Position numbers and translations under genes: made by a program. Below are positions 1 through 64,000 of a stretch of DNA of 64,000 bases, in pieces. The DNA comes from Bdellovibrio sp. (GTDB taxonomy: Bacteria > Bdellovibrionota > Bdellovibrionia > Bdellovibrionales > Bdellovibrionaceae), in assembly GCA_031428275.1 (NCBI GenBank), contig JANPPC010000018.1, positions 25,196-89,195 of the forward strand. The letters are read 5' to 3'. The notes beneath the pieces were generated by a model, which was not told the origin of the DNA, did not search any database, and saw only the letters and a program-made list of their open reading frames with translations. Within the stretch, counting starts at the first letter, position 1. The number at the start of each line of letters is the position of its first letter.

Positions 1-966
1 AGCCAAATTTTAGGTTTAACTGAGCGCTCATTAGTTTTTGAAGTTTTCGATTGTTTACTCAATCGCAAGTCGACCGAGATTGTGACTTGTTTAGAAAAAC
101 TAAGCCAATCTGGTCAGAACCCGAACTTGTTCTTAGAAGATTTATCAAAAATGCTTCGCCATAGCTTATTGCTAAAAGTAGATTCAACCGCGATCGGCAT
201 GATTGATCTACCCGAAGATGAAATCGCGTTATTAAATCAAAAAATTCAAAACGTTTCTGATTCTGATTTGCATATGCTGTTCGACATGATGATGAAGTCA
301 TTACAAGATTTGCACCGTGCTTCAGATGCTCAGATTGTTTTTGAAATTGCGTTACTGCGTATGAGCCAGGCTCCGCAAATTGCCGATTTAAAGTCTCTGT
401 TGGCAAATTCTGCCTCTGGTGAAGATAGGCCGGCTACGGCGCTCCCAAAGCGCGCTGAGGAGAAGCCGGTGGCGCAGGTCACTAACGCTGCTCCTCAGGT
501 GAAAAAAACTGAAGCTGCCGCCGCTAGGCCCAGTACTCAAACTGCTCCGGCTAAGGCAATCGACTTCGATGACGAACGCTGGTTGATCTTTGTTCAGAAT
601 CTTAAGGGCAGTGATGCATTTTTTGCTTCAAAAATTGAAAACTTAATGTTTATGGGCTGCAGAGATTTGAAAATTACTTTACGGCCGCCGATGAATTTGG
701 GATTTTTAGCTGATCAATTGCAAAATTCTGAAATGCGCCAAAAGTTACAAGGATTGATTGATTCAGAGTTCGGGCGGGGATACAATTTTGAAGTGCTTAA
801 AGGTCGCGCTGATGCTCAAGGTGAAAGTGCTCAAGCACTTGCTACCAAGAAGAAAGTTCAAGCCGAAGAAAAATTAGAAGAACAATGGAAACTTGATCCA
901 CGCGTACAAAAAGCGAAGCAAGTTTTTAAAGGCGAAGTCAAAATGACGAAGAAGGAGTCCGTATGA
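1..966 (+). CDS. dnaX: DNA polymerase III subunit gamma/tau, C-terminal part (5' end outside window)
   Basis: Frame is open from base 1. It has the FEIALLRM gamma/tau domain III-like motif, an Ala/Pro linker and a C-terminal domain, and lies directly upstream of ybaB-recR. Confidence 0.9.
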   Translation, partial: SQILGLTERSLVFEVFDCLLNRKSTEIVTCLEKLSQSGQNPNLFLEDLSKMLRHSLLLKVDSTAIGMIDLPEDEIALLNQKIQNVSDSDLHMLFDMMMKSLQDLHRASDAQIVFEIALLRMSQAPQIADLKSLLANSASGEDRPATALPKRAEEKPVAQVTNAAPQVKKTEAAAARPSTQTAPAKAIDFDDERWLIFVQNLKGSDAFFASKIENLMFMGCRDLKITLRPPMNLGFLADQLQNSEMRQKLQGLIDSEFGRGYNFEVLKGRADAQGESAQALATKKKVQAEEKLEEQWKLDPRVQKAKQVFKGEVKMTKKESV

Positions 967-1283
967 AGGGCATGATGGGCGGAATGGCTGGTTTGATGAA
1001 ACAAGCCAATCAAATGCAGATGAAAATGAAGAAAGCTCAAGAAGAATTAGCGTTACGTGAATTCTCTGGCACTTCAGGCGGAGGCGCTGTCACTGTAAAA
1101 GTAAACGGCGACAATAAAGTTTTAGCAATTACAATTACAGAAGATGTTATGAAATCAGGCGACGTTGAAATGTTACAAGATCTAGTAACGTCAGCGGTCA
1201 ATGATGCTTTAAAAGTTGCAAAAGATACTTCAAGCCAAGAGATGTCAAAGATCACTGGCGGATTAAGCATCCCGGGATTCTAG
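963..1283 (+). CDS. ybaB: YbaB/EbfC nucleoid-associated protein
   Basis: MKQANQMQ...SGGGAVTV...DVEMLQDLV signature; conserved dnaX-ybaB-recR order. Confidence 0.95.
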   Translation: MKGMMGGMAGLMKQANQMQMKMKKAQEELALREFSGTSGGGAVTVKVNGDNKVLAITITEDVMKSGDVEMLQDLVTSAVNDALKVAKDTSSQEMSKITGGLSIPGF

Positions 1284-1284
1284 T

Positions 1285-1899
1285 TTGTTACACATACCTG
1301 CCTTAGAAAAATTAGTTCACGAGTTAAGCCGCTTACCGGGTATTGGCCCGAAGACGGCTCAGCGCTTGGCTTATCATATTCTGAAATCGAAAGAATCTTT
1401 TTCGACTCAGCTTTCTGAGGCGATTCAACGTGTGCAATCTGAAGTTCATACTTGTACGTCTTGTTTTAATTATACTGATCGTGTCACTTGCCGTTACTGT
1501 GAAGATTCTTACCGCTCAAACGAATTGCTTTGCGTGATCGAAGAACCTTCTGACATCGAGCGTATCGAATCTTCGGGCGCCTTTCGCGGACGCTACCATG
1601 TGCTGCATGGTTCGATTTCGCCGCTTGAGGGCATTACCGCTAAAGATTTAAAAATTTCTGAACTGATGAATAAAATCGAAGAAGGCCTTAACGGAATTCG
1701 ACCGCAAATCAAAGAAATCATCTTTGCTTTCGACGCTGACCTTGAAGGTGATACAACTGCGCTTTATTTAACAAAGGTTCTACAAGGTAAAGAATTAAAA
1801 ATATCGCGCATAGCCCACGGTATTCCGATGGGCTCTGATATTGATTTTATCGATGACCGCACCATGGGTCGTGCTTTAGAGAATCGAGTTCAGCTTTAA
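1285..1899 (+). CDS. recR: Recombination mediator RecR
   Basis: LPGIGPKTAQRLA HhH, C4 zinc finger (CTSC...CRYC), TOPRIM-like region and RIAHGIPMG. Confidence 0.97.
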   Translation: MLHIPALEKLVHELSRLPGIGPKTAQRLAYHILKSKESFSTQLSEAIQRVQSEVHTCTSCFNYTDRVTCRYCEDSYRSNELLCVIEEPSDIERIESSGAFRGRYHVLHGSISPLEGITAKDLKISELMNKIEEGLNGIRPQIKEIIFAFDADLEGDTTALYLTKVLQGKELKISRIAHGIPMGSDIDFIDDRTMGRALENRVQL

Positions 1900-2492
1900 T
1901 GTCGTTCATCAATCACAACGCTAAAGAAATTCATTGTAAACTTGTGTACTACGGCCCTTCACTGGGCGGTAAGACCACAAATATTCAGTGGGTCTACCAG
2001 TCACTGGCTCAAGATCAAAAATCAAAGCTTGTGGCTTTAAACACCGAAATCGAAAGAACTTTGTTTTTCGACTTCTTACCACTTGAGGTGGGTGAAATTC
2101 GTGGCTTCAATACGCGCTTTCACTTATACACCGTTCCGGGCCAAGTTATTTATGATGCGTCTAGAAAACTGATCCTTAAAGGCTTAGACGGAGTCGTATT
2201 TGTCGTCGATTCACAAGTTGATCGTTTAGAAGAAAATATCGCTTCGATGAAAAACTTAGAAAAAAACCTAGAGCAACAGGGTTATAATATCCGCGAGATT
2301 CCGCTCGTGATTCAGTACAACAAGCGTGATTTACCAAACGCAATGCCGATTAGCGAATTACGCCGTCATTTAAATTTCTACAATGCGCCCGAAGTCGAAG
2401 CTTCCGCTTTCGAAGGCAAGGGTGTACTTGAAAGCTTCAAACTAGTCTCTAAAAACGTCATTCAGATCCTAAAGGGCGGAACGGCCGTTTAA
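1899..2492 (+). CDS. mglA: Ras-like small GTPase MglA
   Basis: MSFIN...YYGPSLGGKTTN, TLFFDFLP, TVPGQV, NKRD motifs; TAATG overlap with the recR stop. Confidence 0.95.
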   Translation: MSFINHNAKEIHCKLVYYGPSLGGKTTNIQWVYQSLAQDQKSKLVALNTEIERTLFFDFLPLEVGEIRGFNTRFHLYTVPGQVIYDASRKLILKGLDGVVFVVDSQVDRLEENIASMKNLEKNLEQQGYNIREIPLVIQYNKRDLPNAMPISELRRHLNFYNAPEVEASAFEGKGVLESFKLVSKNVIQILKGGTAV

Positions 2493-2508
2493 AGACAGAT
2501 GGGTTGTT

Positions 2509-3474
2509 ATGTCTTTTGATATTGTTGATTCGATTCAGAAATTAAAAAAAGAAAAAGACATCGCGATCTTGGCCCACTATTACGAAGACGGCGCCATTCA
2601 AGACTTAGCAGATTATGTCGGCGATAGTTTTTTCTTGGCAAAAATTGGTCAACAAATTCCGCATAAAAATATTTTACTAGCGGGAGTTGTTTTCATGGCC
2701 GAAAGCGTGAAGATTTTAAATCCTGAAAAAACAGTACTCGTCCCTGATTTGGGCGCCGGCTGTTCGCTCGTACAAGGCTCTCCTTACGATAAATATTTAC
2801 AATGGCGCAAAGATCATTCTGACGCACTTTGCATGACCTACATCAATTCGAGCGCTGAGGTGAAATCGATTTCTGATGTCATCATCACTTCTAGCAATGC
2901 CGCGCAAATTTTAGAAAAAATTCCGGCGGATCGTCGTATTCTTTTTGGACCCGATCAACATTTAGGCCGCTGGCTTAGCAAAAAATATAATCGCCCGATG
3001 ATTTTTTGGCCCGGCGCTTGTGAAGTTCATATTTTGTTCAACGCGAAACGTTTGTTTGCGCTGATTCAAGAAAATCCGGACGCCGTGGTGATCGCGCATC
3101 CCGAATGTGAAGACAGTGTGCTGCAATATGCACACGTCGTGGGTGCTACCTCTAGACTACTGCAAGAGGTTGAAAAAAATCCGGCGAAAAAATTTATTGT
3201 GGCCACTGAAACGGGTATTTTTCACCAAATGAAAAAGCTTCGCCCTGATGTTGAGCTGATTCAAGCCCCTGTCATGGATGAAAACTGCGCCTGTAACGAT
3301 TGCCCGTATATGAAAATGAACACGCTGCAAAAAATTGAAAACGCGATGAAGACATTTACTCCGGCCATTACTTTAGATGAAACTCTTCGCCTAAAAGCTA
3401 AAATTTCTTTAGACCGAATGATGGACATTACTTCAGGTAAACCAGTGACTTGGCCCGAAAGCTTTCACGGGTGA
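2509..3474 (+). CDS. nadA: Quinolinate synthase
   Basis: ILAHYY, GDSFFLA, AGCSL, GACEVH, AHPEC and CNDCPYMK (4Fe-4S cysteines). Confidence 0.95.
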   Translation: MSFDIVDSIQKLKKEKDIAILAHYYEDGAIQDLADYVGDSFFLAKIGQQIPHKNILLAGVVFMAESVKILNPEKTVLVPDLGAGCSLVQGSPYDKYLQWRKDHSDALCMTYINSSAEVKSISDVIITSSNAAQILEKIPADRRILFGPDQHLGRWLSKKYNRPMIFWPGACEVHILFNAKRLFALIQENPDAVVIAHPECEDSVLQYAHVVGATSRLLQEVEKNPAKKFIVATETGIFHQMKKLRPDVELIQAPVMDENCACNDCPYMKMNTLQKIENAMKTFTPAITLDETLRLKAKISLDRMMDITSGKPVTWPESFHG

Positions 3475-4046
3475 ATATCGACGCCAAGTTAAAACTTATG
3501 CATGGCCTTGTCGACCCTAGTCTACAAGTGATCGTCAGCGATAAATGGAAATCAACCGAGCGTGAATACCGCGCCCTGATTCGCCACCACCTTGGTGATC
3601 ATTTCGCGCCGCACTTTACGAAAGAACAATGGGCTCAGCTTTACGACCTGAATTCGATACCAACTTCACTGAAGGGTCATTTTTCGATTTCGCATAACCA
3701 GTCTATTGGTGGTTTTTCATATTCTGAAATGAAGCACGGTTTTGACGTCGAAGTGAAGAAGAGAATCTCGACCGCTATTCTTAAACGCACTTCGAATGAA
3801 ATTGAATATATGAATGCGCCCGTACCCGAGTTTTTATGGGTCGCAAAAGAGTCTGCCTTTAAAGCTTTATCGACGACTGGCAACACGCTGTTGCTACCCG
3901 ATTTAGTATGTCTAGACTGGCAGTCTCATTCCGAGAATCAAGTTTTTAGCTTTCGGATTAACTCGCAAAAAACTTTAGACTTTCGTCACAACCGGGGCTT
4001 TATTTTTTCTGAAAATGATATTCTGTTCAGTATTTTCTACCAATAA
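3450..4046 (+). CDS. 4'-phosphopantetheinyl transferase superfamily protein
   Basis: FSISH, GFDVE and WVAKESAFKA match the Sfp/EntD-type PPTase signatures. Confidence 0.75.
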   Translation: MARKLSRVNIDAKLKLMHGLVDPSLQVIVSDKWKSTEREYRALIRHHLGDHFAPHFTKEQWAQLYDLNSIPTSLKGHFSISHNQSIGGFSYSEMKHGFDVEVKKRISTAILKRTSNEIEYMNAPVPEFLWVAKESAFKALSTTGNTLLLPDLVCLDWQSHSENQVFSFRINSQKTLDFRHNRGFIFSENDILFSIFYQ

Positions 4047-4089
4047 GCACAAATTTTATATAAATCCTGAGTAAATTTAGATACTTATG

Positions 4090-4137
4090 ATTTTACTCAA
4101 TACGTTGAGTAATTTTACTCAACGTATTGAGTAAAAT
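4090..4137. promoter_or_regulatory. Perfect 23-bp inverted repeat made of two tandem TTACTCAA-N4-TTGAGTAA palindromes (putative operator pair)
   Basis: attttactcaatacgttgagtaa-tt-ttactcaacgtattgagtaaaat, read directly; 50 bp upstream of the AAA ATPase gene. Confidence 0.7.
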
Positions 4138-4186
4138 ATTTGAGCTTTAATGCGTGTTCGGATAAGCTTGTTGTCTAGAGGGTCAA

Positions 4187-5380
4187 ATGTCATATCATCG
4201 CGAACTCGAAAAGAAAATAGCCTACCAAATTGCCGGGCCTAGACAGTTTATTCAAGTTCTTCTGGGGCCTCGCCAAGTAGGTAAAACCACCATTGCAAAA
4301 GATATTTTTGATAAATTCACCGGACCTAAAATTTTTATTTCGGCCGATGACCCTGGATTAAGTGAATCACAGAATTTAGCTGAGTTTTGGAATATTCTTC
4401 GCGAAAGAATATCGTCTGAAAAAAAAGAGGGTCTTCTTATTATTGATGAAATTCATAAGTACAATCAATGGGAGAAAACCGTTAAAGCCTATTGGGATGA
4501 AGACTCAAGAAGAAAAACTAAACTAAAAGTTTTGGTCTTAGGATCAGCACCACTTCTGATACAAAAGGGCTTAACCGAAAGTTTAGCTGGCCGTTTTGAA
4601 GTCACTGAAGTTTCGCACTGGATGTACCCAGAAGTTCAGAAAGCTTTTAAAATCAATATTGATGAATACATATACTTTGGGGGCTACCCAGGATCATTGA
4701 ACCTGATTAAAGATGAAAATCGCTGGAAATCATACATAAAAAATTCTTTGATTGAAACGACGATTTCACGCGATATCATGCTTTTAACCCGAATTGATAA
4801 ACCAGCACTTTTGCGTCAGCTCTTCTTTTTATCTTGTGAGTACTCTGGCCAAATTCTTTCTTATCAGAAAATGGTCGGTCAATTACAAGATGCCGGTAAT
4901 ACAACAACTTTAGCTCATTATCTTGAACTGCTGTCTGCTGTGGGTTTTGTAAAAGGTCTTCAAAAGTTTACCGGTTCTAAAGTTTTAACTCGATCTAGCT
5001 CACCCAAATTACAGGTTTACAACACGGCACTACTTTCTGCCATTTCGAATGAAAATTTTGAAACGATTCGACAATCACCTGAAAAATGGGGTCGCTGGGT
5101 TGAAAGTGCAGTTGGTGCACATTTACTGAATAAATTAATGGGAACTGCTTACAAGCTAGAATATTGGAAAGAAGGCCCCTACGAGGTCGACTTCATACTT
5201 AGCTTGGGTAAAAAAGTTGTGGCTATCGAAGTTAAAAGTGGCAAAAAAAAAGAAAGCTTACCCGGTCTTGCTGAAGTTCGTAAAAAGCATAATATTCATC
5301 GAGCTTTAGTCATCGGGCCACAAGGAATACCTTTAGCTGATTTTTTTAAGATGAACTTGGAAGATTTTTTTAAAGTATAA
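4187..5380 (+). CDS. AAA_14 ATPase with DUF4143 / C-terminal PD-(D/E)xK-like domain
   Basis: Walker A GPRQVGKT, Walker B LIIDEIH, GGYPG and C-terminal EVDFIL...AIEVKSG. Confidence 0.85.
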   Translation: MSYHRELEKKIAYQIAGPRQFIQVLLGPRQVGKTTIAKDIFDKFTGPKIFISADDPGLSESQNLAEFWNILRERISSEKKEGLLIIDEIHKYNQWEKTVKAYWDEDSRRKTKLKVLVLGSAPLLIQKGLTESLAGRFEVTEVSHWMYPEVQKAFKINIDEYIYFGGYPGSLNLIKDENRWKSYIKNSLIETTISRDIMLLTRIDKPALLRQLFFLSCEYSGQILSYQKMVGQLQDAGNTTTLAHYLELLSAVGFVKGLQKFTGSKVLTRSSSPKLQVYNTALLSAISNENFETIRQSPEKWGRWVESAVGAHLLNKLMGTAYKLEYWKEGPYEVDFILSLGKKVVAIEVKSGKKKESLPGLAEVRKKHNIHRALVIGPQGIPLADFFKMNLEDFFKV

Positions 5381-5444
5381 CTTGTTTAAAGATGAGACGG
5401 TTTTAGTATTTCTATAGCTAAAATAAGAATTCAGAATTTTCATA

Positions 5445-5472
5445 TAAACTTTAGTCTAGTTCTGCCCGATGA
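5445..5472 (+). promoter_or_regulatory. Possible sigma28 (FliA)-type promoter
   Basis: TAAA-N15/16-(G)CCCGATGA, close to the TAAA-N15-GCCGATAA consensus, upstream of the 5508 gene. Confidence 0.3.
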
Positions 5473-5507
5473 GTTATCAAGAGTAATGATAAACGCCGGA
5501 GGAATTC

Positions 5508-5885
5508 ATGAAGGCACGCAAATTTAGAACCGCACCCCGTAAAGATGTACAACCGCTAACGCTAGATGGTTTTTCATCTTTAGAAAGTTTACAGAAACTA
5601 GCCAAATACGGTGAGGTCATCGAAGCTTCATCTTCTGGAATTCTGATTAAATTTAAACGCGACGACTTCGTCGACAAAAATTTAAGGGCCAACTTAACCA
5701 TCGATCACTTAGTTGGCCACAATGTCTTCTTTAATATTCACGAAATGGACTTAGAAATTTCAGGCGTGATCGCCCGCACAAAGTTTTTAGGTAAAACCGA
5801 AGGCTTCATCGTCGCGATCGACTACTCTGCAGACGCACCAGAATACTGGCGCGAATGCTTAATGGATTTATTGCCGACTACTTAG
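5508..5885 (+). CDS. Hypothetical protein (possible PilZ-like barrel)
   Basis: Clean ORF with an SD-like ggagga upstream; the beta-rich C-terminus suggests PilZ only weakly. Confidence 0.6.
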   Translation: MKARKFRTAPRKDVQPLTLDGFSSLESLQKLAKYGEVIEASSSGILIKFKRDDFVDKNLRANLTIDHLVGHNVFFNIHEMDLEISGVIARTKFLGKTEGFIVAIDYSADAPEYWRECLMDLLPTT

Positions 5886-7506
5886 CAACCTTTTCTTTCG
5901 TTTTACGAGTTGCAGGACCCTCTTGTTTAACGGGGTCTACCATTAGAAGAGAACAAGCTTTGTCGGCGGTTGTCGTTGATTTACCGGCGCCCGAAGAAGT
6001 GTCTGTTTCACATCCGCAATTTGCAACGGCAAGCTTACGAGCGCGCTCGGCAGACAAAATCGCTGAGTCAGCTTCATCAAAGGCCGTCACCACATCGAAA
6101 TCAACTCTCAATTTTAATTTTCTGATATCATCTTGTAATTTGGCTGCTTGAGCTCGCGAAATGTTTAATTTTTCTTCGGTCGAAGTTTGAAAATTAATAA
6201 CTTCTTCATTAAGCGCACTTAATTTATCTAGTTTTTCTTTTTCTTCGGCTGCTTTTTCATCAGTCATACCTTTTTTAACGGCTTCAATTGCGGTTAAATT
6301 ATTTTCTGCAGTCTTCTTTTCATCGTTGATACTTTGTTGCAACTCTTCGATACGACCATTGATCGTTTGAATATTTTGATTGCTGGCTAAATTAACATCG
6401 GCAATTTGTGAATTAGCTTTTTCAAAACAGGTTTTTTTAGCCATATTTAAAAGCTCGGTTAACTGAGCTGTGCCAGTCGCCTTACCTTTATACTGCTTTG
6501 CCAAAGCTTCTAGCTGCTGTTTTTCGGACGAACTATTTGAAGGGTCACCAATCTTAATATTTATAATACCTTGTTTTAAAGCTTCGAATTCTTGCTTACA
6601 TCGTGCTGTCACTTTTTCTGAAGTTAGGTCTAACATTGATTTTTGATAATTAAGACGTTCTTTTGCTAATGATTGCTGCTCTTTCGTGATGGCTGTTCCG
6701 TACTGACGTAGTTTTTTTGCTGTATCAACTGAAGACTTATTAATTTCAGCGGTTTGCTCGCGCTCTTTTGTGTCTTTCTTAAGAAGTTCTTTTTTATAGT
6801 CTGCTTCAATCTCGTTTGTTTTCTTCTTGATCTCGTCTAATTTTTCACGCTGTTTTTCTAAAAGCTTAGCCTGTTCGTCGCTTTCTTTTTTAATTTCTTT
6901 TTCTAATTCTTTGATTTCTTTATTTTTATCTTTTTTGGCTTCCTTACGTTCTTTTGCATCGGGCTCTTTTACGCAAGAAACCGCGCCAGATTGATCGCCC
7001 GATGCGGCCGTACCTAGTTTAGATTGAATACCGGTCATCGCGATTTGAAACATCAAATCAGTGCTAGATTTACCATCTGTCGAAACCGTTGAGCCAATTT
7101 TAGTGTCTTCCATCGCCTCAATTTTCTGACGGCAACTGGCAATATTTTCAGCGCAGCTATTCTTATTTCCTTTGGGGCTTTTTGTTTTTTCAAAGGCACC
7201 GCAGGCCATAGAACTTTTCGCAGAAAGTTCGTCGTATTTTGTCTTATTTGCTCTGCATTCCAATCTAGCATCTCTTGCGGCAGAAGACTCTTCTTCTAGT
7301 TGTTCTTTTTTATCTCGACATTTTTTTGCGTTATCGTACTCACTGCATATTGTATTCGAATCAACGTCCTCTGGAGCGATATTTTTTTTGCTGGAAGTGC
7401 TTGCCGCTGAACTATCAGCCTTCTTCGCATCCTGAGCTAAGCTCACCTGACCGACTACTAAAAAACTAACAAGTGTTAAAAGTTTGATGATTGAGAATGC
7501 ATTCAT
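5878..7506 (-). CDS. Secreted coiled-coil protein with Cys pairs
   Basis: Signal peptide from MNAFSIIKLL (likely start 7506), a long K/E-rich coiled coil, and several Cys at both ends. Confidence 0.75.
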   Translation of the reverse strand: MNAFSIIKLLTLVSFLVVGQVSLAQDAKKADSSAASTSSKKNIAPEDVDSNTICSEYDNAKKCRDKKEQLEEESSAARDARLECRANKTKYDELSAKSSMACGAFEKTKSPKGNKNSCAENIASCRQKIEAMEDTKIGSTVSTDGKSSTDLMFQIAMTGIQSKLGTAASGDQSGAVSCVKEPDAKERKEAKKDKNKEIKELEKEIKKESDEQAKLLEKQREKLDEIKKKTNEIEADYKKELLKKDTKEREQTAEINKSSVDTAKKLRQYGTAITKEQQSLAKERLNYQKSMLDLTSEKVTARCKQEFEALKQGIINIKIGDPSNSSSEKQQLEALAKQYKGKATGTAQLTELLNMAKKTCFEKANSQIADVNLASNQNIQTINGRIEELQQSINDEKKTAENNLTAIEAVKKGMTDEKAAEEKEKLDKLSALNEEVINFQTSTEEKLNISRAQAAKLQDDIRKLKLRVDFDVVTAFDEADSAILSAERARKLAVANCGCETDTSSGAGKSTTTADKACSLLMVDPVKQEGPATRKTKEKVAK

Positions 7507-7666
7507 ACGATTTCCCCCGATACTAAGTAAATAGAGCAATAAAAAGACCAAAATTGTCTGATTGCTATCCAAAGATTTTACGTCGTATTTTGAGACATGT
7601 CTGTATATGCGAATGACTTCTGGCCATTCGCTAGACGATAGACTGCATTGAAGAATAGTTAAAAGA

Positions 7667-8023
7667 CTATGCTACAGATGCTGGTGGGGGTACTGGGCGC
7701 TTGAATTTATTCGCTTGTTTAACAACTAAAAATAGAACAAATGCGACAATAACGAAGTCGATGATATTTTGCATGAAGTTTCCGTAAGTTAATACAGCAG
7801 CGCCTGCTTTTTTTGCTTCGTCGATATTTGGGTATGCCACTCCGTCAAGGGCGAAGAACTGACCAGCGACGTTGACCCCTTTAAGTGCCAAACCAACTAG
7901 CGGCATGATGATATCGTTTACAAGCGAATTCACGATCTTCCCGAAGGCAACAGCAATGATCACACCAATTGCTAAGTCTAAAACGTTACCCTGCGAAATA
8001 AATTTTTTGAATTCTTGAAACAT
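7667..8023 (-). CDS. mscL: Large-conductance mechanosensitive channel
   Basis: EFKKFISQGNVLDLAIGVII and YGNFMQNIIDFVIVAF. Confidence 0.95.
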   Translation of the reverse strand: MFQEFKKFISQGNVLDLAIGVIIAVAFGKIVNSLVNDIIMPLVGLALKGVNVAGQFFALDGVAYPNIDEAKKAGAAVLTYGNFMQNIIDFVIVAFVLFLVVKQANKFKRPVPPPASVA

Positions 8024-8148
8024 GCATTCTCCTGATTCAGTTATTCTAAGATGATTCTTTTGCTGTGCATTTCTGGCAAGGCAATCCTTTGGTCCTAATG
8101 CTATGCACTAATTATTGTGGTTTCTAGCCGTTAGCCTAACTTGTCTAG

Positions 8149-8397
8149 ATGAATTCAGTGGTGCCCGGAGAAAATTCAGATTTGTTCATTAATGGATCAC
8201 AGATTCATATACAGACTGAAGACTGGGGCCATGAACAAAAAGTTTTAATGTGCCGGGTATTTAAAAATGGCAGCGTCTTTAAAACATTCAAACTAGCTTA
8301 CGAGAAAATTGAAAAAGTTGAGCTTGAAGCCATTCGTAGAAATGCGCTGATTAAATTTCACCAGACGATAATCGATTGGTCATATCAACAAATTTAG
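8149..8397 (+). CDS. Small hypothetical protein
   Basis: Isolated ORF upstream of ftsE (HIQTEDWG); no function assigned. Confidence 0.6.
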   Translation: MNSVVPGENSDLFINGSQIHIQTEDWGHEQKVLMCRVFKNGSVFKTFKLAYEKIEKVELEAIRRNALIKFHQTIIDWSYQQI

Positions 8398-8455
8398 TTT
8401 CATTTGAGCGTAAATCTAGCCTACTGCTTTTGTAAAAATCTGCACAAAATAGGCT

Positions 8456-9121
8456 GTGATCGAGTTAAAACACATTTATAAAACCTACGGCGGCGATCGA
8501 CACTCTTTACGTGATCTGAGCTTTACTATTAAACAAGGCGAATTCGTATTTTTAGTCGGGCCCAGCGGTGCTGGCAAAACAACACTGTTTAAGCTTATAT
8601 CGGCTTACGAAAATTCAAGCTCAGGTGATTTGATCGTATCGGGGCACGACTTAAAAACTTTGCGTACCGGGCAAGTGCCCTTCTTTCGTCGTCAAATCGG
8701 TTTCGTTTTTCAGAACTATAAATTACTTAAGAATAAAAGCGTTTACGAAAATATTGAGCTTCCACTAGTTATAATGGGCGAAAAAGAAAATATTCGTAAA
8801 GAAAAAGTACTGGCAATCATTGATAAGGTCGGTTTACAAGACCACGCCGACCAATTTCCTGATTTTTTATCGGGCGGCGAACAGCAGCGAGTAGCGATAG
8901 CGCGCGCACTGGTTCATGAACCTAAGCTGATTATTGCTGATGAGCCGACCGGCAATTTAGACCCGGCATTAAGTGATTCGATCATGCGTCTATTTTATGA
9001 ATTTTCAAAAACCGGAACAACTTTCTTGGTCGCGACTCATGATCATCGTCTTCTACAAACTAGAAAAGCGCGCGTACTAAGCCTAGATAAAGGTGTTTTA
9101 ATCGAGGATCGTCCGGCATGA
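8456..9121 (+). CDS. ftsE: Cell division ATP-binding protein FtsE
   Basis: GPSGAGKT, LSGGEQQRVAIARA, ADEPTGNLD; followed by an ftsX-like gene. Confidence 0.92.
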   Translation: MIELKHIYKTYGGDRHSLRDLSFTIKQGEFVFLVGPSGAGKTTLFKLISAYENSSSGDLIVSGHDLKTLRTGQVPFFRRQIGFVFQNYKLLKNKSVYENIELPLVIMGEKENIRKEKVLAIIDKVGLQDHADQFPDFLSGGEQQRVAIARALVHEPKLIIADEPTGNLDPALSDSIMRLFYEFSKTGTTFLVATHDHRLLQTRKARVLSLDKGVLIEDRPA

Positions 9122-10002
9122 AATGGACTCCCTTAAAAATATCTTTACTATTTATCATCGCTCTTTCGCAGCTGTTAATTTTAGCTGGCTATCTTAGCTT
9201 TAAAAATTTGAACAACGTCTTGGGCTCATGGAATAATTCAGCCCATTTAAGCGTTTATTTGAAAACAGATATTCTTGATGAAGAAAGATCTGTCATTGAA
9301 ACAAAGCTAAAGCTTAATACGAATGTTAGTGAAGTCGAATTTATAGGTCGCGAAAAAGCAGCTTCAGAATTTCAAAAATCATTCGGAGAATATTCAGCTG
9401 GTTTATTAAGTATTGATGAATTAATTGATCTGGTCCCCGAAACTTTAGTGGTTAGTCTTAAAAATAATTTAGCGTTGCAAGAGAAAGTTGAAACCTTTAA
9501 CGAGCTTATCAACGAAACTAAAAACTTAGCCGGTATTGAAGAATTATCTTATGGCGGCGATTGGCTACTTAAATTTTCGAAATTAGATCGTACATTAAAA
9601 TCAATTGGCGCATTTATCTTAGCCATTATATTGCTATCGGTCAGTTTTCTATCGGCACTGATGGTACGTATTTTGATCGAAGACGCAAAAGCCGAACTTG
9701 AGGTTTATACATTGATCGGAGCTACTCGCTGGTTTGTGTACAGAATCTTTCTTCGCGAAATGCTGGCTTTTTTGATCTTAAGCCTAGCCCTTTCGTTTAC
9801 TATTCTTTTCAGCCTTTACGTTTATTTAAAAGAAGTTTTTTTAGTGAAAAACATGACCCTAAACTTTGCTGAGCGGCTGGTATTCATATCACCGTTTGAA
9901 ATTGGCGTTTTTTGCTTGATCGTTTCTAGTTTTATACTAATAAGCTCGTTCATTGCGCTTAAAACAACTATTAAACGATTAAATCAGTTTTCATATGATT
10001 AA
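9118..10002 (+). CDS. ftsX: Cell division permease FtsX
   Basis: Four-TM topology with a large periplasmic loop and LIGATRWFV motif; ATGA-coupled to ftsE. Confidence 0.85.
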   Translation: MKWTPLKISLLFIIALSQLLILAGYLSFKNLNNVLGSWNNSAHLSVYLKTDILDEERSVIETKLKLNTNVSEVEFIGREKAASEFQKSFGEYSAGLLSIDELIDLVPETLVVSLKNNLALQEKVETFNELINETKNLAGIEELSYGGDWLLKFSKLDRTLKSIGAFILAIILLSVSFLSALMVRILIEDAKAELEVYTLIGATRWFVYRIFLREMLAFLILSLALSFTILFSLYVYLKEVFLVKNMTLNFAERLVFISPFEIGVFCLIVSSFILISSFIALKTTIKRLNQFSYD

Positions 10003-10891
10003 CTTTTTAGTGGCCGCAATTATATTAAACGCATTTGGCGCGTTCGAGGCAGCCGGGTCTGAGCGTGTCGAACAGCAAATCAACGAGACAATTGATAATT
10101 TAGCCCATCTAGATGCAGAAAAAGCTTTGCTTGAACAAAGTATTGCAGATCTTGAGTCTAAAATTCGCGAACGTAAAAAAATTCTTAATAAACGAACGCG
10201 CGCCTTATCTTATTTGCAACGGTTTCAGTGGGGCGGCTTGTTGTCGGCAGATCAACCTTACCTGATTGAAAGAAATCTTAAGGTCGTTGATCGATTAAAT
10301 AAATATGATCTGGCCTTATTTCGCGAATATAAAGCGTCGCTAAAATCACTAGCGTTTTCGCGAACTGATTTATCTCGTACTCAAAAAAAATTACAAACTA
10401 TTATTGCCGAACTGCAGCGACAGCAAAATGAATTAAATCAAAGTGATGATCTACGCAAGAAAGTTTTGGTCGATACGAACAAGAATTCATTACTAAAATT
10501 AAAAGGCGAACTAACCCGGCCTTTAGTTGGTATGCCGATTCTACCCTTTGGCTCAAAGCCCGATAAACAAAACCAATACGTGCTTGTCAGCAAAGGCTTG
10601 CTGTATGGGGCCGAAAAGGGCCAAGCAATCAGAGCGGCCGGTCCAGGAGTAGTTATTTTTCGTGACCACCTTACCCACTGGCGCGAAACTTTAATAGTAC
10701 AACACGACGATAACTATTACTCAGTCTATGCCGGGGTTATAGGAAATCAAAAAGGCGAATCTAAAAAAGTTCAAAGCGCAGTTGAAAAAGGTGAAATAAT
10801 TGGTTTCACCAGCGGACCTGAATTTTATTTCGAGCTTCGCCATTTTGAAAATCCAATTAATCCGACACAATGGTTTAAGGAGTCTCTATGA
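9995..10891 (+). CDS. envC: Murein hydrolase activator EnvC-like (coiled coil plus degenerate M23)
   Basis: Signal peptide, coiled coil, C-terminal M23-like domain (IVQHDDNYYSVYA, YFELRH); follows ftsEX. Confidence 0.75.
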   Translation: MINFLVAAIILNAFGAFEAAGSERVEQQINETIDNLAHLDAEKALLEQSIADLESKIRERKKILNKRTRALSYLQRFQWGGLLSADQPYLIERNLKVVDRLNKYDLALFREYKASLKSLAFSRTDLSRTQKKLQTIIAELQRQQNELNQSDDLRKKVLVDTNKNSLLKLKGELTRPLVGMPILPFGSKPDKQNQYVLVSKGLLYGAEKGQAIRAAGPGVVIFRDHLTHWRETLIVQHDDNYYSVYAGVIGNQKGESKKVQSAVEKGEIIGFTSGPEFYFELRHFENPINPTQWFKESL

Positions 10892-12243
10892 AGAAGCATA
10901 TAATAACCCTGTCGCTATTTGCGGGCTTAATCGCATTCGGCGGTAAACCCCTGATCGCTTTTGCGCAAGATCGCTACAGCGATTTGCAAAACTTCAGTAA
11001 AATTTTAAACTTGGTTCAGCAATATTATGTCGAAGAAGTAGATACCAAGAAGCTAGTGAACGGCGCTATCAAAGGTATGTTACGCGAATTAGATCCGCAT
11101 ACGAACTATATGCCACCCGAAATTTTTAAAGACTTCGAAACTGAAACAGCTGGCGAATTCGGTGGTTTAGGTATCGAGATTTCAATTCAAAATGGAATTT
11201 TAACGATTATATCTCCGATTGAAGACACACCCGCGTGGATTGCAGGTATTAAGCCCGGAGATAAAATTGTGGCCATCGACGGCCAATCAACTAAAGGCTT
11301 TAGCCTAGTTGAGGCTTCCGCACTTCTAAAAGGTAAGCGCGGTTCAAGCTCAACCCTATCTGTAATCCGTGACGGTCAAGAAAAGCCGATGGATTTCTTA
11401 ATCACTCGCGGCAATGTAAAAATTAAATCAATTAAGCCGACAGTTCTAGATGACGGCTTCGTTTACATCAAAGTTACAAGCTTTATTGAAAACACCAGCG
11501 CTGACCTTGAAAAAGCTTTAGCTGATTTCAGAAAACGCAGTAACGGAAAAATCGAAGGTATCTTAATTGATCTTCGAAAGAATCCGGGTGGTTTACTTGA
11601 ACAGGCGATCAAAGTCAGTGACCTCTTCTTAAAAGAAGGAATTATCGTCAGCACGATAGGCCGTGATCCTAAGAATAAAGAAGTCACTTACGCGACAAAA
11701 AAAGCACAATACGCAGATATTCCGATTGTTATTTTAATTAATGAATTTTCGGCCAGCGCCAGCGAAATTGTTGCGGGTGCATTACAAGATAACAAGCGCG
11801 CCGTCATCGTGGGCGAGCGCAGTTTTGGTAAAGGCTCGGTTCAGTCAGTTATTAAACTTGGGGACGGCAGCGGGTTAAAGTTAACCGTGGCGCGCTATTA
11901 CACTCCAAGCGGGGTTTCAATTCAATCTGAAGGCATCAAGCCGGATATCGAAATTGAAGATGTTGATGCTGAGGTTTTCGCGAAGGCTGTTAACAAATCA
12001 AAGTCTTTCCGCGAAAAAGATATATCTGGGCATTTGAAGAGCGACAAAGAAAAGTTAGCCGACAAGAAAAACACGACTGTCCCTACGATGGATAAAAATG
12101 CCGTGGCTTGGTGGAAAGATATCGGAAGTAAAAAAGATTCTGAGTTAAGTGATAAAGAAAAACTATTTAAATCTGATTATCAGGCCTACCAAGCATATAG
12201 CTACTTACGCGCCTGGAAGACTTTAAAAGGCATGATCAAATAG
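10888..12243 (+). CDS. ctpA: S41 carboxy-terminal processing protease
   Basis: FGGLGIEI PDZ, DLRKNPGGLL, SASASEIVAGALQD and FGKGSVQ. Confidence 0.92.
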   Translation: MKKHIITLSLFAGLIAFGGKPLIAFAQDRYSDLQNFSKILNLVQQYYVEEVDTKKLVNGAIKGMLRELDPHTNYMPPEIFKDFETETAGEFGGLGIEISIQNGILTIISPIEDTPAWIAGIKPGDKIVAIDGQSTKGFSLVEASALLKGKRGSSSTLSVIRDGQEKPMDFLITRGNVKIKSIKPTVLDDGFVYIKVTSFIENTSADLEKALADFRKRSNGKIEGILIDLRKNPGGLLEQAIKVSDLFLKEGIIVSTIGRDPKNKEVTYATKKAQYADIPIVILINEFSASASEIVAGALQDNKRAVIVGERSFGKGSVQSVIKLGDGSGLKLTVARYYTPSGVSIQSEGIKPDIEIEDVDAEVFAKAVNKSKSFREKDISGHLKSDKEKLADKKNTTVPTMDKNAVAWWKDIGSKKDSELSDKEKLFKSDYQAYQAYSYLRAWKTLKGMIK

Positions 12244-12244
12244 T

Positions 12245-13105
12245 TTATAAGCCTAAAGCTGCATTGAACTTTAAAAGTCTTTGCAGCGTTAGTTCTTGAA
12301 TTTTTTCTCGCTCGGGCTTCAGCTCTTCATGTCGTAAGCCCTGAGAAGTCATAAAAGCACAAATCGAATGACCAAAGTCTTCGTTCGACATTGATGAGTC
12401 ATGTTGAAATTCTATTTCATATTTTCGTTGCACGAAGCTAGTTCCGATAAAATCGTCAGCCTCAGTTATCGAAATTTCAATGTCTTTGAAGCCTAAATCT
12501 TTGGTTAGCGTCCACTTTATTTTTTTCGTTAAATGACTGGCGGTAAAGTACCAGCTAGTATTTTTTGGCACCGCTGTTAGTTTTTCTAGCAACGGCACCT
12601 TTAGATCAAGTAGCCACTTATGAAAGATTTCTATTTCGACGGCAACTTTTTTAGAATCTGTCGTATTAAATAAATCTAGTAAACCCACGACCGAATCTTC
12701 AAATTTCTTACGCTGCATTGTATTCAAAGTAAGTTCTCCGACCGATTTCTTTTTAACCTTGAAAGACCAGCCCTCTGGGCAAGACATGACATCAATTGAA
12801 ATTTTAGTATTGGCTTGTAAAGTGGCTTTTGCGACTTCAGATTTAAGTCGAAACTTGTACATATCTGGATTTGGAATTAATAAAAACTGCTGGCCATCAT
12901 AGATATCGGCATAGTAGTCGGTGCGCATTTCAGAAGAAAAATTGTTAGTTTTTAAAATTCTTTGCGCGGCCATCTCTTCTAAATTAAAACCCGCTTCAGT
13001 CTGAGTTTTTATTCTGCTATTCGGCTTCGCATTTGATGTCGAACAGGTTAACAATGCAAACGTACAGCTAAAAACAGCGATTGCTTGTAAATAATTTTTA
13101 ATCAT
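12245..13105 (-). CDS. Exported protein, possible CYTH/triphosphate-tunnel fold
   Basis: N-terminal signal; TDYYAD...KFRLK and YEIEF resemble CYTH motifs. The fold call is inference. Confidence 0.5.
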   Translation of the reverse strand: MIKNYLQAIAVFSCTFALLTCSTSNAKPNSRIKTQTEAGFNLEEMAAQRILKTNNFSSEMRTDYYADIYDGQQFLLIPNPDMYKFRLKSEVAKATLQANTKISIDVMSCPEGWSFKVKKKSVGELTLNTMQRKKFEDSVVGLLDLFNTTDSKKVAVEIEIFHKWLLDLKVPLLEKLTAVPKNTSWYFTASHLTKKIKWTLTKDLGFKDIEISITEADDFIGTSFVQRKYEIEFQHDSSMSNEDFGHSICAFMTSQGLRHEELKPEREKIQELTLQRLLKFNAALGL

Positions 13106-14319
13106 TTATTCAAACCTTTAATGATAAACAAATAATTTCTAGAAAACTCTGGCGCTGCATCGCCTAAGCCAAAATCGTTATCATTAACAATGACTAATTC
13201 ATTACCAGGCAAGGCCGATAAACCTTCAAGTTTTTCATACGAACTTAAGCTTGAGGCTGTTAGATTAGCATAATCAATTTTCTTAACTGTTTTAGCGGCC
13301 GATGGTATTTTCCACTGCGCATCTGAATTTAAAGATTCATTTGCAAGGTTAGTGGCCTTGGCTAGATCGATTGCGAAAACTTTCTGCCAAGATTTTTTTT
13401 CGACTTTGCCATTTTGCTCTAGTACTAGAATTTGCCCGCTGTCTGATATCGTTGCCGCGCCAATTTTTCCGCCGTAAATACTAAGGGGGTAAAGGTAGAC
13501 GCCGATTACTTTTTGGGTAGAAGGGTCAAATTCAATAATCGGAGAAACATCGCTACGCGATTGCGACGGAATTTCGCTTTGTAAAAACGCCAACAAAGTT
13601 TTTTGCCGAGTCCATACTAAAGCTTCAAATCCGCGGTTCAATTTTCGTTCAGCTAAGAAAGCCGGAAGACTACCTACGCCACCACGCAAGTTTCTTTCTT
13701 TAAGTTCTTTAGGGTACCAACGCTGAATAATTTCGCCCGAGCTTTTGAGCTTAAGAATGGATGGCCCATACTCTTCACTTACCCAAAAATGACCGTCTTC
13801 ATCTCGGGCCAAACCTTCGGGGTCAAGGCCCCAGGGGTTTACTTTCAAGACCTTCTGATTTTCATCTACCGGAGTTTCGTCAAAATATTGATCTGTCATA
13901 TTGGGGTCAACATTCGGTAAACCACTTATCTTATCGCCTTTTTTAGTGATTAGAATAGTCTGCAGCAGCTGCGCAGAATTAGTTTTTTTCGAGTAAGAAA
14001 TCTTAAGAATCTGTGGTGTATAGTCTGCGTATAAGAAAACTCGCTGTGGTTTTTTTTTAGTGCCTTGTTCTTTACCATTGGGGCCTCGGTCCGTGATCGA
14101 ATAGAAAATAAGGGTTTCATTACTTGATTCAGCAGCGCTGAATACTAAATCAGACAAGCCGCCTAGTTGAACTGCGCCCGCTGTTGTTTTAAAAAGAGGC
14201 CGTTCACTTAAAATATCAATACGATCGATACTTTGTGGCAAATTTAAAGCAGGTCTATGCGAACATGAAAATAATAAAAATACCGCTGAAAGAATGATCA
14301 ATTTTGAAACTTTATTCAT
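13102..14319 (-). CDS. Esterase-like activity of phytase family lipoprotein
   Basis: Lipobox LFSC; GGLSDL, TDRGP, DPEGL, SEEYGP, NRGFEAL, KLEGL and NDNDFG. Confidence 0.85.
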   Translation of the reverse strand: MNKVSKLIILSAVFLLFSCSHRPALNLPQSIDRIDILSERPLFKTTAGAVQLGGLSDLVFSAAESSNETLIFYSITDRGPNGKEQGTKKKPQRVFLYADYTPQILKISYSKKTNSAQLLQTILITKKGDKISGLPNVDPNMTDQYFDETPVDENQKVLKVNPWGLDPEGLARDEDGHFWVSEEYGPSILKLKSSGEIIQRWYPKELKERNLRGGVGSLPAFLAERKLNRGFEALVWTRQKTLLAFLQSEIPSQSRSDVSPIIEFDPSTQKVIGVYLYPLSIYGGKIGAATISDSGQILVLEQNGKVEKKSWQKVFAIDLAKATNLANESLNSDAQWKIPSAAKTVKKIDYANLTASSLSSYEKLEGLSALPGNELVIVNDNDFGLGDAAPEFSRNYLFIIKGLNK

Positions 14320-14438
14320 ATTAACCCCTATTCATTTATAGTGCGGCTTAAATGCCACTACAAATACATTGTGCTGCTTTATAAAACCCTAACTAAATCC
14401 TAACAAAAGAATTTTAATTTTCTTTTATAGTCATTTTC

Positions 14439-15224
14439 ATGAGGATTTGCTTGTTTAGTCTTATTCTAACCTTAAGTGCGATTTGTGCAAATGCTCAAAT
14501 TTCAACGAGTGACATCGTACTTACGCTTAAGCCTGCTTCGATCTCACGCTGGGGAGCAAAAATTGAAACAGACGCAAAAACGACGCGCGACAAACAAAAC
14601 ACAATAGACGGCTTCAGTACCGAAACAGATTTTCAACTTCACCAAATGTTTAACGAAGTTTGGGGAATTGTCGGCGGGGTGCGCCTGGTAAATGAAAGCC
14701 GTGACGAAAAAAAAGGTGGTTTTCATTTCGATGAAGCTTCCATGGGAATTCGAAATGTCATTTTTTTAGGTGATACAAAATGGCGAAGCCAGTTCACTTA
14801 CGACTATCTTCTTTTAGATGAAGACCAAAAAAGTAATTCACGTCGCGGCGCACTTTCTGCCGATCTTCGCGCCAGCATGTACTTAGGTTTTTGGGGTAAA
14901 TTACGCTTGAAGTTAAAACACAGCGAATATTTACCCAACCAAGATGTAGGCATTGAAATAAGACAAACTAAGCTTGAGCTTTCGCCGTCTTTAATTTTTA
15001 AAAAGCTTTCGACGGGTGTGAAGAATAAAATTTCTCATCTATGGACTGATAGAACTGAATATAACACGGTCGACGTAGGCCCCTTTGTTCGTTATGAGGG
15101 CGAAAGCTTCGAGCCCCTATTTAAAATCATGTACCGACCGATCGATAAATCAAAAAGTATGATCATCGCCGATAACTGGCAATCTAAACCAGTTTATTCT
15201 GTCGAAGTCGAAATGAAGTTTTAA
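14439..15224 (+). CDS. Exported protein, probable outer-membrane beta-barrel
   Basis: Signal peptide, amphipathic beta pattern and C-terminal Phe. Confidence 0.6.
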   Translation: MRICLFSLILTLSAICANAQISTSDIVLTLKPASISRWGAKIETDAKTTRDKQNTIDGFSTETDFQLHQMFNEVWGIVGGVRLVNESRDEKKGGFHFDEASMGIRNVIFLGDTKWRSQFTYDYLLLDEDQKSNSRRGALSADLRASMYLGFWGKLRLKLKHSEYLPNQDVGIEIRQTKLELSPSLIFKKLSTGVKNKISHLWTDRTEYNTVDVGPFVRYEGESFEPLFKIMYRPIDKSKSMIIADNWQSKPVYSVEVEMKF

Positions 15225-15270
15225 CCGGGCCCATGCCCCTTACGTATCGGGGATCTGCCCACCCAAATAA

Positions 15271-15296
15271 AAAAGGAAGCTTTGCAGCTTCCTTTT
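15271..15296. terminator. Bidirectional intrinsic terminator between convergent genes
   Basis: aaaaggaagct-ttgc-agcttcctttt hairpin with A/T runs on both sides. Confidence 0.8.
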
Positions 15297-15321
15297 GATT
15301 AAAAAATTTCTAATTCACCAA

Positions 15322-16635
15322 CTAATTAGCTTCTTCTTTGATATCTTTGCCGTCTACTTCTTTAATTTTAGCTTTATCAGTTAACATCTTGATCACTTTT
15401 TCTTCAGTGATCATGTAAGTCATGCGGCTCATTTGTTCTGGTTTTGCATACCATTCTTTGATGCGCTCAAGCTCGATATTTGTTTGCTTCGAGTACTCTT
15501 CGAATTTTGCATCTATATCTTCTTTAGTGCAGATCAAGTTGTGCTCTTGCGCTAGTTTGTCGATTAAGAAGCTAGACTGAATCATCTCAGCCGCAGTTTT
15601 ACCGAAATCTGCATCCCACTTTTGAACGTAATCTTCGTATTCGCCAGCTTGCATACCTTGCTCAGTCATACGTTTTTTGAAATCTTCAATTAACGCCGCT
15701 TTTTGATCTTTCAATAAAGAGGCCGGCACATCAACTGGGTTAGCTTGAACTAATTTTTTCAATAAACGATTTTTGAAAGAATCTTCGATACGTTTTTTAT
15801 CAGTTTGCTCCATGTCAGCAACAACTGTCTTTTTGAAATCTTCTAAAGTTTGGTTAATACCAACTTCTTTTAAAAGATCATCAGTCAATGCTGGCAATTC
15901 TTTACGTTTTAAACCCTTTAAAGTTACTTTGAACTCAACTGGTTTACCTTCTAAAGCAGCTGCGTGATACGGAGTCGGAAACTTTAAACTTAACGATTTG
16001 TTTTCGCCGATTTTCATTCCGACGATACCTTGCTCGTAGCCTTCGATGAATTGATTTGAGCCTAATTCAAGATTTTGATCACGGCCCGCGCCATTTTCTA
16101 AAGGCTTACCGTCGACGAAACCATCAAAATCAATCACAGCCGTGTCGCCCAATGCCGCTGCACGGTTATCTAGTACGTCTACGTAGTTTGCTTTTGAAGC
16201 GCGAACGTTTTCTAAGACTTGCTCAACTTTTTTAGGATCAGCAAGAAGTTTTTCTTTATCAACTTCTAAGCCTTCCCATTTCTTAACTTTAACTTCGGGG
16301 CGAACGTCAAAGATTGCAGAGAACGAAAAATCTTTCGCTTCCGATGGGTCTTCAAATTCGAACTCAGGGTAATTGATTGGATCAATTGCTTGGTCTTTTA
16401 AAGCAGTTGGGTACGTTGAAGTAATAAGTTCTTGAGCAACGTCACCAGACACACGGTCTTTGTACATTGTTTTAATCGTTGCAATCGGAGCTTTACCTTT
16501 ACGGAAACCCTTAATCTCAACAGTGCGTTGAATTTGTTGATAAACTTTCTCGAAAGTTGATTTGACGGTTGCTTGTGGGATTTCAACATTTAATTTACGT
16601 TGTAAACCTTCAGTTACTTGTATTTGCGCTTTCAC
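15322..16635 (-). CDS. tig: Trigger factor
   Basis: GFRKGKAP ribosome-binding loop and FKBP domain (IDFDG, FIEGYE). Confidence 0.96.
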   Translation of the reverse strand: MKAQIQVTEGLQRKLNVEIPQATVKSTFEKVYQQIQRTVEIKGFRKGKAPIATIKTMYKDRVSGDVAQELITSTYPTALKDQAIDPINYPEFEFEDPSEAKDFSFSAIFDVRPEVKVKKWEGLEVDKEKLLADPKKVEQVLENVRASKANYVDVLDNRAAALGDTAVIDFDGFVDGKPLENGAGRDQNLELGSNQFIEGYEQGIVGMKIGENKSLSLKFPTPYHAAALEGKPVEFKVTLKGLKRKELPALTDDLLKEVGINQTLEDFKKTVVADMEQTDKKRIEDSFKNRLLKKLVQANPVDVPASLLKDQKAALIEDFKKRMTEQGMQAGEYEDYVQKWDADFGKTAAEMIQSSFLIDKLAQEHNLICTKEDIDAKFEEYSKQTNIELERIKEWYAKPEQMSRMTYMITEEKVIKMLTDKAKIKEVDGKDIKEEAN

Positions 16636-16744
16636 GGGTATCTCCTTAAAATTTGTTAGCTTCTACCAAAACTTACGTGCTACTTTAGTTTTGAATTTGA
16701 AACTAATATGTCACGCAAATTAGGGTACTTTTTAGGCAAATGCA

Positions 16745-17620
16745 ATGGTAAAAAAAGCTCATTTTATTACAGGTAAAGGTGGAGTCGGCAAATCGCTGAT
16801 TTCAGCGGTTTTAGCCAGGCATTTAAGCCAAACGCCAGACCATGGTAGTGAACAAATCCTATTAGCCGAGCTAAACGAACACAGCTTCTTTCAAGACTAT
16901 TTAAAATTGAAGAAAATTTCCTACAAACCAAGCAAGTGGGTCGAAGACGTCGACGTCAGCCAGTGGAGCCCGCAAGATTGTTTGAAAGAATACGCCCTGC
17001 ACTTACTGAAGGTCGAAACCCTGTATAAACTTTTCTTTGAAAACCCCGTTTCACGCAGCTTGATACAAGTAGCACCTGGCTTACAAGAACTAGCCTTACT
17101 GGGCAAAGTGACATCTTCCCCGCGTAGCCACGGACCGACTATGAAATATGACCAACTGGTTATAGATTCGTTTGCGACCGGGCATTTCCTAAGTTTATTT
17201 CGCGCGCCCGCAGCCATGGCCGAAGCCATTCAGTTCGGTCCGATGGGCGAGCAATCTAGAGGAATCGATAAATGGATTCGAGACCACGACTTTGCCCGAC
17301 TGCATATCGTCACGCTTGCTGAAGAATTACCAATCACCGAAACGATCGAACTTTACCAAACTTTGAAAAAAGAATTTGGTTTAACGGCTGCGGTTTACTT
17401 AAATAAAATGACCGGATTAGAAAAATCAGATTTAGCAAAATTGAAACCTGAGGTTTCAGAAATCATGGCTGGTATTATCGAAAATGAAAGATTGGCCGTT
17501 AAAAAATTAACGGATGCAAAAATTAAATTCATTGAATTACCTCTTATAAGTTCGCTAGATCCAGAGGTCTTGATCAGTAAGCTAACCGAAGTTTTCGCGG
17601 CCAAAAAGGTTCATGCATGA
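16745..17620 (+). CDS. ArsA/Get3-like ATPase (first of pair)
   Basis: GKGGVGKS, APGLQELALLGK and DSFATGH. Confidence 0.85.
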   Translation: MVKKAHFITGKGGVGKSLISAVLARHLSQTPDHGSEQILLAELNEHSFFQDYLKLKKISYKPSKWVEDVDVSQWSPQDCLKEYALHLLKVETLYKLFFENPVSRSLIQVAPGLQELALLGKVTSSPRSHGPTMKYDQLVIDSFATGHFLSLFRAPAAMAEAIQFGPMGEQSRGIDKWIRDHDFARLHIVTLAEELPITETIELYQTLKKEFGLTAAVYLNKMTGLEKSDLAKLKPEVSEIMAGIIENERLAVKKLTDAKIKFIELPLISSLDPEVLISKLTEVFAAKKVHA

Positions 17621-18687
17621 TACAGATAGCTGCACAAACTAAAACTCTCATTTGTATCGGCACAGGCGGCGTTGGTAAAACGACGATGGCTGCATCAATG
17701 GGCGTAGGCTTCGCTTCAGAAGGTAAAAAAGTTTTAGTTCTAACAATCGATCCGTCAAAACGTTTAGCCCAGGCACTGGGAATTAAAATGGACGGCGACC
17801 CGCATAAAGTCGAAATCAAAAAATCAAAATCTGGCGGAGAACTTTGGGCCTGCGTTGTGAATCACGAAAAGACATTCGAATACTTTATTCGTCACGCCGC
17901 TAGCCAGTTTGCAGAGGGCAAAAAAGTCTCGGAAGAAAAATTAGCGCAGCTTTTAGATAATAAACTTTACCACCAACTTTCGGGTCGCTTAAGTGGTTCA
18001 CAAGAATTTACGTCACTGATTACTTTGAATCGTTATGTTACAAGCGGCGAATACGATTTAGTTATTTTAGATACGCCCCCGTCTCAACACACATGGAATT
18101 TTCTGCGCGCACCCGAAAAAATTTCGGCGCTGTTTAATGAAGGAATTGCTAAATGGTTTCGTGAAGCCGACAGTGGTCGCACAAGTCTATTTAAAAAAAT
18201 TGTCAACGCCGGTACTTCTCAGGTGTTAAAGGCGCTTGAGCTATTAACAGGTTCGCAGTTTATCAAAGAACTTTCGGCATTCTTCCAGGCGATTCAAAAA
18301 TGGCAAAAGCCCCTAGAAGAATATATTTTGAACTGCCACCGCCTTTTGATTTCTGCGCAAACTGAGTTTATTCTTGTAACGGCCCTAGACCCCTCAAGAC
18401 TGAGCGAAGCTCAAAAACTAAGCCGCGAAATTCGCACCCAGGGTTATAAATTAACTACTGTTGTAATCAACCGCATTCCGGCCTGGCTATCAACACCAGT
18501 AGACACAGACTCAAAACGAATTAAAAACTTAGTGACCTACTATCAAAGTCTTGAAATCGACTTACAAAGCCGCCTGGCACAATTCAAAACTCAACTGAAA
18601 GTATACAAATGCTACGAGTTAAGACAGAATACTGAAGATGTGCATAGCCTTCAAAAAAACTTCGACGAATTGGTTTCGCTTAATTAG
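17617..18687 (+). CDS. ArsA/Get3-like ATPase (second of pair)
   Basis: GTGGVGKTT, TIDPSKRLA and LDTPP; ATGA-coupled to the first gene. Confidence 0.85.
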   Translation: MIQIAAQTKTLICIGTGGVGKTTMAASMGVGFASEGKKVLVLTIDPSKRLAQALGIKMDGDPHKVEIKKSKSGGELWACVVNHEKTFEYFIRHAASQFAEGKKVSEEKLAQLLDNKLYHQLSGRLSGSQEFTSLITLNRYVTSGEYDLVILDTPPSQHTWNFLRAPEKISALFNEGIAKWFREADSGRTSLFKKIVNAGTSQVLKALELLTGSQFIKELSAFFQAIQKWQKPLEEYILNCHRLLISAQTEFILVTALDPSRLSEAQKLSREIRTQGYKLTTVVINRIPAWLSTPVDTDSKRIKNLVTYYQSLEIDLQSRLAQFKTQLKVYKCYELRQNTEDVHSLQKNFDELVSLN

Positions 18688-19474
18688 TGCGTTTGCTTTG
18701 TCGATTGCATTGGCCAGCTGTAGTTTCTTTTCTCATCGTGAAGATGCCCAGCCAATGACTGAGCGTGAGTACGCCTTCGAAAAAGGCAAAGCCCTGTTCG
18801 ACGCTCAAGAATATGAATATGCGTTACCGTTTTTCTTAAAAATTTCAAGACAACCCGTAAATTTAAGAGACGACTTATACGAAAAGTCATTATGGAATCT
18901 TTCGGTGATCTTTGAGAAAATGGGCTCGCCTGAAAAAGCTCTACTTACTTTACAAGAACTTAAAAAGACAAATCAACGATACTATTCGCTATTTAAAATC
19001 CAGCTAGCTGAAATGAAAAATAATTTTCGCGTAGGTAATAACTATCAAGCCTACGAAGTTCGAAAACAGATTGATGATAGCCAGCCGCTAAGTAGATATC
19101 AGTTAACCGATGTCTATTCAGATCTAGTCACTACCACCCAGCTTAACTACGATCGCTTGATCATGGAAGAGATTGAATTTATTAGCGAAACACAAAAGTA
19201 CTTTGTCTATGTCATGGAAAGTAATCAGTCTCCGATCAACACGCAGGCCACTGAACTAATGATCGCTATTAGCGATCGCACTTATGGTTTACTTTATAAA
19301 GAGAACTTAGATTCTAAGTTCAGACGTAAAATTGCAGAATCGCTTCTAGACTTCTTACGCCGTTTTGATCGTTATAAAATAGACGATCTTAACTTAAACT
19401 TAAATACAATTTCAAAATTTTCAATTTATTCAGAAAAAAAGCAAAAACAAATTACGGAATGGCTACACAAATGA
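18638..19474 (+). CDS. Lipoprotein with TPR-like N-terminus
   Basis: Lipobox LASC followed by helical TPR-like repeats; start position uncertain. Confidence 0.7.
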   Translation: MCIAFKKTSTNWFRLISAFALSIALASCSFFSHREDAQPMTEREYAFEKGKALFDAQEYEYALPFFLKISRQPVNLRDDLYEKSLWNLSVIFEKMGSPEKALLTLQELKKTNQRYYSLFKIQLAEMKNNFRVGNNYQAYEVRKQIDDSQPLSRYQLTDVYSDLVTTTQLNYDRLIMEEIEFISETQKYFVYVMESNQSPINTQATELMIAISDRTYGLLYKENLDSKFRRKIAESLLDFLRRFDRYKIDDLNLNLNTISKFSIYSEKKQKQITEWLHK

Positions 19475-20742
19475 GCTTAGACGAATCAAAAGCACGCGAA
19501 TATATCCATCAACAAACCTGCGATAACTATGATGCTTTACAGACTTGGTTTCAAGCCCAGACTAGTAAATTGGCTTACCCAATTTATTCTAGCTACGACA
19601 TTCGGGATTCGGGCTATAAGGTCACAAACGTCGATGCCAATATTTATCCTGCGGGCTTCAATAATATTTGTCCGACAGATAAAGAAACTTCGGTCGACCT
19701 ATTCAAGAAATATATCAACGTTCACTATCCTGTCGGCGTTAAGAGAATTCTTTTACTGACTGAAGAGCACACAAAGAATCCGTACTATTTAGAAAACGCA
19801 GCAACGATTGCTGATTTACTTCAGCAAGGTGGCTTTGAAGTTCGCCTAGCATTCCCTAAAGATTTGCCCGAGAATCTAATTCTTGAATCAGTCACGGGCC
19901 GAAAGCTTGAATTCGGCAGCGGGTATTCGACTTCTTCTTGGGTTAGAGATTTTAAACCCGATTTAATTATTAGTAATAATGACTTTTCATTAGAACTTGA
20001 GGAATGGGGAAACCAAATTACGGCACCGCTGAACCCACCTCGCGAACTTGGCTGGTACCAACGTAAAAAATCAAGATACTTTAAAAACTACAATCATTTG
20101 GCTAACGAATTTTCTGAAATTATTAAAATTAATCCGTCTCTAATGCGTGTTGAAACAGAAGAATTTACTGAATTTGATATCAGCAGCGATGTTAGTCGTG
20201 ATCACTTATCAAACCAAGTCGATGTTTTTTTAAAGAACTTAAAAGTTAAATACACTCAAGAAAAAATTGAACAAGAACCTTTCTGTTTTGTAAAAAATAA
20301 CTCAGGTACTTACGGTTTAGGCGTCGTTAAGGTAAGTTCGGCCCAAGAAATTAAAGATTGGACTTACAATGCACGTAAGAAGATGAAAGCCGCAAAGGGC
20401 GGCAAAACCATCGAACAGGTCATCATTCAAGAAGGCATCCCGTCGATTGTAACCTCGGGTTCTTCGGCCGCTGAGCCAGTGATTTATATGATTGGCTGCG
20501 AACTAGCCGGTGGTTTTTTAAGAACTCACGCCGAGAAGTCTTCGACCGAAAGCTTAAATTCTCCGGGCGCGGTTTATAAAAAGTTATGCGTAACTGATTT
20601 ATACGATGATCGCATGAAGTGCCCGCGTGAAAACGTTTACGGCTGGTCGGCGAAGTTAGGTCTGTTAGCAATTGGTCTTGAAGCTCAAGATATGAATATC
20701 AAGTTCGATCGCTTCACCAATGCGGCCTGTGGAAGTATTTAA
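19471..20742 (+). CDS. gshA: Glutamate--cysteine ligase (ATP-grasp GshA type)
   Basis: YSSYDIRDSGYK, VDANIYPAGFNN, KNNSGTYGLGV and IQEG; ATGA overlap gives the 19471 start. Confidence 0.85.
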   Translation: MSLDESKAREYIHQQTCDNYDALQTWFQAQTSKLAYPIYSSYDIRDSGYKVTNVDANIYPAGFNNICPTDKETSVDLFKKYINVHYPVGVKRILLLTEEHTKNPYYLENAATIADLLQQGGFEVRLAFPKDLPENLILESVTGRKLEFGSGYSTSSWVRDFKPDLIISNNDFSLELEEWGNQITAPLNPPRELGWYQRKKSRYFKNYNHLANEFSEIIKINPSLMRVETEEFTEFDISSDVSRDHLSNQVDVFLKNLKVKYTQEKIEQEPFCFVKNNSGTYGLGVVKVSSAQEIKDWTYNARKKMKAAKGGKTIEQVIIQEGIPSIVTSGSSAAEPVIYMIGCELAGGFLRTHAEKSSTESLNSPGAVYKKLCVTDLYDDRMKCPRENVYGWSAKLGLLAIGLEAQDMNIKFDRFTNAACGSI

Positions 20743-20746
20743 AAGT

Positions 20747-21187
20747 TCAAAGCTTAATCGCAACAAGTACATGCGGGCCGAACTCAAATTCAGAAGTGTC
20801 GGCGTATTTGGTAAAGCCTAAATTGTAATAAAACCCGACAGCAGTCTGTCGGGCCATGCTCCACACCATTTCAAATTTGTGGTCGCCTGCGTAGATAAAT
20901 AGATGTCGCATTAAATCTTTCGCAATACCTTGCTCGCGAAAATCGGGATGCACCCACAGTCCACGCGATCGAAGTGTTTTGTTCGAGGTCTGGTGGCAGC
21001 TGTTAACCCCCACAATTTGTCCATCGATATAGTAGCCGAAAAATACCGGAATATTTTCAAATATGGTCATATCGACTTTGCCGTTTTGATCTAGGGCGCT
21101 CGCTGGCTCGATCTTGCTTTGTCGATTGGGCCAAAGTTCGTTTTTCCAGATGGGCAAAATCATTTCAAAACTAATAGTCTTAATCAT
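20747..21187 (-). CDS. GNAT acetyltransferase (paralogue of island GNATs)
   Basis: RSRGLWVHPDFREQGIA acetyl-CoA motif A; FYYNLGF motif B. Confidence 0.85.
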   Translation of the reverse strand: MIKTISFEMILPIWKNELWPNRQSKIEPASALDQNGKVDMTIFENIPVFFGYYIDGQIVGVNSCHQTSNKTLRSRGLWVHPDFREQGIAKDLMRHLFIYAGDHKFEMVWSMARQTAVGFYYNLGFTKYADTSEFEFGPHVLVAIKL

Positions 21188-21290
21188 AGTTGGTTGCCTC
21201 CGCCTTCGACTCGCAGAAGGTCTAGCCGTGCAAAACTGAACCCACCCGCTTTTCTACAAATCATGGTACTCTGACAGTAGGAGACCAGCA

Positions 21291-21896
21291 ATGCTTTCAA
21301 AGATCAAAACTTTCGGTTTTTTTGCGTTATGCTTCGGCTTAGGAATCAGCGTGTTCTTTTCTATTTCTGAAAAATTTGATATTGCCCGCGACCCCGCCTC
21401 GATTGACGGAAAAGTATTTCAAATTTCAACTTTATCGTCTGAACAAATCAAATCACAATTATTACAGAAAATGAAAATTCGCGCGACGGTCGACGGAAAA
21501 AAATCAATTCAGTTTTCGGGATTCTCTTCAGCGTTATGTAAAACTTATCCTGATATTGAAATCGAGTTTCATGCAGAAGGCGTAGCTGTTGCCGGCGAAA
21601 CTCCAACAATGAAAATTTCGACTCCGTGCCTGGCTGGGCAAGATCCCGCCGACATGGCAGCAATTTTTTTACCGATCAAAAATATTTTAAAAGAAAAGCC
21701 ACGCAATGCTGAATATAAATTTGAAGGTTTTACCGCGAAAGTTGAATTTAAAAATGCCGCTGACGAATGGCCCCGTGATTGGGTTTTAACTAAAGTGCTG
21801 TTTAAGAACAGCTTCGGTAATGATAAATCGATTTTTTTCGACAAGGTGCTCGCCGCAGATCACTCCGGCGAACATCCACTAATCTTGAATTTTTAA
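21291..21896 (+). CDS. Membrane-anchored hypothetical protein
   Basis: N-terminal TM segment followed by RDPAS; SD aggag upstream. Confidence 0.7.
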   Translation: MLSKIKTFGFFALCFGLGISVFFSISEKFDIARDPASIDGKVFQISTLSSEQIKSQLLQKMKIRATVDGKKSIQFSGFSSALCKTYPDIEIEFHAEGVAVAGETPTMKISTPCLAGQDPADMAAIFLPIKNILKEKPRNAEYKFEGFTAKVEFKNAADEWPRDWVLTKVLFKNSFGNDKSIFFDKVLAADHSGEHPLILNF

Positions 21897-21913
21897 TAAG
21901 CTAAACTTTTAAA

Positions 21914-23434
21914 CTAGCCAACGTATTGCTTAGCGATTTCTACAAACGTACGAACCATCACGCCCGTAGCACCTTTGCCTGAGCAATAGTTTAAACGATT
22001 ACCACAAGCCCATCCTGTACCGGCAATATCAAAGTGAGCCCAAGGTATGTCTGCATCAACAAACTGTTCCAAGAAAGCCGCAGCCGTTGCCGAGCCTGCA
22101 CCGCCTGCGCTTGATGTATTCGACAGATCAGCGTAAGTGCCTTTCATATCTTTAACGTGAGAATCATTTAATGGCATATTCCAGACAAGTTCACCTGATT
22201 GTGCAGCTGCTTTTTCAATTTTAGTTTTGAAAGACGCATTACGGGTAAAGTAGCCCGTATGCACATTACCTAAAGCAACAACCATTGCGCCCGTTAATGT
22301 AGCGGTATCAACGATGAACTGAGGCTTTTGTTCAGATGCGTAAACCAAAGCGTCAGATAAGATCAAACGGCCTTCAGCATCCGTATTATTGATTTCAAAA
22401 GTTTTACCATTACGCGCTGTATGCACATCGCCCGGCTTTGTCGCGCGGCTACCTGGCATATTTTCGGTCGCTGGAACGTAAGCGATAACATTTACTTTTA
22501 ATTTCAACTGAGAAATGGCAAGCATGGTACCAATAACGGCCGCACCACCGCACATATCATATTTCATTTCTTCCATTTTAGCGCTTGGTTTAATGCTGAT
22601 ACCGCCCGTATCGAAAGTTAAACCTTTGCCCACAAAGGCGATTGGTTTCTTCGTTGCGGCTGCACCACGATATTCCATAACGATAAATCGTGGCTCTTCG
22701 GCAGAGCCACGCGCAACTCCTAATAAGCCGCCCATGTTTTCTTTTTCGATACGTTTTTTATCCCAAGCTGTTACTTTTAGTGAAGTTCCTTTAGCGGCCG
22801 CAATTGTTTCGTTAGCCAGAATGGTTGGCGTCATCAAGTTACCTGGCATATCACCCAAACGTTTTGCGAAGTTCGTGCATGCAGCTAAAATAGTGCCTTC
22901 ATTGAAAGCCGCTACGATCGCTTTGTCTTTACCTGATTTAGTAACTAAGTGGGCTTGCATGACTTCGGTTTTCTTTTTGTCGCCCGTTTTTAATTCGTCA
23001 AAAGCGTAAGCGCAAAGGTGTAAACCTTCGACGAAAGCTTGAGTGTACTCTGCTAGGTCAGCCTTACTGCCAGAGATTCCGTCTAAGTGAATGAATAATT
23101 CTTTAGTTTTGATCGATTTCGCTTCTTTATACAATGAAGCCGCTGCTTGACGTACAACTTCGTGATTCATCTTATTTTCTGCGCCTAAACCAACGCTAAT
23201 AACATTTCTGAACCCTAAAAAGCGCGCTTCGCGAAAACTAAGAACTTCGCTATGTGCGCCGGTTAAAATTTTGTCTTCTAAAGCGCTATCTAAAGCTTTT
23301 GATGTTTCGGCGTGTGTGATTTTGGCCGGCTTGTCTTTTGCCGCGTTCGGCTTCGTGAAAACAACTAGTGTTTCACCGTTTAAAGTTGAAATTTCTTTTG
23401 CGTGTAAGTGAACTTGAATATTTGTCATGGTCAA
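21914..23434 (-). CDS. pepA: M17 leucyl aminopeptidase
   Basis: VGKGLTFDTGG, MKYDMCG and NTDAEGRL. Confidence 0.95.
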   Translation of the reverse strand: MTMTNIQVHLHAKEISTLNGETLVVFTKPNAAKDKPAKITHAETSKALDSALEDKILTGAHSEVLSFREARFLGFRNVISVGLGAENKMNHEVVRQAAASLYKEAKSIKTKELFIHLDGISGSKADLAEYTQAFVEGLHLCAYAFDELKTGDKKKTEVMQAHLVTKSGKDKAIVAAFNEGTILAACTNFAKRLGDMPGNLMTPTILANETIAAAKGTSLKVTAWDKKRIEKENMGGLLGVARGSAEEPRFIVMEYRGAAATKKPIAFVGKGLTFDTGGISIKPSAKMEEMKYDMCGGAAVIGTMLAISQLKLKVNVIAYVPATENMPGSRATKPGDVHTARNGKTFEINNTDAEGRLILSDALVYASEQKPQFIVDTATLTGAMVVALGNVHTGYFTRNASFKTKIEKAAAQSGELVWNMPLNDSHVKDMKGTYADLSNTSSAGGAGSATAAAFLEQFVDADIPWAHFDIAGTGWACGNRLNYCSGKGATGVMVRTFVEIAKQYVG

Positions 23435-23686
23435 AGGACTCCTTTTAACTTATTTATCAGGAAATTATGCTCCCAATGAGGCCGTTTCATCAATCAATAA
23501 CCCTTGGAATAGCTTGCAAAAACCCGTCTTATTTTGAGAAACTGAATCATAAATATTCACATCGCTACAAACTCGACTAGACTTGCTGTGTTAATTCATC
23601 TTCTGTTCGTAGAAACTTAAAGAATCTAAGAGATTAAGCCGAATTTGAATTGTAACGCTCACCAACCACTTGCTACAGGAGACGCC

Positions 23687-24295
23687 GTGCCGATTTTACC
23701 TTATGTCATTGAACAAACCTCAAAAGGCGAACGCTCTTACGATATTTATTCGCGCTTACTTAAAGATCGCATTGTGATTTTGGGTACCGCAGTCACAGAC
23801 GAAGTTGCAAACGCAATCATCGCGCAGATTCTATTTCTTGAAGTAGAAAATCCAGAAAAAGATATTCATTTTTATATCAACTCACCAGGCGGCAGCGTCA
23901 CGGCGGGTTTAGCTATCTATGACTTTATGCAATTCGTAAAATGTGATGTCGCAACTTATTGTATGGGTATGGCTGCCAGTATGGGTTCATTACTTTTACA
24001 AGCTGGTACCAAGGGCAAACGTTATGCAATGCCGAATTCAAGAATTATGATACACCAGCCCTTGCTACACGGGGGCGGCCTATCTGGCCAAGTTACAGAT
24101 ATAGAAATTCATGCTAGAGAATTAGTAAAAACAAAAGAAAAATTAACCCGAATCTACGAAGCTCACACCGGTAAAGACTACGAAACGTTATACAAAGCTA
24201 TGGAGCGCGATAACTTTATGGATGTTGAAGCGGCAAAAGAGTACGGACTTTTAGATCATATCGTGCAATCTCGTAAATCGAAGAAGGATAAGTAA
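23687..24295 (+). CDS. clpP: ATP-dependent Clp protease proteolytic subunit
   Basis: [24 protein letters not shown] and IMIHQP; GTG start after aggag SD. Confidence 0.97.
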
Positions 24296-24298
24296 ACT

Positions 24299-25591
24299 AT
24301 GTCGACTCCTACCAACTCATCATTGCGTTGTTCATTCTGCGGTAAAGGGCAAAAAGAAGTAAAAAAACTAATTGCGGGTCCCGGAGTTTATATCTGCGAC
24401 GAGTGCATTGACCTATGCATGGATATCATTGACGAAGAAAAAGACAAAGAAGTAGCTGTTAAAGGCGCTTTCCGCGTGCCGAAACCAATGGAAATTAAAG
24501 CCTTTTTAGATGACTACGTCATCGGGCAACTGCAAGCGAAAAAAACGATAGCCGTGGCCGTACACAATCACTATAAACGTGTGAATGCTTTAGCTAATAA
24601 AAAAGTTTCAGACGTTGAATTACAAAAATCAAATATTTTACTGATCGGGCCGACGGGGTCAGGTAAAACTTTAATTGCACAAACAATTGCACGAATTTTG
24701 AATGTTCCGTTTGCAATGGCTGATGCGACAACCTTAACCGAAGCCGGTTACGTTGGTGAAGATGTTGAAAATGTCGTACTTAATTTATTACAAGCGGCTG
24801 ATTACGATATCGAAAAAGCTAAGCGTGGAATTATCTACGTAGATGAAATCGATAAAATTTCTCGTAAATCAGAAAACCCATCGATAACCCGCGACGTCAG
24901 CGGCGAAGGTGTACAGCAAGCCCTACTAAAAATTCTAGAGGGTACTGTTGCCAATCTTCCACCCAAGGGCGGACGTAAGCACCCCCAACAAGAATTTATT
25001 CAAGTTGATACGACAAACATACTATTTATATGCGGCGGAGCATTCGCGGGTCTAGATAAGATCATTGAAAACCGCACAACTAATAAATCTATGGGAATTA
25101 GCGGTAACGTTAATTCAAGTAATGATGAGGTTACCGAGCATTTACTTTCTAAAGTAGAGCCCGATGACTTATCAAAGTTTGGTCTAATCCCCGAGTTCAT
25201 CGGTCGTTTACCTGTGATCGCCACACTAGCTCCATTAAATGAAAGTGCTTTAACAGATATCTTAACTCGCCCTAAAAATGCGGTTATCAAGCAGTATCAA
25301 AAGCTTTTCTCATTCGAGAATGTTGATTTAAAATTTACAGATGCGGCTTTGAAGGCAATAGCTCAAGAGGCTTTAAAACGTAAAACCGGTGCCCGCGGTC
25401 TTCGTGGTGTAATCGAATCTTCAATGCTAGATGTGATGTTTGACATCCCGGGCATGACGAACGTGAAAGAAGTTGTTATCGACGACAAAGTGATCCGCGA
25501 AGGCTCACAGCCTATGATGGTTTACTACACTGATGAAGAAATGAAATCCCGCGCGGAAGCTGAGAAGAAGAAGCAAAGCGAAAGCGCGTAA
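24299..25591 (+). CDS. clpX: Clp protease ATP-binding subunit ClpX
   Basis: CSFCGK zinc finger, [19 protein letters not shown] and TGARGLR. Confidence 0.97.
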
Positions 25592-25614
25592 GGTTTAAGA
25601 AAAATTCATGTCTA

Positions 25615-25646
25615 CGCCCGCCATTAAATTGCGGGCGGCCAGTTTT
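25615..25646 (+). terminator. Putative terminator after clpX
   Basis: cgcccgc...gcgggcg stem followed by gtttt. Confidence 0.5.
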
Positions 25647-25651
25647 AAAAT

Positions 25652-27196
25652 CTAAGAAGCTGAATGTTTTTTTGGCTTTTTAACAGCGACCGGTTTATTC
25701 GAATTTTTTGCAGTTAGCTTTTTATTTGTCGGTACTTTTGTAGAACTAGAAGGTGCCACAATACCGATTGGTGGCGCCAGTCTATTTACAACAAGTAGCG
25801 GAACGTCAGCCAGTTTGACCGGCTTAACTTCTTCGCTAATTGTTTCAATTAAGTCAGCTTCGCTTCCGTCTTCGTCGAATTTTTCAGTATCGTAAATTTT
25901 AATTTTATAATCGATCGGGTTTGGCCCGCCAAATTGTTTAGTTTCAATTAGTTTATTCAAATGCTGGGCTATGATTGCACGGCTTCGAGCCGCATCTGCG
26001 CTTCCCGAATTACGCCCTTTACCTTTGCGACCTGAAGCCGGAGAAGTTTCAACGTTATAAAAGAAAAAATGGTTTCCCGTTTTGGCAGAAATCATTCCGG
26101 CTAAGGTAATATTTGTTCCGACTGTGCCGGTTTTAGCAATAACACTTAATCGAGTCGCCGGCGTTACATATTTGCCACTAAAAGTACTTCCGATATCTCC
26201 GCCGATGACTGCCAAAGCATCTTCAAGCTTTGAATTTTGCTTTTCTAAATTCTTTTTAAGACCGTTTAATGCGCGTAGCACACTTGTGCAAGTCGCTTCG
26301 TTATAAAGACGGCCATTCAAATCTGCATTTTGGCCTGAACCATTTATAAAACGTAAATCTCTTTCAGAAAATCTCATTGTGCCGTGGAAAAATTCATTAA
26401 ATTTTTCTAAGCCACCTGCTAACAAAAGCATTTTATCAGAGGCGTGGTTATTCGACTTCCAATTCATTAACTTTACTTGATGTAATAAATCAGGCGACGC
26501 AATAAATGCTTTTTTGGCTTTCTTCGGAATTCTAAATTCACTAGATGTAACCGCTCTGATTTTTTTAGGATTGAATACAAGGTGCTTCACTAAAGAAATA
26601 CCATCTTTCGCCGCAGCCGCTCGAGTCACGTTATAATTTGCTAAGATGAAGGCTTTATTTTCAAGTTGAAACTTAACCGCAGCCGGAAGTGGCCCCGCCA
26701 GATCATTTTTACCAGCTACCGGATCATAGAATAGTCTTTGAGATTTCTTTTTATTGGTATCGGGATCTGTGTATATTCCACTGACGCGAAATGCTTTTTC
26801 AGTTAAATGTAAATATTTAAAATTTTCATCGAAAGTTAAATTATTTATTTTAGTTACGCCTACTTCATTCAATTTAGAGATCAACCACTGCATAGATTCG
26901 CGGTTAAAATAAGGCTCCATGCCGCCTTGAATATGCACGTCGTGGGTGCCATCACCAAGGTCAGTATAATAAAACTGGGTATACACTTTTCGAGTGACCG
27001 GAATTTGGGTAATCGCAAATAGACTAGTAAACACTTTCGATACCGAAGCGATCGGTAAACGCTCATCAACGTTTATACCTGTTACTTCGCCGCCTTTCTC
27101 TGGCACCGTACAAAAGCTTTTAAGCTTTGCAGCATGTGCATTGTTCGCGAGAAGTCCCACGCTTAATAAAAATCCCATGAGTGTTTGAAGCTTCAT
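25652..27196 (-). CDS. dacB: D-Ala-D-Ala carboxy/endopeptidase (peptidase S13, DacB/PBP4-like), exported
   Basis: SVSK (SxxK), SNN (SxN) and KTGT motifs; signal peptide from MKLQTLMG (start 27196). Confidence 0.8.
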   Translation of the reverse strand: MKLQTLMGFLLSVGLLANNAHAAKLKSFCTVPEKGGEVTGINVDERLPIASVSKVFTSLFAITQIPVTRKVYTQFYYTDLGDGTHDVHIQGGMEPYFNRESMQWLISKLNEVGVTKINNLTFDENFKYLHLTEKAFRVSGIYTDPDTNKKKSQRLFYDPVAGKNDLAGPLPAAVKFQLENKAFILANYNVTRAAAAKDGISLVKHLVFNPKKIRAVTSSEFRIPKKAKKAFIASPDLLHQVKLMNWKSNNHASDKMLLLAGGLEKFNEFFHGTMRFSERDLRFINGSGQNADLNGRLYNEATCTSVLRALNGLKKNLEKQNSKLEDALAVIGGDIGSTFSGKYVTPATRLSVIAKTGTVGTNITLAGMISAKTGNHFFFYNVETSPASGRKGKGRNSGSADAARSRAIIAQHLNKLIETKQFGGPNPIDYKIKIYDTEKFDEDGSEADLIETISEEVKPVKLADVPLLVVNRLAPPIGIVAPSSSTKVPTNKKLTAKNSNKPVAVKKPKKHSAS

Positions 27197-27470
27197 TCCG
27201 TACCACCTGTTTGTTGCTGCTAGGTGTCTCATTGCAAGACTGTGAACAGGCTTCAAATACAATATACAGCTGCTAAGACTATTTTCATGAAAAAAAAATG
27301 TAAATGAACTGTAACTTGTTAGACACTTTACCAAATTGGGCTTTTATTCAATGAAACAGCCAGAAACAGTTAAAAAAAATTCAACCGTTAAACCCCCATT
27401 CTTATGAAGATTTAACTCATTTTTAATATTGAACGGACGTGTTCTAAGACGCTATTATTAAAAAGAAAAC

Positions 27471-28388
27471 ATGAAACTTCAGCTAACAGACCAAAACCAC
27501 TTTAAATTTGGCTATAACAACAGATTTTTTAACTTTCGAGAAAAATCGACTGATCAATGGTGCGTTAGCTACGGCAGATGCCACCGAGAACCTCTTTCGT
27601 TCAAAGAAGAATGTATTGAAACTGCAAAGAAAATCGAGACAGCTACGAAGCTTCCAATTTGGTTACTTTTTTCTGGCGGAGCCGATAGCGAAGTCGTGCT
27701 GAGATCTTTTTTAATGGCAAAAGTTGCATTTAAAATCGCAATTATGAGGTTTAAGTTTGATCTTAATCTACATGATATTTCAATTGCTGTTAAAATTTGC
27801 GAGCAGCTTGGCTTAAAATACTATTTTTTTGATCTTGATTTGATGGACTTCTGGCATACCAGCCTACTTGATTATACTGAGCCAACCTATTGCATCACTC
27901 CTTTATTGGCGCCACATATGTGGTTGATTGATCAACTGGATGGCTACCCGGTTCTTGGCAGCGGAGAGTGTTTGCTCGTAAAGGATCGTCCACACGACTA
28001 TACGCCAGGCGTAAGTCCCTACGAAGTTTCACAATGGCAGCTCTTCGAGAAAGAAAAAATCGCCGCTTGGTATCGTCACTTGATGCATCGTAATCGCGAA
28101 GGCTGTGCTGGTTTTTTTCAGTACACTCCGGAAATTTTGCTATCGTACTTAAGGGATCCTTTTGTTGAAAACCTAACAAGTTGCAAAATCATCGGAAAGC
28201 TATCAAGCGTTTCATCTAAACTTAAAATTTATCAGCAATATTTTGATATTGAGAATAAAGAAAAATACCACGGTTTCGAGCAAGTAAACGAAAGCAAATT
28301 CCGCGAAGCGTTACTTCTACTAAATCCGCATGCCGATGAAATCGCAAAAACACCAGTCACAAAACTGATTAGGCAATTGAGCTTCTAA
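27471..28388 (+). CDS. PP-loop (SGGxDS) adenine-nucleotide alpha-hydrolase-like protein, paralogue 1
   Basis: LFSGGADSE; shares NHFKFGY, GSGECL, EKEKIAAWY and GFFQYTPE with 38950 and (in part) 39917. Confidence 0.7.
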   Translation: MKLQLTDQNHFKFGYNNRFFNFREKSTDQWCVSYGRCHREPLSFKEECIETAKKIETATKLPIWLLFSGGADSEVVLRSFLMAKVAFKIAIMRFKFDLNLHDISIAVKICEQLGLKYYFFDLDLMDFWHTSLLDYTEPTYCITPLLAPHMWLIDQLDGYPVLGSGECLLVKDRPHDYTPGVSPYEVSQWQLFEKEKIAAWYRHLMHRNREGCAGFFQYTPEILLSYLRDPFVENLTSCKIIGKLSSVSSKLKIYQQYFDIENKEKYHGFEQVNESKFREALLLLNPHADEIAKTPVTKLIRQLSF

Positions 28389-28478
28389 TTGCGTGACGCA
28401 AATTCGAACCAAGTCTTAATTTTCTTCCGATAACCATATTTAAGATTACAATCTTAATATTTCGTCATAGCCTCAGCT

Positions 28479-28820
28479 GTGTCTCTTAAAGATATATTTA
28501 GATCAAATACAGCCTATTTTGTGCCTTTGCAGCTAATAAGTAGTTTTATATTGATCAGCTATTCTATTTTTTTCTCATTTCAATCTTTTTGGATACTCGC
28601 CGGATTGGTCGCTTATTTTTTAACTGGCTGCCTTGGCACAACTCTTACATTTCATCGATATTTGAGTCATCAAAGCTTCAAAATGAACCGCTGGTTTGAA
28701 TACGTATTTAGCTTTCTGGGTTGCATGGGTGGCACAGGTTCTTCAATCGGCTGGGTTGCCGTTCACAAGCAGCACCACTCAAAAACTGACACAGCGTTAG
28801 ATCCACACAGTCCGGGGTGA
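28479..28820 (+). pseudogene. Truncated acyl-CoA/lipid desaturase
   Basis: His boxes 1 (HRYLSH) and 2 (HKQHH) then DPHSPG-stop; third His box absent. About half the length of the intact paralogue at 42914. Confidence 0.8.
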
Positions 28821-28911
28821 GGTTACCCTGTTTTTTAATCGAATTGAAGCATGCGCTCTCCGCCATTCTATCGGCAGATCATTCATGACCACTTTCGTAA
28901 TACACACAAAT

Positions 28912-31113
28912 TTACAAAATTAATTCTAAAGCGGCTTCGACAATTTCTTTCTTCTTCGGTAGGCCAAGAGTCGAAGCGGGGCCAAGTGGAATAAAACAAT
29001 CATCTGCTGAAACGATTTTAATTTTTGGAAACCTATCTAATCGTTCGGCCAGGGCTGTTACGATGGCTTCGCTGAAGCTTCCGGTCTTTCGACACTCTTC
29101 AACGATCAGAATTTTTTTGTAACGGCTGGCGACCAGGGCTACCTTTTCCCAATCAACGGGAGAAAGCCAACGGAAATCTAAAATTTTGACTTTCACTTTG
29201 TGAACAGTGCTAAGCTCTACCTCGGCCTGCCGAGAATAAAAATATCCGTTTCCGTATGTCATAATTAGAAGATCATCACCGTCACCGTAGAGGTTAAATT
29301 GGCCAAGTGGAGTCATCTCTTCTAATTGAGAATAGACCGAGGCCCATAGTTTATCGCCCTCGTTGCACAAATCACGAGTCATATAAAGCGCAATGGGTTC
29401 GATAAAAATACAGACGCGTCCATTTTCGTTAGCTTCTTTTACGCAAGTTCTTAGCATCGTTACCGCATCGGCGCCGTTCGATGGCACGGCTACAATAAGC
29501 CCTGGAATATCACGAAAAACTGCAAGAGAATTATCATTGTGAAAGTGCCCACCAAACCCTTTTTGATACGCAAGTCCGGGAATGCGAACCACCAGGCCAT
29601 TCGTAAATTGCCCTTTTGAAAAAAAGGCCAGTGTGGCCGCTTCTCCACGAATCTGATCTTCGGCATTATGGAAGTAGGCTAAAAATTGAATCTCGCAAAT
29701 CGGTAAAAAATTGTTATGCGCTAAGCCGATCGCTGTCCCTAAAATTGTGGTTTCATCTAAAATAGTATTAAAAATTCTGCGAGCACCAAATTTTTTGTGT
29801 AAACCTTCCGTGACATTAAATACTCCACCTTTTTCGGCAACGTCTTCACCAAAAAGCAACGTATTTTTGTATTGAAGCAGAATATCCTGCAGACAAAAAT
29901 TGATCAGTTTTGCCATATGAAAAACTTGATTCAGCTTTTTATAATCGGTGGCAAATAAAGCTTCGCGTAACGATTCTTCGGAAAGGGGCGGGCCGTTGCG
30001 TTTGGGAATGCACGCAGTAAGCGATTCACTAACCGCAGATTGATTTTCTAAAGCAGGCTTTGCTAACGCCAGGCTTGCGATATGCTTAACCTCGGCACGA
30101 ATATTTTCATAAATTTGGATTAATTCACTTCCCGACGCAACTCCATTTTCAATTATAATTCTTGCTGTATGTAGTAATGGGTCATTAAGTTCTGCCTTTT
30201 GAATTTCTTCTTGCTGTAAATAACTCCGTTCGATGTCTGAACTTGCGTGGCCCATCAGTCTTATTGTTTTCATATGAAGAAAAACAGGCTGGTGTCGGAC
30301 CCTAGAAATTCTTTCGGCATCTTTGGCTTTAACGAATGTATCTAACAAATTGAGTCCGTCACACTGTATGTAGTGCAGAGCTGGTTTTTGGCTAAAGTTA
30401 TTTTCAATCCAATGATTTGGCGTTGAAGTTGAAATGCCAATACCATTATCTTCGCAAATAAAGACAAGAGGAAGCGGGATGTTCTGGTAAGCGATCCAGG
30501 CTGCCGCATTGAAAGCCGCTTGAGCCGAAGCATGATTGATAGAGGCATCACCGAAACTACAAAGCACTACGCTATTTTCGGGAACCGCACCTTGTACCGC
30601 TAAATCCCGCGCGCGCTTGATTGCATAGGCCATTCCCACGGCTTTTGAAAGATGCGATGCGATCGTGCTTGTTTGGGGTGGAATAAATAACGGCTTACTT
30701 CCCAGAACTTTGTGCCGTCCGCCAGATATAGGGTCCGCGCTTGAAGACACGAAAGACAACATTAAATCAAGTAAATGGGTCGAATCTTCTAGCTGCTTCG
30801 AACGCTGGATCATCAACGCGCAACTTCGGTAATGAAGAAAGGCCATGTCAGTGTATAAAAAAGCCTTCCCGAAAGCCGCATTACCTTCGTGGCCGGCGCT
30901 GCCAATCGTGTAAAAACACTTACCTTCATTTTTAAGTAATTGCGCAGCGAAATCGAAGTGTCGACTTGTTGCTTGGCTAGAAAATAGATCTAAAAGCTCG
31001 GTGCCGGTAAGACCCGCCTGCTGAAGTGAAACCTTAATTTTAGATAAGGGAAGATTGCCGCTTTTAATAAGGCGGGTGAAATTTTGATCAATAACATCAG
31101 CGCGATTGTACAT
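28912..31113 (-). CDS. Fused 2-oxoacid dehydrogenase E1 alpha/beta (TPP-dependent)
   Basis: GDA...EDN TPP motif, GEDVAEKGGVF, EIQFLAY and HFHNDN; transketolase-like C-terminus. Confidence 0.85.
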   Translation of the reverse strand: MYNRADVIDQNFTRLIKSGNLPLSKIKVSLQQAGLTGTELLDLFSSQATSRHFDFAAQLLKNEGKCFYTIGSAGHEGNAAFGKAFLYTDMAFLHYRSCALMIQRSKQLEDSTHLLDLMLSFVSSSADPISGGRHKVLGSKPLFIPPQTSTIASHLSKAVGMAYAIKRARDLAVQGAVPENSVVLCSFGDASINHASAQAAFNAAAWIAYQNIPLPLVFICEDNGIGISTSTPNHWIENNFSQKPALHYIQCDGLNLLDTFVKAKDAERISRVRHQPVFLHMKTIRLMGHASSDIERSYLQQEEIQKAELNDPLLHTARIIIENGVASGSELIQIYENIRAEVKHIASLALAKPALENQSAVSESLTACIPKRNGPPLSEESLREALFATDYKKLNQVFHMAKLINFCLQDILLQYKNTLLFGEDVAEKGGVFNVTEGLHKKFGARRIFNTILDETTILGTAIGLAHNNFLPICEIQFLAYFHNAEDQIRGEAATLAFFSKGQFTNGLVVRIPGLAYQKGFGGHFHNDNSLAVFRDIPGLIVAVPSNGADAVTMLRTCVKEANENGRVCIFIEPIALYMTRDLCNEGDKLWASVYSQLEEMTPLGQFNLYGDGDDLLIMTYGNGYFYSRQAEVELSTVHKVKVKILDFRWLSPVDWEKVALVASRYKKILIVEECRKTGSFSEAIVTALAERLDRFPKIKIVSADDCFIPLGPASTLGLPKKKEIVEAALELIL

Positions 31114-31500
31114 CTAAAATCCTGAACACGAAAGTTTGAATCTAAGATCTTCAGCAATCCACAAATCCATACTGATGTGGGCTGCAAATTTAAAAGCCTG
31201 CTTTAGATCGTCATAACTAATGGTATTCTCACGAAAAAACATCATGTACCCTCGACGAAAAATAAAACAAGTTAATTTAGATTTCGGATTCGTTGGTATA
31301 TGTAAATGCTTCTTCAGACTATCATCAAGTAATATAAACGGAACACTCTTAAATAAGTCTGACAAATTTTTTAAGTCCTGCAGTAAGCTTTCTGAATAAT
31401 CCGTATTCATTTCAACATAAAAAGAAAAAATAAGTTCTTCACTTTGGCTTAGCTTGCAAAAATCAGTGAGGGTTAAATCTTTAAAAAATAGACTACCCAT
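31114..31500 (-). CDS. Hypothetical protein (possible redox-inactive thioredoxin-like fold)
   Basis: Coupled between the oxygenase and E1 genes; no CxxC. Confidence 0.55.
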   Translation of the reverse strand: MGSLFFKDLTLTDFCKLSQSEELIFSFYVEMNTDYSESLLQDLKNLSDLFKSVPFILLDDSLKKHLHIPTNPKSKLTCFIFRRGYMMFFRENTISYDDLKQAFKFAAHISMDLWIAEDLRFKLSCSGF

Positions 31501-32176
31501 ATGGCGCCACGGGTAAAGGGGCTAACGCCATTTTTTCAAGCTCTTCAACATCAATACACCCATCCATAAAAATAACGCCGCGATAGTGCGGGCACGGATC
31601 GGCACCGTGGCGAAGGCGTGATTCATTAAATAAGTAATAATGATTTTCTGGCTGAATAGCATACTTTGCACCTTCGTGAAAAACATACGAGTTGCCGTTA
31701 TTGCCGGCAATTTCCGAGATGGGTATTTTTAAAGCCAAACAGTTTTGTTTCTGATGGGCGGGTTCTGTAAAATAATCATGAAACTGTTCGGTCTTTAAGA
31801 AATCGCGAAATAAAACGTTATTTTTGTATTCGAGCTTGTCGCAATGCTCACGAAGGCGCTTTCCGGGTTTCTGTACAAATATTTTAATTCGCGTGGGGGT
31901 GTAGAAGGAAAGTACCGGAGCCATAAGTTTTTTTACCAAATCAGTCAAAGGAGTTGCAAAATACTCCCAGGGAAATTCTTGGTTAAGGCGATTATCATAA
32001 GCTTCTAGGTCGGTGTGACTTTTGGTTCCGCGAATAGAATAGCCATACCAGACATCTTGATCCACGCCATTTTTTACAACTTCGTTGATAATTGAAATTT
32101 GGTCTGTGGGATGCACTTCGAAAGGGAGTTTGAAGAGAAGCTTGTTGCGAAGTAAAAGTTCACTTAAGTTTGACAT
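31493..32176 (-). CDS. Fe(II)/2OG AspH-like oxygenase 1
   Basis: TRIKIF...EHCD (HxD)...RHGAD...YRG. Confidence 0.7.
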   Translation of the reverse strand: MSNLSELLLRNKLLFKLPFEVHPTDQISIINEVVKNGVDQDVWYGYSIRGTKSHTDLEAYDNRLNQEFPWEYFATPLTDLVKKLMAPVLSFYTPTRIKIFVQKPGKRLREHCDKLEYKNNVLFRDFLKTEQFHDYFTEPAHQKQNCLALKIPISEIAGNNGNSYVFHEGAKYAIQPENHYYLFNESRLRHGADPCPHYRGVIFMDGCIDVEELEKMALAPLPVAPYG

Positions 32177-32286
32177 CTGAATCAACTATAGCCACTTCTG
32201 TAAAGGTGTTGCAAAGGAGGAGCGCCGCACTAATCAATATAGTTGCCCGAATGGGCGAACTTTGCTTGAATCAGTCAGAGGTAAAA

Positions 32287-33390
32287 ATGAAGTCTAAAAA
32301 GCTGATAGCCGATAATTTTATTAAACTTCATTTAGAAAAGTATGGCCTAAACGGAACCAATACTCAAAAGAATCCGCCAGCAAATTTTCCAGTGTGGTCA
32401 GCTAAAACTTCTGAAAAACAATTAAGCCAGATAACGGGAGTTAAATTTGGCTACAATGGTCAGGTTTTCAATTGGCGAGAAAGCTCAACGTGCATGTTCT
32501 GGGTTGATTACGGAAACGAAAGCGGTGCCTTGCCGACAACTTTTTTATCTGAATGCCTAAAGGCCGTAGATCAAATAGCCAATCGATACAGTACTTTCAG
32601 CATACCTTTTTTAGGTTCAACATTTAGCCAGGTTTTATTATCCATCGTATCTGAAACCCAGCATAATTATCGAATTACAATCCCGGCCTGCTTAGATTGC
32701 CCAGCTTTAAATTTTGAGTCTGAGTTTAATTCTAAAATTAATTTTGATCGCAAATATACGACCCTTGTCGAAACGATTGAGTTTTCTGAAGAAGAGTTTG
32801 TAGCATTTCTTCGCGAGATGACGGCCGAAGTAAGGTGTGCGGACCCGATTGTCGCATTCTCGGCCTTTATTGGAGCGCGATCCCAGTTTGCTCAAGTCTA
32901 CCATTCACCGTGGCCAGAAATACGAGATGAAAATTTTGACATCGTCGGTAACAAGGCAGTTGGTCCAAGTAATTGGAATGTCGTCGATAATGAAAGTCAT
33001 TTTGCAATTGCCCGCTACCTATTGAAAAAAAATAAAGAAGGAATCCACAACTTATTTTATTCTTATCCCAACATTTTTTTTGCTATTTTAAATGAAGCGG
33101 TCTGGAAACAGTGGATTAAGAAAGCCATGGAAGACAGCGATCGCCAATCTAGTTCAGAAAATTTTTTAAACGGAAAGTTTTTAGCTGAGTATTTTCCAAA
33201 TCTTTATGAGCCTACTTCTTGGATCTCGGGAATTAGCCACTTACTAAAGTTTAAGGAAGAGCTTTTGCAACATTATCCTAAAGCAAATGAAGCTTGGCTG
33301 ACACCCCTATACAGATTAATTGAGAAGCGGAAAATTCATTATGATTTTCAGTTGAATCTAAATGAATCAATTTATGGACTCGTACTTTGA
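32287..33390 (+). CDS. Degenerate PP-loop paralogue (loop lost)
   Basis: KFGYNGQVFNWRE...VDYG aligns with the 27471 N-terminus, but FLGSTFSQ replaces FSGGxDSE; start after gaggt SD. Confidence 0.6.
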   Translation: MKSKKLIADNFIKLHLEKYGLNGTNTQKNPPANFPVWSAKTSEKQLSQITGVKFGYNGQVFNWRESSTCMFWVDYGNESGALPTTFLSECLKAVDQIANRYSTFSIPFLGSTFSQVLLSIVSETQHNYRITIPACLDCPALNFESEFNSKINFDRKYTTLVETIEFSEEEFVAFLREMTAEVRCADPIVAFSAFIGARSQFAQVYHSPWPEIRDENFDIVGNKAVGPSNWNVVDNESHFAIARYLLKKNKEGIHNLFYSYPNIFFAILNEAVWKQWIKKAMEDSDRQSSSENFLNGKFLAEYFPNLYEPTSWISGISHLLKFKEELLQHYPKANEAWLTPLYRLIEKRKIHYDFQLNLNESIYGLVL

Positions 33391-33920
33391 ACCCGCTGGC
33401 TGATACGAACTTATCTGTCAAAGTCGAATATAAGATTATTAGTTTTGAAGATTGGCGTAAAGCAGTTATGCCCATGTGGAGTTGGATAAAATTTCACACT
33501 TGGATCCCGATTATAAATAATCCGTACGGCATGATTCAGTACTGTGGTGAAGAAGTGTTTTCACGATTGATTCAATTTCCAATTGCGGCATTCGTTGATG
33601 ATAAACCGGTCGGTTGGTCATTAGTTTATAATGTGTCTGATACGGTGATTCGAGTCCGAGGTGTCTACGTACTTCCCGAGGCTCGAGGTTTGGGAATCGG
33701 AACAGGTCTATATGACTTTGCCTTAAGTTTATGGCCAGAGCCGTGGACTCAGTATATTGGGTATTATGACTCTAAATCTTTAAAACATTTTATGAGAACT
33801 TGGGACTTGAAGCCAATCGCGCAATACTCTTTAAGGCATCGACAAATCCCAGCAACCAAGCAGGCAAGCGAACCTATACAATTAGCTTATCGAAAAATAA
33901 AGTTAACTGAGAAACAATAG
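33387..33920 (+). CDS. GNAT acyltransferase
   Basis: RVRGVYVLPEARGLGIG; TTGA overlap with the upstream gene. Confidence 0.8.
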   Translation: MNPLADTNLSVKVEYKIISFEDWRKAVMPMWSWIKFHTWIPIINNPYGMIQYCGEEVFSRLIQFPIAAFVDDKPVGWSLVYNVSDTVIRVRGVYVLPEARGLGIGTGLYDFALSLWPEPWTQYIGYYDSKSLKHFMRTWDLKPIAQYSLRHRQIPATKQASEPIQLAYRKIKLTEKQ

Positions 33921-34949
33921 TGGCAAAGTGATATCTGCATCTAAATAAGAAAACTTTTTTCGATCAACATTACCCGCTGAAATAAGACACACGGTGAATG
34001 AGTCTGTATCATCAGCATTACATTTTCGAACGGCTGAAATTACGGTTGCGGCCGAGGGTTCTATTCGAAAGCCCGAATGATATTTGGTAAGTGACATGGC
34101 CTCGAGTATTTCATTTTCAGAAACGGTAATAACCTGGTCTACGTTTGAAAGAAGAATTTCTTTATATTCTTTTCTGACCATGGGTGATCGTAAAGAGTCT
34201 GCAATGGTTGAATTGCAATCCATAGAATCTATATTCTTGTTGTAATAAAGTTGAAAAAAGTCACTTGCCATTTCGGGCTCAACGCCGACGATCGAAACGT
34301 CGTTGCCCATCAAAGACTTCAAAGCAACGCTACAGCCAGTTAACAATGCGCCCGAACCAATCGGACAAACAAAGCGCAGCCGTGTTTTGTTCTGAACTTT
34401 CATAAACTCTTGAAGTTGGCCAAAAACTTCAAGTCCAATTGTACCTTTAGCCGCAACCTCGTGACTGCGATCCGCTAGAAAAAATGGTAATTTGCCCTCT
34501 GTCGCGGCGATTCCCTCGACAACCTGGTAGCGCTCTTCTTCACGCAATCCTTTTTGAATAATTTTAATATTTGGCAAGTTGTAATCCTTTAAACTTTGAA
34601 TTTTTTCGCAAACGGCATCTTCTGGAATTACGATCGTCACATTAATATTTTTGTTAAACGATTGAATAGCATACAAAAAACCCCACGCTAAATTGCCGGG
34701 AGTCGTAAAAACAAGTCCGCGCTTAAAATGTTCGTCAGAAAGTCTAGAAAATATTCCTAAAGCGGCGCGAACTGTAAAGCTATTAGTTACCTGAAGGTCT
34801 TCACGCTTTAATAATACATTTCCAGTGTTGCCTTTTGAAAGCCAAGAACACGTTTGCAGCGGAGTCAAATTTAGATACGGCGCAAGTGTTTGCGAAAATT
34901 GTACAATGTCCTGAAGAGTGACTGAAACATTTTCATTTGAAAACTTCAT
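33903..34949 (-). CDS. Threonine/serine dehydratase-like PLP fold-II protein lacking the Schiff-base lysine
   Basis: LKREDLQ.T.SF(T)VR, PGN, PIGSGAL, VGVEP, EPSAA and SAGNVD; the SFK lysine is Thr59. Confidence 0.75.
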   Translation of the reverse strand: MKFSNENVSVTLQDIVQFSQTLAPYLNLTPLQTCSWLSKGNTGNVLLKREDLQVTNSFTVRAALGIFSRLSDEHFKRGLVFTTPGNLAWGFLYAIQSFNKNINVTIVIPEDAVCEKIQSLKDYNLPNIKIIQKGLREEERYQVVEGIAATEGKLPFFLADRSHEVAAKGTIGLEVFGQLQEFMKVQNKTRLRFVCPIGSGALLTGCSVALKSLMGNDVSIVGVEPEMASDFFQLYYNKNIDSMDCNSTIADSLRSPMVRKEYKEILLSNVDQVITVSENEILEAMSLTKYHSGFRIEPSAATVISAVRKCNADDTDSFTVCLISAGNVDRKKFSYLDADITLPLLFLS

Positions 34950-35516
34950 CTAAAGGTCAGCCCTTTTTTCTAGTTTATTGATAGCGATTTCAAGCTTGCT
35001 GAGTGGCATTTTAAAAATTGAAACGGAGTTGTTGCCTGATTTTAAGTAGCCTTGCCAAGGACGGTCATTGGTAATAAATTCATATCCAAGATTCTTTAAG
35101 AAATCTATTCTTTTAGAATTTCCGATCGCGGTACCAAAAATAGCTGTCGCTTGTTTGGGGTTGGCCTTGATGTGTCTGTAGGCCGCTAAACGCAAATTCA
35201 TATTAAGACTTTGATTTTTTTCTATAACTTTTGTAGCGGCCCTTGTTAAGCAGAAGCAAGGTAACTCAGAAAACTCGTGGGTGGCCGGAAATTGTAAAAG
35301 TAAATCAAACCCTTCGGGTCGAATATGATAAGTTAACCTTAAAAGTGAAATGAGCTCGCCGCTTCTTAATGCCCCGAAGTGGATTCCGTTAGCATCATTT
35401 TGGTCCCACTCAAGGCCCCTCGTATCGACATTACTTCCATACTTTGACGAAAAAGCATTTTTTCGAAGTTCTACGATTTGATCTTTAAATTCTGCATTTA
35501 AGATTTGTATAACCAA
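34950..35516 (-). CDS. GNAT-fold N-acyltransferase (LuxI/FeeM/ElaA-like)
   Basis: LRKNAF...LEWDQND...HFGA...ISLLRL...TRAA pattern. Confidence 0.6.
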   Translation of the reverse strand: MVIQILNAEFKDQIVELRKNAFSSKYGSNVDTRGLEWDQNDANGIHFGALRSGELISLLRLTYHIRPEGFDLLLQFPATHEFSELPCFCLTRAATKVIEKNQSLNMNLRLAAYRHIKANPKQATAIFGTAIGNSKRIDFLKNLGYEFITNDRPWQGYLKSGNNSVSIFKMPLSKLEIAINKLEKRADL

Positions 35517-35521
35517 AGTGA

Positions 35522-36193
35522 TTACCGCCCAGCAGATGGTTTAGGGTTTTGGCCGCCAACAATATTTTGATCTTTTGCCGTAAACTTATTAAACTGCGTC
35601 TTTTGTTTTAAATCAAAAAAATCGCAGATGAAGTGCACTCTTTCTTTATCTCCTTCATTGATTACCCTGTGAATCATATTGATTTTGAGTAGGTAGGCTG
35701 ACCCATCGGCCGCTAAGTGCCGCTTTTCTTGAGCGTATTCGAAAAAGCAGCTCTTATTAGTGATGATTGGAATATGAAGTCGCACTCCATAAAGCCATTC
35801 TGGATAGTCACGATGAAATGGAAGCGAGCATCCTGCTTTAAGGACTGTATATCGAGCTCGACATGGGAAGTAGTCCTCGGTACTTAAAAAATCGATAACC
35901 TTCTTAATTTCACCCGTACAGAGTTCAGTTGGAGTGCGGTAGTATTGGGGGCCTTTAAAATTCAATTTCAGATTATTTTCTCTGACTTCGGCGATCGTTT
36001 TAGCTTCGACACTTGACGGAGGGAGCTCTTGTACCCAACCATCCGAATAAGATGCAGTAGATGCAGTAACGCTCCACCCGCCAAAGTGCTTTCCCATCAT
36101 GACCGGTGGCAAAGTCCGGGTTGACGCAATAAATTCTTTGCAAAGCTGCTGGTGATCGAAAGGAATATGTATTTTCTCAAAATATTCAGACAT
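35522..36193 (-). CDS. Fe(II)/2OG AspH-like oxygenase 2
   Basis: FGGWSV, RARY, PFHRD, RLHIPI and HRVIN...ERVH. Confidence 0.8.
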   Translation of the reverse strand: MSEYFEKIHIPFDHQQLCKEFIASTRTLPPVMMGKHFGGWSVTASTASYSDGWVQELPPSSVEAKTIAEVRENNLKLNFKGPQYYRTPTELCTGEIKKVIDFLSTEDYFPCRARYTVLKAGCSLPFHRDYPEWLYGVRLHIPIITNKSCFFEYAQEKRHLAADGSAYLLKINMIHRVINEGDKERVHFICDFFDLKQKTQFNKFTAKDQNIVGGQNPKPSAGR

Positions 36194-36294
36194 GAATGTC
36201 TAATTCCCCCGATTAATAATGGTAGATTACTAAATTCTTAAAATTCTGCAAAAACTATCTTTCAATTTTTGGCTTGTTCATATATTTTAATTAA

Positions 36295-36966
36295 ATGGAC
36301 TCCCGAATAGAACTAGTAAATCAGCAAAGACTTATACTTTATCTTCAGCCATTTTTGTATGGTGACTTTATGCCTCTTAAGTTTAAAGTCGATTTGCCCA
36401 CATTTGAAACCCAAGTTAGCAAATTTGATTCGAACTGGGTTATTTATAATAAGCATCGCGGCGATACAGGCCGCTTAGGGTTAAGCCTTACTTCGTTAGA
36501 CGGCGGAATGACCGGAGATCCTGACTTGCAAAGTCTTTATCAGCACGCGAAAGAAACGGGCAAAAGTTATTCAGAAAATGATTTTTGTAACCGGACTGAT
36601 GCTTATCGCGGATTAACTTGCTTACACGAGTTATTAAATGCTTTTGAAGGTGGCTTGGGCAGATGCCGCATAGTAAAATTTAGTGCCGGTGGATTTTTTC
36701 CTCCACACCGAGATCAATCTATAAAATTTCAAGTTCCAGATTATTTCAGAATTTTTGTTCCCCTTCAAAACGCCAACCCAGAAAATTTCTATTTTATTTA
36801 CGAGCATAAAAAAATTCAATTTGAGCCGGGACGGGCATATCTATTTAATGCGTTGAAGACGCACAGCGTTTTTTCGTTCGTGAATAATGCATATACTTTA
36901 GCATTGAGTTTAAAACTTAACTCAACCAATATAATGTGCGCTATTAATAGTTTAGCAACGAAATAA
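36295..36966 (+). CDS. Fe(II)/2OG AspH-like oxygenase 3
   Basis: GLSLTS, GRCR, PPHRD and NALKTHSV. Confidence 0.75.
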   Translation: MDSRIELVNQQRLILYLQPFLYGDFMPLKFKVDLPTFETQVSKFDSNWVIYNKHRGDTGRLGLSLTSLDGGMTGDPDLQSLYQHAKETGKSYSENDFCNRTDAYRGLTCLHELLNAFEGGLGRCRIVKFSAGGFFPPHRDQSIKFQVPDYFRIFVPLQNANPENFYFIYEHKKIQFEPGRAYLFNALKTHSVFSFVNNAYTLALSLKLNSTNIMCAINSLATK

Positions 36967-36976
36967 TAGGAACAAT

Positions 36977-37603
36977 ATGATTTCTGAAAAATGGATAACT
37001 AAATTTGATATTCAAAAACTACAGAAACAACTTTATAATGAAGTTTTAGCTAAAGAGATCACTCGACAATCGGCGGCCTTTGGCGGCTGGTCAGTTTTGT
37101 CGGGAAATGGCGATTACCAAGATGGCTGGCAGAGGGGACATATTTTGTTGAATCCCAGCGCTAGTCAGGAAGATAAGCGCCGAATCAAAGATTCTATACC
37201 AAAAAAATTTAGTGAGTATACCGTTGAGACAGAAATTTGTTCAGGCTACTTAAAAGAAGTAATAGACTACGTTCGCCAGGCGCAACTGCAGCCATATCGA
37301 GCCAGAATTATTTGTCTGACCGCCGGACTCGCTTCTACTTGGCATCGAGATACGCCCAGTAAACACTATGCCGTTCGCTTGCATATTCCAATTGTGACTA
37401 ATCCTGAATGCTTTTTTGAAACTAAAACCGAGAAAGAACATTTTCCTGCAGATGGTTCAGCTTATTTTGTCTATGTAAACCGTGAGCACCGAGTTTACAA
37501 CGCTGGAGCTTCAGATCGATATCATCTTGTAATCGATGTGAATGACGAAACTAATGTTTCGAAGTATCATCGGAAAAAAGAATTTGTGCCAAAAGAAGAT
37601 TAG
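36977..37603 (+). CDS. Fe(II)/2OG AspH-like oxygenase 4
   Basis: FGGWSV, RARI, TWHRD, RLHIPI and EHRVYN...DRYH. Confidence 0.8.
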   Translation: MISEKWITKFDIQKLQKQLYNEVLAKEITRQSAAFGGWSVLSGNGDYQDGWQRGHILLNPSASQEDKRRIKDSIPKKFSEYTVETEICSGYLKEVIDYVRQAQLQPYRARIICLTAGLASTWHRDTPSKHYAVRLHIPIVTNPECFFETKTEKEHFPADGSAYFVYVNREHRVYNAGASDRYHLVIDVNDETNVSKYHRKKEFVPKED

Positions 37604-38100
37604 TCATGATTTATTTAAAAATCGCATTAAGCATAATTTCTCAAGACAACGAACTGAATATTCTTTAGTGCTGGCATCGTAAACTTCGACTGGTCGCGGA
37701 ATAAAATCATCTACTTTTTTGAAGCCAAACTTTTCGTAGTAGCTAATCATCGCCTCAGTACAGAACAGAATAAATTCTGGCTTTTTTTCGTAAGTTAAAA
37801 TAAGTTTTGAAATCATTTGCTGGCCATAGCCTAAGTTTCTTTTATCTTTTCTGATAATAATGCCCCGAATGCGAATACATTTTTGCGAATTAAAACAGGC
37901 GGCGATCCAACCAACTTGTTCTTGATCCACTACTAAAGCCCATGCTTTTAAATTTTTATCGCATATATCTATTCCCATCAGCTGAATAGAATAAAATAGA
38001 TTGCTGTGCAGGGTTGGTTTGTCACCAAAGCGAGCGGCTTCAGATACCGAGTAGTGTTCAAGCCACAATGGCGGAGAAACCTCAATTAGTTGAGCCAAAC
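37604..38100 (-). CDS. GNAT acyltransferase (start uncertain, near 38100)
   Basis: RIRGIIIRKDKRNLGYG and YYEKFGF; overlaps the stop of the 38082 gene. Confidence 0.7.
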
Positions 38101-38951
38101 GTAGCCTCCAAACTATTAAATTCAGGCTGAGAAATACCAAGGTATTTCCGAAAAAACCCAGCCAACGGAAATGCGGCCTGTTGAAATTTTTCATTGAGTG
38201 GCTTGGTCGATTGAAAGTCTTGCGCAGTCCCGATAAAAGCGTAGTGAAGTGGAATACTGGCGTTGCCAAGTTCACGCCACATTAGACGCTCGATTCCGTC
38301 ATTATGCGGGTGAAGAAACGTTTTTTTATTAAAAGTTGAAGTCAAGCCAGTGAAATAAGATTTAAATACTTGCGGGCTTACCTTTAAAATATTTTCGACG
38401 GCCAAAATATTATAGTGATTTAAAGCAACTCCAACTTGATGGATACGCTCATTTTCAAGGTAAACCCAATAAGGAGGCCCATATTCGCGGTTAAGTGATC
38501 TTGTAAATGACGCGTTTAGCACACGTAGGTAACCCTGTGGCCATAATACAGGTTGATTGATAGATCGCGAGGCTTGAATATATTGAAGTGTGGCGCGATC
38601 ACTGATTCCAAAAAGTGCCTCACATTCAAGGACTGTTTTTTGATCCCATCTTTTAAAATCACTTAAAACTAAAATATTTACGGCATGAATATTCTGCGTG
38701 ATTTGTTTTAATGCTGAAGCAACCACCGAACCGTCATCAAGAATGGTGATCGGTCCGAAAGCTTCTACAAGTCGAATGATAGCTTGTTGCAAAGCGTTTT
38801 CCAGGGGCATGTCGGTAATTCTAGCTAGATTATCTAACTCAAAAAAGTAAAGATCTTCTTGTTTTTCGGCTTTCACCCAAGATATCTTATCATATCCACT
38901 TTGATAAAATGGCTCTGTGGCTAGAAAGAAACTTGGTGAAAATTTTTTCAT
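38082..38951 (-). CDS. Probable highly degenerate PP-loop paralogue
   Basis: ITILDDGSVVAS sits at the position of IHILFSGGVDSE, and ILKVSPQVFKSYF resembles FFQYTPELIYSYL; homology is inferred by eye. Confidence 0.5.
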   Translation of the reverse strand: MKKFSPSFFLATEPFYQSGYDKISWVKAEKQEDLYFFELDNLARITDMPLENALQQAIIRLVEAFGPITILDDGSVVASALKQITQNIHAVNILVLSDFKRWDQKTVLECEALFGISDRATLQYIQASRSINQPVLWPQGYLRVLNASFTRSLNREYGPPYWVYLENERIHQVGVALNHYNILAVENILKVSPQVFKSYFTGLTSTFNKKTFLHPHNDGIERLMWRELGNASIPLHYAFIGTAQDFQSTKPLNEKFQQAAFPLAGFFRKYLGISQPEFNSLEATFGSTN

Positions 38952-39936
38952 GACATCATACTCATCTTTTAAAAAACCAAAGTTTCATGAGCTTCCCGTA
39001 GTATCGCACAATAGCCATTTTCAATTCGGATACGATGAAGATAGTTTTGTATTTCGATCATCCCCTAACCAGAACTGGAATGTCAAATACGGTAGACCTT
39101 CAAGAGCGCCGCTCGACTTTAAAACAGAATGCATCCAAACAGCAAAGACCATACGAAGTAGCACAACCGACCCGATTCACATATTGTTCTCAGGGGGCGT
39201 CGATTCTGAAGTCGTGCTAAGGTCTTTCGTAGCCGCACAAATTCCGGTCACCGCGGCTATTATGCGATTTAAAAATGACCTTAATATTCATGATATTAGC
39301 TGGGCAGTTATAGCTTGCGAACAACTGAAAGTTCCATATCGTTTCTATGACCTTGATCTACTCCGGTTTTGGGATGATGAAGCTTGGGAGTATGCAAATC
39401 CAACTTACTGTATTTCTCCGCAACTTTTATCAACGATGTGGTTAGTCGATCAAATTGACGGTTATCCAGTTATGGGAAGCGGTGAATGCCTTTTTGTAAA
39501 ACATGTCGACCCAAATTATGTGCCCGGGGTAAGTCCGTATGTAAAATCAGACTGGTTTCTTTGGGAGAAAGAAAAAATTGCGGCTTGGTATCGGCATTTT
39601 ATAGTGCGAAACCGCAACGGTTGTCCCGGTTTTTTTCAATATACGCCAGAGCTAATTTATTCTTATTTAAGCGATCCATTTGTGCAGACCTTGATTGGAG
39701 ATCAAATTCACGGAAAACTTTCTACGGAAACTTCAAAGCTAAAAATTTATCAGCAGCATTTTTCACTTTTTAGTCGGCCGAAATATAGTGGATATGAAAA
39801 AGTGCAAATCCAAGATGCCCAGGTTCGCGCAAAGTTAGTACAGGCATTTCCTGGCACGAATCAGATTTTTAAAACATCTTGTACAGAATTAATTAAAAAC
39901 TTATCTGTGCTGGGCCATGATTCAGTACACGCATAA
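38950..39936 (+). CDS. PP-loop (SGGxDS) protein, paralogue 2
   Basis: LFSGGVDSE; close paralogue of 27471 (PGVSPY, EKEKIAAWYRH, KLKIYQQ). Confidence 0.72.
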   Translation: MTSYSSFKKPKFHELPVVSHNSHFQFGYDEDSFVFRSSPNQNWNVKYGRPSRAPLDFKTECIQTAKTIRSSTTDPIHILFSGGVDSEVVLRSFVAAQIPVTAAIMRFKNDLNIHDISWAVIACEQLKVPYRFYDLDLLRFWDDEAWEYANPTYCISPQLLSTMWLVDQIDGYPVMGSGECLFVKHVDPNYVPGVSPYVKSDWFLWEKEKIAAWYRHFIVRNRNGCPGFFQYTPELIYSYLSDPFVQTLIGDQIHGKLSTETSKLKIYQQHFSLFSRPKYSGYEKVQIQDAQVRAKLVQAFPGTNQIFKTSCTELIKNLSVLGHDSVHA

Positions 39937-40864
39937 TAATCACTTTAAATTTGGATATGCTCCAAATAGATTTTATCAGAAAAGAGCAAGCGCCCAAGAT
40001 CAATTTATCTTCGAGTACGGGGTGGCCAGTGGGTGTACCACTGATTGGCGTATATCTAACAAACAAGCTGCCGAAACGATTCGAGCCAATTTTAAAGGTG
40101 ATTTGTGGATATTATTTAGCGGTGGAACAGACAGCGAGTGCTGCATTCATAGTTTTCTAGACGCGGAAATTCCTTTCAAAATTGCAACCTTACGTATGAA
40201 GCGCAACCTTAATGATCATGACTTAAAATACGCTGTTCATTTTGCCAAGAGCCATAGCCTAGCGATAGAATACTTTGATCTAGATGTAGAAGAGTTTACC
40301 CAAGGCGATCAACTTTATCGCTATACTGATCCGATTTCTTGCGTCAGTCCGATTCTTGCTTGCCATCTTTGGCTTGCAGACCAAGTAAAGGGTGTTCCCA
40401 TCCTGGCTCAAGGCGAATGCCATTTGAAAAAAGAAGTGCCAAATGGCTACAAGCCCGGAGAAAGTTTGTACGAGCCCAGCAACTGGTGCCTATATGAAAG
40501 TGAGCGAGCATGTTCATTGTACATGCACTTCATTAAAGGTCAAAAACCAGCCGTGCCAGGATTTTTTCAGTACACCCCCGATCAGATATATACTTTTTTA
40601 ACTCAAAACCCTCTTTTAAAAAAGCTGACTAACAACGAGTTAATGGGAAAGCTTGGAACACGCTCAAGCAAAAACCAACTGATCCGACAATTTTATCCCG
40701 AGATTGAATTGCGGGAAAAATTCACCGGATTCGAAAAGATTAATGAGTTGCACGATCAAATAAGGGAAAAGCTTGCAGAGCGTTACCCAGATGCAGACAG
40801 CTACTCGAAAGAAAATTTCCATAGTCTTATAAAAAAAATGCAACCAATTCGAGATATTGAATGA
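39917..40864 (+). CDS. PP-loop (SGGxDS) protein, paralogue 3
   Basis: NNHFKFGY, LFSGGTDSE, AQGECHL and GFFQYTPD. Confidence 0.72.
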   Translation: MIQYTHNNHFKFGYAPNRFYQKRASAQDQFIFEYGVASGCTTDWRISNKQAAETIRANFKGDLWILFSGGTDSECCIHSFLDAEIPFKIATLRMKRNLNDHDLKYAVHFAKSHSLAIEYFDLDVEEFTQGDQLYRYTDPISCVSPILACHLWLADQVKGVPILAQGECHLKKEVPNGYKPGESLYEPSNWCLYESERACSLYMHFIKGQKPAVPGFFQYTPDQIYTFLTQNPLLKKLTNNELMGKLGTRSSKNQLIRQFYPEIELREKFTGFEKINELHDQIREKLAERYPDADSYSKENFHSLIKKMQPIRDIE

Positions 40865-41304
40865 ACTATTTCGCGAAATTTTTTTTAATTATGCTGGTTG
40901 TGACTGTCGTTTTTAACCTTGAGTATTTTCCATTTTCAAATTACGCAATGTACTCGAGGCCGCTTCTACCTGGCCCAACTTACACCTACTGGAAACTGCG
41001 CACTGTCGATCAAAATGGCATTGAACAAGACTTCAAAAACAAAAATTATTACTTATTTCATGCTGAGCAACCTTTGATTGAATCTTTACATCGCAATCAG
41101 TTCGCTCAAAAAGATTTGCAAGTAGTACTAATGTCTCTTTTAAAAAGAACTCGATATATGAATGCAAACTTTGTTGAGATACGTCTATATAAGGCCATAT
41201 ATCTTTGGCCAGAATACAAAGCGGCAATGTTGTTAGATTTACCAATTGAAGTGAAAGACTATGTTAGGCTAGAACTGTTGACTACGAGCGGGACGATAAA
41301 ATGA
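40861..41304 (+). CDS. HTTM-partner-like membrane-anchored protein
   Basis: N-terminal TM then FPFSNYAMYS, a motif type seen in HTTM-associated proteins. Confidence 0.5.
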   Translation: MNYFAKFFLIMLVVTVVFNLEYFPFSNYAMYSRPLLPGPTYTYWKLRTVDQNGIEQDFKNKNYYLFHAEQPLIESLHRNQFAQKDLQVVLMSLLKRTRYMNANFVEIRLYKAIYLWPEYKAAMLLDLPIEVKDYVRLELLTTSGTIK

Positions 41305-42134
41305 TTTTATCTCAGAAATATTCTTTAGAGGATGAAAAAGAAAATTTTGCTATTTTAAGGTTTATTTTTTATACGCTTCTACTTTTTTTTGTAAAAACTC
41401 AGTATATCGCCTCATACTCGCAGCTACCGAAACAGTTGTGGTTGCCTACTGGAATTTTTCAAATTTTCAATGAGCCAATTGTTTTTAATCCCCAAGCATT
41501 TATTTATATTGATATTATTTGGAAAGGATTAGCTATTTTTTGTGCTAGCGGATGGGAATTTCGAATATTTTCTAAAATATTTTTCGTGCTCACATTCATT
41601 TTATTTAACATTTCACACAATTATGGGTATCAAACTCATACAAATATGCCCTTAGTGCTGGCTTCATTTGCCTTAGCTTTTTGTGGTAACCACCGAATTT
41701 TTTGTGTGCGCGCACTATTCTGTGCAGTTTTTCTGAGTGCGGGGCTTAGCAAATTACGAAATGGCGGATTAGATTGGATTACAACCGAAAATCTGCAAAA
41801 TGTACTAGTGCGAAGTCAAATCTATTATCACGACTTACATCCACTCGCCCATAAGGTAAGATTAAATATAATTTTTGCTAAACTTCCATTGTTTCTAAAT
41901 TTTTCGGCAGCTTTTATTGTAATTATAGAACTGATATCCCCACTGGCTCTTCTGAGTAAGCGATTTCGACTTTGGGGCGTGTTGCTGCTTCTTGTATCCC
42001 AAATTATTATTTACTTTACAATTTATGTAAACTTCGCCGCGTACCTTGTGCTTTATGCTTTCTGGATCGACTGGAGCCGGGTGCATAAATACTTATATAG
42101 ATTTACAATTGGTCAGATTGGTTACTATGATTAG
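41301..42134 (+). CDS. HTTM-like polytopic membrane protein
   Basis: About 7 TM; LSAGLSKL...GLDW and IELISPLALL resemble HTTM/VKGC-like proteins. Confidence 0.55.
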   Translation: MILSQKYSLEDEKENFAILRFIFYTLLLFFVKTQYIASYSQLPKQLWLPTGIFQIFNEPIVFNPQAFIYIDIIWKGLAIFCASGWEFRIFSKIFFVLTFILFNISHNYGYQTHTNMPLVLASFALAFCGNHRIFCVRALFCAVFLSAGLSKLRNGGLDWITTENLQNVLVRSQIYYHDLHPLAHKVRLNIIFAKLPLFLNFSAAFIVIIELISPLALLSKRFRLWGVLLLLVSQIIIYFTIYVNFAAYLVLYAFWIDWSRVHKYLYRFTIGQIGYYD

Positions 42135-42140
42135 TTATTT

Positions 42141-42899
42141 ATGGGAGCAGTGATGAAAACTCTAACAATTGTTCTTTTGTTAGCTTTGAACGTATTCGGC
42201 CAAAATTCGGTCCCGCCGTCGCCAAATAATGGCCCAGCAAATACAAAAACTGCGATTACCCCAACGCCGGTTAATAGGCCTTACGCGGGTAATCCATTGA
42301 TCAAAAGAAGAAACAACAAGTTTTATGCTAGAATTGCAGAGAAAAAAGAGATTGTATTACCGGACCCAGAATTTGTTTTTAAAGCTGATCAGTTTCCAAA
42401 CTATAAAAATGATTATAAGCAAAGGTTAGATTTATCAAAAAGTTTAGCAAGACAGTATATCGAAGATTTCGAGACAGAATATTTAAAGACTTCGGGACAC
42501 GTTGTTTCCAGACCTTTCTTGGCAGCGCAAGTTGTGGATGCGTTTGAAATTTTAGAGCGTACACCGCCAGAACTTTTGGACGTTACGCCATTTACCGCCC
42601 CTAACTATAGGCCTAAACTTCATGCAGTCTTAAGTAACTACATCATTAGTTTCGAGCGATCTAAGTCGCCCGAATTATTTAATAAACTGAATGAGCAAGC
42701 AAGCCTACTTAAAGCCCAAGATGAAACGATTAAAAAATTAACATTAAAAATTGCAAATTTAGAGGTCAATTCGACATCTGAAGGCAATAAGCAGTCTTAC
42801 TTAGAACTTATCAAGAGTAAAAAGGTCATCGTCTCAATGGTTATGTCTTTGATTATTTCAATGTTAGTATTTGTTGGATTCAGTTTTCTTAAAAATTAA
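42141..42899 (+). CDS. Exported protein with Pro/Asn-rich N-terminus and C-terminal membrane anchor
   Basis: Signal peptide, NSVPPSPNNGPANT...TPTPVN, coiled coil and C-terminal TM. Confidence 0.65.
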   Translation: MGAVMKTLTIVLLLALNVFGQNSVPPSPNNGPANTKTAITPTPVNRPYAGNPLIKRRNNKFYARIAEKKEIVLPDPEFVFKADQFPNYKNDYKQRLDLSKSLARQYIEDFETEYLKTSGHVVSRPFLAAQVVDAFEILERTPPELLDVTPFTAPNYRPKLHAVLSNYIISFERSKSPELFNKLNEQASLLKAQDETIKKLTLKIANLEVNSTSEGNKQSYLELIKSKKVIVSMVMSLIISMLVFVGFSFLKN

Positions 42900-42913
42900 A
42901 ATTTTTTTATGGA

Positions 42914-43648
42914 TTAGGTTCGCTGAAAAATTTTAATAAGTAGCCCTGTCACATCAAGCTCATACCAGCGATTGCCAAAATAGGATTTTTTAGGAAAACG
43001 GTGATGGTTATTATGCCAGCCCTCACCCCAAACTAAATATCCAAGTAGCCAATTATTACGAGACTCGTCTTTACACGTAAAAAGTTTATATCCGACGAGA
43101 TGCCCAATGCTGTTCACAGCACTTCCTGCATTCCACAAAATTGCCGCTGGAAATAAATAAGCGGAAACAATCAGAAATGGATCAACGAGGCCCAAAAGTA
43201 AAACGTAAAACAACTGAACGAAAAAATAGTTCTTGTGCAAGAATCGATGGATAGGACTTTTAATTAAATCAGGTACTCGACGCAAATTAGGTCGATAGAA
43301 CATACTTAAAAATTGCACCTTCCAAAAAGTTGAGTGATGTGGGCTATGGGGGTCATGAATGGTGTCCGCATACTGATGGTGATCGCGGTGAACGGCGCAC
43401 CAGGCTAAAGACGAGCCAGTTAGACCTAAAGTACCTAAGGTGGCCCCTATGGCCTCAAAAAACCGCGGCGGCTTCCAGCTTCGATGTGAAAGTAGCCGGT
43501 GGTAAGTCATGTTCATACCAATACAGCCGGTTAAAAAATAGATGGTAAGAGAAATCAGATAATCTTGCGGCTTGGCTAAAGCGACCATTGGGAAGATGGC
43601 AAGGTGCGCCACAATTTGAAATAATAAAAGTAAGTAAGCCGATCTCAT
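42914..43648 (-). CDS. Membrane acyl desaturase (delta-9/OLE1-like)
   Basis: HRLLSH, HRDHH, DPHSP and GEGWHNNHH. Confidence 0.9.
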   Translation of the reverse strand: MRSAYLLLLFQIVAHLAIFPMVALAKPQDYLISLTIYFLTGCIGMNMTYHRLLSHRSWKPPRFFEAIGATLGTLGLTGSSLAWCAVHRDHHQYADTIHDPHSPHHSTFWKVQFLSMFYRPNLRRVPDLIKSPIHRFLHKNYFFVQLFYVLLLGLVDPFLIVSAYLFPAAILWNAGSAVNSIGHLVGYKLFTCKDESRNNWLLGYLVWGEGWHNNHHRFPKKSYFGNRWYELDVTGLLIKIFQRT

Positions 43649-43753
43649 TTAGCTTAATACTAATTCATACTTTGGAAAAAAAGTAAGTTTAAAAATGAAT
43701 TTTAGCTTTATAAGTTAAACGGGCATGTATAGAGGTCTTGGATTTATGATAGT

Positions 43754-44587
43754 TTGCGGCGCTTCAAAGTACAATTTCTGCATCATTCGAACTACAATAT
43801 GACAATGTCGGATAATATGACCAGCACGATCAATACTTTATCACGAAGCCCTTTGGCAAAAGATCAAATTAAAAAGTTGTGGTCGAAACCAATTATTGTA
43901 GATGACTTTTTAAGCGAGCAAGAGATGAATGAACTTAAAAGTTCCATACTTACTTCCGAAAAAATTCACCGGCATAGTTCGTATGAGAATGAATTAGAAG
44001 TTCGTTTTTTAACCAAAGAAAAACTACCTCCGATCCTTTTTCAAAAGCTTGAAATTTTTCTTAAAAGTTTTTCCATAAAAAGCATATTTGCTTTCGATAG
44101 TAATAAACCTTTTATGCTTCACACAGACTCAGGGTTAAGAACGGACACCTTGCCGTATAAAAACATAACGTTCTGCTTAGAAAAAAATTCTTTTAGCGAG
44201 CAGCTTGTTTTATATAATGCATTTGGATATTTTTCGACATCCATTACGGATTTTGATAGTTTTGCTTATTCGAAAGAGGTAGTAGAAAATTACAACTACT
44301 TACTCGCTACTCCAGAAGAGTTTGTAAATAGCGAAAACTGTTACATTCCAAAAGAACACTCAATAGATCAAAGCAATTTTAATAAAAATCAACTTCTTGC
44401 CCATATACCGTCGAAGTTAACTTCACATTTTTCTATCGCCGACGTAATTGAATTTAAGTATAACCGACTTATCATTTTCGATTCTTGCCAGCTTCACTCA
44501 GGTTCGGCACTTAAATCAGTCTATTTGTCCGAAAAAATGAAAAGAATGACCATATTTACAGAAATTTTTTTGGAGACCATTGAGTGA
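43754..44587 (+). CDS. Fe(II)/2OG oxygenase-like protein 5
   Basis: LHTD...NRLIIFDSCQLHSG...KR; start uncertain. Confidence 0.6.
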   Translation: MRRFKVQFLHHSNYNMTMSDNMTSTINTLSRSPLAKDQIKKLWSKPIIVDDFLSEQEMNELKSSILTSEKIHRHSSYENELEVRFLTKEKLPPILFQKLEIFLKSFSIKSIFAFDSNKPFMLHTDSGLRTDTLPYKNITFCLEKNSFSEQLVLYNAFGYFSTSITDFDSFAYSKEVVENYNYLLATPEEFVNSENCYIPKEHSIDQSNFNKNQLLAHIPSKLTSHFSIADVIEFKYNRLIIFDSCQLHSGSALKSVYLSEKMKRMTIFTEIFLETIE

Positions 44588-45381
44588 AAATGAAGCATTT
44601 CTATATTCCAAAAGGAATTCTTTTCATAACTTTACCCCAGCACTTGCTAGGTGCCGCACTAGCTTTTTATCTTATTTTTTCTGGGAAAGCGTCCTTGATT
44701 TGGATTATACTGTCCTACGCTTGTTGGGTTTTAATTGGTGTTGTTGGTGTGGGAATATTCTACCATAAATACTTTGCGCATAAAAGTTTTGAAACTTACA
44801 TGCCCGTCGAGACTCTTGGCGCATACTTGGGCGTATTAGCTGGATTAGGTCCACCAATCGGGTGGATAGCACTGCATAATGATCATCATCATAAACACGC
44901 AGATCAAAATTTGCTTGATGTGCACAGTCCGATTCATGGTAAATTTAGCGCCTACATGGGATGGCAATTTAGTAAATTTTCTTTGAAAATGGATTCAGCT
45001 AAGCGATTACTTTCAAAGAAAAATCTTAAATTTTTCGGGCGCCACTATTTTAAGACCTACTGGATCACGGCCGCCGTGCTTTTTTTAGTTCATCCCTTCT
45101 TGCCAGTTTTTGCACTTTTTGTTCCTGGCTGCATTCACTATCATGTTGAGGGATTTATTAGTTGCTTTGGTCATACAAAAAAAATTGGTTATCGCAATTT
45201 TGATACGGCCGATAATAGTGTCAATATTCTTTGGTTCGGAATTTTATCTTGGGGAGCAGGGTTTCACAACAATCACCATCGCTATATTTCGGCGATGCAC
45301 TATCAAATCAAGCCATACGAAATTGATTTAAGTCGCCTTATTTTATTTCTTATCCCGAAGAAAAAAATAAAATTAACGTAG
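44584..45381 (+). CDS. Membrane acyl desaturase (delta-9/OLE1-like)
   Basis: HKYFAH, HNDHHH, HSP and GAGFHNNHH. Confidence 0.9.
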   Translation: MKMKHFYIPKGILFITLPQHLLGAALAFYLIFSGKASLIWIILSYACWVLIGVVGVGIFYHKYFAHKSFETYMPVETLGAYLGVLAGLGPPIGWIALHNDHHHKHADQNLLDVHSPIHGKFSAYMGWQFSKFSLKMDSAKRLLSKKNLKFFGRHYFKTYWITAAVLFLVHPFLPVFALFVPGCIHYHVEGFISCFGHTKKIGYRNFDTADNSVNILWFGILSWGAGFHNNHHRYISAMHYQIKPYEIDLSRLILFLIPKKKIKLT

Positions 45382-45382
45382 G

Positions 45383-46222
45383 CTAAGGATATAAATCTTC
45401 TTGGCTTTCTAAATTGGCCACCAAATGTAATCGCGGCGCGGCGCCTTTATTTGCCACATAATGCGTGTAGCCCGTATTAACATACCACATTTTACCGTCG
45501 GCCGGCATATGCGCAGTCGTCACTTTTGTGCCATCCGTTATGTAATTAAAAGTCGAATCCAAATTTGTAAAAATAGGTATGTGCACTCGAATAGAATAAT
45601 CTGTGTTGTAATCAATGTGAGGCTTGCCCTCGAAGCCGGGCATCAATACGGCAAGCCTGACGCGGGTAAATTTAGCCTTGAATGAGTTCAATATTTCTAG
45701 AAGCATGCCTTTGGCGTTGTCTCCAGGAACATTATAATTTCGCTCATCGAGTTGAGGCTTGTATTCGATCGAGTCTCTCTCTATTGCGCATCGAATCGCT
45801 TTTCTTTTGTCAGTTATAGGATCTAAAAAATTAATATTCGGATATTTTTTTGAGTCAAATTTTGTAATAGCTAGTTGCCGATACATTCGTCCATTATGAA
45901 GACCGCGTGCTCGTAAGGACTCTTCGTCACTAATAAAGCGGGTATGAGTCTCATTGTACTGGTTGCAAAGATGTACATACTCACCGCCAAAATCTAAATC
46001 TGAATATAGAGAATAATTATCGAAGCCGAATTTAATAATTTCTTTCTGAAGAGCAACAATATCAAGGGCCGGTCGAGGCAAGACTTTAAACAAGGGAAGA
46101 TGCTCTCGTGTTAATTTCATCGATAATTTTGATTCTGCAGAATCTAACATTGTTGCCCCCTTAGCTACATTAGTTTTAACGGGGAAGACTGAAGCGTCAA
46201 TAAAAACTATATTCTGGTTCAC
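45383..46222 (-). CDS. Fe(II)/2OG AspH-like oxygenase 6
   Basis: TRVRL, KPHID, RVHIPI and THYVAN...PRLH. Confidence 0.8.
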   Translation of the reverse strand: MNQNIVFIDASVFPVKTNVAKGATMLDSAESKLSMKLTREHLPLFKVLPRPALDIVALQKEIIKFGFDNYSLYSDLDFGGEYVHLCNQYNETHTRFISDEESLRARGLHNGRMYRQLAITKFDSKKYPNINFLDPITDKRKAIRCAIERDSIEYKPQLDERNYNVPGDNAKGMLLEILNSFKAKFTRVRLAVLMPGFEGKPHIDYNTDYSIRVHIPIFTNLDSTFNYITDGTKVTTAHMPADGKMWYVNTGYTHYVANKGAAPRLHLVANLESQEDLYP

Positions 46223-46286
46223 AAGACCTTCGTCAAAATATGTCGTGAACGAAGATTCAAGGCAAAAATTAATATATAATTATTGT

Positions 46287-47189
46287 ATGGAAGTATTATG
46301 GCTGGTCTCGCTATTAACACCGATAACTTATGCGATATCGGTTATAGAAGCGGGAATATTATCGTATTTTTTAAAGAAATCTTATGACTGGCATGCAGCT
46401 TGTGCAAACTGGGCTTGTGGGCTTGGCAAAACAATTGTCTACCTGTTTCCATATTCTATCCACGTGCCGATTTTTAGATATGTATGGGATAATCGAATTT
46501 TTGACTTATCAATTACGTCCGAGGTTAATTTAAAGAATACTTGTCTTGTAATTGCATTACTAGTGGGACAAGATTTCTGCTATTACTGGAGCCATCGTGT
46601 TTCCCACCATGTTCGTTGGTTTTGGGCAAATCATGTTGTCCATCATTCGTCAGCGCAGCTAAACTTGAGTGCGGCTTTTAGAAACGGATGGTTTACAAAG
46701 TATAACGGGACCTATTTATTTCTAATTCCTTTGATTTGGCTTGGTTTTTCGCCTTGGTTAGTATTATTTGCACTGTTTTTGAATGTCTACCAATTCATTA
46801 TTCATAATACATGGACTCCGCGACTAGGTTGGCTTGAGTATGTATTTAACACGCCCTCTTCTCACCGCGTGCATCATGCTAAAAATTCAGAATATATTAA
46901 TGCTAATTTCGGCGGCATATTTATTGTTTTCGATATTATGTTTGGAACCTATGTAGCAGAAAAAAAAGAAATTCCATGCCAATATGGGGTAGAAAATCGC
47001 GAAACGGATTACAATCCGATAAATATCGAATTGATAGAGTGGAAACATTTCTACAGGGATTTAAAAAGCTCAAAAAATTTAGGCGAAGCTTTAAATTACC
47101 TAATCAAAGCCCCTGACTGGATGCCCGCCCGATATTTAAATCCAAAGATAGGACCTGACAAGAAGTTAGAGACTGAAAAAGTTAGTTAA
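46287..47189 (+). CDS. Sterol desaturase / fatty-acid hydroxylase family (AGMO-like)
   Basis: HRVSH, HVVHHSS, FIIHN, HRVHH and NFGGIF. Confidence 0.88.
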   Translation: MEVLWLVSLLTPITYAISVIEAGILSYFLKKSYDWHAACANWACGLGKTIVYLFPYSIHVPIFRYVWDNRIFDLSITSEVNLKNTCLVIALLVGQDFCYYWSHRVSHHVRWFWANHVVHHSSAQLNLSAAFRNGWFTKYNGTYLFLIPLIWLGFSPWLVLFALFLNVYQFIIHNTWTPRLGWLEYVFNTPSSHRVHHAKNSEYINANFGGIFIVFDIMFGTYVAEKKEIPCQYGVENRETDYNPINIELIEWKHFYRDLKSSKNLGEALNYLIKAPDWMPARYLNPKIGPDKKLETEKVS

Positions 47190-47836
47190 ATAGGTAACTT
47201 AAAAAGTGGATTTACCTGACTCCAAGCTTTGAACTCTTTAAAGCTGATCCCGAAATTAATAACTAAATGAACTCGCTCAACTTTTTCTGAAAAATTAAAA
47301 AAAGCATGTGGGACAGTTGAATCAATAGCAAAACATTTTCCAACGGGCATGTGCACTTTCTCGACCAGCTTATTTCCTGAATAAAAACAAAAAACATTTT
47401 TTTCATCTGTTACAATAGGCCAATGTACTCGGGTTACATTCTCTGAGAAATCATCAATGTGCCTTGGGACACTACTTCTAGGCTGCATTTTGGAAAACCG
47501 AGCTCGCAGGGGCTTAAGACTCAACGAATTAAAAATTTCTTCCATGTAATGCGTAACATTTTTATTCCATACAGAAATTGACTGCCAGTCATATTCGGAT
47601 AGTTTTTTTTCGAAAGTGCCTACTGACTGAAGTACATTTACGGAATCATTTTCATGATCTTCGTTTTTAGACCTCGAAGTTAAACCAATTCCTGAATAGC
47701 CACCGAAATTTTCGCCATATTCAGAGTAGTCTACCCATTTTTTTTCATCTAAATAGGTCAGAGCTCGATCAACATTTAGGTTGAATGTATCGGGAAGCTG
47801 CGTCCAGTATTGTGGTGAATTAAATTGGGATTTAAT
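47186..47836 (-). CDS. Fe(II)/2OG AspH-like oxygenase 7, probable ATT start
   Basis: Frame is open 97 codons upstream of the tracked ATG. AAGAGGAG SD lies 6 nt before ATT at 47836. Carries FGGYSGIGLTS, PRHID and PHAF...ERVH. Confidence 0.75.
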   Translation of the reverse strand: MKSQFNSPQYWTQLPDTFNLNVDRALTYLDEKKWVDYSEYGENFGGYSGIGLTSRSKNEDHENDSVNVLQSVGTFEKKLSEYDWQSISVWNKNVTHYMEEIFNSLSLKPLRARFSKMQPRSSVPRHIDDFSENVTRVHWPIVTDEKNVFCFYSGNKLVEKVHMPVGKCFAIDSTVPHAFFNFSEKVERVHLVINFGISFKEFKAWSQVNPLFKLPI

Positions 47837-48000
47837 ATTGGGCTCCTCTTGCTAGATTGTGGCAAAGTGGGTATGCCGGATCAAGGTCTAAATTTGGTAC
47901 ACTGAATAAGGTAAAGCGTTAAAGCCGTGAAATTTTATTCAAAATGGTTATACTAGGGTATGAGCTTTAAGAAAGTATCGCTAATTATCAAGGCCTATAA

Positions 48001-48444
48001 ATGAAGCGTAGAAGTTTAATTAAGCTATCATTTTCACTAAGTATATTAAGTTTTTTAGGACTTTATTCAAACTCTGAATATTCCAGCGGCGGCAAATTGG
48101 AAGTCATCTTCAAATTACCCGAAGGAATGTCATTTAAAGAATATGAGCAAACTGTTCCGAGATGGGTCAATTTTAGCAAATTCAAAAGCGTTTTGTCTAA
48201 ATACTATTACCAAGGAACTTTGCTTAGGACTCAGAAAATTTACGACGACTCAAGAACGCTAAGAACTGTTTACCACTTTACGAATGAAAAAACAGCTCTC
48301 CAGTTCTGTGAAGAATCGATGAAGTCGTGTAATTATAACTTTGCGGCTCGAGATAGCTTAGGAATTCAAACAAAAACATACATTAACGGAAAAAGAAAAG
48401 AATTTACTACAGCGCGAGGCCTGGGCCTTACAGTAAAGGGCTAA
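48001..48444 (+). CDS. Hypothetical protein with twin-arginine-like signal
   Basis: MKRRSLIKLSFSLSILSFLG. Confidence 0.6.
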   Translation: MKRRSLIKLSFSLSILSFLGLYSNSEYSSGGKLEVIFKLPEGMSFKEYEQTVPRWVNFSKFKSVLSKYYYQGTLLRTQKIYDDSRTLRTVYHFTNEKTALQFCEESMKSCNYNFAARDSLGIQTKTYINGKRKEFTTARGLGLTVKG

Positions 48445-48487
48445 AAAGCATTCGAAATTATAAATTCTTCTAAAGCGATGGTACAAA

Positions 48488-49153
48488 TTGAACCTTCCTC
48501 AAATCAGAAAACTTTCTGAAACTGACTTAGACCAAATAGTCAAAATTAATCTGCAACATTCAAAAGTGATGGGTCTGCTAAAAAATAGTAATTACGACCA
48601 AAACTTTTTTGATAATATTCTTTTATTTTTTAATAGTTCTCAACGGTATATTCTTGGTGCTTTTGAAGAAGAAAAATTAGTTTCGTTTATTTGTGTTATT
48701 CATTGGAACACTCTACCGTACTGGACATTTGTGAATGCCAAAGCCATTCCATTCTTGAGAGGAAATACTTTTCAACCAAGCATGAACGGAATTGCACCAC
48801 TGATATCAAAAGTTTTAACTGATGAACTTCAAAATAATAGATTTATTTATTGGTTTTTAACTTCTCAAAAACGCATTAAAGGCCACCGAAATTATTGGAG
48901 TCGATTTGTTCCTGAACTCGAAAAATTTTATTTCATATCTAGAGTCATTAAAAAAGATTATCGCCCACGATCTGACTTTGTCTGGGACCTAATGGGGAAG
49001 CAAGTCTGGAGCAAGGACTTGGTCATTCGGATCGGTGTTGAAAAATCTCATTTCGAATTATTGGCTCCATATGAAGAACTATTTGCCATTATTAACAAAC
49101 CAAATGCGAACTTAAGCGAACTGAATGATACAGAAGCCATTTTAGAGTGCTGA
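48488..49153 (+). CDS. GNAT-like hypothetical protein
   Basis: IRKLSETDLDQIVKI...ILGAFEEEKLVSFI resembles a GNAT N-terminus. Confidence 0.5.
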   Translation: MNLPQIRKLSETDLDQIVKINLQHSKVMGLLKNSNYDQNFFDNILLFFNSSQRYILGAFEEEKLVSFICVIHWNTLPYWTFVNAKAIPFLRGNTFQPSMNGIAPLISKVLTDELQNNRFIYWFLTSQKRIKGHRNYWSRFVPELEKFYFISRVIKKDYRPRSDFVWDLMGKQVWSKDLVIRIGVEKSHFELLAPYEELFAIINKPNANLSELNDTEAILEC

Positions 49154-49190
49154 AAAAAAATGACAATTTACGCATTAGCCAGAAAATATT

Positions 49191-49425
49191 TCATAAAGAT
49201 CTACTAAGCTTGAATCTAAGCATCCTAATAAAATCTTCGTGAAGACCCCGCGCGTTTAAAGTTGCCATCAGTAAAGTAAGTCGATGAGAGGGAGTAACGA
49301 TCTTCACTTTTAGAAATATCAAACCCGTTTGATCTGCTAAATCCGAAAACTTGATGTGTTTTTGAATATTGATCAAAAAGAAATTTACCGAAGCCGCAGG
49401 AATGACCCGTCAATGAAATTTGCAT
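49191..49425 (-). pseudogene. Short-chain dehydrogenase (SDR) remnant
   Basis: TGHSCGFG Rossmann motif and GFSRSNGFDI, then homology is lost within about 45 aa. Confidence 0.7.
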
Positions 49426-49555
49426 GATTAAATGATAGTATGCTTAATTAAAAATAAAAAGTTCTATTTTTTGAAATTTCAATGATGAGAAAATCGCATA
49501 CAGAATTGTCGATTGCGTCTTGTCGTAACCGTTCTGGCGTTTCTATAATACCATT

Positions 49556-50077
49556 ATGAAAACTCATTTTTACATCAGAATGTTGCTGCTTTTACCGATC
49601 TTTGTGAATGTATTAGCGTGCCAAACTAAGCCGCCTGCTCAAGAAGAAATTGCTTTACCTTTTGTACTGAAGTCCCAATTTGAAAACCTACTTCAAAATC
49701 AAAATATCCGGTGGAGATCATACTCGACCGATAACCAGGTTGAGGCCGATAAGCTTTTTGTTTCTTTATTGAAAACTATCAATAATTCGACTACGCCAAC
49801 GGTAGATCCATACTCGGGTCGACAGCAAGTGCCATCTTTTTGCCAAGGCTCCAATTTACCCAGTATAATAGAGGCCAAATCCGAAACAGAGCGATCCGCC
49901 ACATTTAGTTTGTATGCTATGCCTAACTTTTTTTTAGGTTGTCTTGGCACAGAACGCCTCAAAGCGCAGGCACTAATTCTTTACTGCAAAAAAAGCGGAA
50001 TTGTTTTTTCAATTCTGACTTTGCTTCCGGGTAAGAATACGACCTGGCCGAATGAGGCCGTGGGGCATTGCAAATAG
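49556..50077 (+). CDS. Lipoprotein, hypothetical
   Basis: Lipobox VLAC; three further Cys in the mature part plus a C-terminal Cys. Confidence 0.65.
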   Translation: MKTHFYIRMLLLLPIFVNVLACQTKPPAQEEIALPFVLKSQFENLLQNQNIRWRSYSTDNQVEADKLFVSLLKTINNSTTPTVDPYSGRQQVPSFCQGSNLPSIIEAKSETERSATFSLYAMPNFFLGCLGTERLKAQALILYCKKSGIVFSILTLLPGKNTTWPNEAVGHCK

Positions 50078-50108
50078 CGTAATCTGCCGCTAGGCTGTTG
50101 TGTAAAAC

Positions 50109-51005
50109 ATGGGGTTATGTAAGATGAACAGCTGTTTAAAGAAGTTTGTTATTCTCGCTTTTATAAGTTTTTTCTCGGTAAACACCGTAGCCGATCAGAC
50201 AATGAACGAATTAAAACTGTCGCAGTTCGGGGATTTCGTAACCAATTGGAAGCTTGTTACAGTTCGTTATCGAAAAGATTCTGAAGAAATGCGATTTACA
50301 TACTCGAACGATTTAGCTTGGAATGCCTTATCAAAAAATTTATCGGTTTATCCTGACGGAGCTATTTTTGCGAAGGTCAGCTTTGTTTCAGTCGAAGACC
50401 CCTTATTTCCTAGCTCTGCAGTACCTGCCGGTGCTCGGCGTATTCAGTTTATGGTTCGCGACGAAGAAAAATATAAATCTACCAACGGTTGGGGTTATGC
50501 GTTGTTTGATTCCGAAGGCAATACCTACCCTGGCGATATGAAAGCCGCGACCATGGGCTGCGCAGTCTGCCACGACGTTGCAAAAGAGCGTGGTTATGTT
50601 TTTTCACAAATTATGGGACAGCCACTATCTAAAGATGTGTTCGCAAGCTCTTGGCGAACCCAAAATAAGTTTGTCGACTTTAAAGTTAAAAGTTTGCCCT
50701 TATCTATACAACAGTCGCTTCCGCGCGCAGATAAGAAAGTTCGTAAACTTGAGGGGCCGCTAGCCGACTATATTTTCTTTGGAACGCTTGATGAAATTAA
50801 GCCTCTTCTTGCGAAAGAGGCTATCGAATCAAAAATGACAACACTACTTTTAAGCAAAGATAATAAATCCTATTCGCTAGTTACATTTGATACCACTTCG
50901 AGATGCGAAAAAGACGAGGTGGCTTTAATTGGAAAACACTCAATTAACTCTGCCAAAGTAAGTTACTTAGAGACACGTTTTTGTGCGAAAGCAAAGAATC
51001 CGTGA
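50109..51005 (+). CDS. Cytochrome P460-like c-type cytochrome with extra C-terminal domain
   Basis: YPDGAIFAK, QFMVRD, GWGYALF and CAVCH...GYVFS. Confidence 0.75.
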   Translation: MGLCKMNSCLKKFVILAFISFFSVNTVADQTMNELKLSQFGDFVTNWKLVTVRYRKDSEEMRFTYSNDLAWNALSKNLSVYPDGAIFAKVSFVSVEDPLFPSSAVPAGARRIQFMVRDEEKYKSTNGWGYALFDSEGNTYPGDMKAATMGCAVCHDVAKERGYVFSQIMGQPLSKDVFASSWRTQNKFVDFKVKSLPLSIQQSLPRADKKVRKLEGPLADYIFFGTLDEIKPLLAKEAIESKMTTLLLSKDNKSYSLVTFDTTSRCEKDEVALIGKHSINSAKVSYLETRFCAKAKNP

Positions 51006-52102
51006 AATGGTTTTTACTTTTCTTTAGCATTTCGTCATTGATTGGTATTTTATCAAGTTGTTCTAGTTTTAGATCGGGCCCATTTGCGGCTTCAAAAGGC
51101 GAAGATTTTTTTTCGTATAATTGCAAAATAGTTAATAAATCAGGAAAACTGATTCGACTCTTCAAGGGCGACGTGTGTGACTATTTTAATGACGGCCATG
51201 TAATCGTAGCAAGTCAGAAGAATCTTTCTTTGGTATCTCCTTCCGGGGGAGTTCTTTGGACCAAAAACATAAACTGTCACCATATGGTTCGTGGTACAGA
51301 TATCGATCAATTTATTGTTCTAAATTCGTCTTTTAATACATGGGACAGAACATTTTTGCGCTTCGACAGAGTCAGTATTTTTAACTTGAAAGGCGACGAA
51401 ATAAATTATTTCGATTTTTTTGAGAGCCGGGATCAGCTCTTACCTCTGATCAAAAATTCACTTAAATACTTAGATCGCGCAACTTATAAAACTTTGCAGC
51501 AGCCCGGAGATTTTTTGAATGTCGAGCGATCTGAAAAATTTCGACCTGTTTTTTATGAGTTTTCCCACGCAAACTCAGTGTATAAAATTTCTGCTAATCG
51601 TCTTTCAAAAAAAAATCCGGCATTCGCTGAAGGAAATTATATTGTTAATGCCGCCGGAATTAATTTGGTTTTTATCCTTGATAAGAATTTAAAAAAAGTC
51701 TTGTGGTCTTTAGAATCGGTCAGCGATTTTATTCACGACGTGCAGGTAACTCCAGAAGGAGAATTACTTTACTTTAATAACACGTTTGATTCTAGCTACT
51801 CTTCAATCGAACTACTAGATCCGATATCACTTAGACGAACGATTCTATTCAACGGAAATGCCGAAAATAAATTTAGGGCAGAATCTCAAGGAAGTGTACA
51901 GCGCTTGCCAAACGGCAATTATTTAGTTTCAAAATTTGATCCCCGCGAATCGCAAGTCCTAGTTATTGGAGAAAAAGGGCAAATAATAGCCACGCGATAC
52001 CCAAAAAGTATGGGCTCGACCGGTTACAATCTTGACGGGCTCCAAGAGGTTAAAAAGCTAGATTTAGAACTTTTCTTAAAAAATAACAAACCTCTTTTTT
52101 AA
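51002..52102 (+). CDS. Arylsulfotransferase (ASST)-like beta-propeller lipoprotein
   Basis: GTGA-coupled start, lipobox LSSC, CHH, SHANSV, IHDVQ and GSVQRLPNGNYL. Confidence 0.65.
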   Translation: MKWFLLFFSISSLIGILSSCSSFRSGPFAASKGEDFFSYNCKIVNKSGKLIRLFKGDVCDYFNDGHVIVASQKNLSLVSPSGGVLWTKNINCHHMVRGTDIDQFIVLNSSFNTWDRTFLRFDRVSIFNLKGDEINYFDFFESRDQLLPLIKNSLKYLDRATYKTLQQPGDFLNVERSEKFRPVFYEFSHANSVYKISANRLSKKNPAFAEGNYIVNAAGINLVFILDKNLKKVLWSLESVSDFIHDVQVTPEGELLYFNNTFDSSYSSIELLDPISLRRTILFNGNAENKFRAESQGSVQRLPNGNYLVSKFDPRESQVLVIGEKGQIIATRYPKSMGSTGYNLDGLQEVKKLDLELFLKNNKPLF

Positions 52103-52126
52103 TCACTAAAGGTTACAGAAATAATT

Positions 52127-52921
52127 ATGAAAAATTTGAAGTACGAAGCAACCAAATTGATCGGTGTAAATGGGAAAGCATTCGTGAATATGGATCCGTT
52201 TTTAAAGACGGCAGATTTTGTAGCTCTCGAATCGGAAGCGAACGTCGGATTTGCAAAAAGTAGAAACTTCACGCATGCGTACATTTTGGGTGAGACCTGT
52301 CCGTGGGAAAAAGATCGCTTTCCTCAACCCCTCGAAGCTGAAATTTTCGCGGATATCGATCATTACGATCCGTCTGGAAAACATCGGACTCTTATGCAGG
52401 GTATGAAAGCCCAAGAAAAACGAAGGTATGTGTACTTTGCTCTCAAGGCGCACAGCCCATGGTATGCAACTTTGTATCTAAGGCACGAGCATTTTCGGGC
52501 TAAAACAGAGTCCAACTTAAATAACGATTGGGCACCAGACGCCGCTCATTTTCCGCTTCTAGTTAATTATATTGAAAGTCTGCAAGAATCGCTTTTTGAA
52601 AGTATCGGACGCGTTTTATTTTTTATTAGTTACCCCGGGGTTGCAACAATTTGTCATCGTGATTTTTTTGTGGAAGATCACCGCGATCACAGTATTAACA
52701 TATACTTAAAAGAATCAAGAAAGGCATATGTTTGGGACGGGCTCAAGAATAATAAAATCTATCTCGATCCCGGAATCAGAAGCTATTTTTTTAATAATCG
52801 AGATTTTCATGGCGTCGATGCAGAATCTTATTTTAATTATACTTTAAGAATTGATGGCCAATTTAAACAGACGGTTCTCGATCAAATAGGCATACCCTCT
52901 GGTATTTTAAATATCAGTTAG
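52127..52921 (+). CDS. Fe(II)/2OG-like cupin oxygenase 8
   Basis: IGRVLFF, CHRD and FNNRDFHGVD. Confidence 0.6.
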   Translation: MKNLKYEATKLIGVNGKAFVNMDPFLKTADFVALESEANVGFAKSRNFTHAYILGETCPWEKDRFPQPLEAEIFADIDHYDPSGKHRTLMQGMKAQEKRRYVYFALKAHSPWYATLYLRHEHFRAKTESNLNNDWAPDAAHFPLLVNYIESLQESLFESIGRVLFFISYPGVATICHRDFFVEDHRDHSINIYLKESRKAYVWDGLKNNKIYLDPGIRSYFFNNRDFHGVDAESYFNYTLRIDGQFKQTVLDQIGIPSGILNIS

Positions 52922-53444
52922 CTGAGGTCGAAAACACTAGATGAGTTCGCTCAAAGGTTCTATTAGCATTTATCGGCGTGTGAAAATGATTCGTACGCAA
53001 AGTGTACAAGGTTCCTTCTTTCAACATCCTATACACGATGTCATCCACGACGAAGAAACAGGCTCGATTTGTATAGATAGGAATGTGAAAACGAATTTCT
53101 TCGGTATCTTTATGATAAGAAAGGCAAGTTTTTGGCCTTAGGGTCATAAACCGAATACGCCCGATCGATAAATTGAACTGCTCTAAAGCGATCTGTTTGA
53201 CGTTTGAAATAACGTCAAACATGGGGTTATTAGCCCCTTCAACTAGTTCTGAAAAATCAGCTTCCGTGAAAAGCAACTTATGTGGGTTTTTTGGATCAAT
53301 AGCTGAACCACAGCCATCTGTGTACAAAGGTTGGTTTGGTCTTGTAGTTAAAGAAACCTGTGACCCGCTGCCAAGTTGTTTAATCGACTCAAAGTAAGTG
53401 CGAATTTTATTTACATCAAATTGAAAATTAAGCTCTTGAATCAT
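52914..53444 (-). CDS. Fe(II)/2OG AspH-like oxygenase 9
   Basis: GRIRFM, SYHKD, RFHIPI and FHTPIN...ERTH. Confidence 0.8.
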   Translation of the reverse strand: MIQELNFQFDVNKIRTYFESIKQLGSGSQVSLTTRPNQPLYTDGCGSAIDPKNPHKLLFTEADFSELVEGANNPMFDVISNVKQIALEQFNLSIGRIRFMTLRPKTCLSYHKDTEEIRFHIPIYTNRACFFVVDDIVYRMLKEGTLYTLRTNHFHTPINANRTFERTHLVFSTSAN

Positions 53445-53748
53445 TTTTCGGCTCCATCAACTTAACTGCAATCTCGATGTACTCATGTGCTTTTGGCACA
53501 ACTTGGCTTATTGTTTAATCGCACGTTTTCTTTGTCAAATATTATAAATTCCTTGTTTCAGACCGAGAATTTAAGCCAAAGTGCACCGACCAAATAATCT
53601 CTAATACCAACAATAATTCTGGCTCGTTGTATTACGACCTAGACCAAAAAATTATTATTACAATTCGATAAATTCTCTTTGCCGTATCAGACGAAACCGT
53701 TAAGCTTATAAATAGCAATATGTCTTAGATTACACGGAAGGAGTCTTC

Positions 53749-56253
53749 ATGAGCGAACCGAAAACCCAGCAACTGCCACTACTCCCACTTAGAGACCTCA
53801 TTATATTTCCACATATGATGATGCCGCTATTTGTTGGACGCGAAAAAAGTATTAATGCTCTCGAAGATGCAATGAGCAAGCAGTCAGACATCGTTCTAGC
53901 CGCACAAAAAGATGCGAAAACGAATAACCCTGACGAAAAAGATATCTACGCGGTAGGCACCGTAGGAACAATAATCCAATTGTTACGCCTACCCGACGGA
54001 ACTGTAAAAGTTTTAGTTGAAGGTAAACGCCGGGTACGTATTAAAAACTTTGTATCGAATGAAGGTCACTTCATCGTTAATTGCGAATCAATTGACGAAG
54101 ACGTTTCTAACTTAACTGAGGCTTCGGCTTTAGTAAGGTCTGTAAAAGGAACTTTCGAGACTTATGTTAAATTAAACAAACGTATTCCACCTGAAATTTT
54201 AATGCGCGTATCAAGCATTGAAGCTCCGGGTGAACTTGCCGACATTATCGTTGCGCAATTGAATTTAAAACTCGAAGACAAACAAGCGGTTCTAGAAATC
54301 TTAGATCCAACAAAGCGCCTCGAGCATTTGTTAAACTTAATGACCGGCGAGATCGAAATTCTAGAAGTAGAAAAGAAGATACGTACCCGTGTTAAGAAAC
54401 AAATGGAAAAATCGCAAAAAGAATACTACCTGAATGAGCAAATGCAGGCGATTCAAAAAGAATTAGGCGAAAAGGATGACTACCAAGCTGAGCTTGAAGA
54501 TCTATCGGTTAAGACTCGCGATAAAAAAATGCCTCAAGAGGCTAAAGATAAGTTAAACAAAGAAATTAAGAAATTAAAATTAATGTCTCCGATGAGTGCC
54601 GAAGCCACAGTCGTAAGAAACTACATCGACTGGGTGTTATCTTTACCTTGGCAAGAATACTCAGAGGATCGTCATGATGTTAAGAATGCTAAAAAAATCT
54701 TAGATCACGATCACTGGGGCTTAGAAAAAGTTAAAGATCGTATTTTAGAATACCTAGCGGTTTTATCTTTATCGAAAAACATGAAGGGCTCAATCATCTG
54801 TCTTGCTGGCCCTCCGGGCGTAGGTAAAACATCTTTGGCTAGATCAATCGCAGAATCTTTAGGGCGTCCGTTTTCGCGCATCTCTTTAGGTGGCGTTCGT
54901 GATGAAGCTGAAATTCGCGGTCATAGAAAAACATATGTTGGTGCGATGCCAGGCAAAATCTTACAAGCTTTACGCAAAGTTGATAAAGGAAACCCGGTTC
55001 TATTGCTAGATGAAATCGATAAAATGGCGAATGATTTTCGCGGAGATCCAGCGTCAGCAATGCTTGAGGTATTAGATCCAGAGCAGAATTCAACGTTCTC
55101 GGATCATTACTTAGAGTTAGAATATGATTTGTCTAAAGTAATGTTCGTAGCTACCGCGAATAACTTAAGCGCTGTGCCACGCCCTTTACTTGATCGTATG
55201 GAAATCATTTATTTAGATGGCTATATCGAGCAAGAAAAGTTTCACATTGCTAAGAATTACTTAGTGAACAAACAAATCGAAGCTCACGGATTGAAAGATT
55301 TCAAAATCAGTATCCAAGATAAAGCGATTCGTGATGTGATTCGTTACTACACGCGCGAGGCCGGCGTACGTAACTTAGAAAGACAATTTGCGAATGTATT
55401 TCGTAAAGTAGCTAAAGATATCGTTATGTCGCAATCTCTTGAAGAGTTTCGTAAAGAGCAAACGACAGAGAAGACAAGTAAAGCTGCCAAGGGTGCTAAA
55501 GCGGTTAAAGGAAAAAAATCGAAAAAATCTTCTGACGGTTACGTTGTAACTCCAGAAAAATTAGTCGAATTGATTGGTGCCCATAAGTATAAATACGGCG
55601 AAATCGAAAAACAAAATGAAATCGGTTTAACAAACGGTATGGCATGGACTGAGGTGGGCGGAGATCTATTAGCGGTTGAAGTTAGCGCAGTACCGGGCAA
55701 AGGTAAGTTCACTGTAACGGGCCAACTGGGTGACGTTATGAAAGAATCTTGCGTAGCCGCAATGTCTTACTGCCGATCTCGCGGACCTTTATTCGGATTA
55801 GAAAAAGAATATTACGAGAACATCGATATTCACATCCATTTCCCGGATGGAGCAACTCCGAAAGATGGTCCTTCTGCCGGTATTGCTTTAACGACTTCAA
55901 TCGTATCAGCGATGATGAGAATTCCGGTAAAGCGAACGGTTGCGATGACAGGTGAAATTTCGTTACGCGGGAAGGTTTTACCAATCGGCGGTTTGAAAGA
56001 GAAAGTTCTAGCTGCTCATCGCGGTGGAATCAAAACGATCATTTGTCCGAAAGAAAATGAAAAAGATTTGAAAGACATTCCTAAAGAAGTTTTGAAAGAA
56101 CTAAAAGTTATCTTGGTTGATCACGTTGATCAGGTTCTGATTAACGCTTTAGATATCAAGAACCCTAAAGGTTTATTTAAAGCCCATAACGAACGCGCTT
56201 TCGGAATCAAAGCTCATTACACAGGCCAACAGAATCACAATACGACTCATTAG
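53749..56253 (+). CDS. lon: Lon protease
   Basis: LPLRD N-domain, [22 protein letters not shown] and GGLKEK. Confidence 0.98.
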
Positions 56254-56282
56254 TCGTTTGCAAAGAGTCGACTAGTTATTAC

Positions 56283-56323
56283 AAAAGGGATTTGATGTTT
56301 AAAAGCATCAAATCCTTTTTTTT
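56283..56323 (+). terminator. Intrinsic terminator after lon
   Basis: ggatttgatg...catcaaatcc stem followed by a T9 run. Confidence 0.85.
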
Positions 56324-56490
56324 GCCCAGCAATGCCCAGGAATCCCTCTCCAGTGGCGTTATTTGAAGCAATTCTACAAAAATCCCCGTCAAATTATTTA
56401 ATATTTAACTACAATTCGTGACTAAAAATAAAGTCTATTGACCATCCATTTCAGATTCTGTAAGAAATCAGCTTCTCAGAGGATGATTTT

Positions 56491-57612
56491 ATGACAATCC
56501 AGGCAGAACGCCTTTACGAAATTGGAAAGCTTTACTGCGACCGCGGCGACTACGGTTTAGCATTACCAAATCTAGTAGAAGCAGCTCAAAGCTTCTTACT
56601 TGAAAAAAAGCACGACCAGTATTTAAAAAGTTTGCAGCACATTATACGCGTGCACGCTGAGCGTGACGAACAAGATCAAATCACAGCGATAAAAGAAAGC
56701 CTTCATGATTTAGTTATCCGTGATGGTATCGAATTAACTTCAAAAACTTATTATACACTGGGTGTTTGTGCGACCTTCAAAGGTCAAACCGAAAGCGCCA
56801 TAGATTTTTTCGGCCGAGCATTAGAGCTTGGCCTTAAGGCGAACAACCAAGAAGACATGTGCTACGCTATCTTAGGATTATCTATCAGTCGCCGTCACCA
56901 AAAGCGCTACGATGAAGCCTTAAAAGAAATTTACAATTTAAATATTTTCTTACAATTACTAGATATCCCCGAACTAAAAATCGCATCTTCAAATGCCAAC
57001 GCAATGATCTTAATGGATTTGAAAAAGTATGATCAAGCTTTAGAAATTTTATGGCAAGCCTACGAAGAGCTTAAAGTAACAAAGCAACTGTCGGTTGCAA
57101 TTGGGGTACTGTCAAACATCGGTATTGTTTTATTTGAACAAGGCCAAAAAGATCTAGCGAAGGTTTACTTAAATCTGGCTAAAAAGTCGATTGAACCAGA
57201 AAATAATAAGGTCGCTCTTCGAAAAATCGAAGGCTATCTAAAGATTCTGACCAGCGATACCGGTGACGGAGCCGATCTTATTTTCGATTTAGAAAAGCAT
57301 TCAGTTATCGAGCGCAATATCGGTACAATTGATTTTAAGAATCAGTTCATTCTTTTAGACTTGCTTCGCCTGTTTATTGGCAATCAGGGGCAAATTTTTT
57401 CGAAAGAATATCTAGTTGAGCATGTCTGGAAGCAAAATTACGATCCAACTATTCACGACAACAAAATTTACGTAACGATTAAACGTTTACGCAAATTGAT
57501 TGAGCCTGATTATGATAAACCGAAATATATCTTCCGGGCTAAAAACGGATACTATTTAAACAAAGTTGCAAAAGTCGAATTTAAAGAAGTACGGGCTGAG
57601 GGGGCTTTATGA
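56491..57612 (+). CDS. TPR plus C-terminal OmpR-type winged-helix regulator
   Basis: Helical TPR repeats; SKEYLVEHVW...KIYVTIKRLRKLIE...GYY. Confidence 0.8.
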   Translation: MTIQAERLYEIGKLYCDRGDYGLALPNLVEAAQSFLLEKKHDQYLKSLQHIIRVHAERDEQDQITAIKESLHDLVIRDGIELTSKTYYTLGVCATFKGQTESAIDFFGRALELGLKANNQEDMCYAILGLSISRRHQKRYDEALKEIYNLNIFLQLLDIPELKIASSNANAMILMDLKKYDQALEILWQAYEELKVTKQLSVAIGVLSNIGIVLFEQGQKDLAKVYLNLAKKSIEPENNKVALRKIEGYLKILTSDTGDGADLIFDLEKHSVIERNIGTIDFKNQFILLDLLRLFIGNQGQIFSKEYLVEHVWKQNYDPTIHDNKIYVTIKRLRKLIEPDYDKPKYIFRAKNGYYLNKVAKVEFKEVRAEGAL

Positions 57613-58184
57613 TTTCTAAAATGATCGCGGTTGTAGTTCTGGCACTTGGGTTAACCGCACAAGCCAACATTAAAGACCTTGAATTATCTTGCGGATACAA
57701 CCTTCAGGGCGGTGTCGATGTTTTCCCATGGTCAGTTGCTAACCCATTTCCGTGGAGTGATATTCAAGGTGTTTGGAGACTTAGCAGCGATTCAGCGGTT
57801 TACTTAAGAGCCCGCGTAATCAATTCGACTAAAAACCGAAAGATCTTAAACGTATCACTTATTAACGAAGGCGAATGCAGTAAACCCGTCGCCGAAGGTA
57901 CGGGCTATATTGATTCATTAGAAAAAAACGTAGTTCGTGCAGTACTTACAGACGGCATTTACCGTTACCAAATTAAGCTTGGTATGTTCGACGCCGTCGA
58001 CCTTAAAGTCGACGCGAACTTATGTGGCCCAAGTATTTTAGCCGCAACAGTGAAGATCATCGGTAAAACTCCAAAGACCGACAGTTTTCACCACCGCGTG
58101 CGCGAATCTCAGACTCACAATATTATGCTTAAAAAGGTTTCAGATGACCTAAACGCCGTCTGCAAAAAAAAGTCAGACCTCTAA
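57609..58184 (+). CDS. Secreted hypothetical protein
   Basis: Signal peptide ending AQA; PWSDIQGVW. Confidence 0.7.
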   Translation: MISKMIAVVVLALGLTAQANIKDLELSCGYNLQGGVDVFPWSVANPFPWSDIQGVWRLSSDSAVYLRARVINSTKNRKILNVSLINEGECSKPVAEGTGYIDSLEKNVVRAVLTDGIYRYQIKLGMFDAVDLKVDANLCGPSILAATVKIIGKTPKTDSFHHRVRESQTHNIMLKKVSDDLNAVCKKKSDL

Positions 58185-58410
58185 CACAAAAATTATCGGA
58201 AGCGTGCTCTGCCGGCGCAGCAGGTACCTTCCAAGGCCACTTTTGACCTTGCTTTGTTCCTAACAAGAAGTCAGATGCTAAATTGTAATGCTTAAAAAAA
58301 ATTACAAATGGTTTGCATTCGTTTTGTAGAAAAATAAGCGTCTTTAAAAAATTCTTGTTTTCGGGTGTGGTCGAGGATATACGTAGGTTCACTTTTAATT
58401 TTTACCAAAT

Positions 58411-58486
58411 AGGGAGTTAGCTCAGTTGGTAGAGCGCCACCCTTACAAGGTGGATGTCGCAGGTTCGAATCCTGTACTCCCTACCA
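58411..58486 (+). tRNA. trnV: tRNA-Val(TAC), copy 1
   Basis: Full cloverleaf, anticodon arm CCACC-CTTACAA-GGTGG, TTCGAAT T-loop and encoded CCA. Confidence 0.97.
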
Positions 58487-58514
58487 TTTTTCAGCCGGTC
58501 GGCTGGGTACTTTT

Positions 58515-58543
58515 AAAACCACCGCAATTACGGTGGTTTTTTT
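58515..58543 (+). terminator. Terminator after tRNA-Val copy 1
   Basis: aaaaccaccg-caatta-cggtggtttt plus T run. Confidence 0.8.
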
Positions 58544-58715
58544 ATTTCCCTACATTTATTGAGGTTTTACCCTGACTATTACGGCCTTGTTCTACGCCAA
58601 TAGGTTTTTCATTTTTGGTTCGAAACGGGGTGCAATCGCCCCGTACAAAACGAACATCGTCGAGCGAATGGCGTCGGATTGTAGAAGCTGTTCCGCTTGC
58701 AAGACGAAGTTTTTT

Positions 58716-58883
58716 TCAGCCTTTATAGATTAGCTGCGGTTTTTTAAATGCTAACGTTTCATCAGCGGAAGTTGGAATCTGTATTTCTTTTGCTAATTTA
58801 AGATATGTTTCTTCACAGTGCTGATTTTGATTAGCCACCGCATTCCAGCAAAAAAATAGAAGTAACAAGAATAAAACTCGCAT
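58716..58883 (-). CDS. Small secreted protein or truncated gene
   Basis: MRVLFLLLLFFCWNAVANQNQHC...KG-stop (55 aa); the frame stays open for a further ~55 codons after the TGA. Confidence 0.3.
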   Translation of the reverse strand: MRVLFLLLLFFCWNAVANQNQHCEETYLKLAKEIQIPTSADETLAFKKPQLIYKG

Positions 58884-59127
58884 ATGAAATCTTCTGCTAA
58901 ATGTTTAATTGTAATGAATTTTAGTTTAAATTGCTAGTCGACTAAGGTCTTAAGGAAAGTTGAATTGCCCCCCCAGATCCATTTGGTTTTAGTCAGCAAT
59001 AATCACATTTTTTCTGAAAATTTTTTTACAAAAAATTCGACGAAATTTAACAATTTTGGTAACCATTCAAAATCTATAAGCACGCTACCTATTCCAAGTC
59101 TAAAATATCCTTGGATAGTTCTCAAGT

Positions 59128-60408
59128 TCATTCAACTAGTCGAAATGCGGCGGCCATTTCGTTTTGATTTCGGCGTGAAATTTTTTGTGCTGTTGCCACG
59201 CTCTGCCATTGTTTCACTGCATTTAAAACGTCAGCAACAATGGCGGCGGCTTCAGATTTTTTGACTCGAAAAATCGCGGCAACATCCAAGGCCAGTTGAA
59301 TATCCTGTGAATTATCATTTTCAGAAATATTTAATTTAAGTCCGGTGCCGTCAGGGTTTGGATTCATGTCATAAGCGGGGGATAAAATCCAGCCCTTCTG
59401 CGCTAGCAAAAAACCATGATTGCGTAAATGATCATCCGTATTGGAAACACAAATATTAAAAACAATTCTTCGCCACAACTGTTCAAGATCTTTATCGGGA
59501 TTAGCACCAGATCTCATTAAAAATTCTGCCAGTTCTAAATAACTTGTTCCATCGTATGCATTGGCGCCATCATTTTTATTTAGCATTGTCATGGCGGAGG
59601 CAAAATGGATTCGGCCATAGTGATCATCATGACGAACGCGATCAAAGCGTTTTGATAAAAACGTGTGCTGTGGTCCGCGAAATACGCGAGCGTATGCTTC
59701 GGGAACTTGAATTCCAGCTTTTTTCGCCAACTGATGCACGACCAATTCCCAAGCGCCGGTGTCTTGTTTGTCGTCGTGACTTGGAAATTTTGCGATCCAA
59801 AGCTCATGGTTTTCAGAAAGGACGCTGGCTTTGGGTCTGGCTCCCCCCAGCGAACCGCCGGGTACGATCAGCATGCGCACCCATTTTTCAAAATCAGGAT
59901 CATCCGATGGGTGATTATTTTCAAGCGCCCATGCCGCTGCTTCTAATTCTCGTAGTGATGTTATGGGTGGTGATGACATAGTCTCTGAATCATCTAAAAA
60001 TGGTCCTCCGAGTTTCAAACAAAAACGCAGACCACCAAGCCTATGTTGATCATGCACTCCTAATAAAAAATCGGATTCCATCAGCGTGAATTCTTTTTTT
60101 CCTTCAGCACGCGCTTGTATGGCGGCTCTGCGTTTTTGTAAAATGCGACCCCATCTGTCTGGCGATGAATCTAAAAAAATTCCAAAATTTGATTTTTCAG
60201 AATTATTAAATTGTTCGCCTTTAAATAATTGCAAAGCAGGGTCCAGAATTTGAACATGTTTTGATTCAAGCCAATCTTGATGATATTGAAATGAAAACAT
60301 TTCTTTGCCGCGAACCACTTGGCTGGATAATGTTCCCATCACCATTGGTTTTTGTGGGTGGGCCCAGTCTGCATAAACTTGAATTTCCAAGCGATGATTG
60401 GCTTTCAT
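59128..60408 (-). CDS. hipA: HipA-family kinase toxin
   Basis: N-terminal HipA coupling domain, SLGGARPK, WIAKFP and NTDDHLRNHGF. Confidence 0.9.
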   Translation of the reverse strand: MKANHRLEIQVYADWAHPQKPMVMGTLSSQVVRGKEMFSFQYHQDWLESKHVQILDPALQLFKGEQFNNSEKSNFGIFLDSSPDRWGRILQKRRAAIQARAEGKKEFTLMESDFLLGVHDQHRLGGLRFCLKLGGPFLDDSETMSSPPITSLRELEAAAWALENNHPSDDPDFEKWVRMLIVPGGSLGGARPKASVLSENHELWIAKFPSHDDKQDTGAWELVVHQLAKKAGIQVPEAYARVFRGPQHTFLSKRFDRVRHDDHYGRIHFASAMTMLNKNDGANAYDGTSYLELAEFLMRSGANPDKDLEQLWRRIVFNICVSNTDDHLRNHGFLLAQKGWILSPAYDMNPNPDGTGLKLNISENDNSQDIQLALDVAAIFRVKKSEAAAIVADVLNAVKQWQSVATAQKISRRNQNEMAAAFRLVE

Positions 60409-60704
60409 CGTTTAACCTTTGAAAGACGGGCATCCTGCAATTTGTATCCAAGCTCGTCATCAGCGGCTACCTTTGCAATTTCTTTTTCCAAACCTAACCC
60501 CAGCAAAACGCTGGCGTACGATCCCATCGAAACTCCGGGTTCACCTTTCTCAATAGCTATTAAAGTTTGTCTGGAAATTCCGGCTCGTTCTGCAACCAAA
60601 GACGCGGTCAATTTCCGCCGTCTGCGGGCCAGTCGAATGTTTTCCCCAAGCATGAAAAGATGTTTTTCTAAAGATGGCAGCAGGGGGGCTTTTTTAGTCT
60701 TCAT
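60405..60704 (-). CDS. XRE-family HTH antitoxin (HipB-like)
   Basis: GENIRLARRRR...AERAGISRQTLIAIEKG; ATGA-coupled to hipA. Confidence 0.85.
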   Translation of the reverse strand: MKTKKAPLLPSLEKHLFMLGENIRLARRRRKLTASLVAERAGISRQTLIAIEKGEPGVSMGSYASVLLGLGLEKEIAKVAADDELGYKLQDARLSKVKR

Positions 60705-60753
60705 GTTCATAAATATACACATAAATAGCAAATTTGTACATATTTATGAACAT
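60703..60753. promoter_or_regulatory. Inverted-repeat operator overlapping the antitoxin start
   Basis: atgttcataaatat-N23-atatttatgaacat, perfect 14-bp arms. Confidence 0.65.
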
Positions 60754-60892
60754 AATCTGAATTGTTTATTTTCGAGTCATTTGACATACCGCTCAAATGT
60801 AAAAGCCCCATTTAACTACGATTCCGCTCGGAGATGGCCTTTATTGTTCTACGTCGCGCATCTCACTTAATTCAGTAAACTGGTAAAACCTT

Positions 60893-60940
60893 ACCCTTAC
60901 AAGGTGGATGTCGCAGGTTCGAATCCTGTACTCCCTACCA
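60893..60940 (+). repeat. att-like duplicate of the tRNA-Val 3' end (48 bp)
   Basis: acccttacaaggtggatgtcgcaggttcgaatcctgtactccctacca, identical to the 3' part of both tRNA copies; 5' half absent. Confidence 0.92.
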
Positions 60941-60993
60941 AATACTTGAAATCACAAATAAATTTTAAATAAAATTTTACTCATTTGAGTGAA

Positions 60994-61599
60994 TTATCGC
61001 GATGAAATTTGTTGTAGCAAATGATAATTGCCTACTCCGATTGAATTCTCCATCCAGTAAACATGTTGGGCCAGTATGGGTTTCGTAAGAATAGCAGTTG
61101 GAGTTCCCGTTGCCCGCGCCGTCATTTCGGCATTGCGTAAATGGTCTCGAACTTTCAGTCGGTGCTCAACAATTTCGTTATAATGTTCTGTACTTAATCC
61201 CACTTGATTTAGTAGAAAATCACGCTCAACTTCGACCGCTGAAAACAAATATTTGAAATCATCTTGAGAAGCATAGTCGAGTTCGACAAGTGCATCTTCT
61301 GGCTCGATCCTTTTGCCATTATTCTCAAACTGCAGCTCAACTTTCGGATTACTGACGACTGAAGGTCTTTGATCTATTGGCTTCGAATTGATAATTCTGG
61401 GTTGCATTGAGCTAACAAAGTTCGTCTCAAACTTCTTCGAGCCTACCTTAGGGCTCTTGGGCTGAGATTTTGAAATACTTTTTTGTTCCCGCGATGAGCT
61501 CGCGGTGCCCGCCATACTTCCTTTTTTTAAAATCAAGATCAGCGAGGCAATCACGATGATGACGAGGGCGATATCTACATTTAAATAGTTTTTTAGCAT
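60994..61599 (-). CDS. Membrane-anchored hypothetical protein
   Basis: N-terminal TM, Ser/Lys/Pro linker and helical domain; SD ggggg upstream. Confidence 0.65.
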   Translation of the reverse strand: MLKNYLNVDIALVIIVIASLILILKKGSMAGTASSSREQKSISKSQPKSPKVGSKKFETNFVSSMQPRIINSKPIDQRPSVVSNPKVELQFENNGKRIEPEDALVELDYASQDDFKYLFSAVEVERDFLLNQVGLSTEHYNEIVEHRLKVRDHLRNAEMTARATGTPTAILTKPILAQHVYWMENSIGVGNYHLLQQISSR

Positions 61600-61676
61600 G
61601 CCCCCTCCTTCGTTTCTTTTTTACTTCTTTCGGTTAAAAATTCAATCTCAAGTGCAAGCGCGATCACAACTTTGGC

Positions 61677-62468
61677 TTACGGTGTTCCACCCAAAGCTGA
61701 TGCTATCGCTGAAATCTCGGCCGGCGTTAAGGCCATAATATTTGCACGGCTACTCATAGACCCGACATTTGAAATTGCAGATCTAATTGCAGAAGCTGAT
61801 TTACCGCGTTTATCACTACTTGCAACTGCACCATGGCAACCCGAACAATTTTGCGTGTAGATAGCTTCGCCATTTAATTGTGGCAACGGAGCTACTGCGC
61901 AGGCCGCAAACTGATTTGATCCAGCTAGTACTCCATTGGTACAAAGACGAGCTTGCGAAGTACACATCGTTCCAAAAGGTACCATTGCTGCCTGAAAGGC
62001 GACGACGCTTTGACCACTTACGACTGTCGCGCCATTAAATGAACAATCAGCTGCAGTTGGCGTTGGATCTGGCGTTGGTGCTGGATCTGGTGTTGGTGCT
62101 GGATCTGGCGTTGGCGTTGGATCTGGTGTTGGTGCTGGATCTGGAGTTGGCGTTGGATCTGGTGTCGGTGTCGGTGTCGGCGTCTGACCATTGATACACA
62201 ATGCTAAGTCAGTTTTAATATTGGCTTTTGCAATTTCTAAATTTGCTTTGGCTTGAATGCACTCTTCTGATTGACGTCGCTTTCTTCGACAGGCCTGATC
62301 CATCTCTTTATATAGGACAGATATTTTTTCTTTAGCTGTGCGAAAACATTGTCGTTGGGTACTACTTGACTGTCGATCACCACGATTGCGTCTTTCATCG
62401 TCGTCGCTTTTTGCAATGGCTCCTGATCCAAATGAACATATAATTATCGCCATTAAAATATTTTTCAT
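61677..62468 (-). CDS. Secreted modular c-type cytochrome with Pro/Thr linker
   Basis: Signal peptide, Cys-containing helical domain, PT repeats, Cys-rich module and CSGCH heme motif. Confidence 0.75.
   Translation of the reverse strand: MKNILMAIIICSFGSGAIAKSDDDERRNRGDRQSSSTQRQCFRTAKEKISVLYKEMDQACRRKRRQSEECIQAKANLEIAKANIKTDLALCINGQTPTPTPTPDPTPTPDPAPTPDPTPTPDPAPTPDPAPTPDPTPTAADCSFNGATVVSGQSVVAFQAAMVPFGTMCTSQARLCTNGVLAGSNQFAACAVAPLPQLNGEAIYTQNCSGCHGAVASSDKRGKSASAIRSAISNVGSMSSRANIMALTPAEISAIASALGGTP
62056..62183 (-). repeat. Coding tandem repeat (18-bp units, PDPAPT/PDPTPT)
   Basis: ggatctgg(c/t/a)gttgg(tgct/cgtt) units inside the cytochrome gene. Confidence 0.9.
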
Positions 62469-62753
62469 AAGGCCCCCGCTATAACTTAAATTTATTAACG
62501 TCGGTTATTTTTCTACTCAGATTACATAAAGCAAGTGAAAGGCCAAATGAACTCGATTCTAATCGACATAAAATAGAAGTACTGATTAACGATGTTTCAA
62601 ATTTTAAAATAATACTCGATTATAATGAATGTAATCGCCGACTTAACCGTGAATCCGTCAAAATTATACATAAGTAAAAATCTTAGTCGCGACAAAATGA
62701 GACGAACCTAATCAAGTGCGTTTGCAAAAAGTCTTCAGAACGCAAATTAACAC

Positions 62754-62782
62754 TTGAGTCTTCAGCACTGTCCGTCTATAAA
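62754..62782 (+). promoter_or_regulatory. sigma70-like promoter of tRNA-Val copy 2
   Basis: TTGAGT-N17-TATAAA, 12 nt upstream of the tRNA. Confidence 0.6.
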
Positions 62783-62794
62783 TTTAGCAACTGC

Positions 62795-62870
62795 AGGGAG
62801 TTAGCTCAGTTGGTAGAGCGCCACCCTTACAAGGTGGATGTCGCAGGTTCGAATCCTGTACTCCCTACCA
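62795..62870 (+). tRNA. trnV: tRNA-Val(TAC), copy 2
   Basis: 76-nt sequence identical to copy 1, with different flanks. Confidence 0.95.
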
Positions 62871-63045
62871 TTTTTACTTAAATGGTAGTTTTTGTGGTTC
62901 GCTCGTTTTAATCAAAAAAATTTAAAATTCAAAAGTATACGAAGCTGCAGCTAGCAGATTAATTCCGCCGATAAAATAAAGTCCGTTTTTTAAACTATCA
63001 TTCTTCTGCTGGGTTCCGTTGTAAATATTTAAAGCGGCAATCAGT

Positions 63046-64000
63046 GGTTCTACTCACTCGATGGTGGAAGTGTATCCAAAATCCAAGACATTTTAAATAT
63101 TTAGCAGACGAAGTCTGTAGTTAAAATGGTTGCGAACTCCAAAAGCTGAGTATTGTTCGCCCTTTGCGAGTCGGTTGTAACCTTCAGTTCTTGCATTCGT
63201 CAATCCAGTTTTAAAATAATTTAGTATTTCCACGCGCCACTTGATTAAAGTTTTTCTGAGCTTTTTTATTTCTTCTAACGAAGATAAAGCCATGCGATCG
63301 GTTAGATTTATTAATGCACGCGATGCTTTGTTAAACCCCTTTGTCCGATACAGTTGGTACAACGATTCTTTGAACCAATAAATTTCTTTCATCTTAGGAT
63401 AGTGATTGAGCCATTGATCAAGAGCTGATTTTTCAAAATACTTTAGTCGATGTCGATTACGCTGGAGTAAAACGCGAACGGGGTTTGATCTTTGGTCGCC
63501 AGTGATTTCGGTTCTGGCTCTGATAAGCATTGGGTTTGCTAAGCGTAGCACGTGAAATTTATCTGCCGTTAGCGCCGCGTTTGGAAAAAATTCTCGAACA
63601 AATTTTTTAAATGGATCGCACATATCGATCACGACCTGAGTGACCCGCTCACGTCCTGGAATGTAGTCTAATTGATCTTTTAGATTCTGAACTGTTTTTC
63701 CATTTACAACTTCTGCAATTCGCCCGCGATCGTAATCGACTATTAAGGAAGAAAATTCAGTTTTCCGAACCCTGCCACGGCGCTTTTTCCAAGTGTGCTC
63801 ATCGATCCCTAAGGTTTTCCCCCAGGGGTCATTCATTTTTTCACGTTGCTTCAGTTCAAGTTGTTCGTAGAAGACTTTGTAAATTAAACCTGCTGAGCAG
63901 TCGAAGGCTTTTTGGACGCGTGTTAAATCCTTAAAATTATCGCACGCCCATTTCACACCACGGCGAAAGCGTTCGGTTGTTTTAAAGCCTTTCCGAACGC
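63046..64000 (-). mobile_element. ISL3-family insertion sequence (other end outside window)
   Basis: Transposase ORF plus a terminal GGTTCT-type end at 63046. Confidence 0.8.
63093..64000 (-). CDS. ISL3-family transposase, partial
   Basis: GIDEH, VVIDM, ADKFHV and TNARTEGYN motifs; frame is open to the window edge. Confidence 0.9.
   Translation of the reverse strand, partial: VRKGFKTTERFRRGVKWACDNFKDLTRVQKAFDCSAGLIYKVFYEQLELKQREKMNDPWGKTLGIDEHTWKKRRGRVRKTEFSSLIVDYDRGRIAEVVNGKTVQNLKDQLDYIPGRERVTQVVIDMCDPFKKFVREFFPNAALTADKFHVLRLANPMLIRARTEITGDQRSNPVRVLLQRNRHRLKYFEKSALDQWLNHYPKMKEIYWFKESLYQLYRTKGFNKASRALINLTDRMALSSLEEIKKLRKTLIKWRVEILNYFKTGLTNARTEGYNRLAKGEQYSAFGVRNHFNYRLRLLNI

Follow-up and report, generated by a model that had tools for sequence, protein, structure and literature searches.

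A mobile accessory island in a Bdellovibrio-like bacterium joins an apparently undescribed PP-loop ATPase family to GNATs, AspH-like hydroxylases and membrane desaturases

Introduction

Enzymes of the AsnB/beta-lactam synthetase PP-loop (AANH) class, together with LarE, TilS and QueC, share an SGGxDS-type loop after the first Rossmann-like strand, which in the proteins described here reads FSGGxDSE. An enzyme of the AsnB/beta-lactam synthetase class is expected to use ATP to adenylate a carbonyl or carboxylate, which a nitrogen or sulfur nucleophile then attacks. In N-acetyl-sugar amidotransferases of the WbpG/PseA type, a PP-loop enzyme works on the product of an N-acetyltransferase and converts an acetamido to an acetamidino group, a precedent for a GNAT product as PP-loop substrate. 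In ornithine-lipid and lipid A tailoring, a GNAT-like enzyme (OlsB), AspH-like enzymes (OlsC, LpxO) and an FA-hydroxylase (OlsE) represent the same three superfamilies found in the present locus, there acting on an amino-acid-containing lipid. The small AspH-fold beta-hydroxylase Cpz10 (PDB 7V4F) acts on a small molecule in caprazamycin biosynthesis (PMC9814697). Phages are documented to carry small delta-9-type desaturases and AspH-like genes in an auxiliary role (PMC5776448, PMC7029224), and the cyanophage desaturases (vFADs) are experimentally active (PMC5776448); the searched text of these two reports mentions no linked PP-loop/GNAT unit beside the vFADs or the pelagimyophage AspH-like/SCD genes.

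Results

The window, that is, the whole stretch of 64,000 nucleotides analysed, contains a horizontally acquired, mosaic accessory island of 26.2 kb, flanked by clpX/PBP4 and lon in a Bdellovibrio-like bacterium (Table 1; genes are named by their lower coordinate). In the island-free relative G008 (L014), blastn matched positions 3070-4657 to window 25758-27341 and 4807-8000 to window 53526-56762, with just 150 bp between the two blocks. The closest relative and 11 other congeners have an empty site; the island is missing from all 12 same-genus genomes with clpX and lon on one contig, in which the clpX-lon gap spans 0.4-4.5 kb. Its GC content, 38.7% against 41.6%, lies at the 1st percentile among 26-kb genome windows, and its tetranucleotide distance at the 98th. 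Empty sites and atypical composition thus bear out the discrete island proposed in the first-pass annotation, and a search of the interval for NRPS, PKS or ACP genes, an integrase or a tRNA likewise found none. All six AspH-profile matches of the 3.0-Mb genome fall within these 26 kb, a clustering far beyond chance. Overlaps of 4 bp or similarly few bases join neighbours of different families (PP*-GNAT, PP-PP-TM-polytopic membrane protein and DUF6445-desaturase), consistent with their co-expression. Families were assigned with Pfam, NCBIfam, HMM, HHalign and AlphaFold2.

Table 1. Features of the island, in window coordinates
Feature	Coordinates	Strand	Evidence
Island	27342..53525	none	bounded by PBP4 (S13) gene and lon promoter region
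Intact PP-loop ATPase, apparently new family (LFSGGADSE)	27471..28388	+	56% identity to 38917
Truncated delta-9-type desaturase, N-terminal 113 aa	28479..28820	+	PF00487 33.2 bits; 55% identity to 42914
Fused E1 alpha/beta, TPP-dependent 2-oxoacid dehydrogenase component	28912..31113	-	E1_dh + Transket_pyr + Transketolase_C
Small conserved protein	31114..31500	-	36% homologue at same position in L133; no Pfam match
Distant AspH-like cupin (HxD)	31493..32185	-	profile c3 E 3.6e-5; 64% ortholog in L133
Loop-degenerate PP-loop paralogue (PP*)	32170..33390	+	HHalign vs PP family 99.4%, E 1.4e-21
GNAT acetyltransferase type 1, PP* partner	33387..33920	+	PF00583 31.1 bits
PLP fold-II, threonine-dehydratase-like (PALP)	33903..34949	-	PF00291 140 bits
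GNAT-fold protein type 3	34950..35516	-	AlphaFold2 pLDDT 88
AspH-like Fe/2OG hydroxylase	35522..36193	-	PF05118 44.4 bits; HxD...H triad aligned
Divergent AspH-like cupin	36295..36966	+	profile c3 E 2.7e-16; 63% ortholog in G012
AspH-like Fe/2OG hydroxylase	36977..37603	+	PF05118 33.6 bits; 64% ortholog in G012
GNAT acetyltransferase type 2, partner of degenerate paralogue 38082	37604..38275	-	PF13508 + PF00583
Second loop-degenerate PP-family paralogue	38082..38951	-	HHalign probability 92.9%, E 3.7e-7
Intact PP-loop ATPase, type A	38917..39936	+	at least 233 homologues; invariant FSGGxDSE
Intact PP-loop ATPase, type B	39917..40864	+	37-40% identity to other PP proteins
Small TM protein	40861..41304	+	TM prediction; start overlaps preceding stop by 4 bp
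Polytopic membrane protein	41301..42134	+	TM prediction; start overlaps preceding stop by 4 bp
Exported/anchored protein	42141..42899	+	no Pfam match; no homologues in fetched loci
Delta-9-type membrane desaturase (HRLLSH / HRDHH / HNNHH)	42914..43648	-	PF00487 62.4 bits; 74% ortholog in L126
Putative oxygenase, DUF6445-like	43754..44587	+	PF20043 23.3 bits, cut-off 24
Second intact membrane desaturase	44584..45381	+	PF00487 39.4 bits
AspH-like Fe/2OG hydroxylase	45383..46222	-	PF05118 35.8 bits
FA_hydroxylase-family membrane di-iron enzyme	46245..47189	+	PF04116 98.6 bits
AspH-like gene, late ORF start (47545)	47186..47764	-	PF05118 41.2 bits
Protein	48001..48444	+	no Pfam match; 43-45% homologue in L126
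Protein	48488..49153	+	no Pfam match; GNAT identity not confirmed
Probable SDR N-terminal remnant	49228..49425	-	weak tblastn to phage/bacterial SDR cluster, E 0.09-0.7
Lipoprotein-like ORF, cytochrome-P460-domain protein (50109), ASST-like protein (50981)	49556..52102	+	PF16694 83 bits; PF14269 41 bits
Family shared with phage islands (cluster c24), HxD motifs	52127..52921	+	profile c24 E 2.5e-91
AspH-like Fe/2OG hydroxylase at right border	52914..53444	-	PF05118 32.8 bits

The five PP-loop-family paralogues counted at first were recovered as three intact proteins (27471, 38917 and 39917) and two loop-degenerate ones (32170 and 38082). Pfam, NCBIfam and PHROG hold no dedicated family for the intact type, none of the homologues of 38917 is named, and against curated family models the proteins score far under every cut-off (QueC 22 bits against 150); the QueC score of 27471 was just under cut-off. 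The family thus appears to be previously undescribed. An AlphaFold2 model of 27471 (pLDDT 94.7) suggests a fold nearest to the carboxylate-adenylating AsnB/beta-lactam synthetase class, its best PDB matches in Foldseek being beta-lactam synthetase, AsnB and LarE at low TM-scores of 0.3-0.44, so that the superfamily core is the basis from which we extrapolate the type of reaction. Unlike the AsnB class, the island proteins have no glutaminase domain, measure just 305-340 aa, and pair or fuse with a loop-dead paralogue and GNATs. The island's PP genes cluster with bacterial rather than viral sequences, and 39917 belongs to its own, separate old clade with L002, L015, L115 and L133.

In PP* 32170 the loop has become PFLGSTFSQ, and the gene overlaps the GNAT gene that follows by 4 bp; in 38082 it reads ILDDGSVVA, and homologues adjoin a GNAT in L102, L115, L126 and L131. 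Elsewhere these genes are fused, as PP::PP* (P0241, P0242), GNAT::PP and PP::GNAT, including fusions of the type 3 GNAT of 34950 to PP (P0050, P0299, P0303), and Alphaproteobacteria have a conserved PP-PP*-GNAT triad as a minimal form. The PP::pseudo-PP and GNAT::PP fusions show the conserved core to be a composite enzyme, which combines an intact PP-loop ATPase with its loop-degenerate counterpart and with an acetyl/acyltransferase of the GNAT type. This makes the earlier description of the island as scaffold-less doubtful, as the fold class forms amide bonds and the conserved, often fused unit may itself construct the scaffold. Of four GNATs claimed initially, 33387 and 37604 were recognized by Pfam and 34950 by fold, while 48488 was not confirmed. 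A LuxI/FeeM-like identity for 34950 was rejected, as its Foldseek matches (AAC(6'), SpeG and PaiA, TM 0.6-0.67) are generic small-molecule N-acetyltransferases.

Nine proteins have the HxD motif of the oxygenases first listed, but only seven are supported as family members: 35522, 36977, 45383, 47186 and 52914 exceed the PF05118 cut-off, and the AspH-like family profile also matches 36295 and 31493. Homologues of 36295 occur in phage loci L059, L075 and L085, and those of 52127 in 11 of 80 viral loci. The frame of 47186 is open and homologous over ~221 aa, yet has no upstream ATG, GTG or TTG. Orthologs of 43754 (59-60%) are found in L102 and L126, and its stop overlaps the start of desaturase 44584 by 4 bp. 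The closest solved relative of the AspH-like proteins is Cpz10 (E 4.6e-22, against 1e-4 for human AspH), with L-proline hydroxylase also near, and like Cpz10 they are stand-alone cupins of about 180-220 aa with an HxD...H triad (PMC9814697). The setting differs, in that the island has no nucleoside-antibiotic genes and each locus has many AspH-like paralogues. Nearness to Cpz10 over AspH and LpxO (23.7 bits to the LpxO model, cut-off 500) leaves surface-protein hydroxylation and LpxO/OlsC-type chemistry, both suggested earlier, without specific support.

The desaturases bear all three delta-9 His boxes and, as read originally, one of the three (28479) is broken; a full-length PP-Des pair is present in G014 (L008). 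The predicted sterol-desaturase/hydroxylase, 46245, proved to be an FA_hydroxylase (66 bits to the OlsE model, cut-off 475). The TM and polytopic pair downstream of the PP genes is kept beside PP in L104 (40% and 50%); its reading as HTTM-like was not confirmed, Pfam giving no HTTM match and DoxX only at E 0.54. Pfam domains matched the E1, PLP fold-II, P460-like and ASST-like proteins as named before. The fused E1 is missing from 14 of 15 same-genus genomes and has a 72% ortholog in a syntenic island of MAG GFS_3043, and in 33903 a Thr replaces the Schiff-base Lys, NSFTVRA being kept in a 67% ortholog. The proposed SDR remnant retains a TGxxxGxG-like motif (MQISLTGHSCGFGK..., then stops), though the tblastn match is weak (E about 0.09). 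The lipoprotein-like ORF, P460 and ASST-like protein are predicted periplasmic cargo and have no homologues in the fetched related loci.

The first-pass annotation pointed to similar enzyme sets in large uncultured phage genomes, and such sets are present there. Of 80 viral loci from IMG/VR, 60 have a desaturase within about 10 kb of the PP gene and 21 have AspH-like genes together with PP, alongside GNAT, B12-radical-SAM, SDR, TauD and FA-hydroxylase genes; after dereplication to 63 loci, the counts are 40 for desaturase, 24 each for GNAT and AspH-like, and 17 for B12-radical-SAM. These phages are genuine: 8 of 18 records have a terminase, among them every one of the three whose completeness reaches 90% or more (345-608 kb). 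GenBank phages include none with the PP-loop family, and only 3 of 50,697 records have desaturase homologues, two being Acinetobacter, apparently mislabelled bacterial DNA. Among bacteria, MAG GFS_3043 shares syntenic blocks (58-82% identity), G012 and G020 carry related islands elsewhere on the chromosome, and across 40 relatives PP and AspH-like genes co-occur (8/9 versus 5/31, Fisher p = 1.3e-4). The conserved core is accompanied by varying numbers of small Cpz10-like hydroxylases, delta-9-type desaturases and an FA-hydroxylase-family enzyme, to which relatives and phages add B12-radical-SAM, SDR, TauD and sulfotransferase genes.

Discussion

These families did not assemble by random accretion, and the recurrence of the same enzyme set in huge uncultured phages identifies the island as a real mobile module. 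In our preferred reading, tentatively held at a probability of about 0.4, a ligase/acyltransferase core that works independently of NRPSs is combined with enzymes that oxidatively tailor an envelope molecule, amphiphilic and of amino-acid or lipid type. The PP-loop pair would adenylate a carboxylate or amide carbonyl and couple it to an amine, comparable to AsnB and beta-lactam synthetase, and the GNAT would acylate an amino group on the same molecule. The amino-acid-like part of this molecule would be the target of the soluble hydroxylases and its acyl or alkyl part that of the membrane di-iron enzymes, while an unusual building block, acyl or keto acid, could come from the fused E1 and the PLP-fold protein. 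A working analogy is found in the tailoring of ornithine lipids and lipid A, with the differences that the island hydroxylases have no membrane anchors, those pathways have no PP-loop enzyme, and the curated OlsE and LpxO models are not reached; for the WbpG/PseA type there is no sequence match and the island has no sugar-nucleotide genes. Against the preferred reading count the lack of acyl-carrier or acyl-activating genes in the island, its very variable composition between loci, its decayed genes (desaturase, start-less AspH-like gene and SDR remnant), and the absence of P460, ASST-like protein, E1 and PALP from the phage loci.

The same variability of gene order and content, in almost every locus, together with the pseudogenes, could instead mean that each enzyme serves a different host metabolite with no common pathway, with membrane lipids as the target of the desaturases, free amino acids as that of the hydroxylases and something else as that of PP/GNAT, and that they travel together because hypervariable regions are where phages and these bacteria store their accessory genes. 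Among the loci compared, only this island has the right-hand cargo (P460, ASST-like), the Alphaproteobacterial triad occurs without desaturases, so that the PP unit may have a different substrate from the membrane enzymes, and AspH-like genes are core to pelagimyophages, with no link to PP-loop genes stated in the text searched (PMC7029224). We nevertheless regard independent functions as unlikely, albeit worth serious consideration, given the proximity of PP to desaturases in viral loci despite desaturase rarity in phages, the few-base overlaps linking soluble and membrane enzyme genes, and the phyletic co-occurrence of the families. That the atypical segment is foreign DNA from a phage or other organism mis-joined into a genome assembled in 50 contigs is highly improbable: a single contig of 89.6 kb contains both junctions, each flanked by core genes in collinear order, nearly all island genes are closest to other Bdellovibrionota MAGs, including syntenic blocks, and the PP genes group with bacterial sequences.

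Lasso-peptide cyclases belong to the AsnB-like enzymes, and B12-radical-SAM enzymes, beta-hydroxylases, GNATs and sulfotransferases are frequent RiPP tailoring types, which would fit an AsnB-like PP pair that cyclises or amidates a ribosomal peptide subsequently tailored by the GNAT, AspH-like, B12-radical-SAM and sulfotransferase enzymes. A Bradyrhizobium triad is flanked by prolyl oligopeptidase and RND export genes, and some loci of huge phages have a tandem run of ~100-aa ORFs after the PP genes. Such maturation is improbable here, however, as the island has neither a precursor-like ORF nor intergenic space for one, a leader peptidase and a RiPP recognition element are both missing, and the PP proteins (305-340 aa) are without the lasso-cyclase N-terminal domain, while membrane desaturases and FA hydroxylases fall outside RiPP enzyme types. 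Ctu1/Ctu2 is a known intact/degenerate PP-loop pairing, and a comparable pair might modify an anticodon base in the manner of Ctu1/Ctu2 or TilS, with GNAT, radical-SAM and 2OG enzymes as further base modifiers useful to huge phages with translation genes. Several conserved Cys in the PP proteins, weak PF03054/QueC annotations on homologues, and Foldseek matches to TilS, MnmA and tRNA methyltransferase-subunit structures are in accordance with this; the near-neutral pI of the PP proteins (6.6-8.1), the absence of RNA-binding domains, the lack of any Rfam or tRNA gene next to the island, and an integral-membrane desaturase as the closest genomic partner of PP make nucleic-acid modification very improbable.

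Of the envelope-lipid or surface-protein modification first put forward, the lipid part stays plausible because membrane desaturases and a hydroxylase are present, and the surface-protein part does not gain specific support. Under the preferred reading of a ligase/acyltransferase core with oxidative tailoring, the island would need neither NRPS nor PKS to yield a combinatorially decorated, amphiphilic product with an amino-acid component, either a small molecule or an envelope lipid, and phages may use the module to remodel the envelope or metabolite pool of the infected cell.

Results

The intact PP-loop ATPases of the island (PP; 27471, 38917 and 39917, genes being named by their first base in the window) share an invariant FSGGxDSE motif with 61 homologues. 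A confident AlphaFold2 model of PP (pLDDT 94.7) was matched by Foldseek, at a probability of 1.0 and TM scores of only 0.3-0.44, to beta-lactam synthetase, asparagine synthetase B (AsnB) and LarE as the best solved structures, with TilS and MnmA next. The SGGxDS loop and Rossmann-like alpha/beta fold place PP in the PP-loop/adenine-nucleotide alpha-hydrolase superfamily, of which the family forms a new branch. By curated cut-off and accessory domains, the PP proteins fall outside the specific QueC, AsnB and TilS families: the QueC model TIGR00364 scores 22.4 bits against a cut-off of 150.3, no further NCBIfam model matches, and at 305-340 aa the proteins cannot accommodate a glutaminase domain. 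A PDB sequence search with the PP profile returned only marginal matches to QueC and NAD synthetase. None of the 233+ close homologues is named, and the family, which comprises ~1,286 representative clusters among 1.84 billion proteins (E <= 1e-10), is not covered by a Pfam, NCBIfam or PHROG model. A sixth, solitary PP paralogue lies outside the island at C41:22177-23154, beside 345-aa and 545-aa unknown proteins; it is 29% identical to 38917 and its closest copies are in G003, a complete congeneric genome of 2.66 Mb. G003 carries seven PP copies at six places on its contig C1, all within ~140 kb of the coordinate origin (37-109 kb; 2.52-2.62 Mb), which suggests a large flexible region.

Paralogue sets within the island were delimited by all-against-all BLASTP. 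Two loop-degenerate, full-length relatives of PP (here pseudo-PP), 32170 and 38082, each adjoin a GNAT gene. Among homologues from other sources, PP is fused to pseudo-PP (P0241, P0242), a 34950-like domain to PP (P0050, P0299, P0303), a GNAT to PP (P0052, P0323) and PP to a GNAT (P0265), and these domain fusions show that the PP, pseudo-PP, GNAT and 34950-like parts belong together. P0372, considered as a triple PP/pseudo-PP/GNAT fusion, was not borne out, its middle 340 aa being without assignment. In the island itself, short overlaps of adjacent genes join pseudo-PP with a GNAT, two PP genes with two membrane proteins, and a DUF6445-like oxygenase with a desaturase. In a fold search 34950 lies nearest to aminoglycoside, polyamine and glyphosate N-acetyltransferases; a LuxI/FeeM-like identity was rejected, as its top fold matches are ordinary GNATs and include neither LuxI nor FeeM.

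Five island proteins, scoring 32.8-44.4 bits against a gathering threshold of 22.6, belong to the aspartyl/asparaginyl beta-hydroxylase (AspH-like) family PF05118 with its 2-His-1-carboxylate triad; H123, D125 and H171 are conserved without exception, R181 almost so, and a profile from related loci adds two further members (see table). The AspH-like profile lies much nearer to L-proline cis-4-hydroxylase (4.8e-13) and above all to Cpz10 (7V4F; E = 4.6e-22), an enzyme that acts on an aminoacyl-nucleoside intermediate by hydroxylation (PMC9814697), than to human AspH (1e-4) or LpxO. AspH proper, LpxO and OlsC are marked by a membrane anchor and a TPR or lipid-facing domain; the island proteins, at 176-279 aa and without TM segments, fall outside these families (LpxO model NF033391, 23.7 bits against 500). 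The AspH-like ORF at 47186-47764 (minus strand) has its start at 47545 (119 aa), and the frame is open and homologous over ~221 aa, with a GGYSGIGLTS motif that resembles the family N-terminus; the absence of ATG, GTG or TTG upstream points to loss of the start codon or an unusual start. For 42914 and 44584, the three His boxes visible in the sequence (HRxxSH, HRxHH, HNxHH) and a polytopic membrane character with 2-3 hydrophobic segments place both among the delta-9 membrane fatty-acid desaturases. The DesA equivalog cut-off lies above their score (88 versus 400). The FA hydroxylase likewise lies outside the OlsE model NF052566 (66.3 bits versus 475), the curated model for ornithine-lipid tailoring. 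The PLP fold-II protein at 33903-34949 (minus strand) has Thr at the position of the Schiff-base Lys (NSFTVRA), as does its 67%-identical ortholog in the MAG GFS_3043; the Thr is therefore a conserved feature and not an error, and the protein is probably a non-canonical or pseudo-enzyme.

Most of the family calls made in the first-pass annotation agree with Pfam and NCBIfam; three were not borne out. The candidate for its fourth GNAT, 48488, found no support in HHalign, and its 'HTTM-like' label for a membrane protein pair (40861-42134) has none in Pfam, where no HTTM domain matched even at E <= 5 (best DoxX, 0.54; MauE, 3.8). For its SDR remnant, a candidate stretch at ~49228-49425 (minus strand) gave a weak match with a TGxxxGxG-like motif. 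PHROGs holds no family for ten island proteins.

Features of the island and its flanks (window positions; single numbers are first bases)
Feature	Position	Strand	Basis or remark
clpP	23645-24295		left flank
clpX	24299-25591		left flank
S13 D-Ala-D-Ala carboxypeptidase	25652-27334	-	left flank
near-threshold QueC (PP-loop) match	27471	+	Pfam, NCBIfam
desaturase fragment, 113 aa	28479	+	PF00487
fused E1 alpha/beta	28912	-	
AspH-like	31493	-	profile from related loci, 3.6e-5
loop-degenerate PP relative, full-length	32170	+	HHalign 99.4%; loop now PFLGSTFSQ
GNAT	33387	+	Pfam, NCBIfam
PALP	33903	-	
GNAT fold, without Pfam match	34950	-	predicted structure, pLDDT 88
AspH-like (PF05118)	35522	-	Pfam
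AspH-like	36295	+	profile from related loci, 2.7e-16
AspH-like (PF05118)	36977	+	Pfam
GNAT	37604	-	Pfam, NCBIfam
loop-degenerate PP relative, full-length	38082	-	HHalign 92.9%; loop now ILDDGSVVA
desaturase (PF00487)	42914	-	62.4 bits
desaturase (PF00487)	44584	+	39.4 bits
AspH-like (PF05118)	45383	-	Pfam
FA hydroxylase (PF04116)	46245	+	
AspH-like (PF05118)	47186	-	Pfam
P460	50109	+	
ASST-like protein	50981	+	
AspH-like (PF05118)	52914	-	Pfam
lon	53749-56253		right flank
tRNA-Val(TAC)	58411-58486		right of lon
tRNA-Val(TAC)	62795-62870		right of lon, 4.4 kb from the other copy

These genes lie in a horizontally acquired genomic island, as seen from an empty conserved site in close relatives and an atypical composition. 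The genome, in which the window occupies C18:25196-89195, comprises 3.0 Mb in 50 contigs, and ORF listing with translation gave ~32 ORFs between the S13 carboxypeptidase and lon. In G008, the closest relative compared (Lon 98% identical), the order is clpX, PBP4, 150 bp and lon, and its DNA aligns with window positions 22799-27341 and 53526-56762 and with nothing between them. In the 12 genomes of the genus where a single contig bears both genes, clpX and lon are 0.4-4.5 kb apart, and the two genes are adjacent in other families of the order. The resulting insert, ~27342-53525, fits the extent first proposed for the island, and the GC comparison suggested at that stage bears out its foreignness, with 38.7% against 41.6% for the genome (1.2 percentile among 26-kb windows); its tetranucleotide distance stands at the 98.2 percentile of such windows. 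No att-like or flanking direct repeats, tRNA or recombinase domain were found at the borders. All AspH-like genes of this genome are inside the island. The fused E1 is widespread in Bdellovibrionota at ~60% identity and missing in 14 of 15 congeners, so it came with the island.

As the first-pass annotation had anticipated, the families co-occur as a module elsewhere, in congener islands at other chromosomal sites, in syntenic blocks and in phage loci. G012, a contig of 'Bdellovibrionales bacterium RIFCSPHIGHO2_01_FULL_40_29', carries genes for three PP, one GNAT, two 34950-like and three AspH-like proteins, together with a desaturase, B12-radical-SAM, a 36295-like protein (63%) and a counterpart of the island's polytopic membrane protein. 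GFS_3043 holds two syntenic blocks on a single 42.7-kb contig: PALP-GNAT-pseudo-PP-...-E1, and a longer one that runs from a 38082-like gene through a membrane protein, PP, a 36295-like gene, two AspH and a 34950-like gene to a desaturase (74%), a 43754-like gene (59%), a second desaturase (70%), two AspH (73% and 82%) and a 48001-like gene. A comparison of 40 relatives shows PP and AspH-like genes occurring together (8/9 versus 5/31; Fisher p = 1.3e-4). Beyond Bdellovibrionota the PP family reaches an Archangium MAG, Thermoanaerobaculia and Alphaproteobacteria, the last keeping the minimal PP/pseudo-PP/GNAT triad. The isolate Bradyrhizobium denitrificans LMG 8443 (L121 3878-18451) has the triad in an apparent operon with an S9 prolyl oligopeptidase, a GT4 glycosyltransferase, a glutamine-synthetase-like ligase, a cupin and HlyD/AcrB (RND) export genes.

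A scan of IMG/VR found 86 relatives, and 80 loci were retained. In a tblastn search with the island proteins, 60 of these 80 loci contained a small desaturase, 21 AspH-like genes and 11 the 52127-like family. Clustering of all ORFs of 63 dereplicated loci gave as partners desaturases (40 loci), GNATs and AspH-like proteins (24 each), a 211-aa family without known function (20), a PP-like family of 390 aa (19), B12-radical-SAM (17), further radical SAM (11), FA hydroxylases (11), a TctC-like receptor (10), SDR (8) and TauD (8). Of 18 records, 8 encode a large terminase, among them every one of the three with a completeness of at least 90% (608, 349 and 345 kb); the carriers are genuine phages, several of them huge, and the first-pass statement that similar sets of SGGxDS, AspH, desaturase, GNAT and SDR proteins occur in large uncultured phage genomes proved correct. 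BFVD adds an 'uncultured Caudovirales phage' protein with a TM score of 0.88 to the PP model. In several huge-phage loci (L065 12121-15080 and L068 12123-13400 among them) tandem members of one ~100-aa protein family (cluster c7) come directly after the PP and PP-like genes; these may be substrates or small partners, and have no counterpart in the window. GenBank phages yielded no PP-loop homologue, cultured phages being without the PP family, and their AspH-like or desaturase matches were limited to Pelagibacter phage Mosig and an Acinetobacter-chromosome record. In the 14.7 kb examined around its desaturase, L135 (CAKLQH020000002.1, 'Acinetobacter phage MD-2021a', 254 kb) carries trpBC, btuB, baeSR and aidB; it looks like a bacterial chromosome and is not countable as a phage-borne desaturase. 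Because sampling was biased by search patterns, we draw no direction of transfer from a FastTree phylogeny of 119 PP proteins, in which the deep diversity is viral and all bacterial copies are confined to a single 55-row clade shared with viral sequences.

Discussion

Our findings describe what we class as an accessory gene cluster for tailoring or biosynthesis, composed of AANH, GNAT, 2OG and di-iron enzymes, with every functional assignment drawn from folds, fusions and neighborhoods. In the mechanism that we propose, a heterodimer of intact and degenerate PP-loop proteins would adenylate a carboxylate or amide carbonyl that an amine could then attack, and the GNAT would acylate an amino group on the molecule handled by the PP pair. 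The part that resembles an amino acid would be modified by the soluble hydroxylases, and a hydrophobic chain by the membrane di-iron enzymes. Such a pathway would yield, independently of NRPS or PKS, a combinatorially decorated amphiphilic metabolite or envelope lipid that contains an amino acid, a reading to which we give a probability of about 0.4.

The main rival is that these are shared hypervariable accessory regions whose genes act on no common substrate, which we regard as unlikely, and less so than any other alternative. Maturation of a RiPP is improbable, since the island offers neither a candidate small ORF nor free intergenic space for a precursor and contains no RiPP-specific Pfam family. 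We consider tRNA modification more improbable still, and a misassembly scarcely credible. A known anti-phage defense system was rejected, as no PADLOC model matched any of ten representative island proteins.

Returning to the amphiphilic product, we advance with considerable doubt a wider proposal: that the PP/pseudo-PP/GNAT unit would be an NRPS-independent amide-forming machine of a new kind, which together with hydroxylases, desaturases and radical-SAM enzymes would yield a new class of decorated amino-acid lipids or lipo-amino-acid metabolites. Huge phages would use this pathway to rewrite the envelope of the infected cell, and would have exchanged it with predatory Bdellovibrionota. That the source organism is a predator we infer from its taxonomy, the sole basis for this.

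None of the component superfamilies is new, and earlier work has reported desaturases and AspH-like genes in phages: AspH-like genes are core in pelagimyophages, freshwater members of which carry a stearoyl-CoA desaturase (PMC7029224), and the activity of cyanophage delta-9 desaturases was shown by experiment, with GC-MS of fatty acid methyl esters (PMC5776448). The PP/GNAT unit goes unmentioned in the searched text of both papers, and literature searches gave nothing relevant on PP-loop proteins with hydroxylases and desaturases in phages, nor on huge- or jumbo-phage desaturases. What appears to be undescribed is the PP-loop family as such, the obligatory association of its members with GNATs and a loop-dead paralogue, and their tight linkage to desaturases, hydroxylases and radical-SAM enzymes in huge phages and Bdellovibrionota islands.

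Since B. denitrificans LMG 8443 carries the minimal triad and is in culture, the question is open to bench experiments. If our interpretation is true, it would provide a function for a family of ~1,300 representative clusters and explain why pelagimyophage-like and huge phages so persistently carry genes for AspH-like proteins, desaturases and radical-SAM enzymes. The auxiliary functions of phages would gain a multi-enzyme, possibly biosynthetic, module. The island itself shows that phages and Bdellovibrionota have exchanged genes, here at a well-defined insertion site.

Follow-up and report, generated by a model that had tools for sequence, protein, structure and literature searches.

We analysed a 64,000-nucleotide stretch (hereafter, the window) of the 3.0-Mb genome of a predatory Pseudobdellovibrio (Bdellovibrionota), in which nine oxygenase genes, designated A to I, lie together in an island between the end of an S13 peptidase gene (position 27334) and the start of lon (position 53749) (Table 1). 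We consider this stretch an accessory island because clpX and lon lie close together in five congeners: in four of these (G008, G018, G024 and G012), clpX, the S13 peptidase gene and lon fall within about 6 kb, and in the fifth (G003), clpX and lon are about 1.7 kb apart, with no match to the S13 peptidase. Neither att-like repeats nor tRNA genes were found at the island ends. The island genes, which occupy both strands, form at least seven transcription units, and the presence of two gene remnants, together with the ATT start of G, indicates that some decay is under way. Oxygenases are enriched at this locus far above what chance would give. The five PF05118 matches of the genome all fall here, and the profiles (HMMs) of the four oxygenase families found at the locus have no match elsewhere in the 3.0 Mb; among 301 genomes sampled from the phylum, 261 have no PF05118 match, and the maximum, five, is reached in this genome.

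Table 1. Features of the island, in window coordinates, with the proposed iron ligands and the downstream Arg of each oxygenase
Feature	Position	Strand	Family or match	Residues	Remarks
Accessory island	27335-53748				about 26.4 kb; holds all nine oxygenase genes
Third PP-loop copy	27471-28388		same family as the paralogs at 38917-40864		
N-terminal remnant of third short desaturase	28479-28820	+	PF00487, positions 2-82 only		one stop inside the match
Oxygenase A	31493-32185	-	unannotated family	H114/D116/H193/R202	likely start 32176 (M4)
Oxygenase B	35522-36193	-	PF05118, 44.4 bits	H127/D129/H175/R185	FGGWS; Arg in ERVH
Oxygenase C	36295-36966	+	divergent PF05118 clade	H138/D140/H190, no Arg	
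Oxygenase D	36977-37603	+	PF05118, 33.6 bits	H123/D125/H171/R181	FGGWS; Arg in DRYH
Two PP-loop paralogs	38917-40864	+	weak PP-loop/QueC-type Pfam matches		
Short SCD-like (delta-9-type) membrane desaturase	42914-43648	-	PF00487		divergent from E
Oxygenase E	43754-44587	+	DUF6445-like	H123/D125/H248/R264	likely start 43799 or 43817
Short desaturase	44584-45381	+	PF00487		start overlaps stop of E
Oxygenase F	45383-46222	-	PF05118, 35.8 bits	H202/D204/H254/R264	Arg in PRLH
Di-iron FA_hydroxylase-family membrane enzyme	46245-47189	+	PF04116, 98.6 bits		between F and G
Oxygenase G	47186-47836	-	PF05118, 41.2 bits	H126/D128/H177/R188	FGGYS; GIGLTS
Second gene remnant	49225-49425				
Oxygenase H	52127-52921	+	unannotated family	H177/D179/H228/R241	
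Oxygenase I	52914-53444	-	PF05118, 32.8 bits	H111/D113/H155/R166	short, 176 aa; Arg in ERTH

All nine open reading frames listed in the initial annotation are present and intact, and their products are predicted to be soluble, with no membrane segment in any of them (the top 19-residue Kyte-Doolittle mean is at most 1.15 in all nine, and none exceeds 1.6). Each carries the HxD motif and distal His previously pointed out (the distal His of A, H193, was placed by eye), and these triad residues show no variation in the alignment of each family, so that the HxD strings are not chance occurrences. An Arg follows the distal His at a distance of 9 to 16 residues in eight of the nine, C being the exception, just as the initial annotation had it. 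In B, D, F, G and I, this Arg aligns with R170 of Cpz10, from which we take its 2OG-anchoring role: H115/D117/H160 make up the Cpz10 triad, and R170, which is in contact with 2OG, cannot be exchanged for Ala (R170A) without the loss of both Fe and 2OG (PMC9814697). The FGG(W/Y)S motif, reported for three of the proteins, occurs in B, D and G, and the GxxLTS motif, reported for two, in C and G. In G, translation from an ATG would yield only 119 aa, with FGGYS lying in the N-terminal extension upstream of that product; the open frame comprises 221 codons, and the gene itself reaches 47836. We set the start of G at an ATT codon (47836-47834) because it aligns with the ATG of a 62% identical ortholog in locus L027 and is preceded, at 6 nt, by AGGAG.

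The nine proteins are predicted to be soluble oxygenases with non-haem iron, of the Fe(II)/2OG (double-stranded beta-helix) type, and a fold or family assignment stands for eight of them. The initial annotation treated them as nine diversified members of this type, which agrees with their sequences or folds, but they represent four families rather than one, namely, PF05118, which accounts for six of the nine, DUF6445, and the families of A and of H, neither of which is annotated. The gathering cut-off of PF05118 (Asp_Arg_Hydrox; 22.6 bits) is passed by B, D, F, G and I; C remains under it, at 13.2 bits, and is tied to G, F and D by blastp. A, E and H have no PF05118 match, and A and H have no Pfam match at all. 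For A, only nine relatives were found, with HxD..H..R invariant in all; its AF2 model (pLDDT 87) retrieves only Fe/2OG enzymes with Foldseek, and hhalign relates it to the PF05118 paralogs with 87% probability. H has 31 relatives, none of them annotated and all with an invariant triad, and its model (pLDDT 90) matches PHD2, L-Pro cis-4-hydroxylase and similar enzymes in the PDB and viral Asp/Asn/Pro hydroxylases in BFVD. For H as for A, every match of the model is an Fe/2OG enzyme; with Foldseek TM-scores that are modest for both proteins (0.4-0.6), the models identify A and H as Fe/2OG-type oxygenases. E is the weakest member, its placement in the superfamily being suggested by a near-threshold DUF match together with conserved residues. 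It scores 23.3 bits against PF20043 (DUF6445; cut-off 24), all 11 of its close relatives match DUF6445 (best 3.2e-7), and H, D and H are invariant across 32 family sequences of 18-49% identity; the family is small (47 representatives among 1.84 billion), and its profile has only weak PDB matches (E ~0.3), all of them to P4H or Fe/2OG enzymes.

The absence of the 2OG-binding Arg from C, flagged in the initial annotation, extends to its whole clade, which has 100/100 support and lacks this residue in all five full-length members. C is also devoid of both RxH histidines, the equivalents of Cpz10 H123 and H172. The clade has probably kept the iron ligands and lost the 2OG anchor, and would either bind its co-substrate in another mode or consist of non-2OG enzymes.

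The paralogs had been judged too divergent to be recent duplicates, and the comparison with other genomes bears this out. The closest pair in the window, B and D, is 37% identical, whereas, for five of the six PF05118-type paralogs, another genome encodes an ortholog with 46-71% identity. Likewise, five of the six group with orthologs from other genomes, and B groups with D-type proteins. Among these orthologs are those of D in G012 (60-64% identity), of F in L027 (68-71% identity, in the same place after a desaturase) and of I in G013 (46% identity, beside an H-like gene). By these relationships, the PF05118-type paralogs are old lineages that have been reshuffled among mosaic islands.

In the mosaic islands of related genomes, the oxygenases are repeatedly found beside short SCD-like desaturases, an FA_hydroxylase-family enzyme, PP-loop ATPases and GNATs. 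Among the loci fetched, nine of 12 short desaturases have an oxygenase gene no more than 85 bp away, in eight cases on the same strand; stop and start codons overlap in eight oxygenase-desaturase pairs, and the oxygenase partners come from three families (PF05118, DUF6445-like and the H family). In the window, the desaturase divergent from E is an SCD1 homolog with aligned His boxes (PDB 4ymk, 2.9e-15) and an accessory paralog distinct from the housekeeping copy of about 370 aa on C13. The desaturase downstream of E is predicted to be translationally coupled to it, and this pair recurs in L027 at 64% identity, within a conserved block E-desaturase-F-G-48001-48488 that is syntenic except that it lacks the FA_hydroxylase-family gene. 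The same families also keep together in islands that lie elsewhere on the chromosome or belong to distant genomes (G012 C11, G030 C218, G001 C58, L027 and L030); L030, a distant locus of the A family, also contains PF05118, desaturase, FA_hydroxylase, PP-loop and GNAT genes. Co-occurrence of PF05118 with the PP-loop family, proposed as a check in the initial annotation, is pronounced within the genus (10/12 versus 1/29 genomes, Fisher 6e-7, phylogeny being ignored), and desaturase copies average 3.7 in PF05118-positive and 1.3 in PF05118-negative genomes (p = 1e-5, again ignoring phylogeny). Further conserved modules involve A, in an operon with orf128 and an E1 gene that is preserved in L028, and B, which heads an operon with a gene of the 34950 family and a PLP-like gene. 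The 34950 protein was considered as a FeeM/LuxI-like scaffold enzyme, but had no significant Pfam or PDB match.

Given the repeated pairing with membrane desaturases, the most likely role of the island is the oxidation of a lipid-like molecule at several sites. Each enzyme would bind Fe(II) and 2OG, turn O2 into a ferryl species and hydroxylate one C-H position, and the paralogs would act on different positions of one acyl-chain-bearing molecule that is also modified by the desaturases. The most plausible substrate would be the cell's own acyloxyacyl aminolipids, which would be produced by two core OlsB/OlsA-like pairs; these pairs, each of an OlsB-like and a PlsC-like gene, are encoded outside the island, and the genus has the OlsB-like gene in its core gene set. 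Hydroxylation of aminolipid positions one by one is suggested by the precedent of ornithine lipids, in which OlsC, OlsD (both LpxO homologues) and OlsE (of the FA_hydroxylase superfamily) are each responsible for hydroxylating a separate position of a single lipid (PMC12971839). We give this reading, that is, position-specific hydroxylases tailoring an acyl-bearing molecule, plausibly the OlsB/OlsA-type aminolipids, a little less than an even chance. The case for a substrate class common to all nine is entirely one of conserved gene neighbourhood, above all the oxygenase-desaturase pairs.

Several observations run against a lipid substrate. Of the relatives that have been characterised, the nearest ones, Cpz10 and the proline hydroxylases, use water-soluble small molecules; none of the nine proteins has a membrane segment, and the LpxO equivalog model of NCBIfam is matched by B alone, at 23.7 bits versus a cut-off of 500. 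The presence of HTTM, YcaO, nitroreductase and radical-SAM genes in related islands also speaks for peptides.

A more elaborate version of the lipid reading, which we hold tentatively and find somewhat unlikely in full, is that an oxygenase and a short SCD-like desaturase constitute a dedicated two-gene oxidation module, into which three unrelated oxygenase families have been recruited, and that such modules are shuffled with PP-loop/GNAT modules among predatory Bdellovibrionota, yielding strain-specific, multiply hydroxylated, unsaturated aminolipids or lipopeptides. If so, the modules would together make up a combinatorial toolkit for lipid tailoring, of a kind not yet described, and one that includes, in the C clade, iron-binding proteins that gave up the canonical 2OG anchor.

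Alternatively, the oxygenases could hydroxylate side chains of a ribosomal peptide or a protein during RiPP-like or secreted-protein maturation, with the PP-loop, HTTM and GNAT proteins acting on the same peptide and the desaturases tailoring an attached acyl group or being unrelated. This fits the membership of most paralogs in the family of the protein Asp/Asn hydroxylase AspH, which is also among the fold matches of A, the HTTM pair followed by an exported protein (42141-42899) within the island, and the genes around related oxygenases: YcaO, nitroreductase, B12-radical SAM, PP-loop and HTTM beside the oxygenase-desaturase block in L027, and two radical-SAM genes near H-like and PF05118 genes in L025. 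The window itself, however, contains no YcaO or radical-SAM gene, and the two largest intergenic gaps harbour no small ORF resembling a precursor. The paralogs furthermore depart from AspH in having the HxD triad and lacking a TPR domain or membrane anchor, AspH is not retrieved by sequence from the PDB at E up to 1, and the tight, repeated coupling to SCD-like acyl desaturases would be unexpected, so we judge a peptide substrate unlikely.

No better are the prospects of a scheme in which the compounds hydroxylated are small soluble metabolites, such as free amino acids, and the enzymes feed or tailor a small non-ribosomal product put together by PP-loop amidoligases, GNATs, the PLP-like protein and an E1 2-oxoacid decarboxylase. 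The nature of the closest solved relatives (Cpz10, L-proline cis-4-hydroxylase and proline 3-hydroxylase) and the small, soluble character of all nine proteins are compatible with such a scheme, as are a weak match of G to TIGR04531 ('non-proteinogenic amino acid hydroxylase') and the predicted operons of A with the E1 dehydrogenase and of B with the PLP-fold protein, modules that are conserved in L028. It does not account, though, for the way in which the oxygenase genes recur in operons with membrane desaturases and the FA hydroxylase; moreover, neither the PLP-like protein nor its ortholog has the Schiff-base Lys, and none of the NRPS, ATP-grasp or transporter genes that are usual in clusters of this kind was seen in the island. 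Finally, that the cluster reflects the site and not a pathway, being functionally unrelated cargo piled up in a clpX-lon recombination hot spot, is highly unlikely: a different, smaller island next to clpX in G026 marks the site as a hot spot, and the mosaic of transcription units, the signs of decay and the occurrence of island blocks at separate loci in other genomes would suit such accumulation, but not the recurrence of the same families at other sites and in distant genomes, the statistical association of PF05118 with PP-loop and desaturase genes, or the eight pairs with overlapping codons.

Among known systems, AspH, LpxO and proline hydroxylases had been suggested for comparison, and it is beside the free-proline hydroxylases and Cpz10 that the PF05118 members fall; AspH is not close, and scores with the LpxO model are far below its cut-off. 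Human AspH, the aspartyl/asparaginyl beta-hydroxylase, is the founding member of PF05118 and binds iron by two His only, unlike the island nine, which keep HxD. It matches the fold of A remotely (TM 0.41), does not appear among PDB sequence matches of the six-paralog profile at E up to 1, and carries a TPR domain and membrane anchor, neither of which is present in the island oxygenases (no TPR Pfam match). LpxO, OlsC and OlsD belong to the same Pfam family as the island members, but LpxO is anchored in the inner membrane. The PF05118 matches of the island cover about positions 60-155 of the 157-position profile, compared with 2-157 for the LpxO-like genes of about 330 aa in other Bdellovibrionota, a gene type with no representative in this genome.

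Among solved structures, sequence similarity is highest to Cpz10 (caprazamycin beta-hydroxylase, 7V4F) and the L-proline cis-4- and 3-hydroxylases (4P7W and 1E5R), with E-values of 1.6e-17, 3e-10 and 4.8e-4, respectively, for the profile of the six PF05118-type paralogs; Cpz10 is also the best PDB match of B individually, and these enzymes also turn up when A and H are compared by fold. Like the PF05118 enzymes of the island, they are small and soluble and share the arrangement RxR...HxD...RxH...H...(9-11 residues)...RxH, the motifs of which align in B, D, F, G and I. Identity is nevertheless low, only the C-terminal ~110 residues align, and the N-terminal halves of the island proteins, with FGG(W/Y)S and GxxLTS, have no counterpart in them. 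The context differs as well, with desaturases, an FA hydroxylase, PP-loop and GNAT genes here instead of a nucleoside or amino-acid pathway, and so does the copy number, nine here versus one.

Many small, divergent 2OG oxygenase paralogs are also encoded by T4-like cyanophages and giant viruses. The H model matches a viral 'Asp/Asn/Pro hydroxylase' and cyanophage proteins, and E weakly matches phrog_274, the only match in the PHROG search. Unlike these viral multi-copy oxygenases, however, those of the island reside in a cellular context, among desaturase and PP-loop genes.

All nine putative Fe(II)/2OG-type oxygenase genes (A–I) were found as intact ORFs between 31.4 and 53.5 kb of the window, exactly where the initial annotation had placed them (table below), and each encodes a single HxD motif and a distal His, as had also been noticed there. 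An Arg 9–16 residues past the distal His is present in 8 of the 9 proteins, and none of them has a membrane-like segment. ORF callers cut G down to 119 aa from an ATG, but its frame is actually open over 221 codons, and the FGGYS motif noticed in the initial annotation lies inside that longer frame. At 47834–47836 on the minus strand, 6 nt past an AGGAG, G has an ATT that aligns with the ATG of a 62%-identical ortholog in L027, a related metagenomic contig, so that G either uses ATT as a rare start or carries a damaged start codon; the source genome is a MAG.

Oxygenase genes of the island, with family and position in the window
Gene	Family	Coordinates	Strand	Status
A	unannotated	31493-32185	minus	intact ORF
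B	PF05118-type	35522-36193	minus	intact ORF
C	PF05118-type	36295-36966	plus	intact ORF
D	PF05118-type	36977-37603	plus	intact ORF
E	DUF6445-like	43754-44587	plus	intact ORF
F	PF05118-type	45383-46222	minus	intact ORF
G	PF05118-type	47186-47836	minus	intact ORF
H	unannotated	52127-52921	plus	intact ORF
I	PF05118-type	52914-53444	minus	intact ORF

The assignment to the Fe/2OG oxygenase class is well supported. B, D, F, G and I score above the gathering threshold of Pfam PF05118 (Asp_Arg_Hydrox; 33–44 bits); C reaches 13 bits, under the threshold, and connects to G, F and D by blastp, with its clade placed inside the family tree at 100/100 support. Neither A nor H matches Pfam or NCBIfam, and none of the relatives found (9 for A, 31 for H) is annotated. 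The alignments of both families show an invariant HxD, distal His and one Arg, and AlphaFold models derived from these alignments are confident (pLDDT 87 for A and 90 for H). Foldseek searches of the PDB with the two models returned exclusively Fe/2OG enzymes (probability 1.0, with modest TM-scores of 0.4–0.6), including prolyl hydroxylases, L-proline cis-4-hydroxylase, Cpz10, PHD2, AlkB and AspH. In BFVD, the H model matched viral 'Asp/Asn/Pro hydroxylases' and cyanophage 2OG oxygenases, and hhalign against the PF05118 paralogs gave probabilities of 87% for A and 53% for H.

The predicted membership of E is the weakest of the nine class assignments. E scores 23.3 bits on DUF6445, marginally below the cut-off of 24, and all 11 of its close relatives match this model. 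The family is rare (47 representatives among 1.84 billion), and H123, D125 and H248 of E are invariant across 32 sequences of 18–49% identity. The sole PDB matches of the E profile, at E ~0.3, are every one a P4H or another Fe/2OG enzyme, and hhalign detected no signal between the E family and the PF05118 and H families. Several cyanophage proteins in BFVD tagged 'DNA endonuclease V' also match the fold of the H model, and E weakly matches the same-tagged phrog_274; on these phage entries, the label seems to be an inherited error for what are 2OG oxygenases.

The 3.0-Mb genome has five PF05118 matches, all of them at this locus. Five is the highest number in a sample of 301 genomes from across the phylum, of which 261 have none, and a six-frame search of the whole genome with HMMs of the four oxygenase families found no further copies. 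The closest pair in the window, B and D, shares 37% identity, all other pairs less, and five of the six PF05118-type paralogs are closer to an ortholog from a different genome than to any paralog here, bearing out the earlier view that these genes are too divergent to be recent duplicates. Thus, G and F are 63% and 71% identical to orthologs in a JGI contig, D and C are 60% and 63% identical to orthologs in genome G012, and I is 46% identical to one in G013; B clusters with D-type proteins in the PF05118-type tree, which contains at least seven well-supported clades. A search for related loci over genome contigs with B alone found nothing.

The genes reside in an island between clpX and lon. 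Near-identical Lon and ClpX proteins bear names that assign the genome to Pseudobdellovibrio/Bdellovibrio. Four congeners, including G008, whose ClpX is 96% identical to that of this genome, have an S13-type peptidase gene together with clpX and lon in a stretch of ~6 kb; a fifth, G003, has ~1.7 kb between clpX and lon. In this genome, ~26.4 kb (27335–53748) separates the peptidase gene from lon. Related islands with differing gene sets are found elsewhere on the chromosome in G012, G030, G020, G001 and G013, with seven PF05118-type genes on contig C218 of G030. Repeat and tRNA scans revealed no att-like repeats, tRNA or integrase at the island ends, promoter and terminator scans stayed at chance level, the two largest gaps showed no small ORFs resembling a precursor, no defence system was matched by PADLOC, and PHROGs yielded two weak matches and nothing more. 

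In genome G026, a smaller, different island adjoins clpX (contig C1, ~82–90 kb), carrying a truncated C-like gene and two desaturase/H-like pairs, with lon ~20 kb away on the opposite strand; insertions at the clpX–lon interval are thus recurrent. The left margin of the island carries a gene remnant at 28479–28820 (plus strand), the N-terminal part of a short fatty-acid desaturase covering PF00487 positions 2–82, with a stop within the wider match. A 66-aa ORF (49225–49425, minus strand) starting MQISLTGHSCGFGKFL, in a 400-bp gap, resembles, by eye only, the Rossmann N-terminus of a short-chain dehydrogenase and may be a second gene remnant.

Along with the oxygenases, the island encodes two short SCD1-like desaturases (244–265 aa) and a fragment of a third, one di-iron FA_hydroxylase-family enzyme, PP-loop paralogs and several GNATs, an HTTM pair, a PLP-fold protein, a fused E1 dehydrogenase, a cytochrome P460 and an ASST-like protein. 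A single ~370-aa housekeeping desaturase occurs in each genome of the genus; the short ones are accessory. Of 12 short desaturases in the loci compared, 9 are no more than 85 bp from an oxygenase gene; 8 of these share its strand, usually with an overlap, and the partner varies by locus among PF05118, H-family and E-family members. Larger blocks are also retained: E–desaturase–F–G–48001–48488 in L027 (41–68% identity), a rearranged counterpart of the lipoprotein–P460–ASST–H block in L025, and in L028 a PLP-like/GNAT/406-aa block divergent from A–(PP-loop)–orf~125–E1. A distant A-family locus, L030 (30% identity), has PF05118, desaturase, FA_hydroxylase, PP-loop and GNAT genes, too. The co-occurrence with the PP-loop family that the initial annotation had named as a check was found within the genus (10/12 vs 1/29 genomes, Fisher 6e-7, uncorrected for phylogeny), and genomes with PF05118 carry 3.7 desaturase copies vs 1.3 in those without (p = 1e-5, likewise uncorrected).

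Several details differ between loci. The FA_hydroxylase gene flanked by F and G in the window (46245–47189) is missing in the otherwise syntenic L027 (11565–12995), so it was either inserted in the window or lost in L027. In L028 (8001–12255), a 315-aa PP-loop gene, 45% identical to 39917–40864 of the window, separates the A-family gene from the small orf before E1; the window has no PP-loop gene at the equivalent spot (31114–32185). The congener G003 (single contig, 2,657,893 bp) has seven PP-loop-family copies, no PF05118 gene and no clpX–lon island, and therefore the PP-loop family can occur without the oxygenases. The PLP-fold protein (33903–34949, minus strand) has an SFTVRA motif, with Thr at the fold-type II Schiff-base Lys position; an ortholog of 67% identity in a different assembly (L028, 5261–6274) has the identical motif, and the Lys-to-Thr substitution is therefore a conserved trait rather than an error.

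We favour an acyl-bearing substrate, one molecule tailored by oxygenases and desaturases alike, because the oxygenases are tightly and repeatedly coupled to acyl desaturases, the island has an OlsE-type FA_hydroxylase-family enzyme, and two pairs of OlsB-like N-acyltransferase (PF13444) and PlsC-type acyltransferase (PF01553) genes lie outside the window (contigs C9:27071–28797 and C43:74701–76232). These pairs point to two acyloxyacyl aminolipids in this organism; the OlsB-like gene belongs to the core of the genus, with 28 of 31 high-quality genomes having it. Ornithine lipids offer a precedent, with OlsC and OlsD (LpxO homologues) and OlsE hydroxylating different positions of one lipid (PMC12971839), which would fit the earlier proposal that the enzymes differ in positional specificity within one class of substrate.

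Several observations argue against a lipid, and peptide and small-molecule substrates are therefore retained as rivals. Related loci hold YcaO, nitroreductase, radical-SAM and HTTM genes, suggestive of peptides, which we nevertheless consider unlikely substrates. In L027 (1089–7837), YcaO and nitroreductase genes are followed by a PP-loop/small protein/HTTM module and then a B12-radical SAM gene; the YcaO/nitroreductase/B12-radical SAM set, absent from the window, is a putative RiPP-like signature. A small-molecule substrate, which we judge improbable, draws on the closest characterised relatives, whose substrates are soluble small molecules: a profile built from the six PF05118-type paralogs matched Cpz10 (caprazamycin beta-hydroxylase, 1.6e-17), L-proline cis-4-hydroxylase (3e-10) and proline 3-hydroxylase (4.8e-4) in the PDB, with no match to AspH even at E up to 1. 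The PF05118 paralogs also fail the LpxO-specific sequence tests, B scoring 23.7 bits on the LpxO equivalog model (cut-off 500) and the other eight oxygenases giving no match. The supposed FeeM/LuxI-like acyltransferase 34950 likewise counts against a lipid, since its four-member profile has no Pfam or significant PDB match (EsaI only at E = 0.37) and PF13444 and PF21926 do not match it in the genome search; the FeeM/LuxI-like reading was rejected as a claim and is kept as a lead only. Unrelated cargo gathered in a hot spot is a third, very unlikely alternative.

The literature search turned up no paper linking Bdellovibrio to such hydroxylases and none on DUF6445; the sole PF05118 'gene cluster' paper found, on Streptomyces 7-deazapurine clusters, is inapplicable as a parallel, there being no preQ0 core here. 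If the acyl-bearing reading is true, it would provide the first functional handle on the unannotated A and H families and on DUF6445, define a recurrent oxygenase–desaturase gene pair, and imply that predatory bacteria diversify lipids or lipid-like products by mixing and matching twelve O2-dependent iron enzymes. Were the substrate a peptide or small molecule, the island would still represent an undescribed pathway joining PP-loop ATPases, GNATs and many hydroxylases.

The structure of Cpz10 shows an iron triad (H115/D117/H160), an Arg ten residues past the distal His (R170) that contacts 2OG and whose replacement in R170A abolishes binding of both iron and 2OG, and a His pair, H123 and H172, present in proline hydroxylase as well (PMC9814697). 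B, D, F, G and I retain the triad, Arg and His-pair positions. The initial annotation was right that C lacks the downstream 2OG-binding Arg, and the loss is a clade-level trait: all five full-length members of the C clade (C and four from four other genomes) keep the HxD and distal His and have neither the 2OG-site Arg nor either histidine of the Cpz10 pair. On the acyl-bearing reading, the C clade would be a natural experiment in how a PF05118 enzyme behaves once the 2OG-binding Arg is gone.
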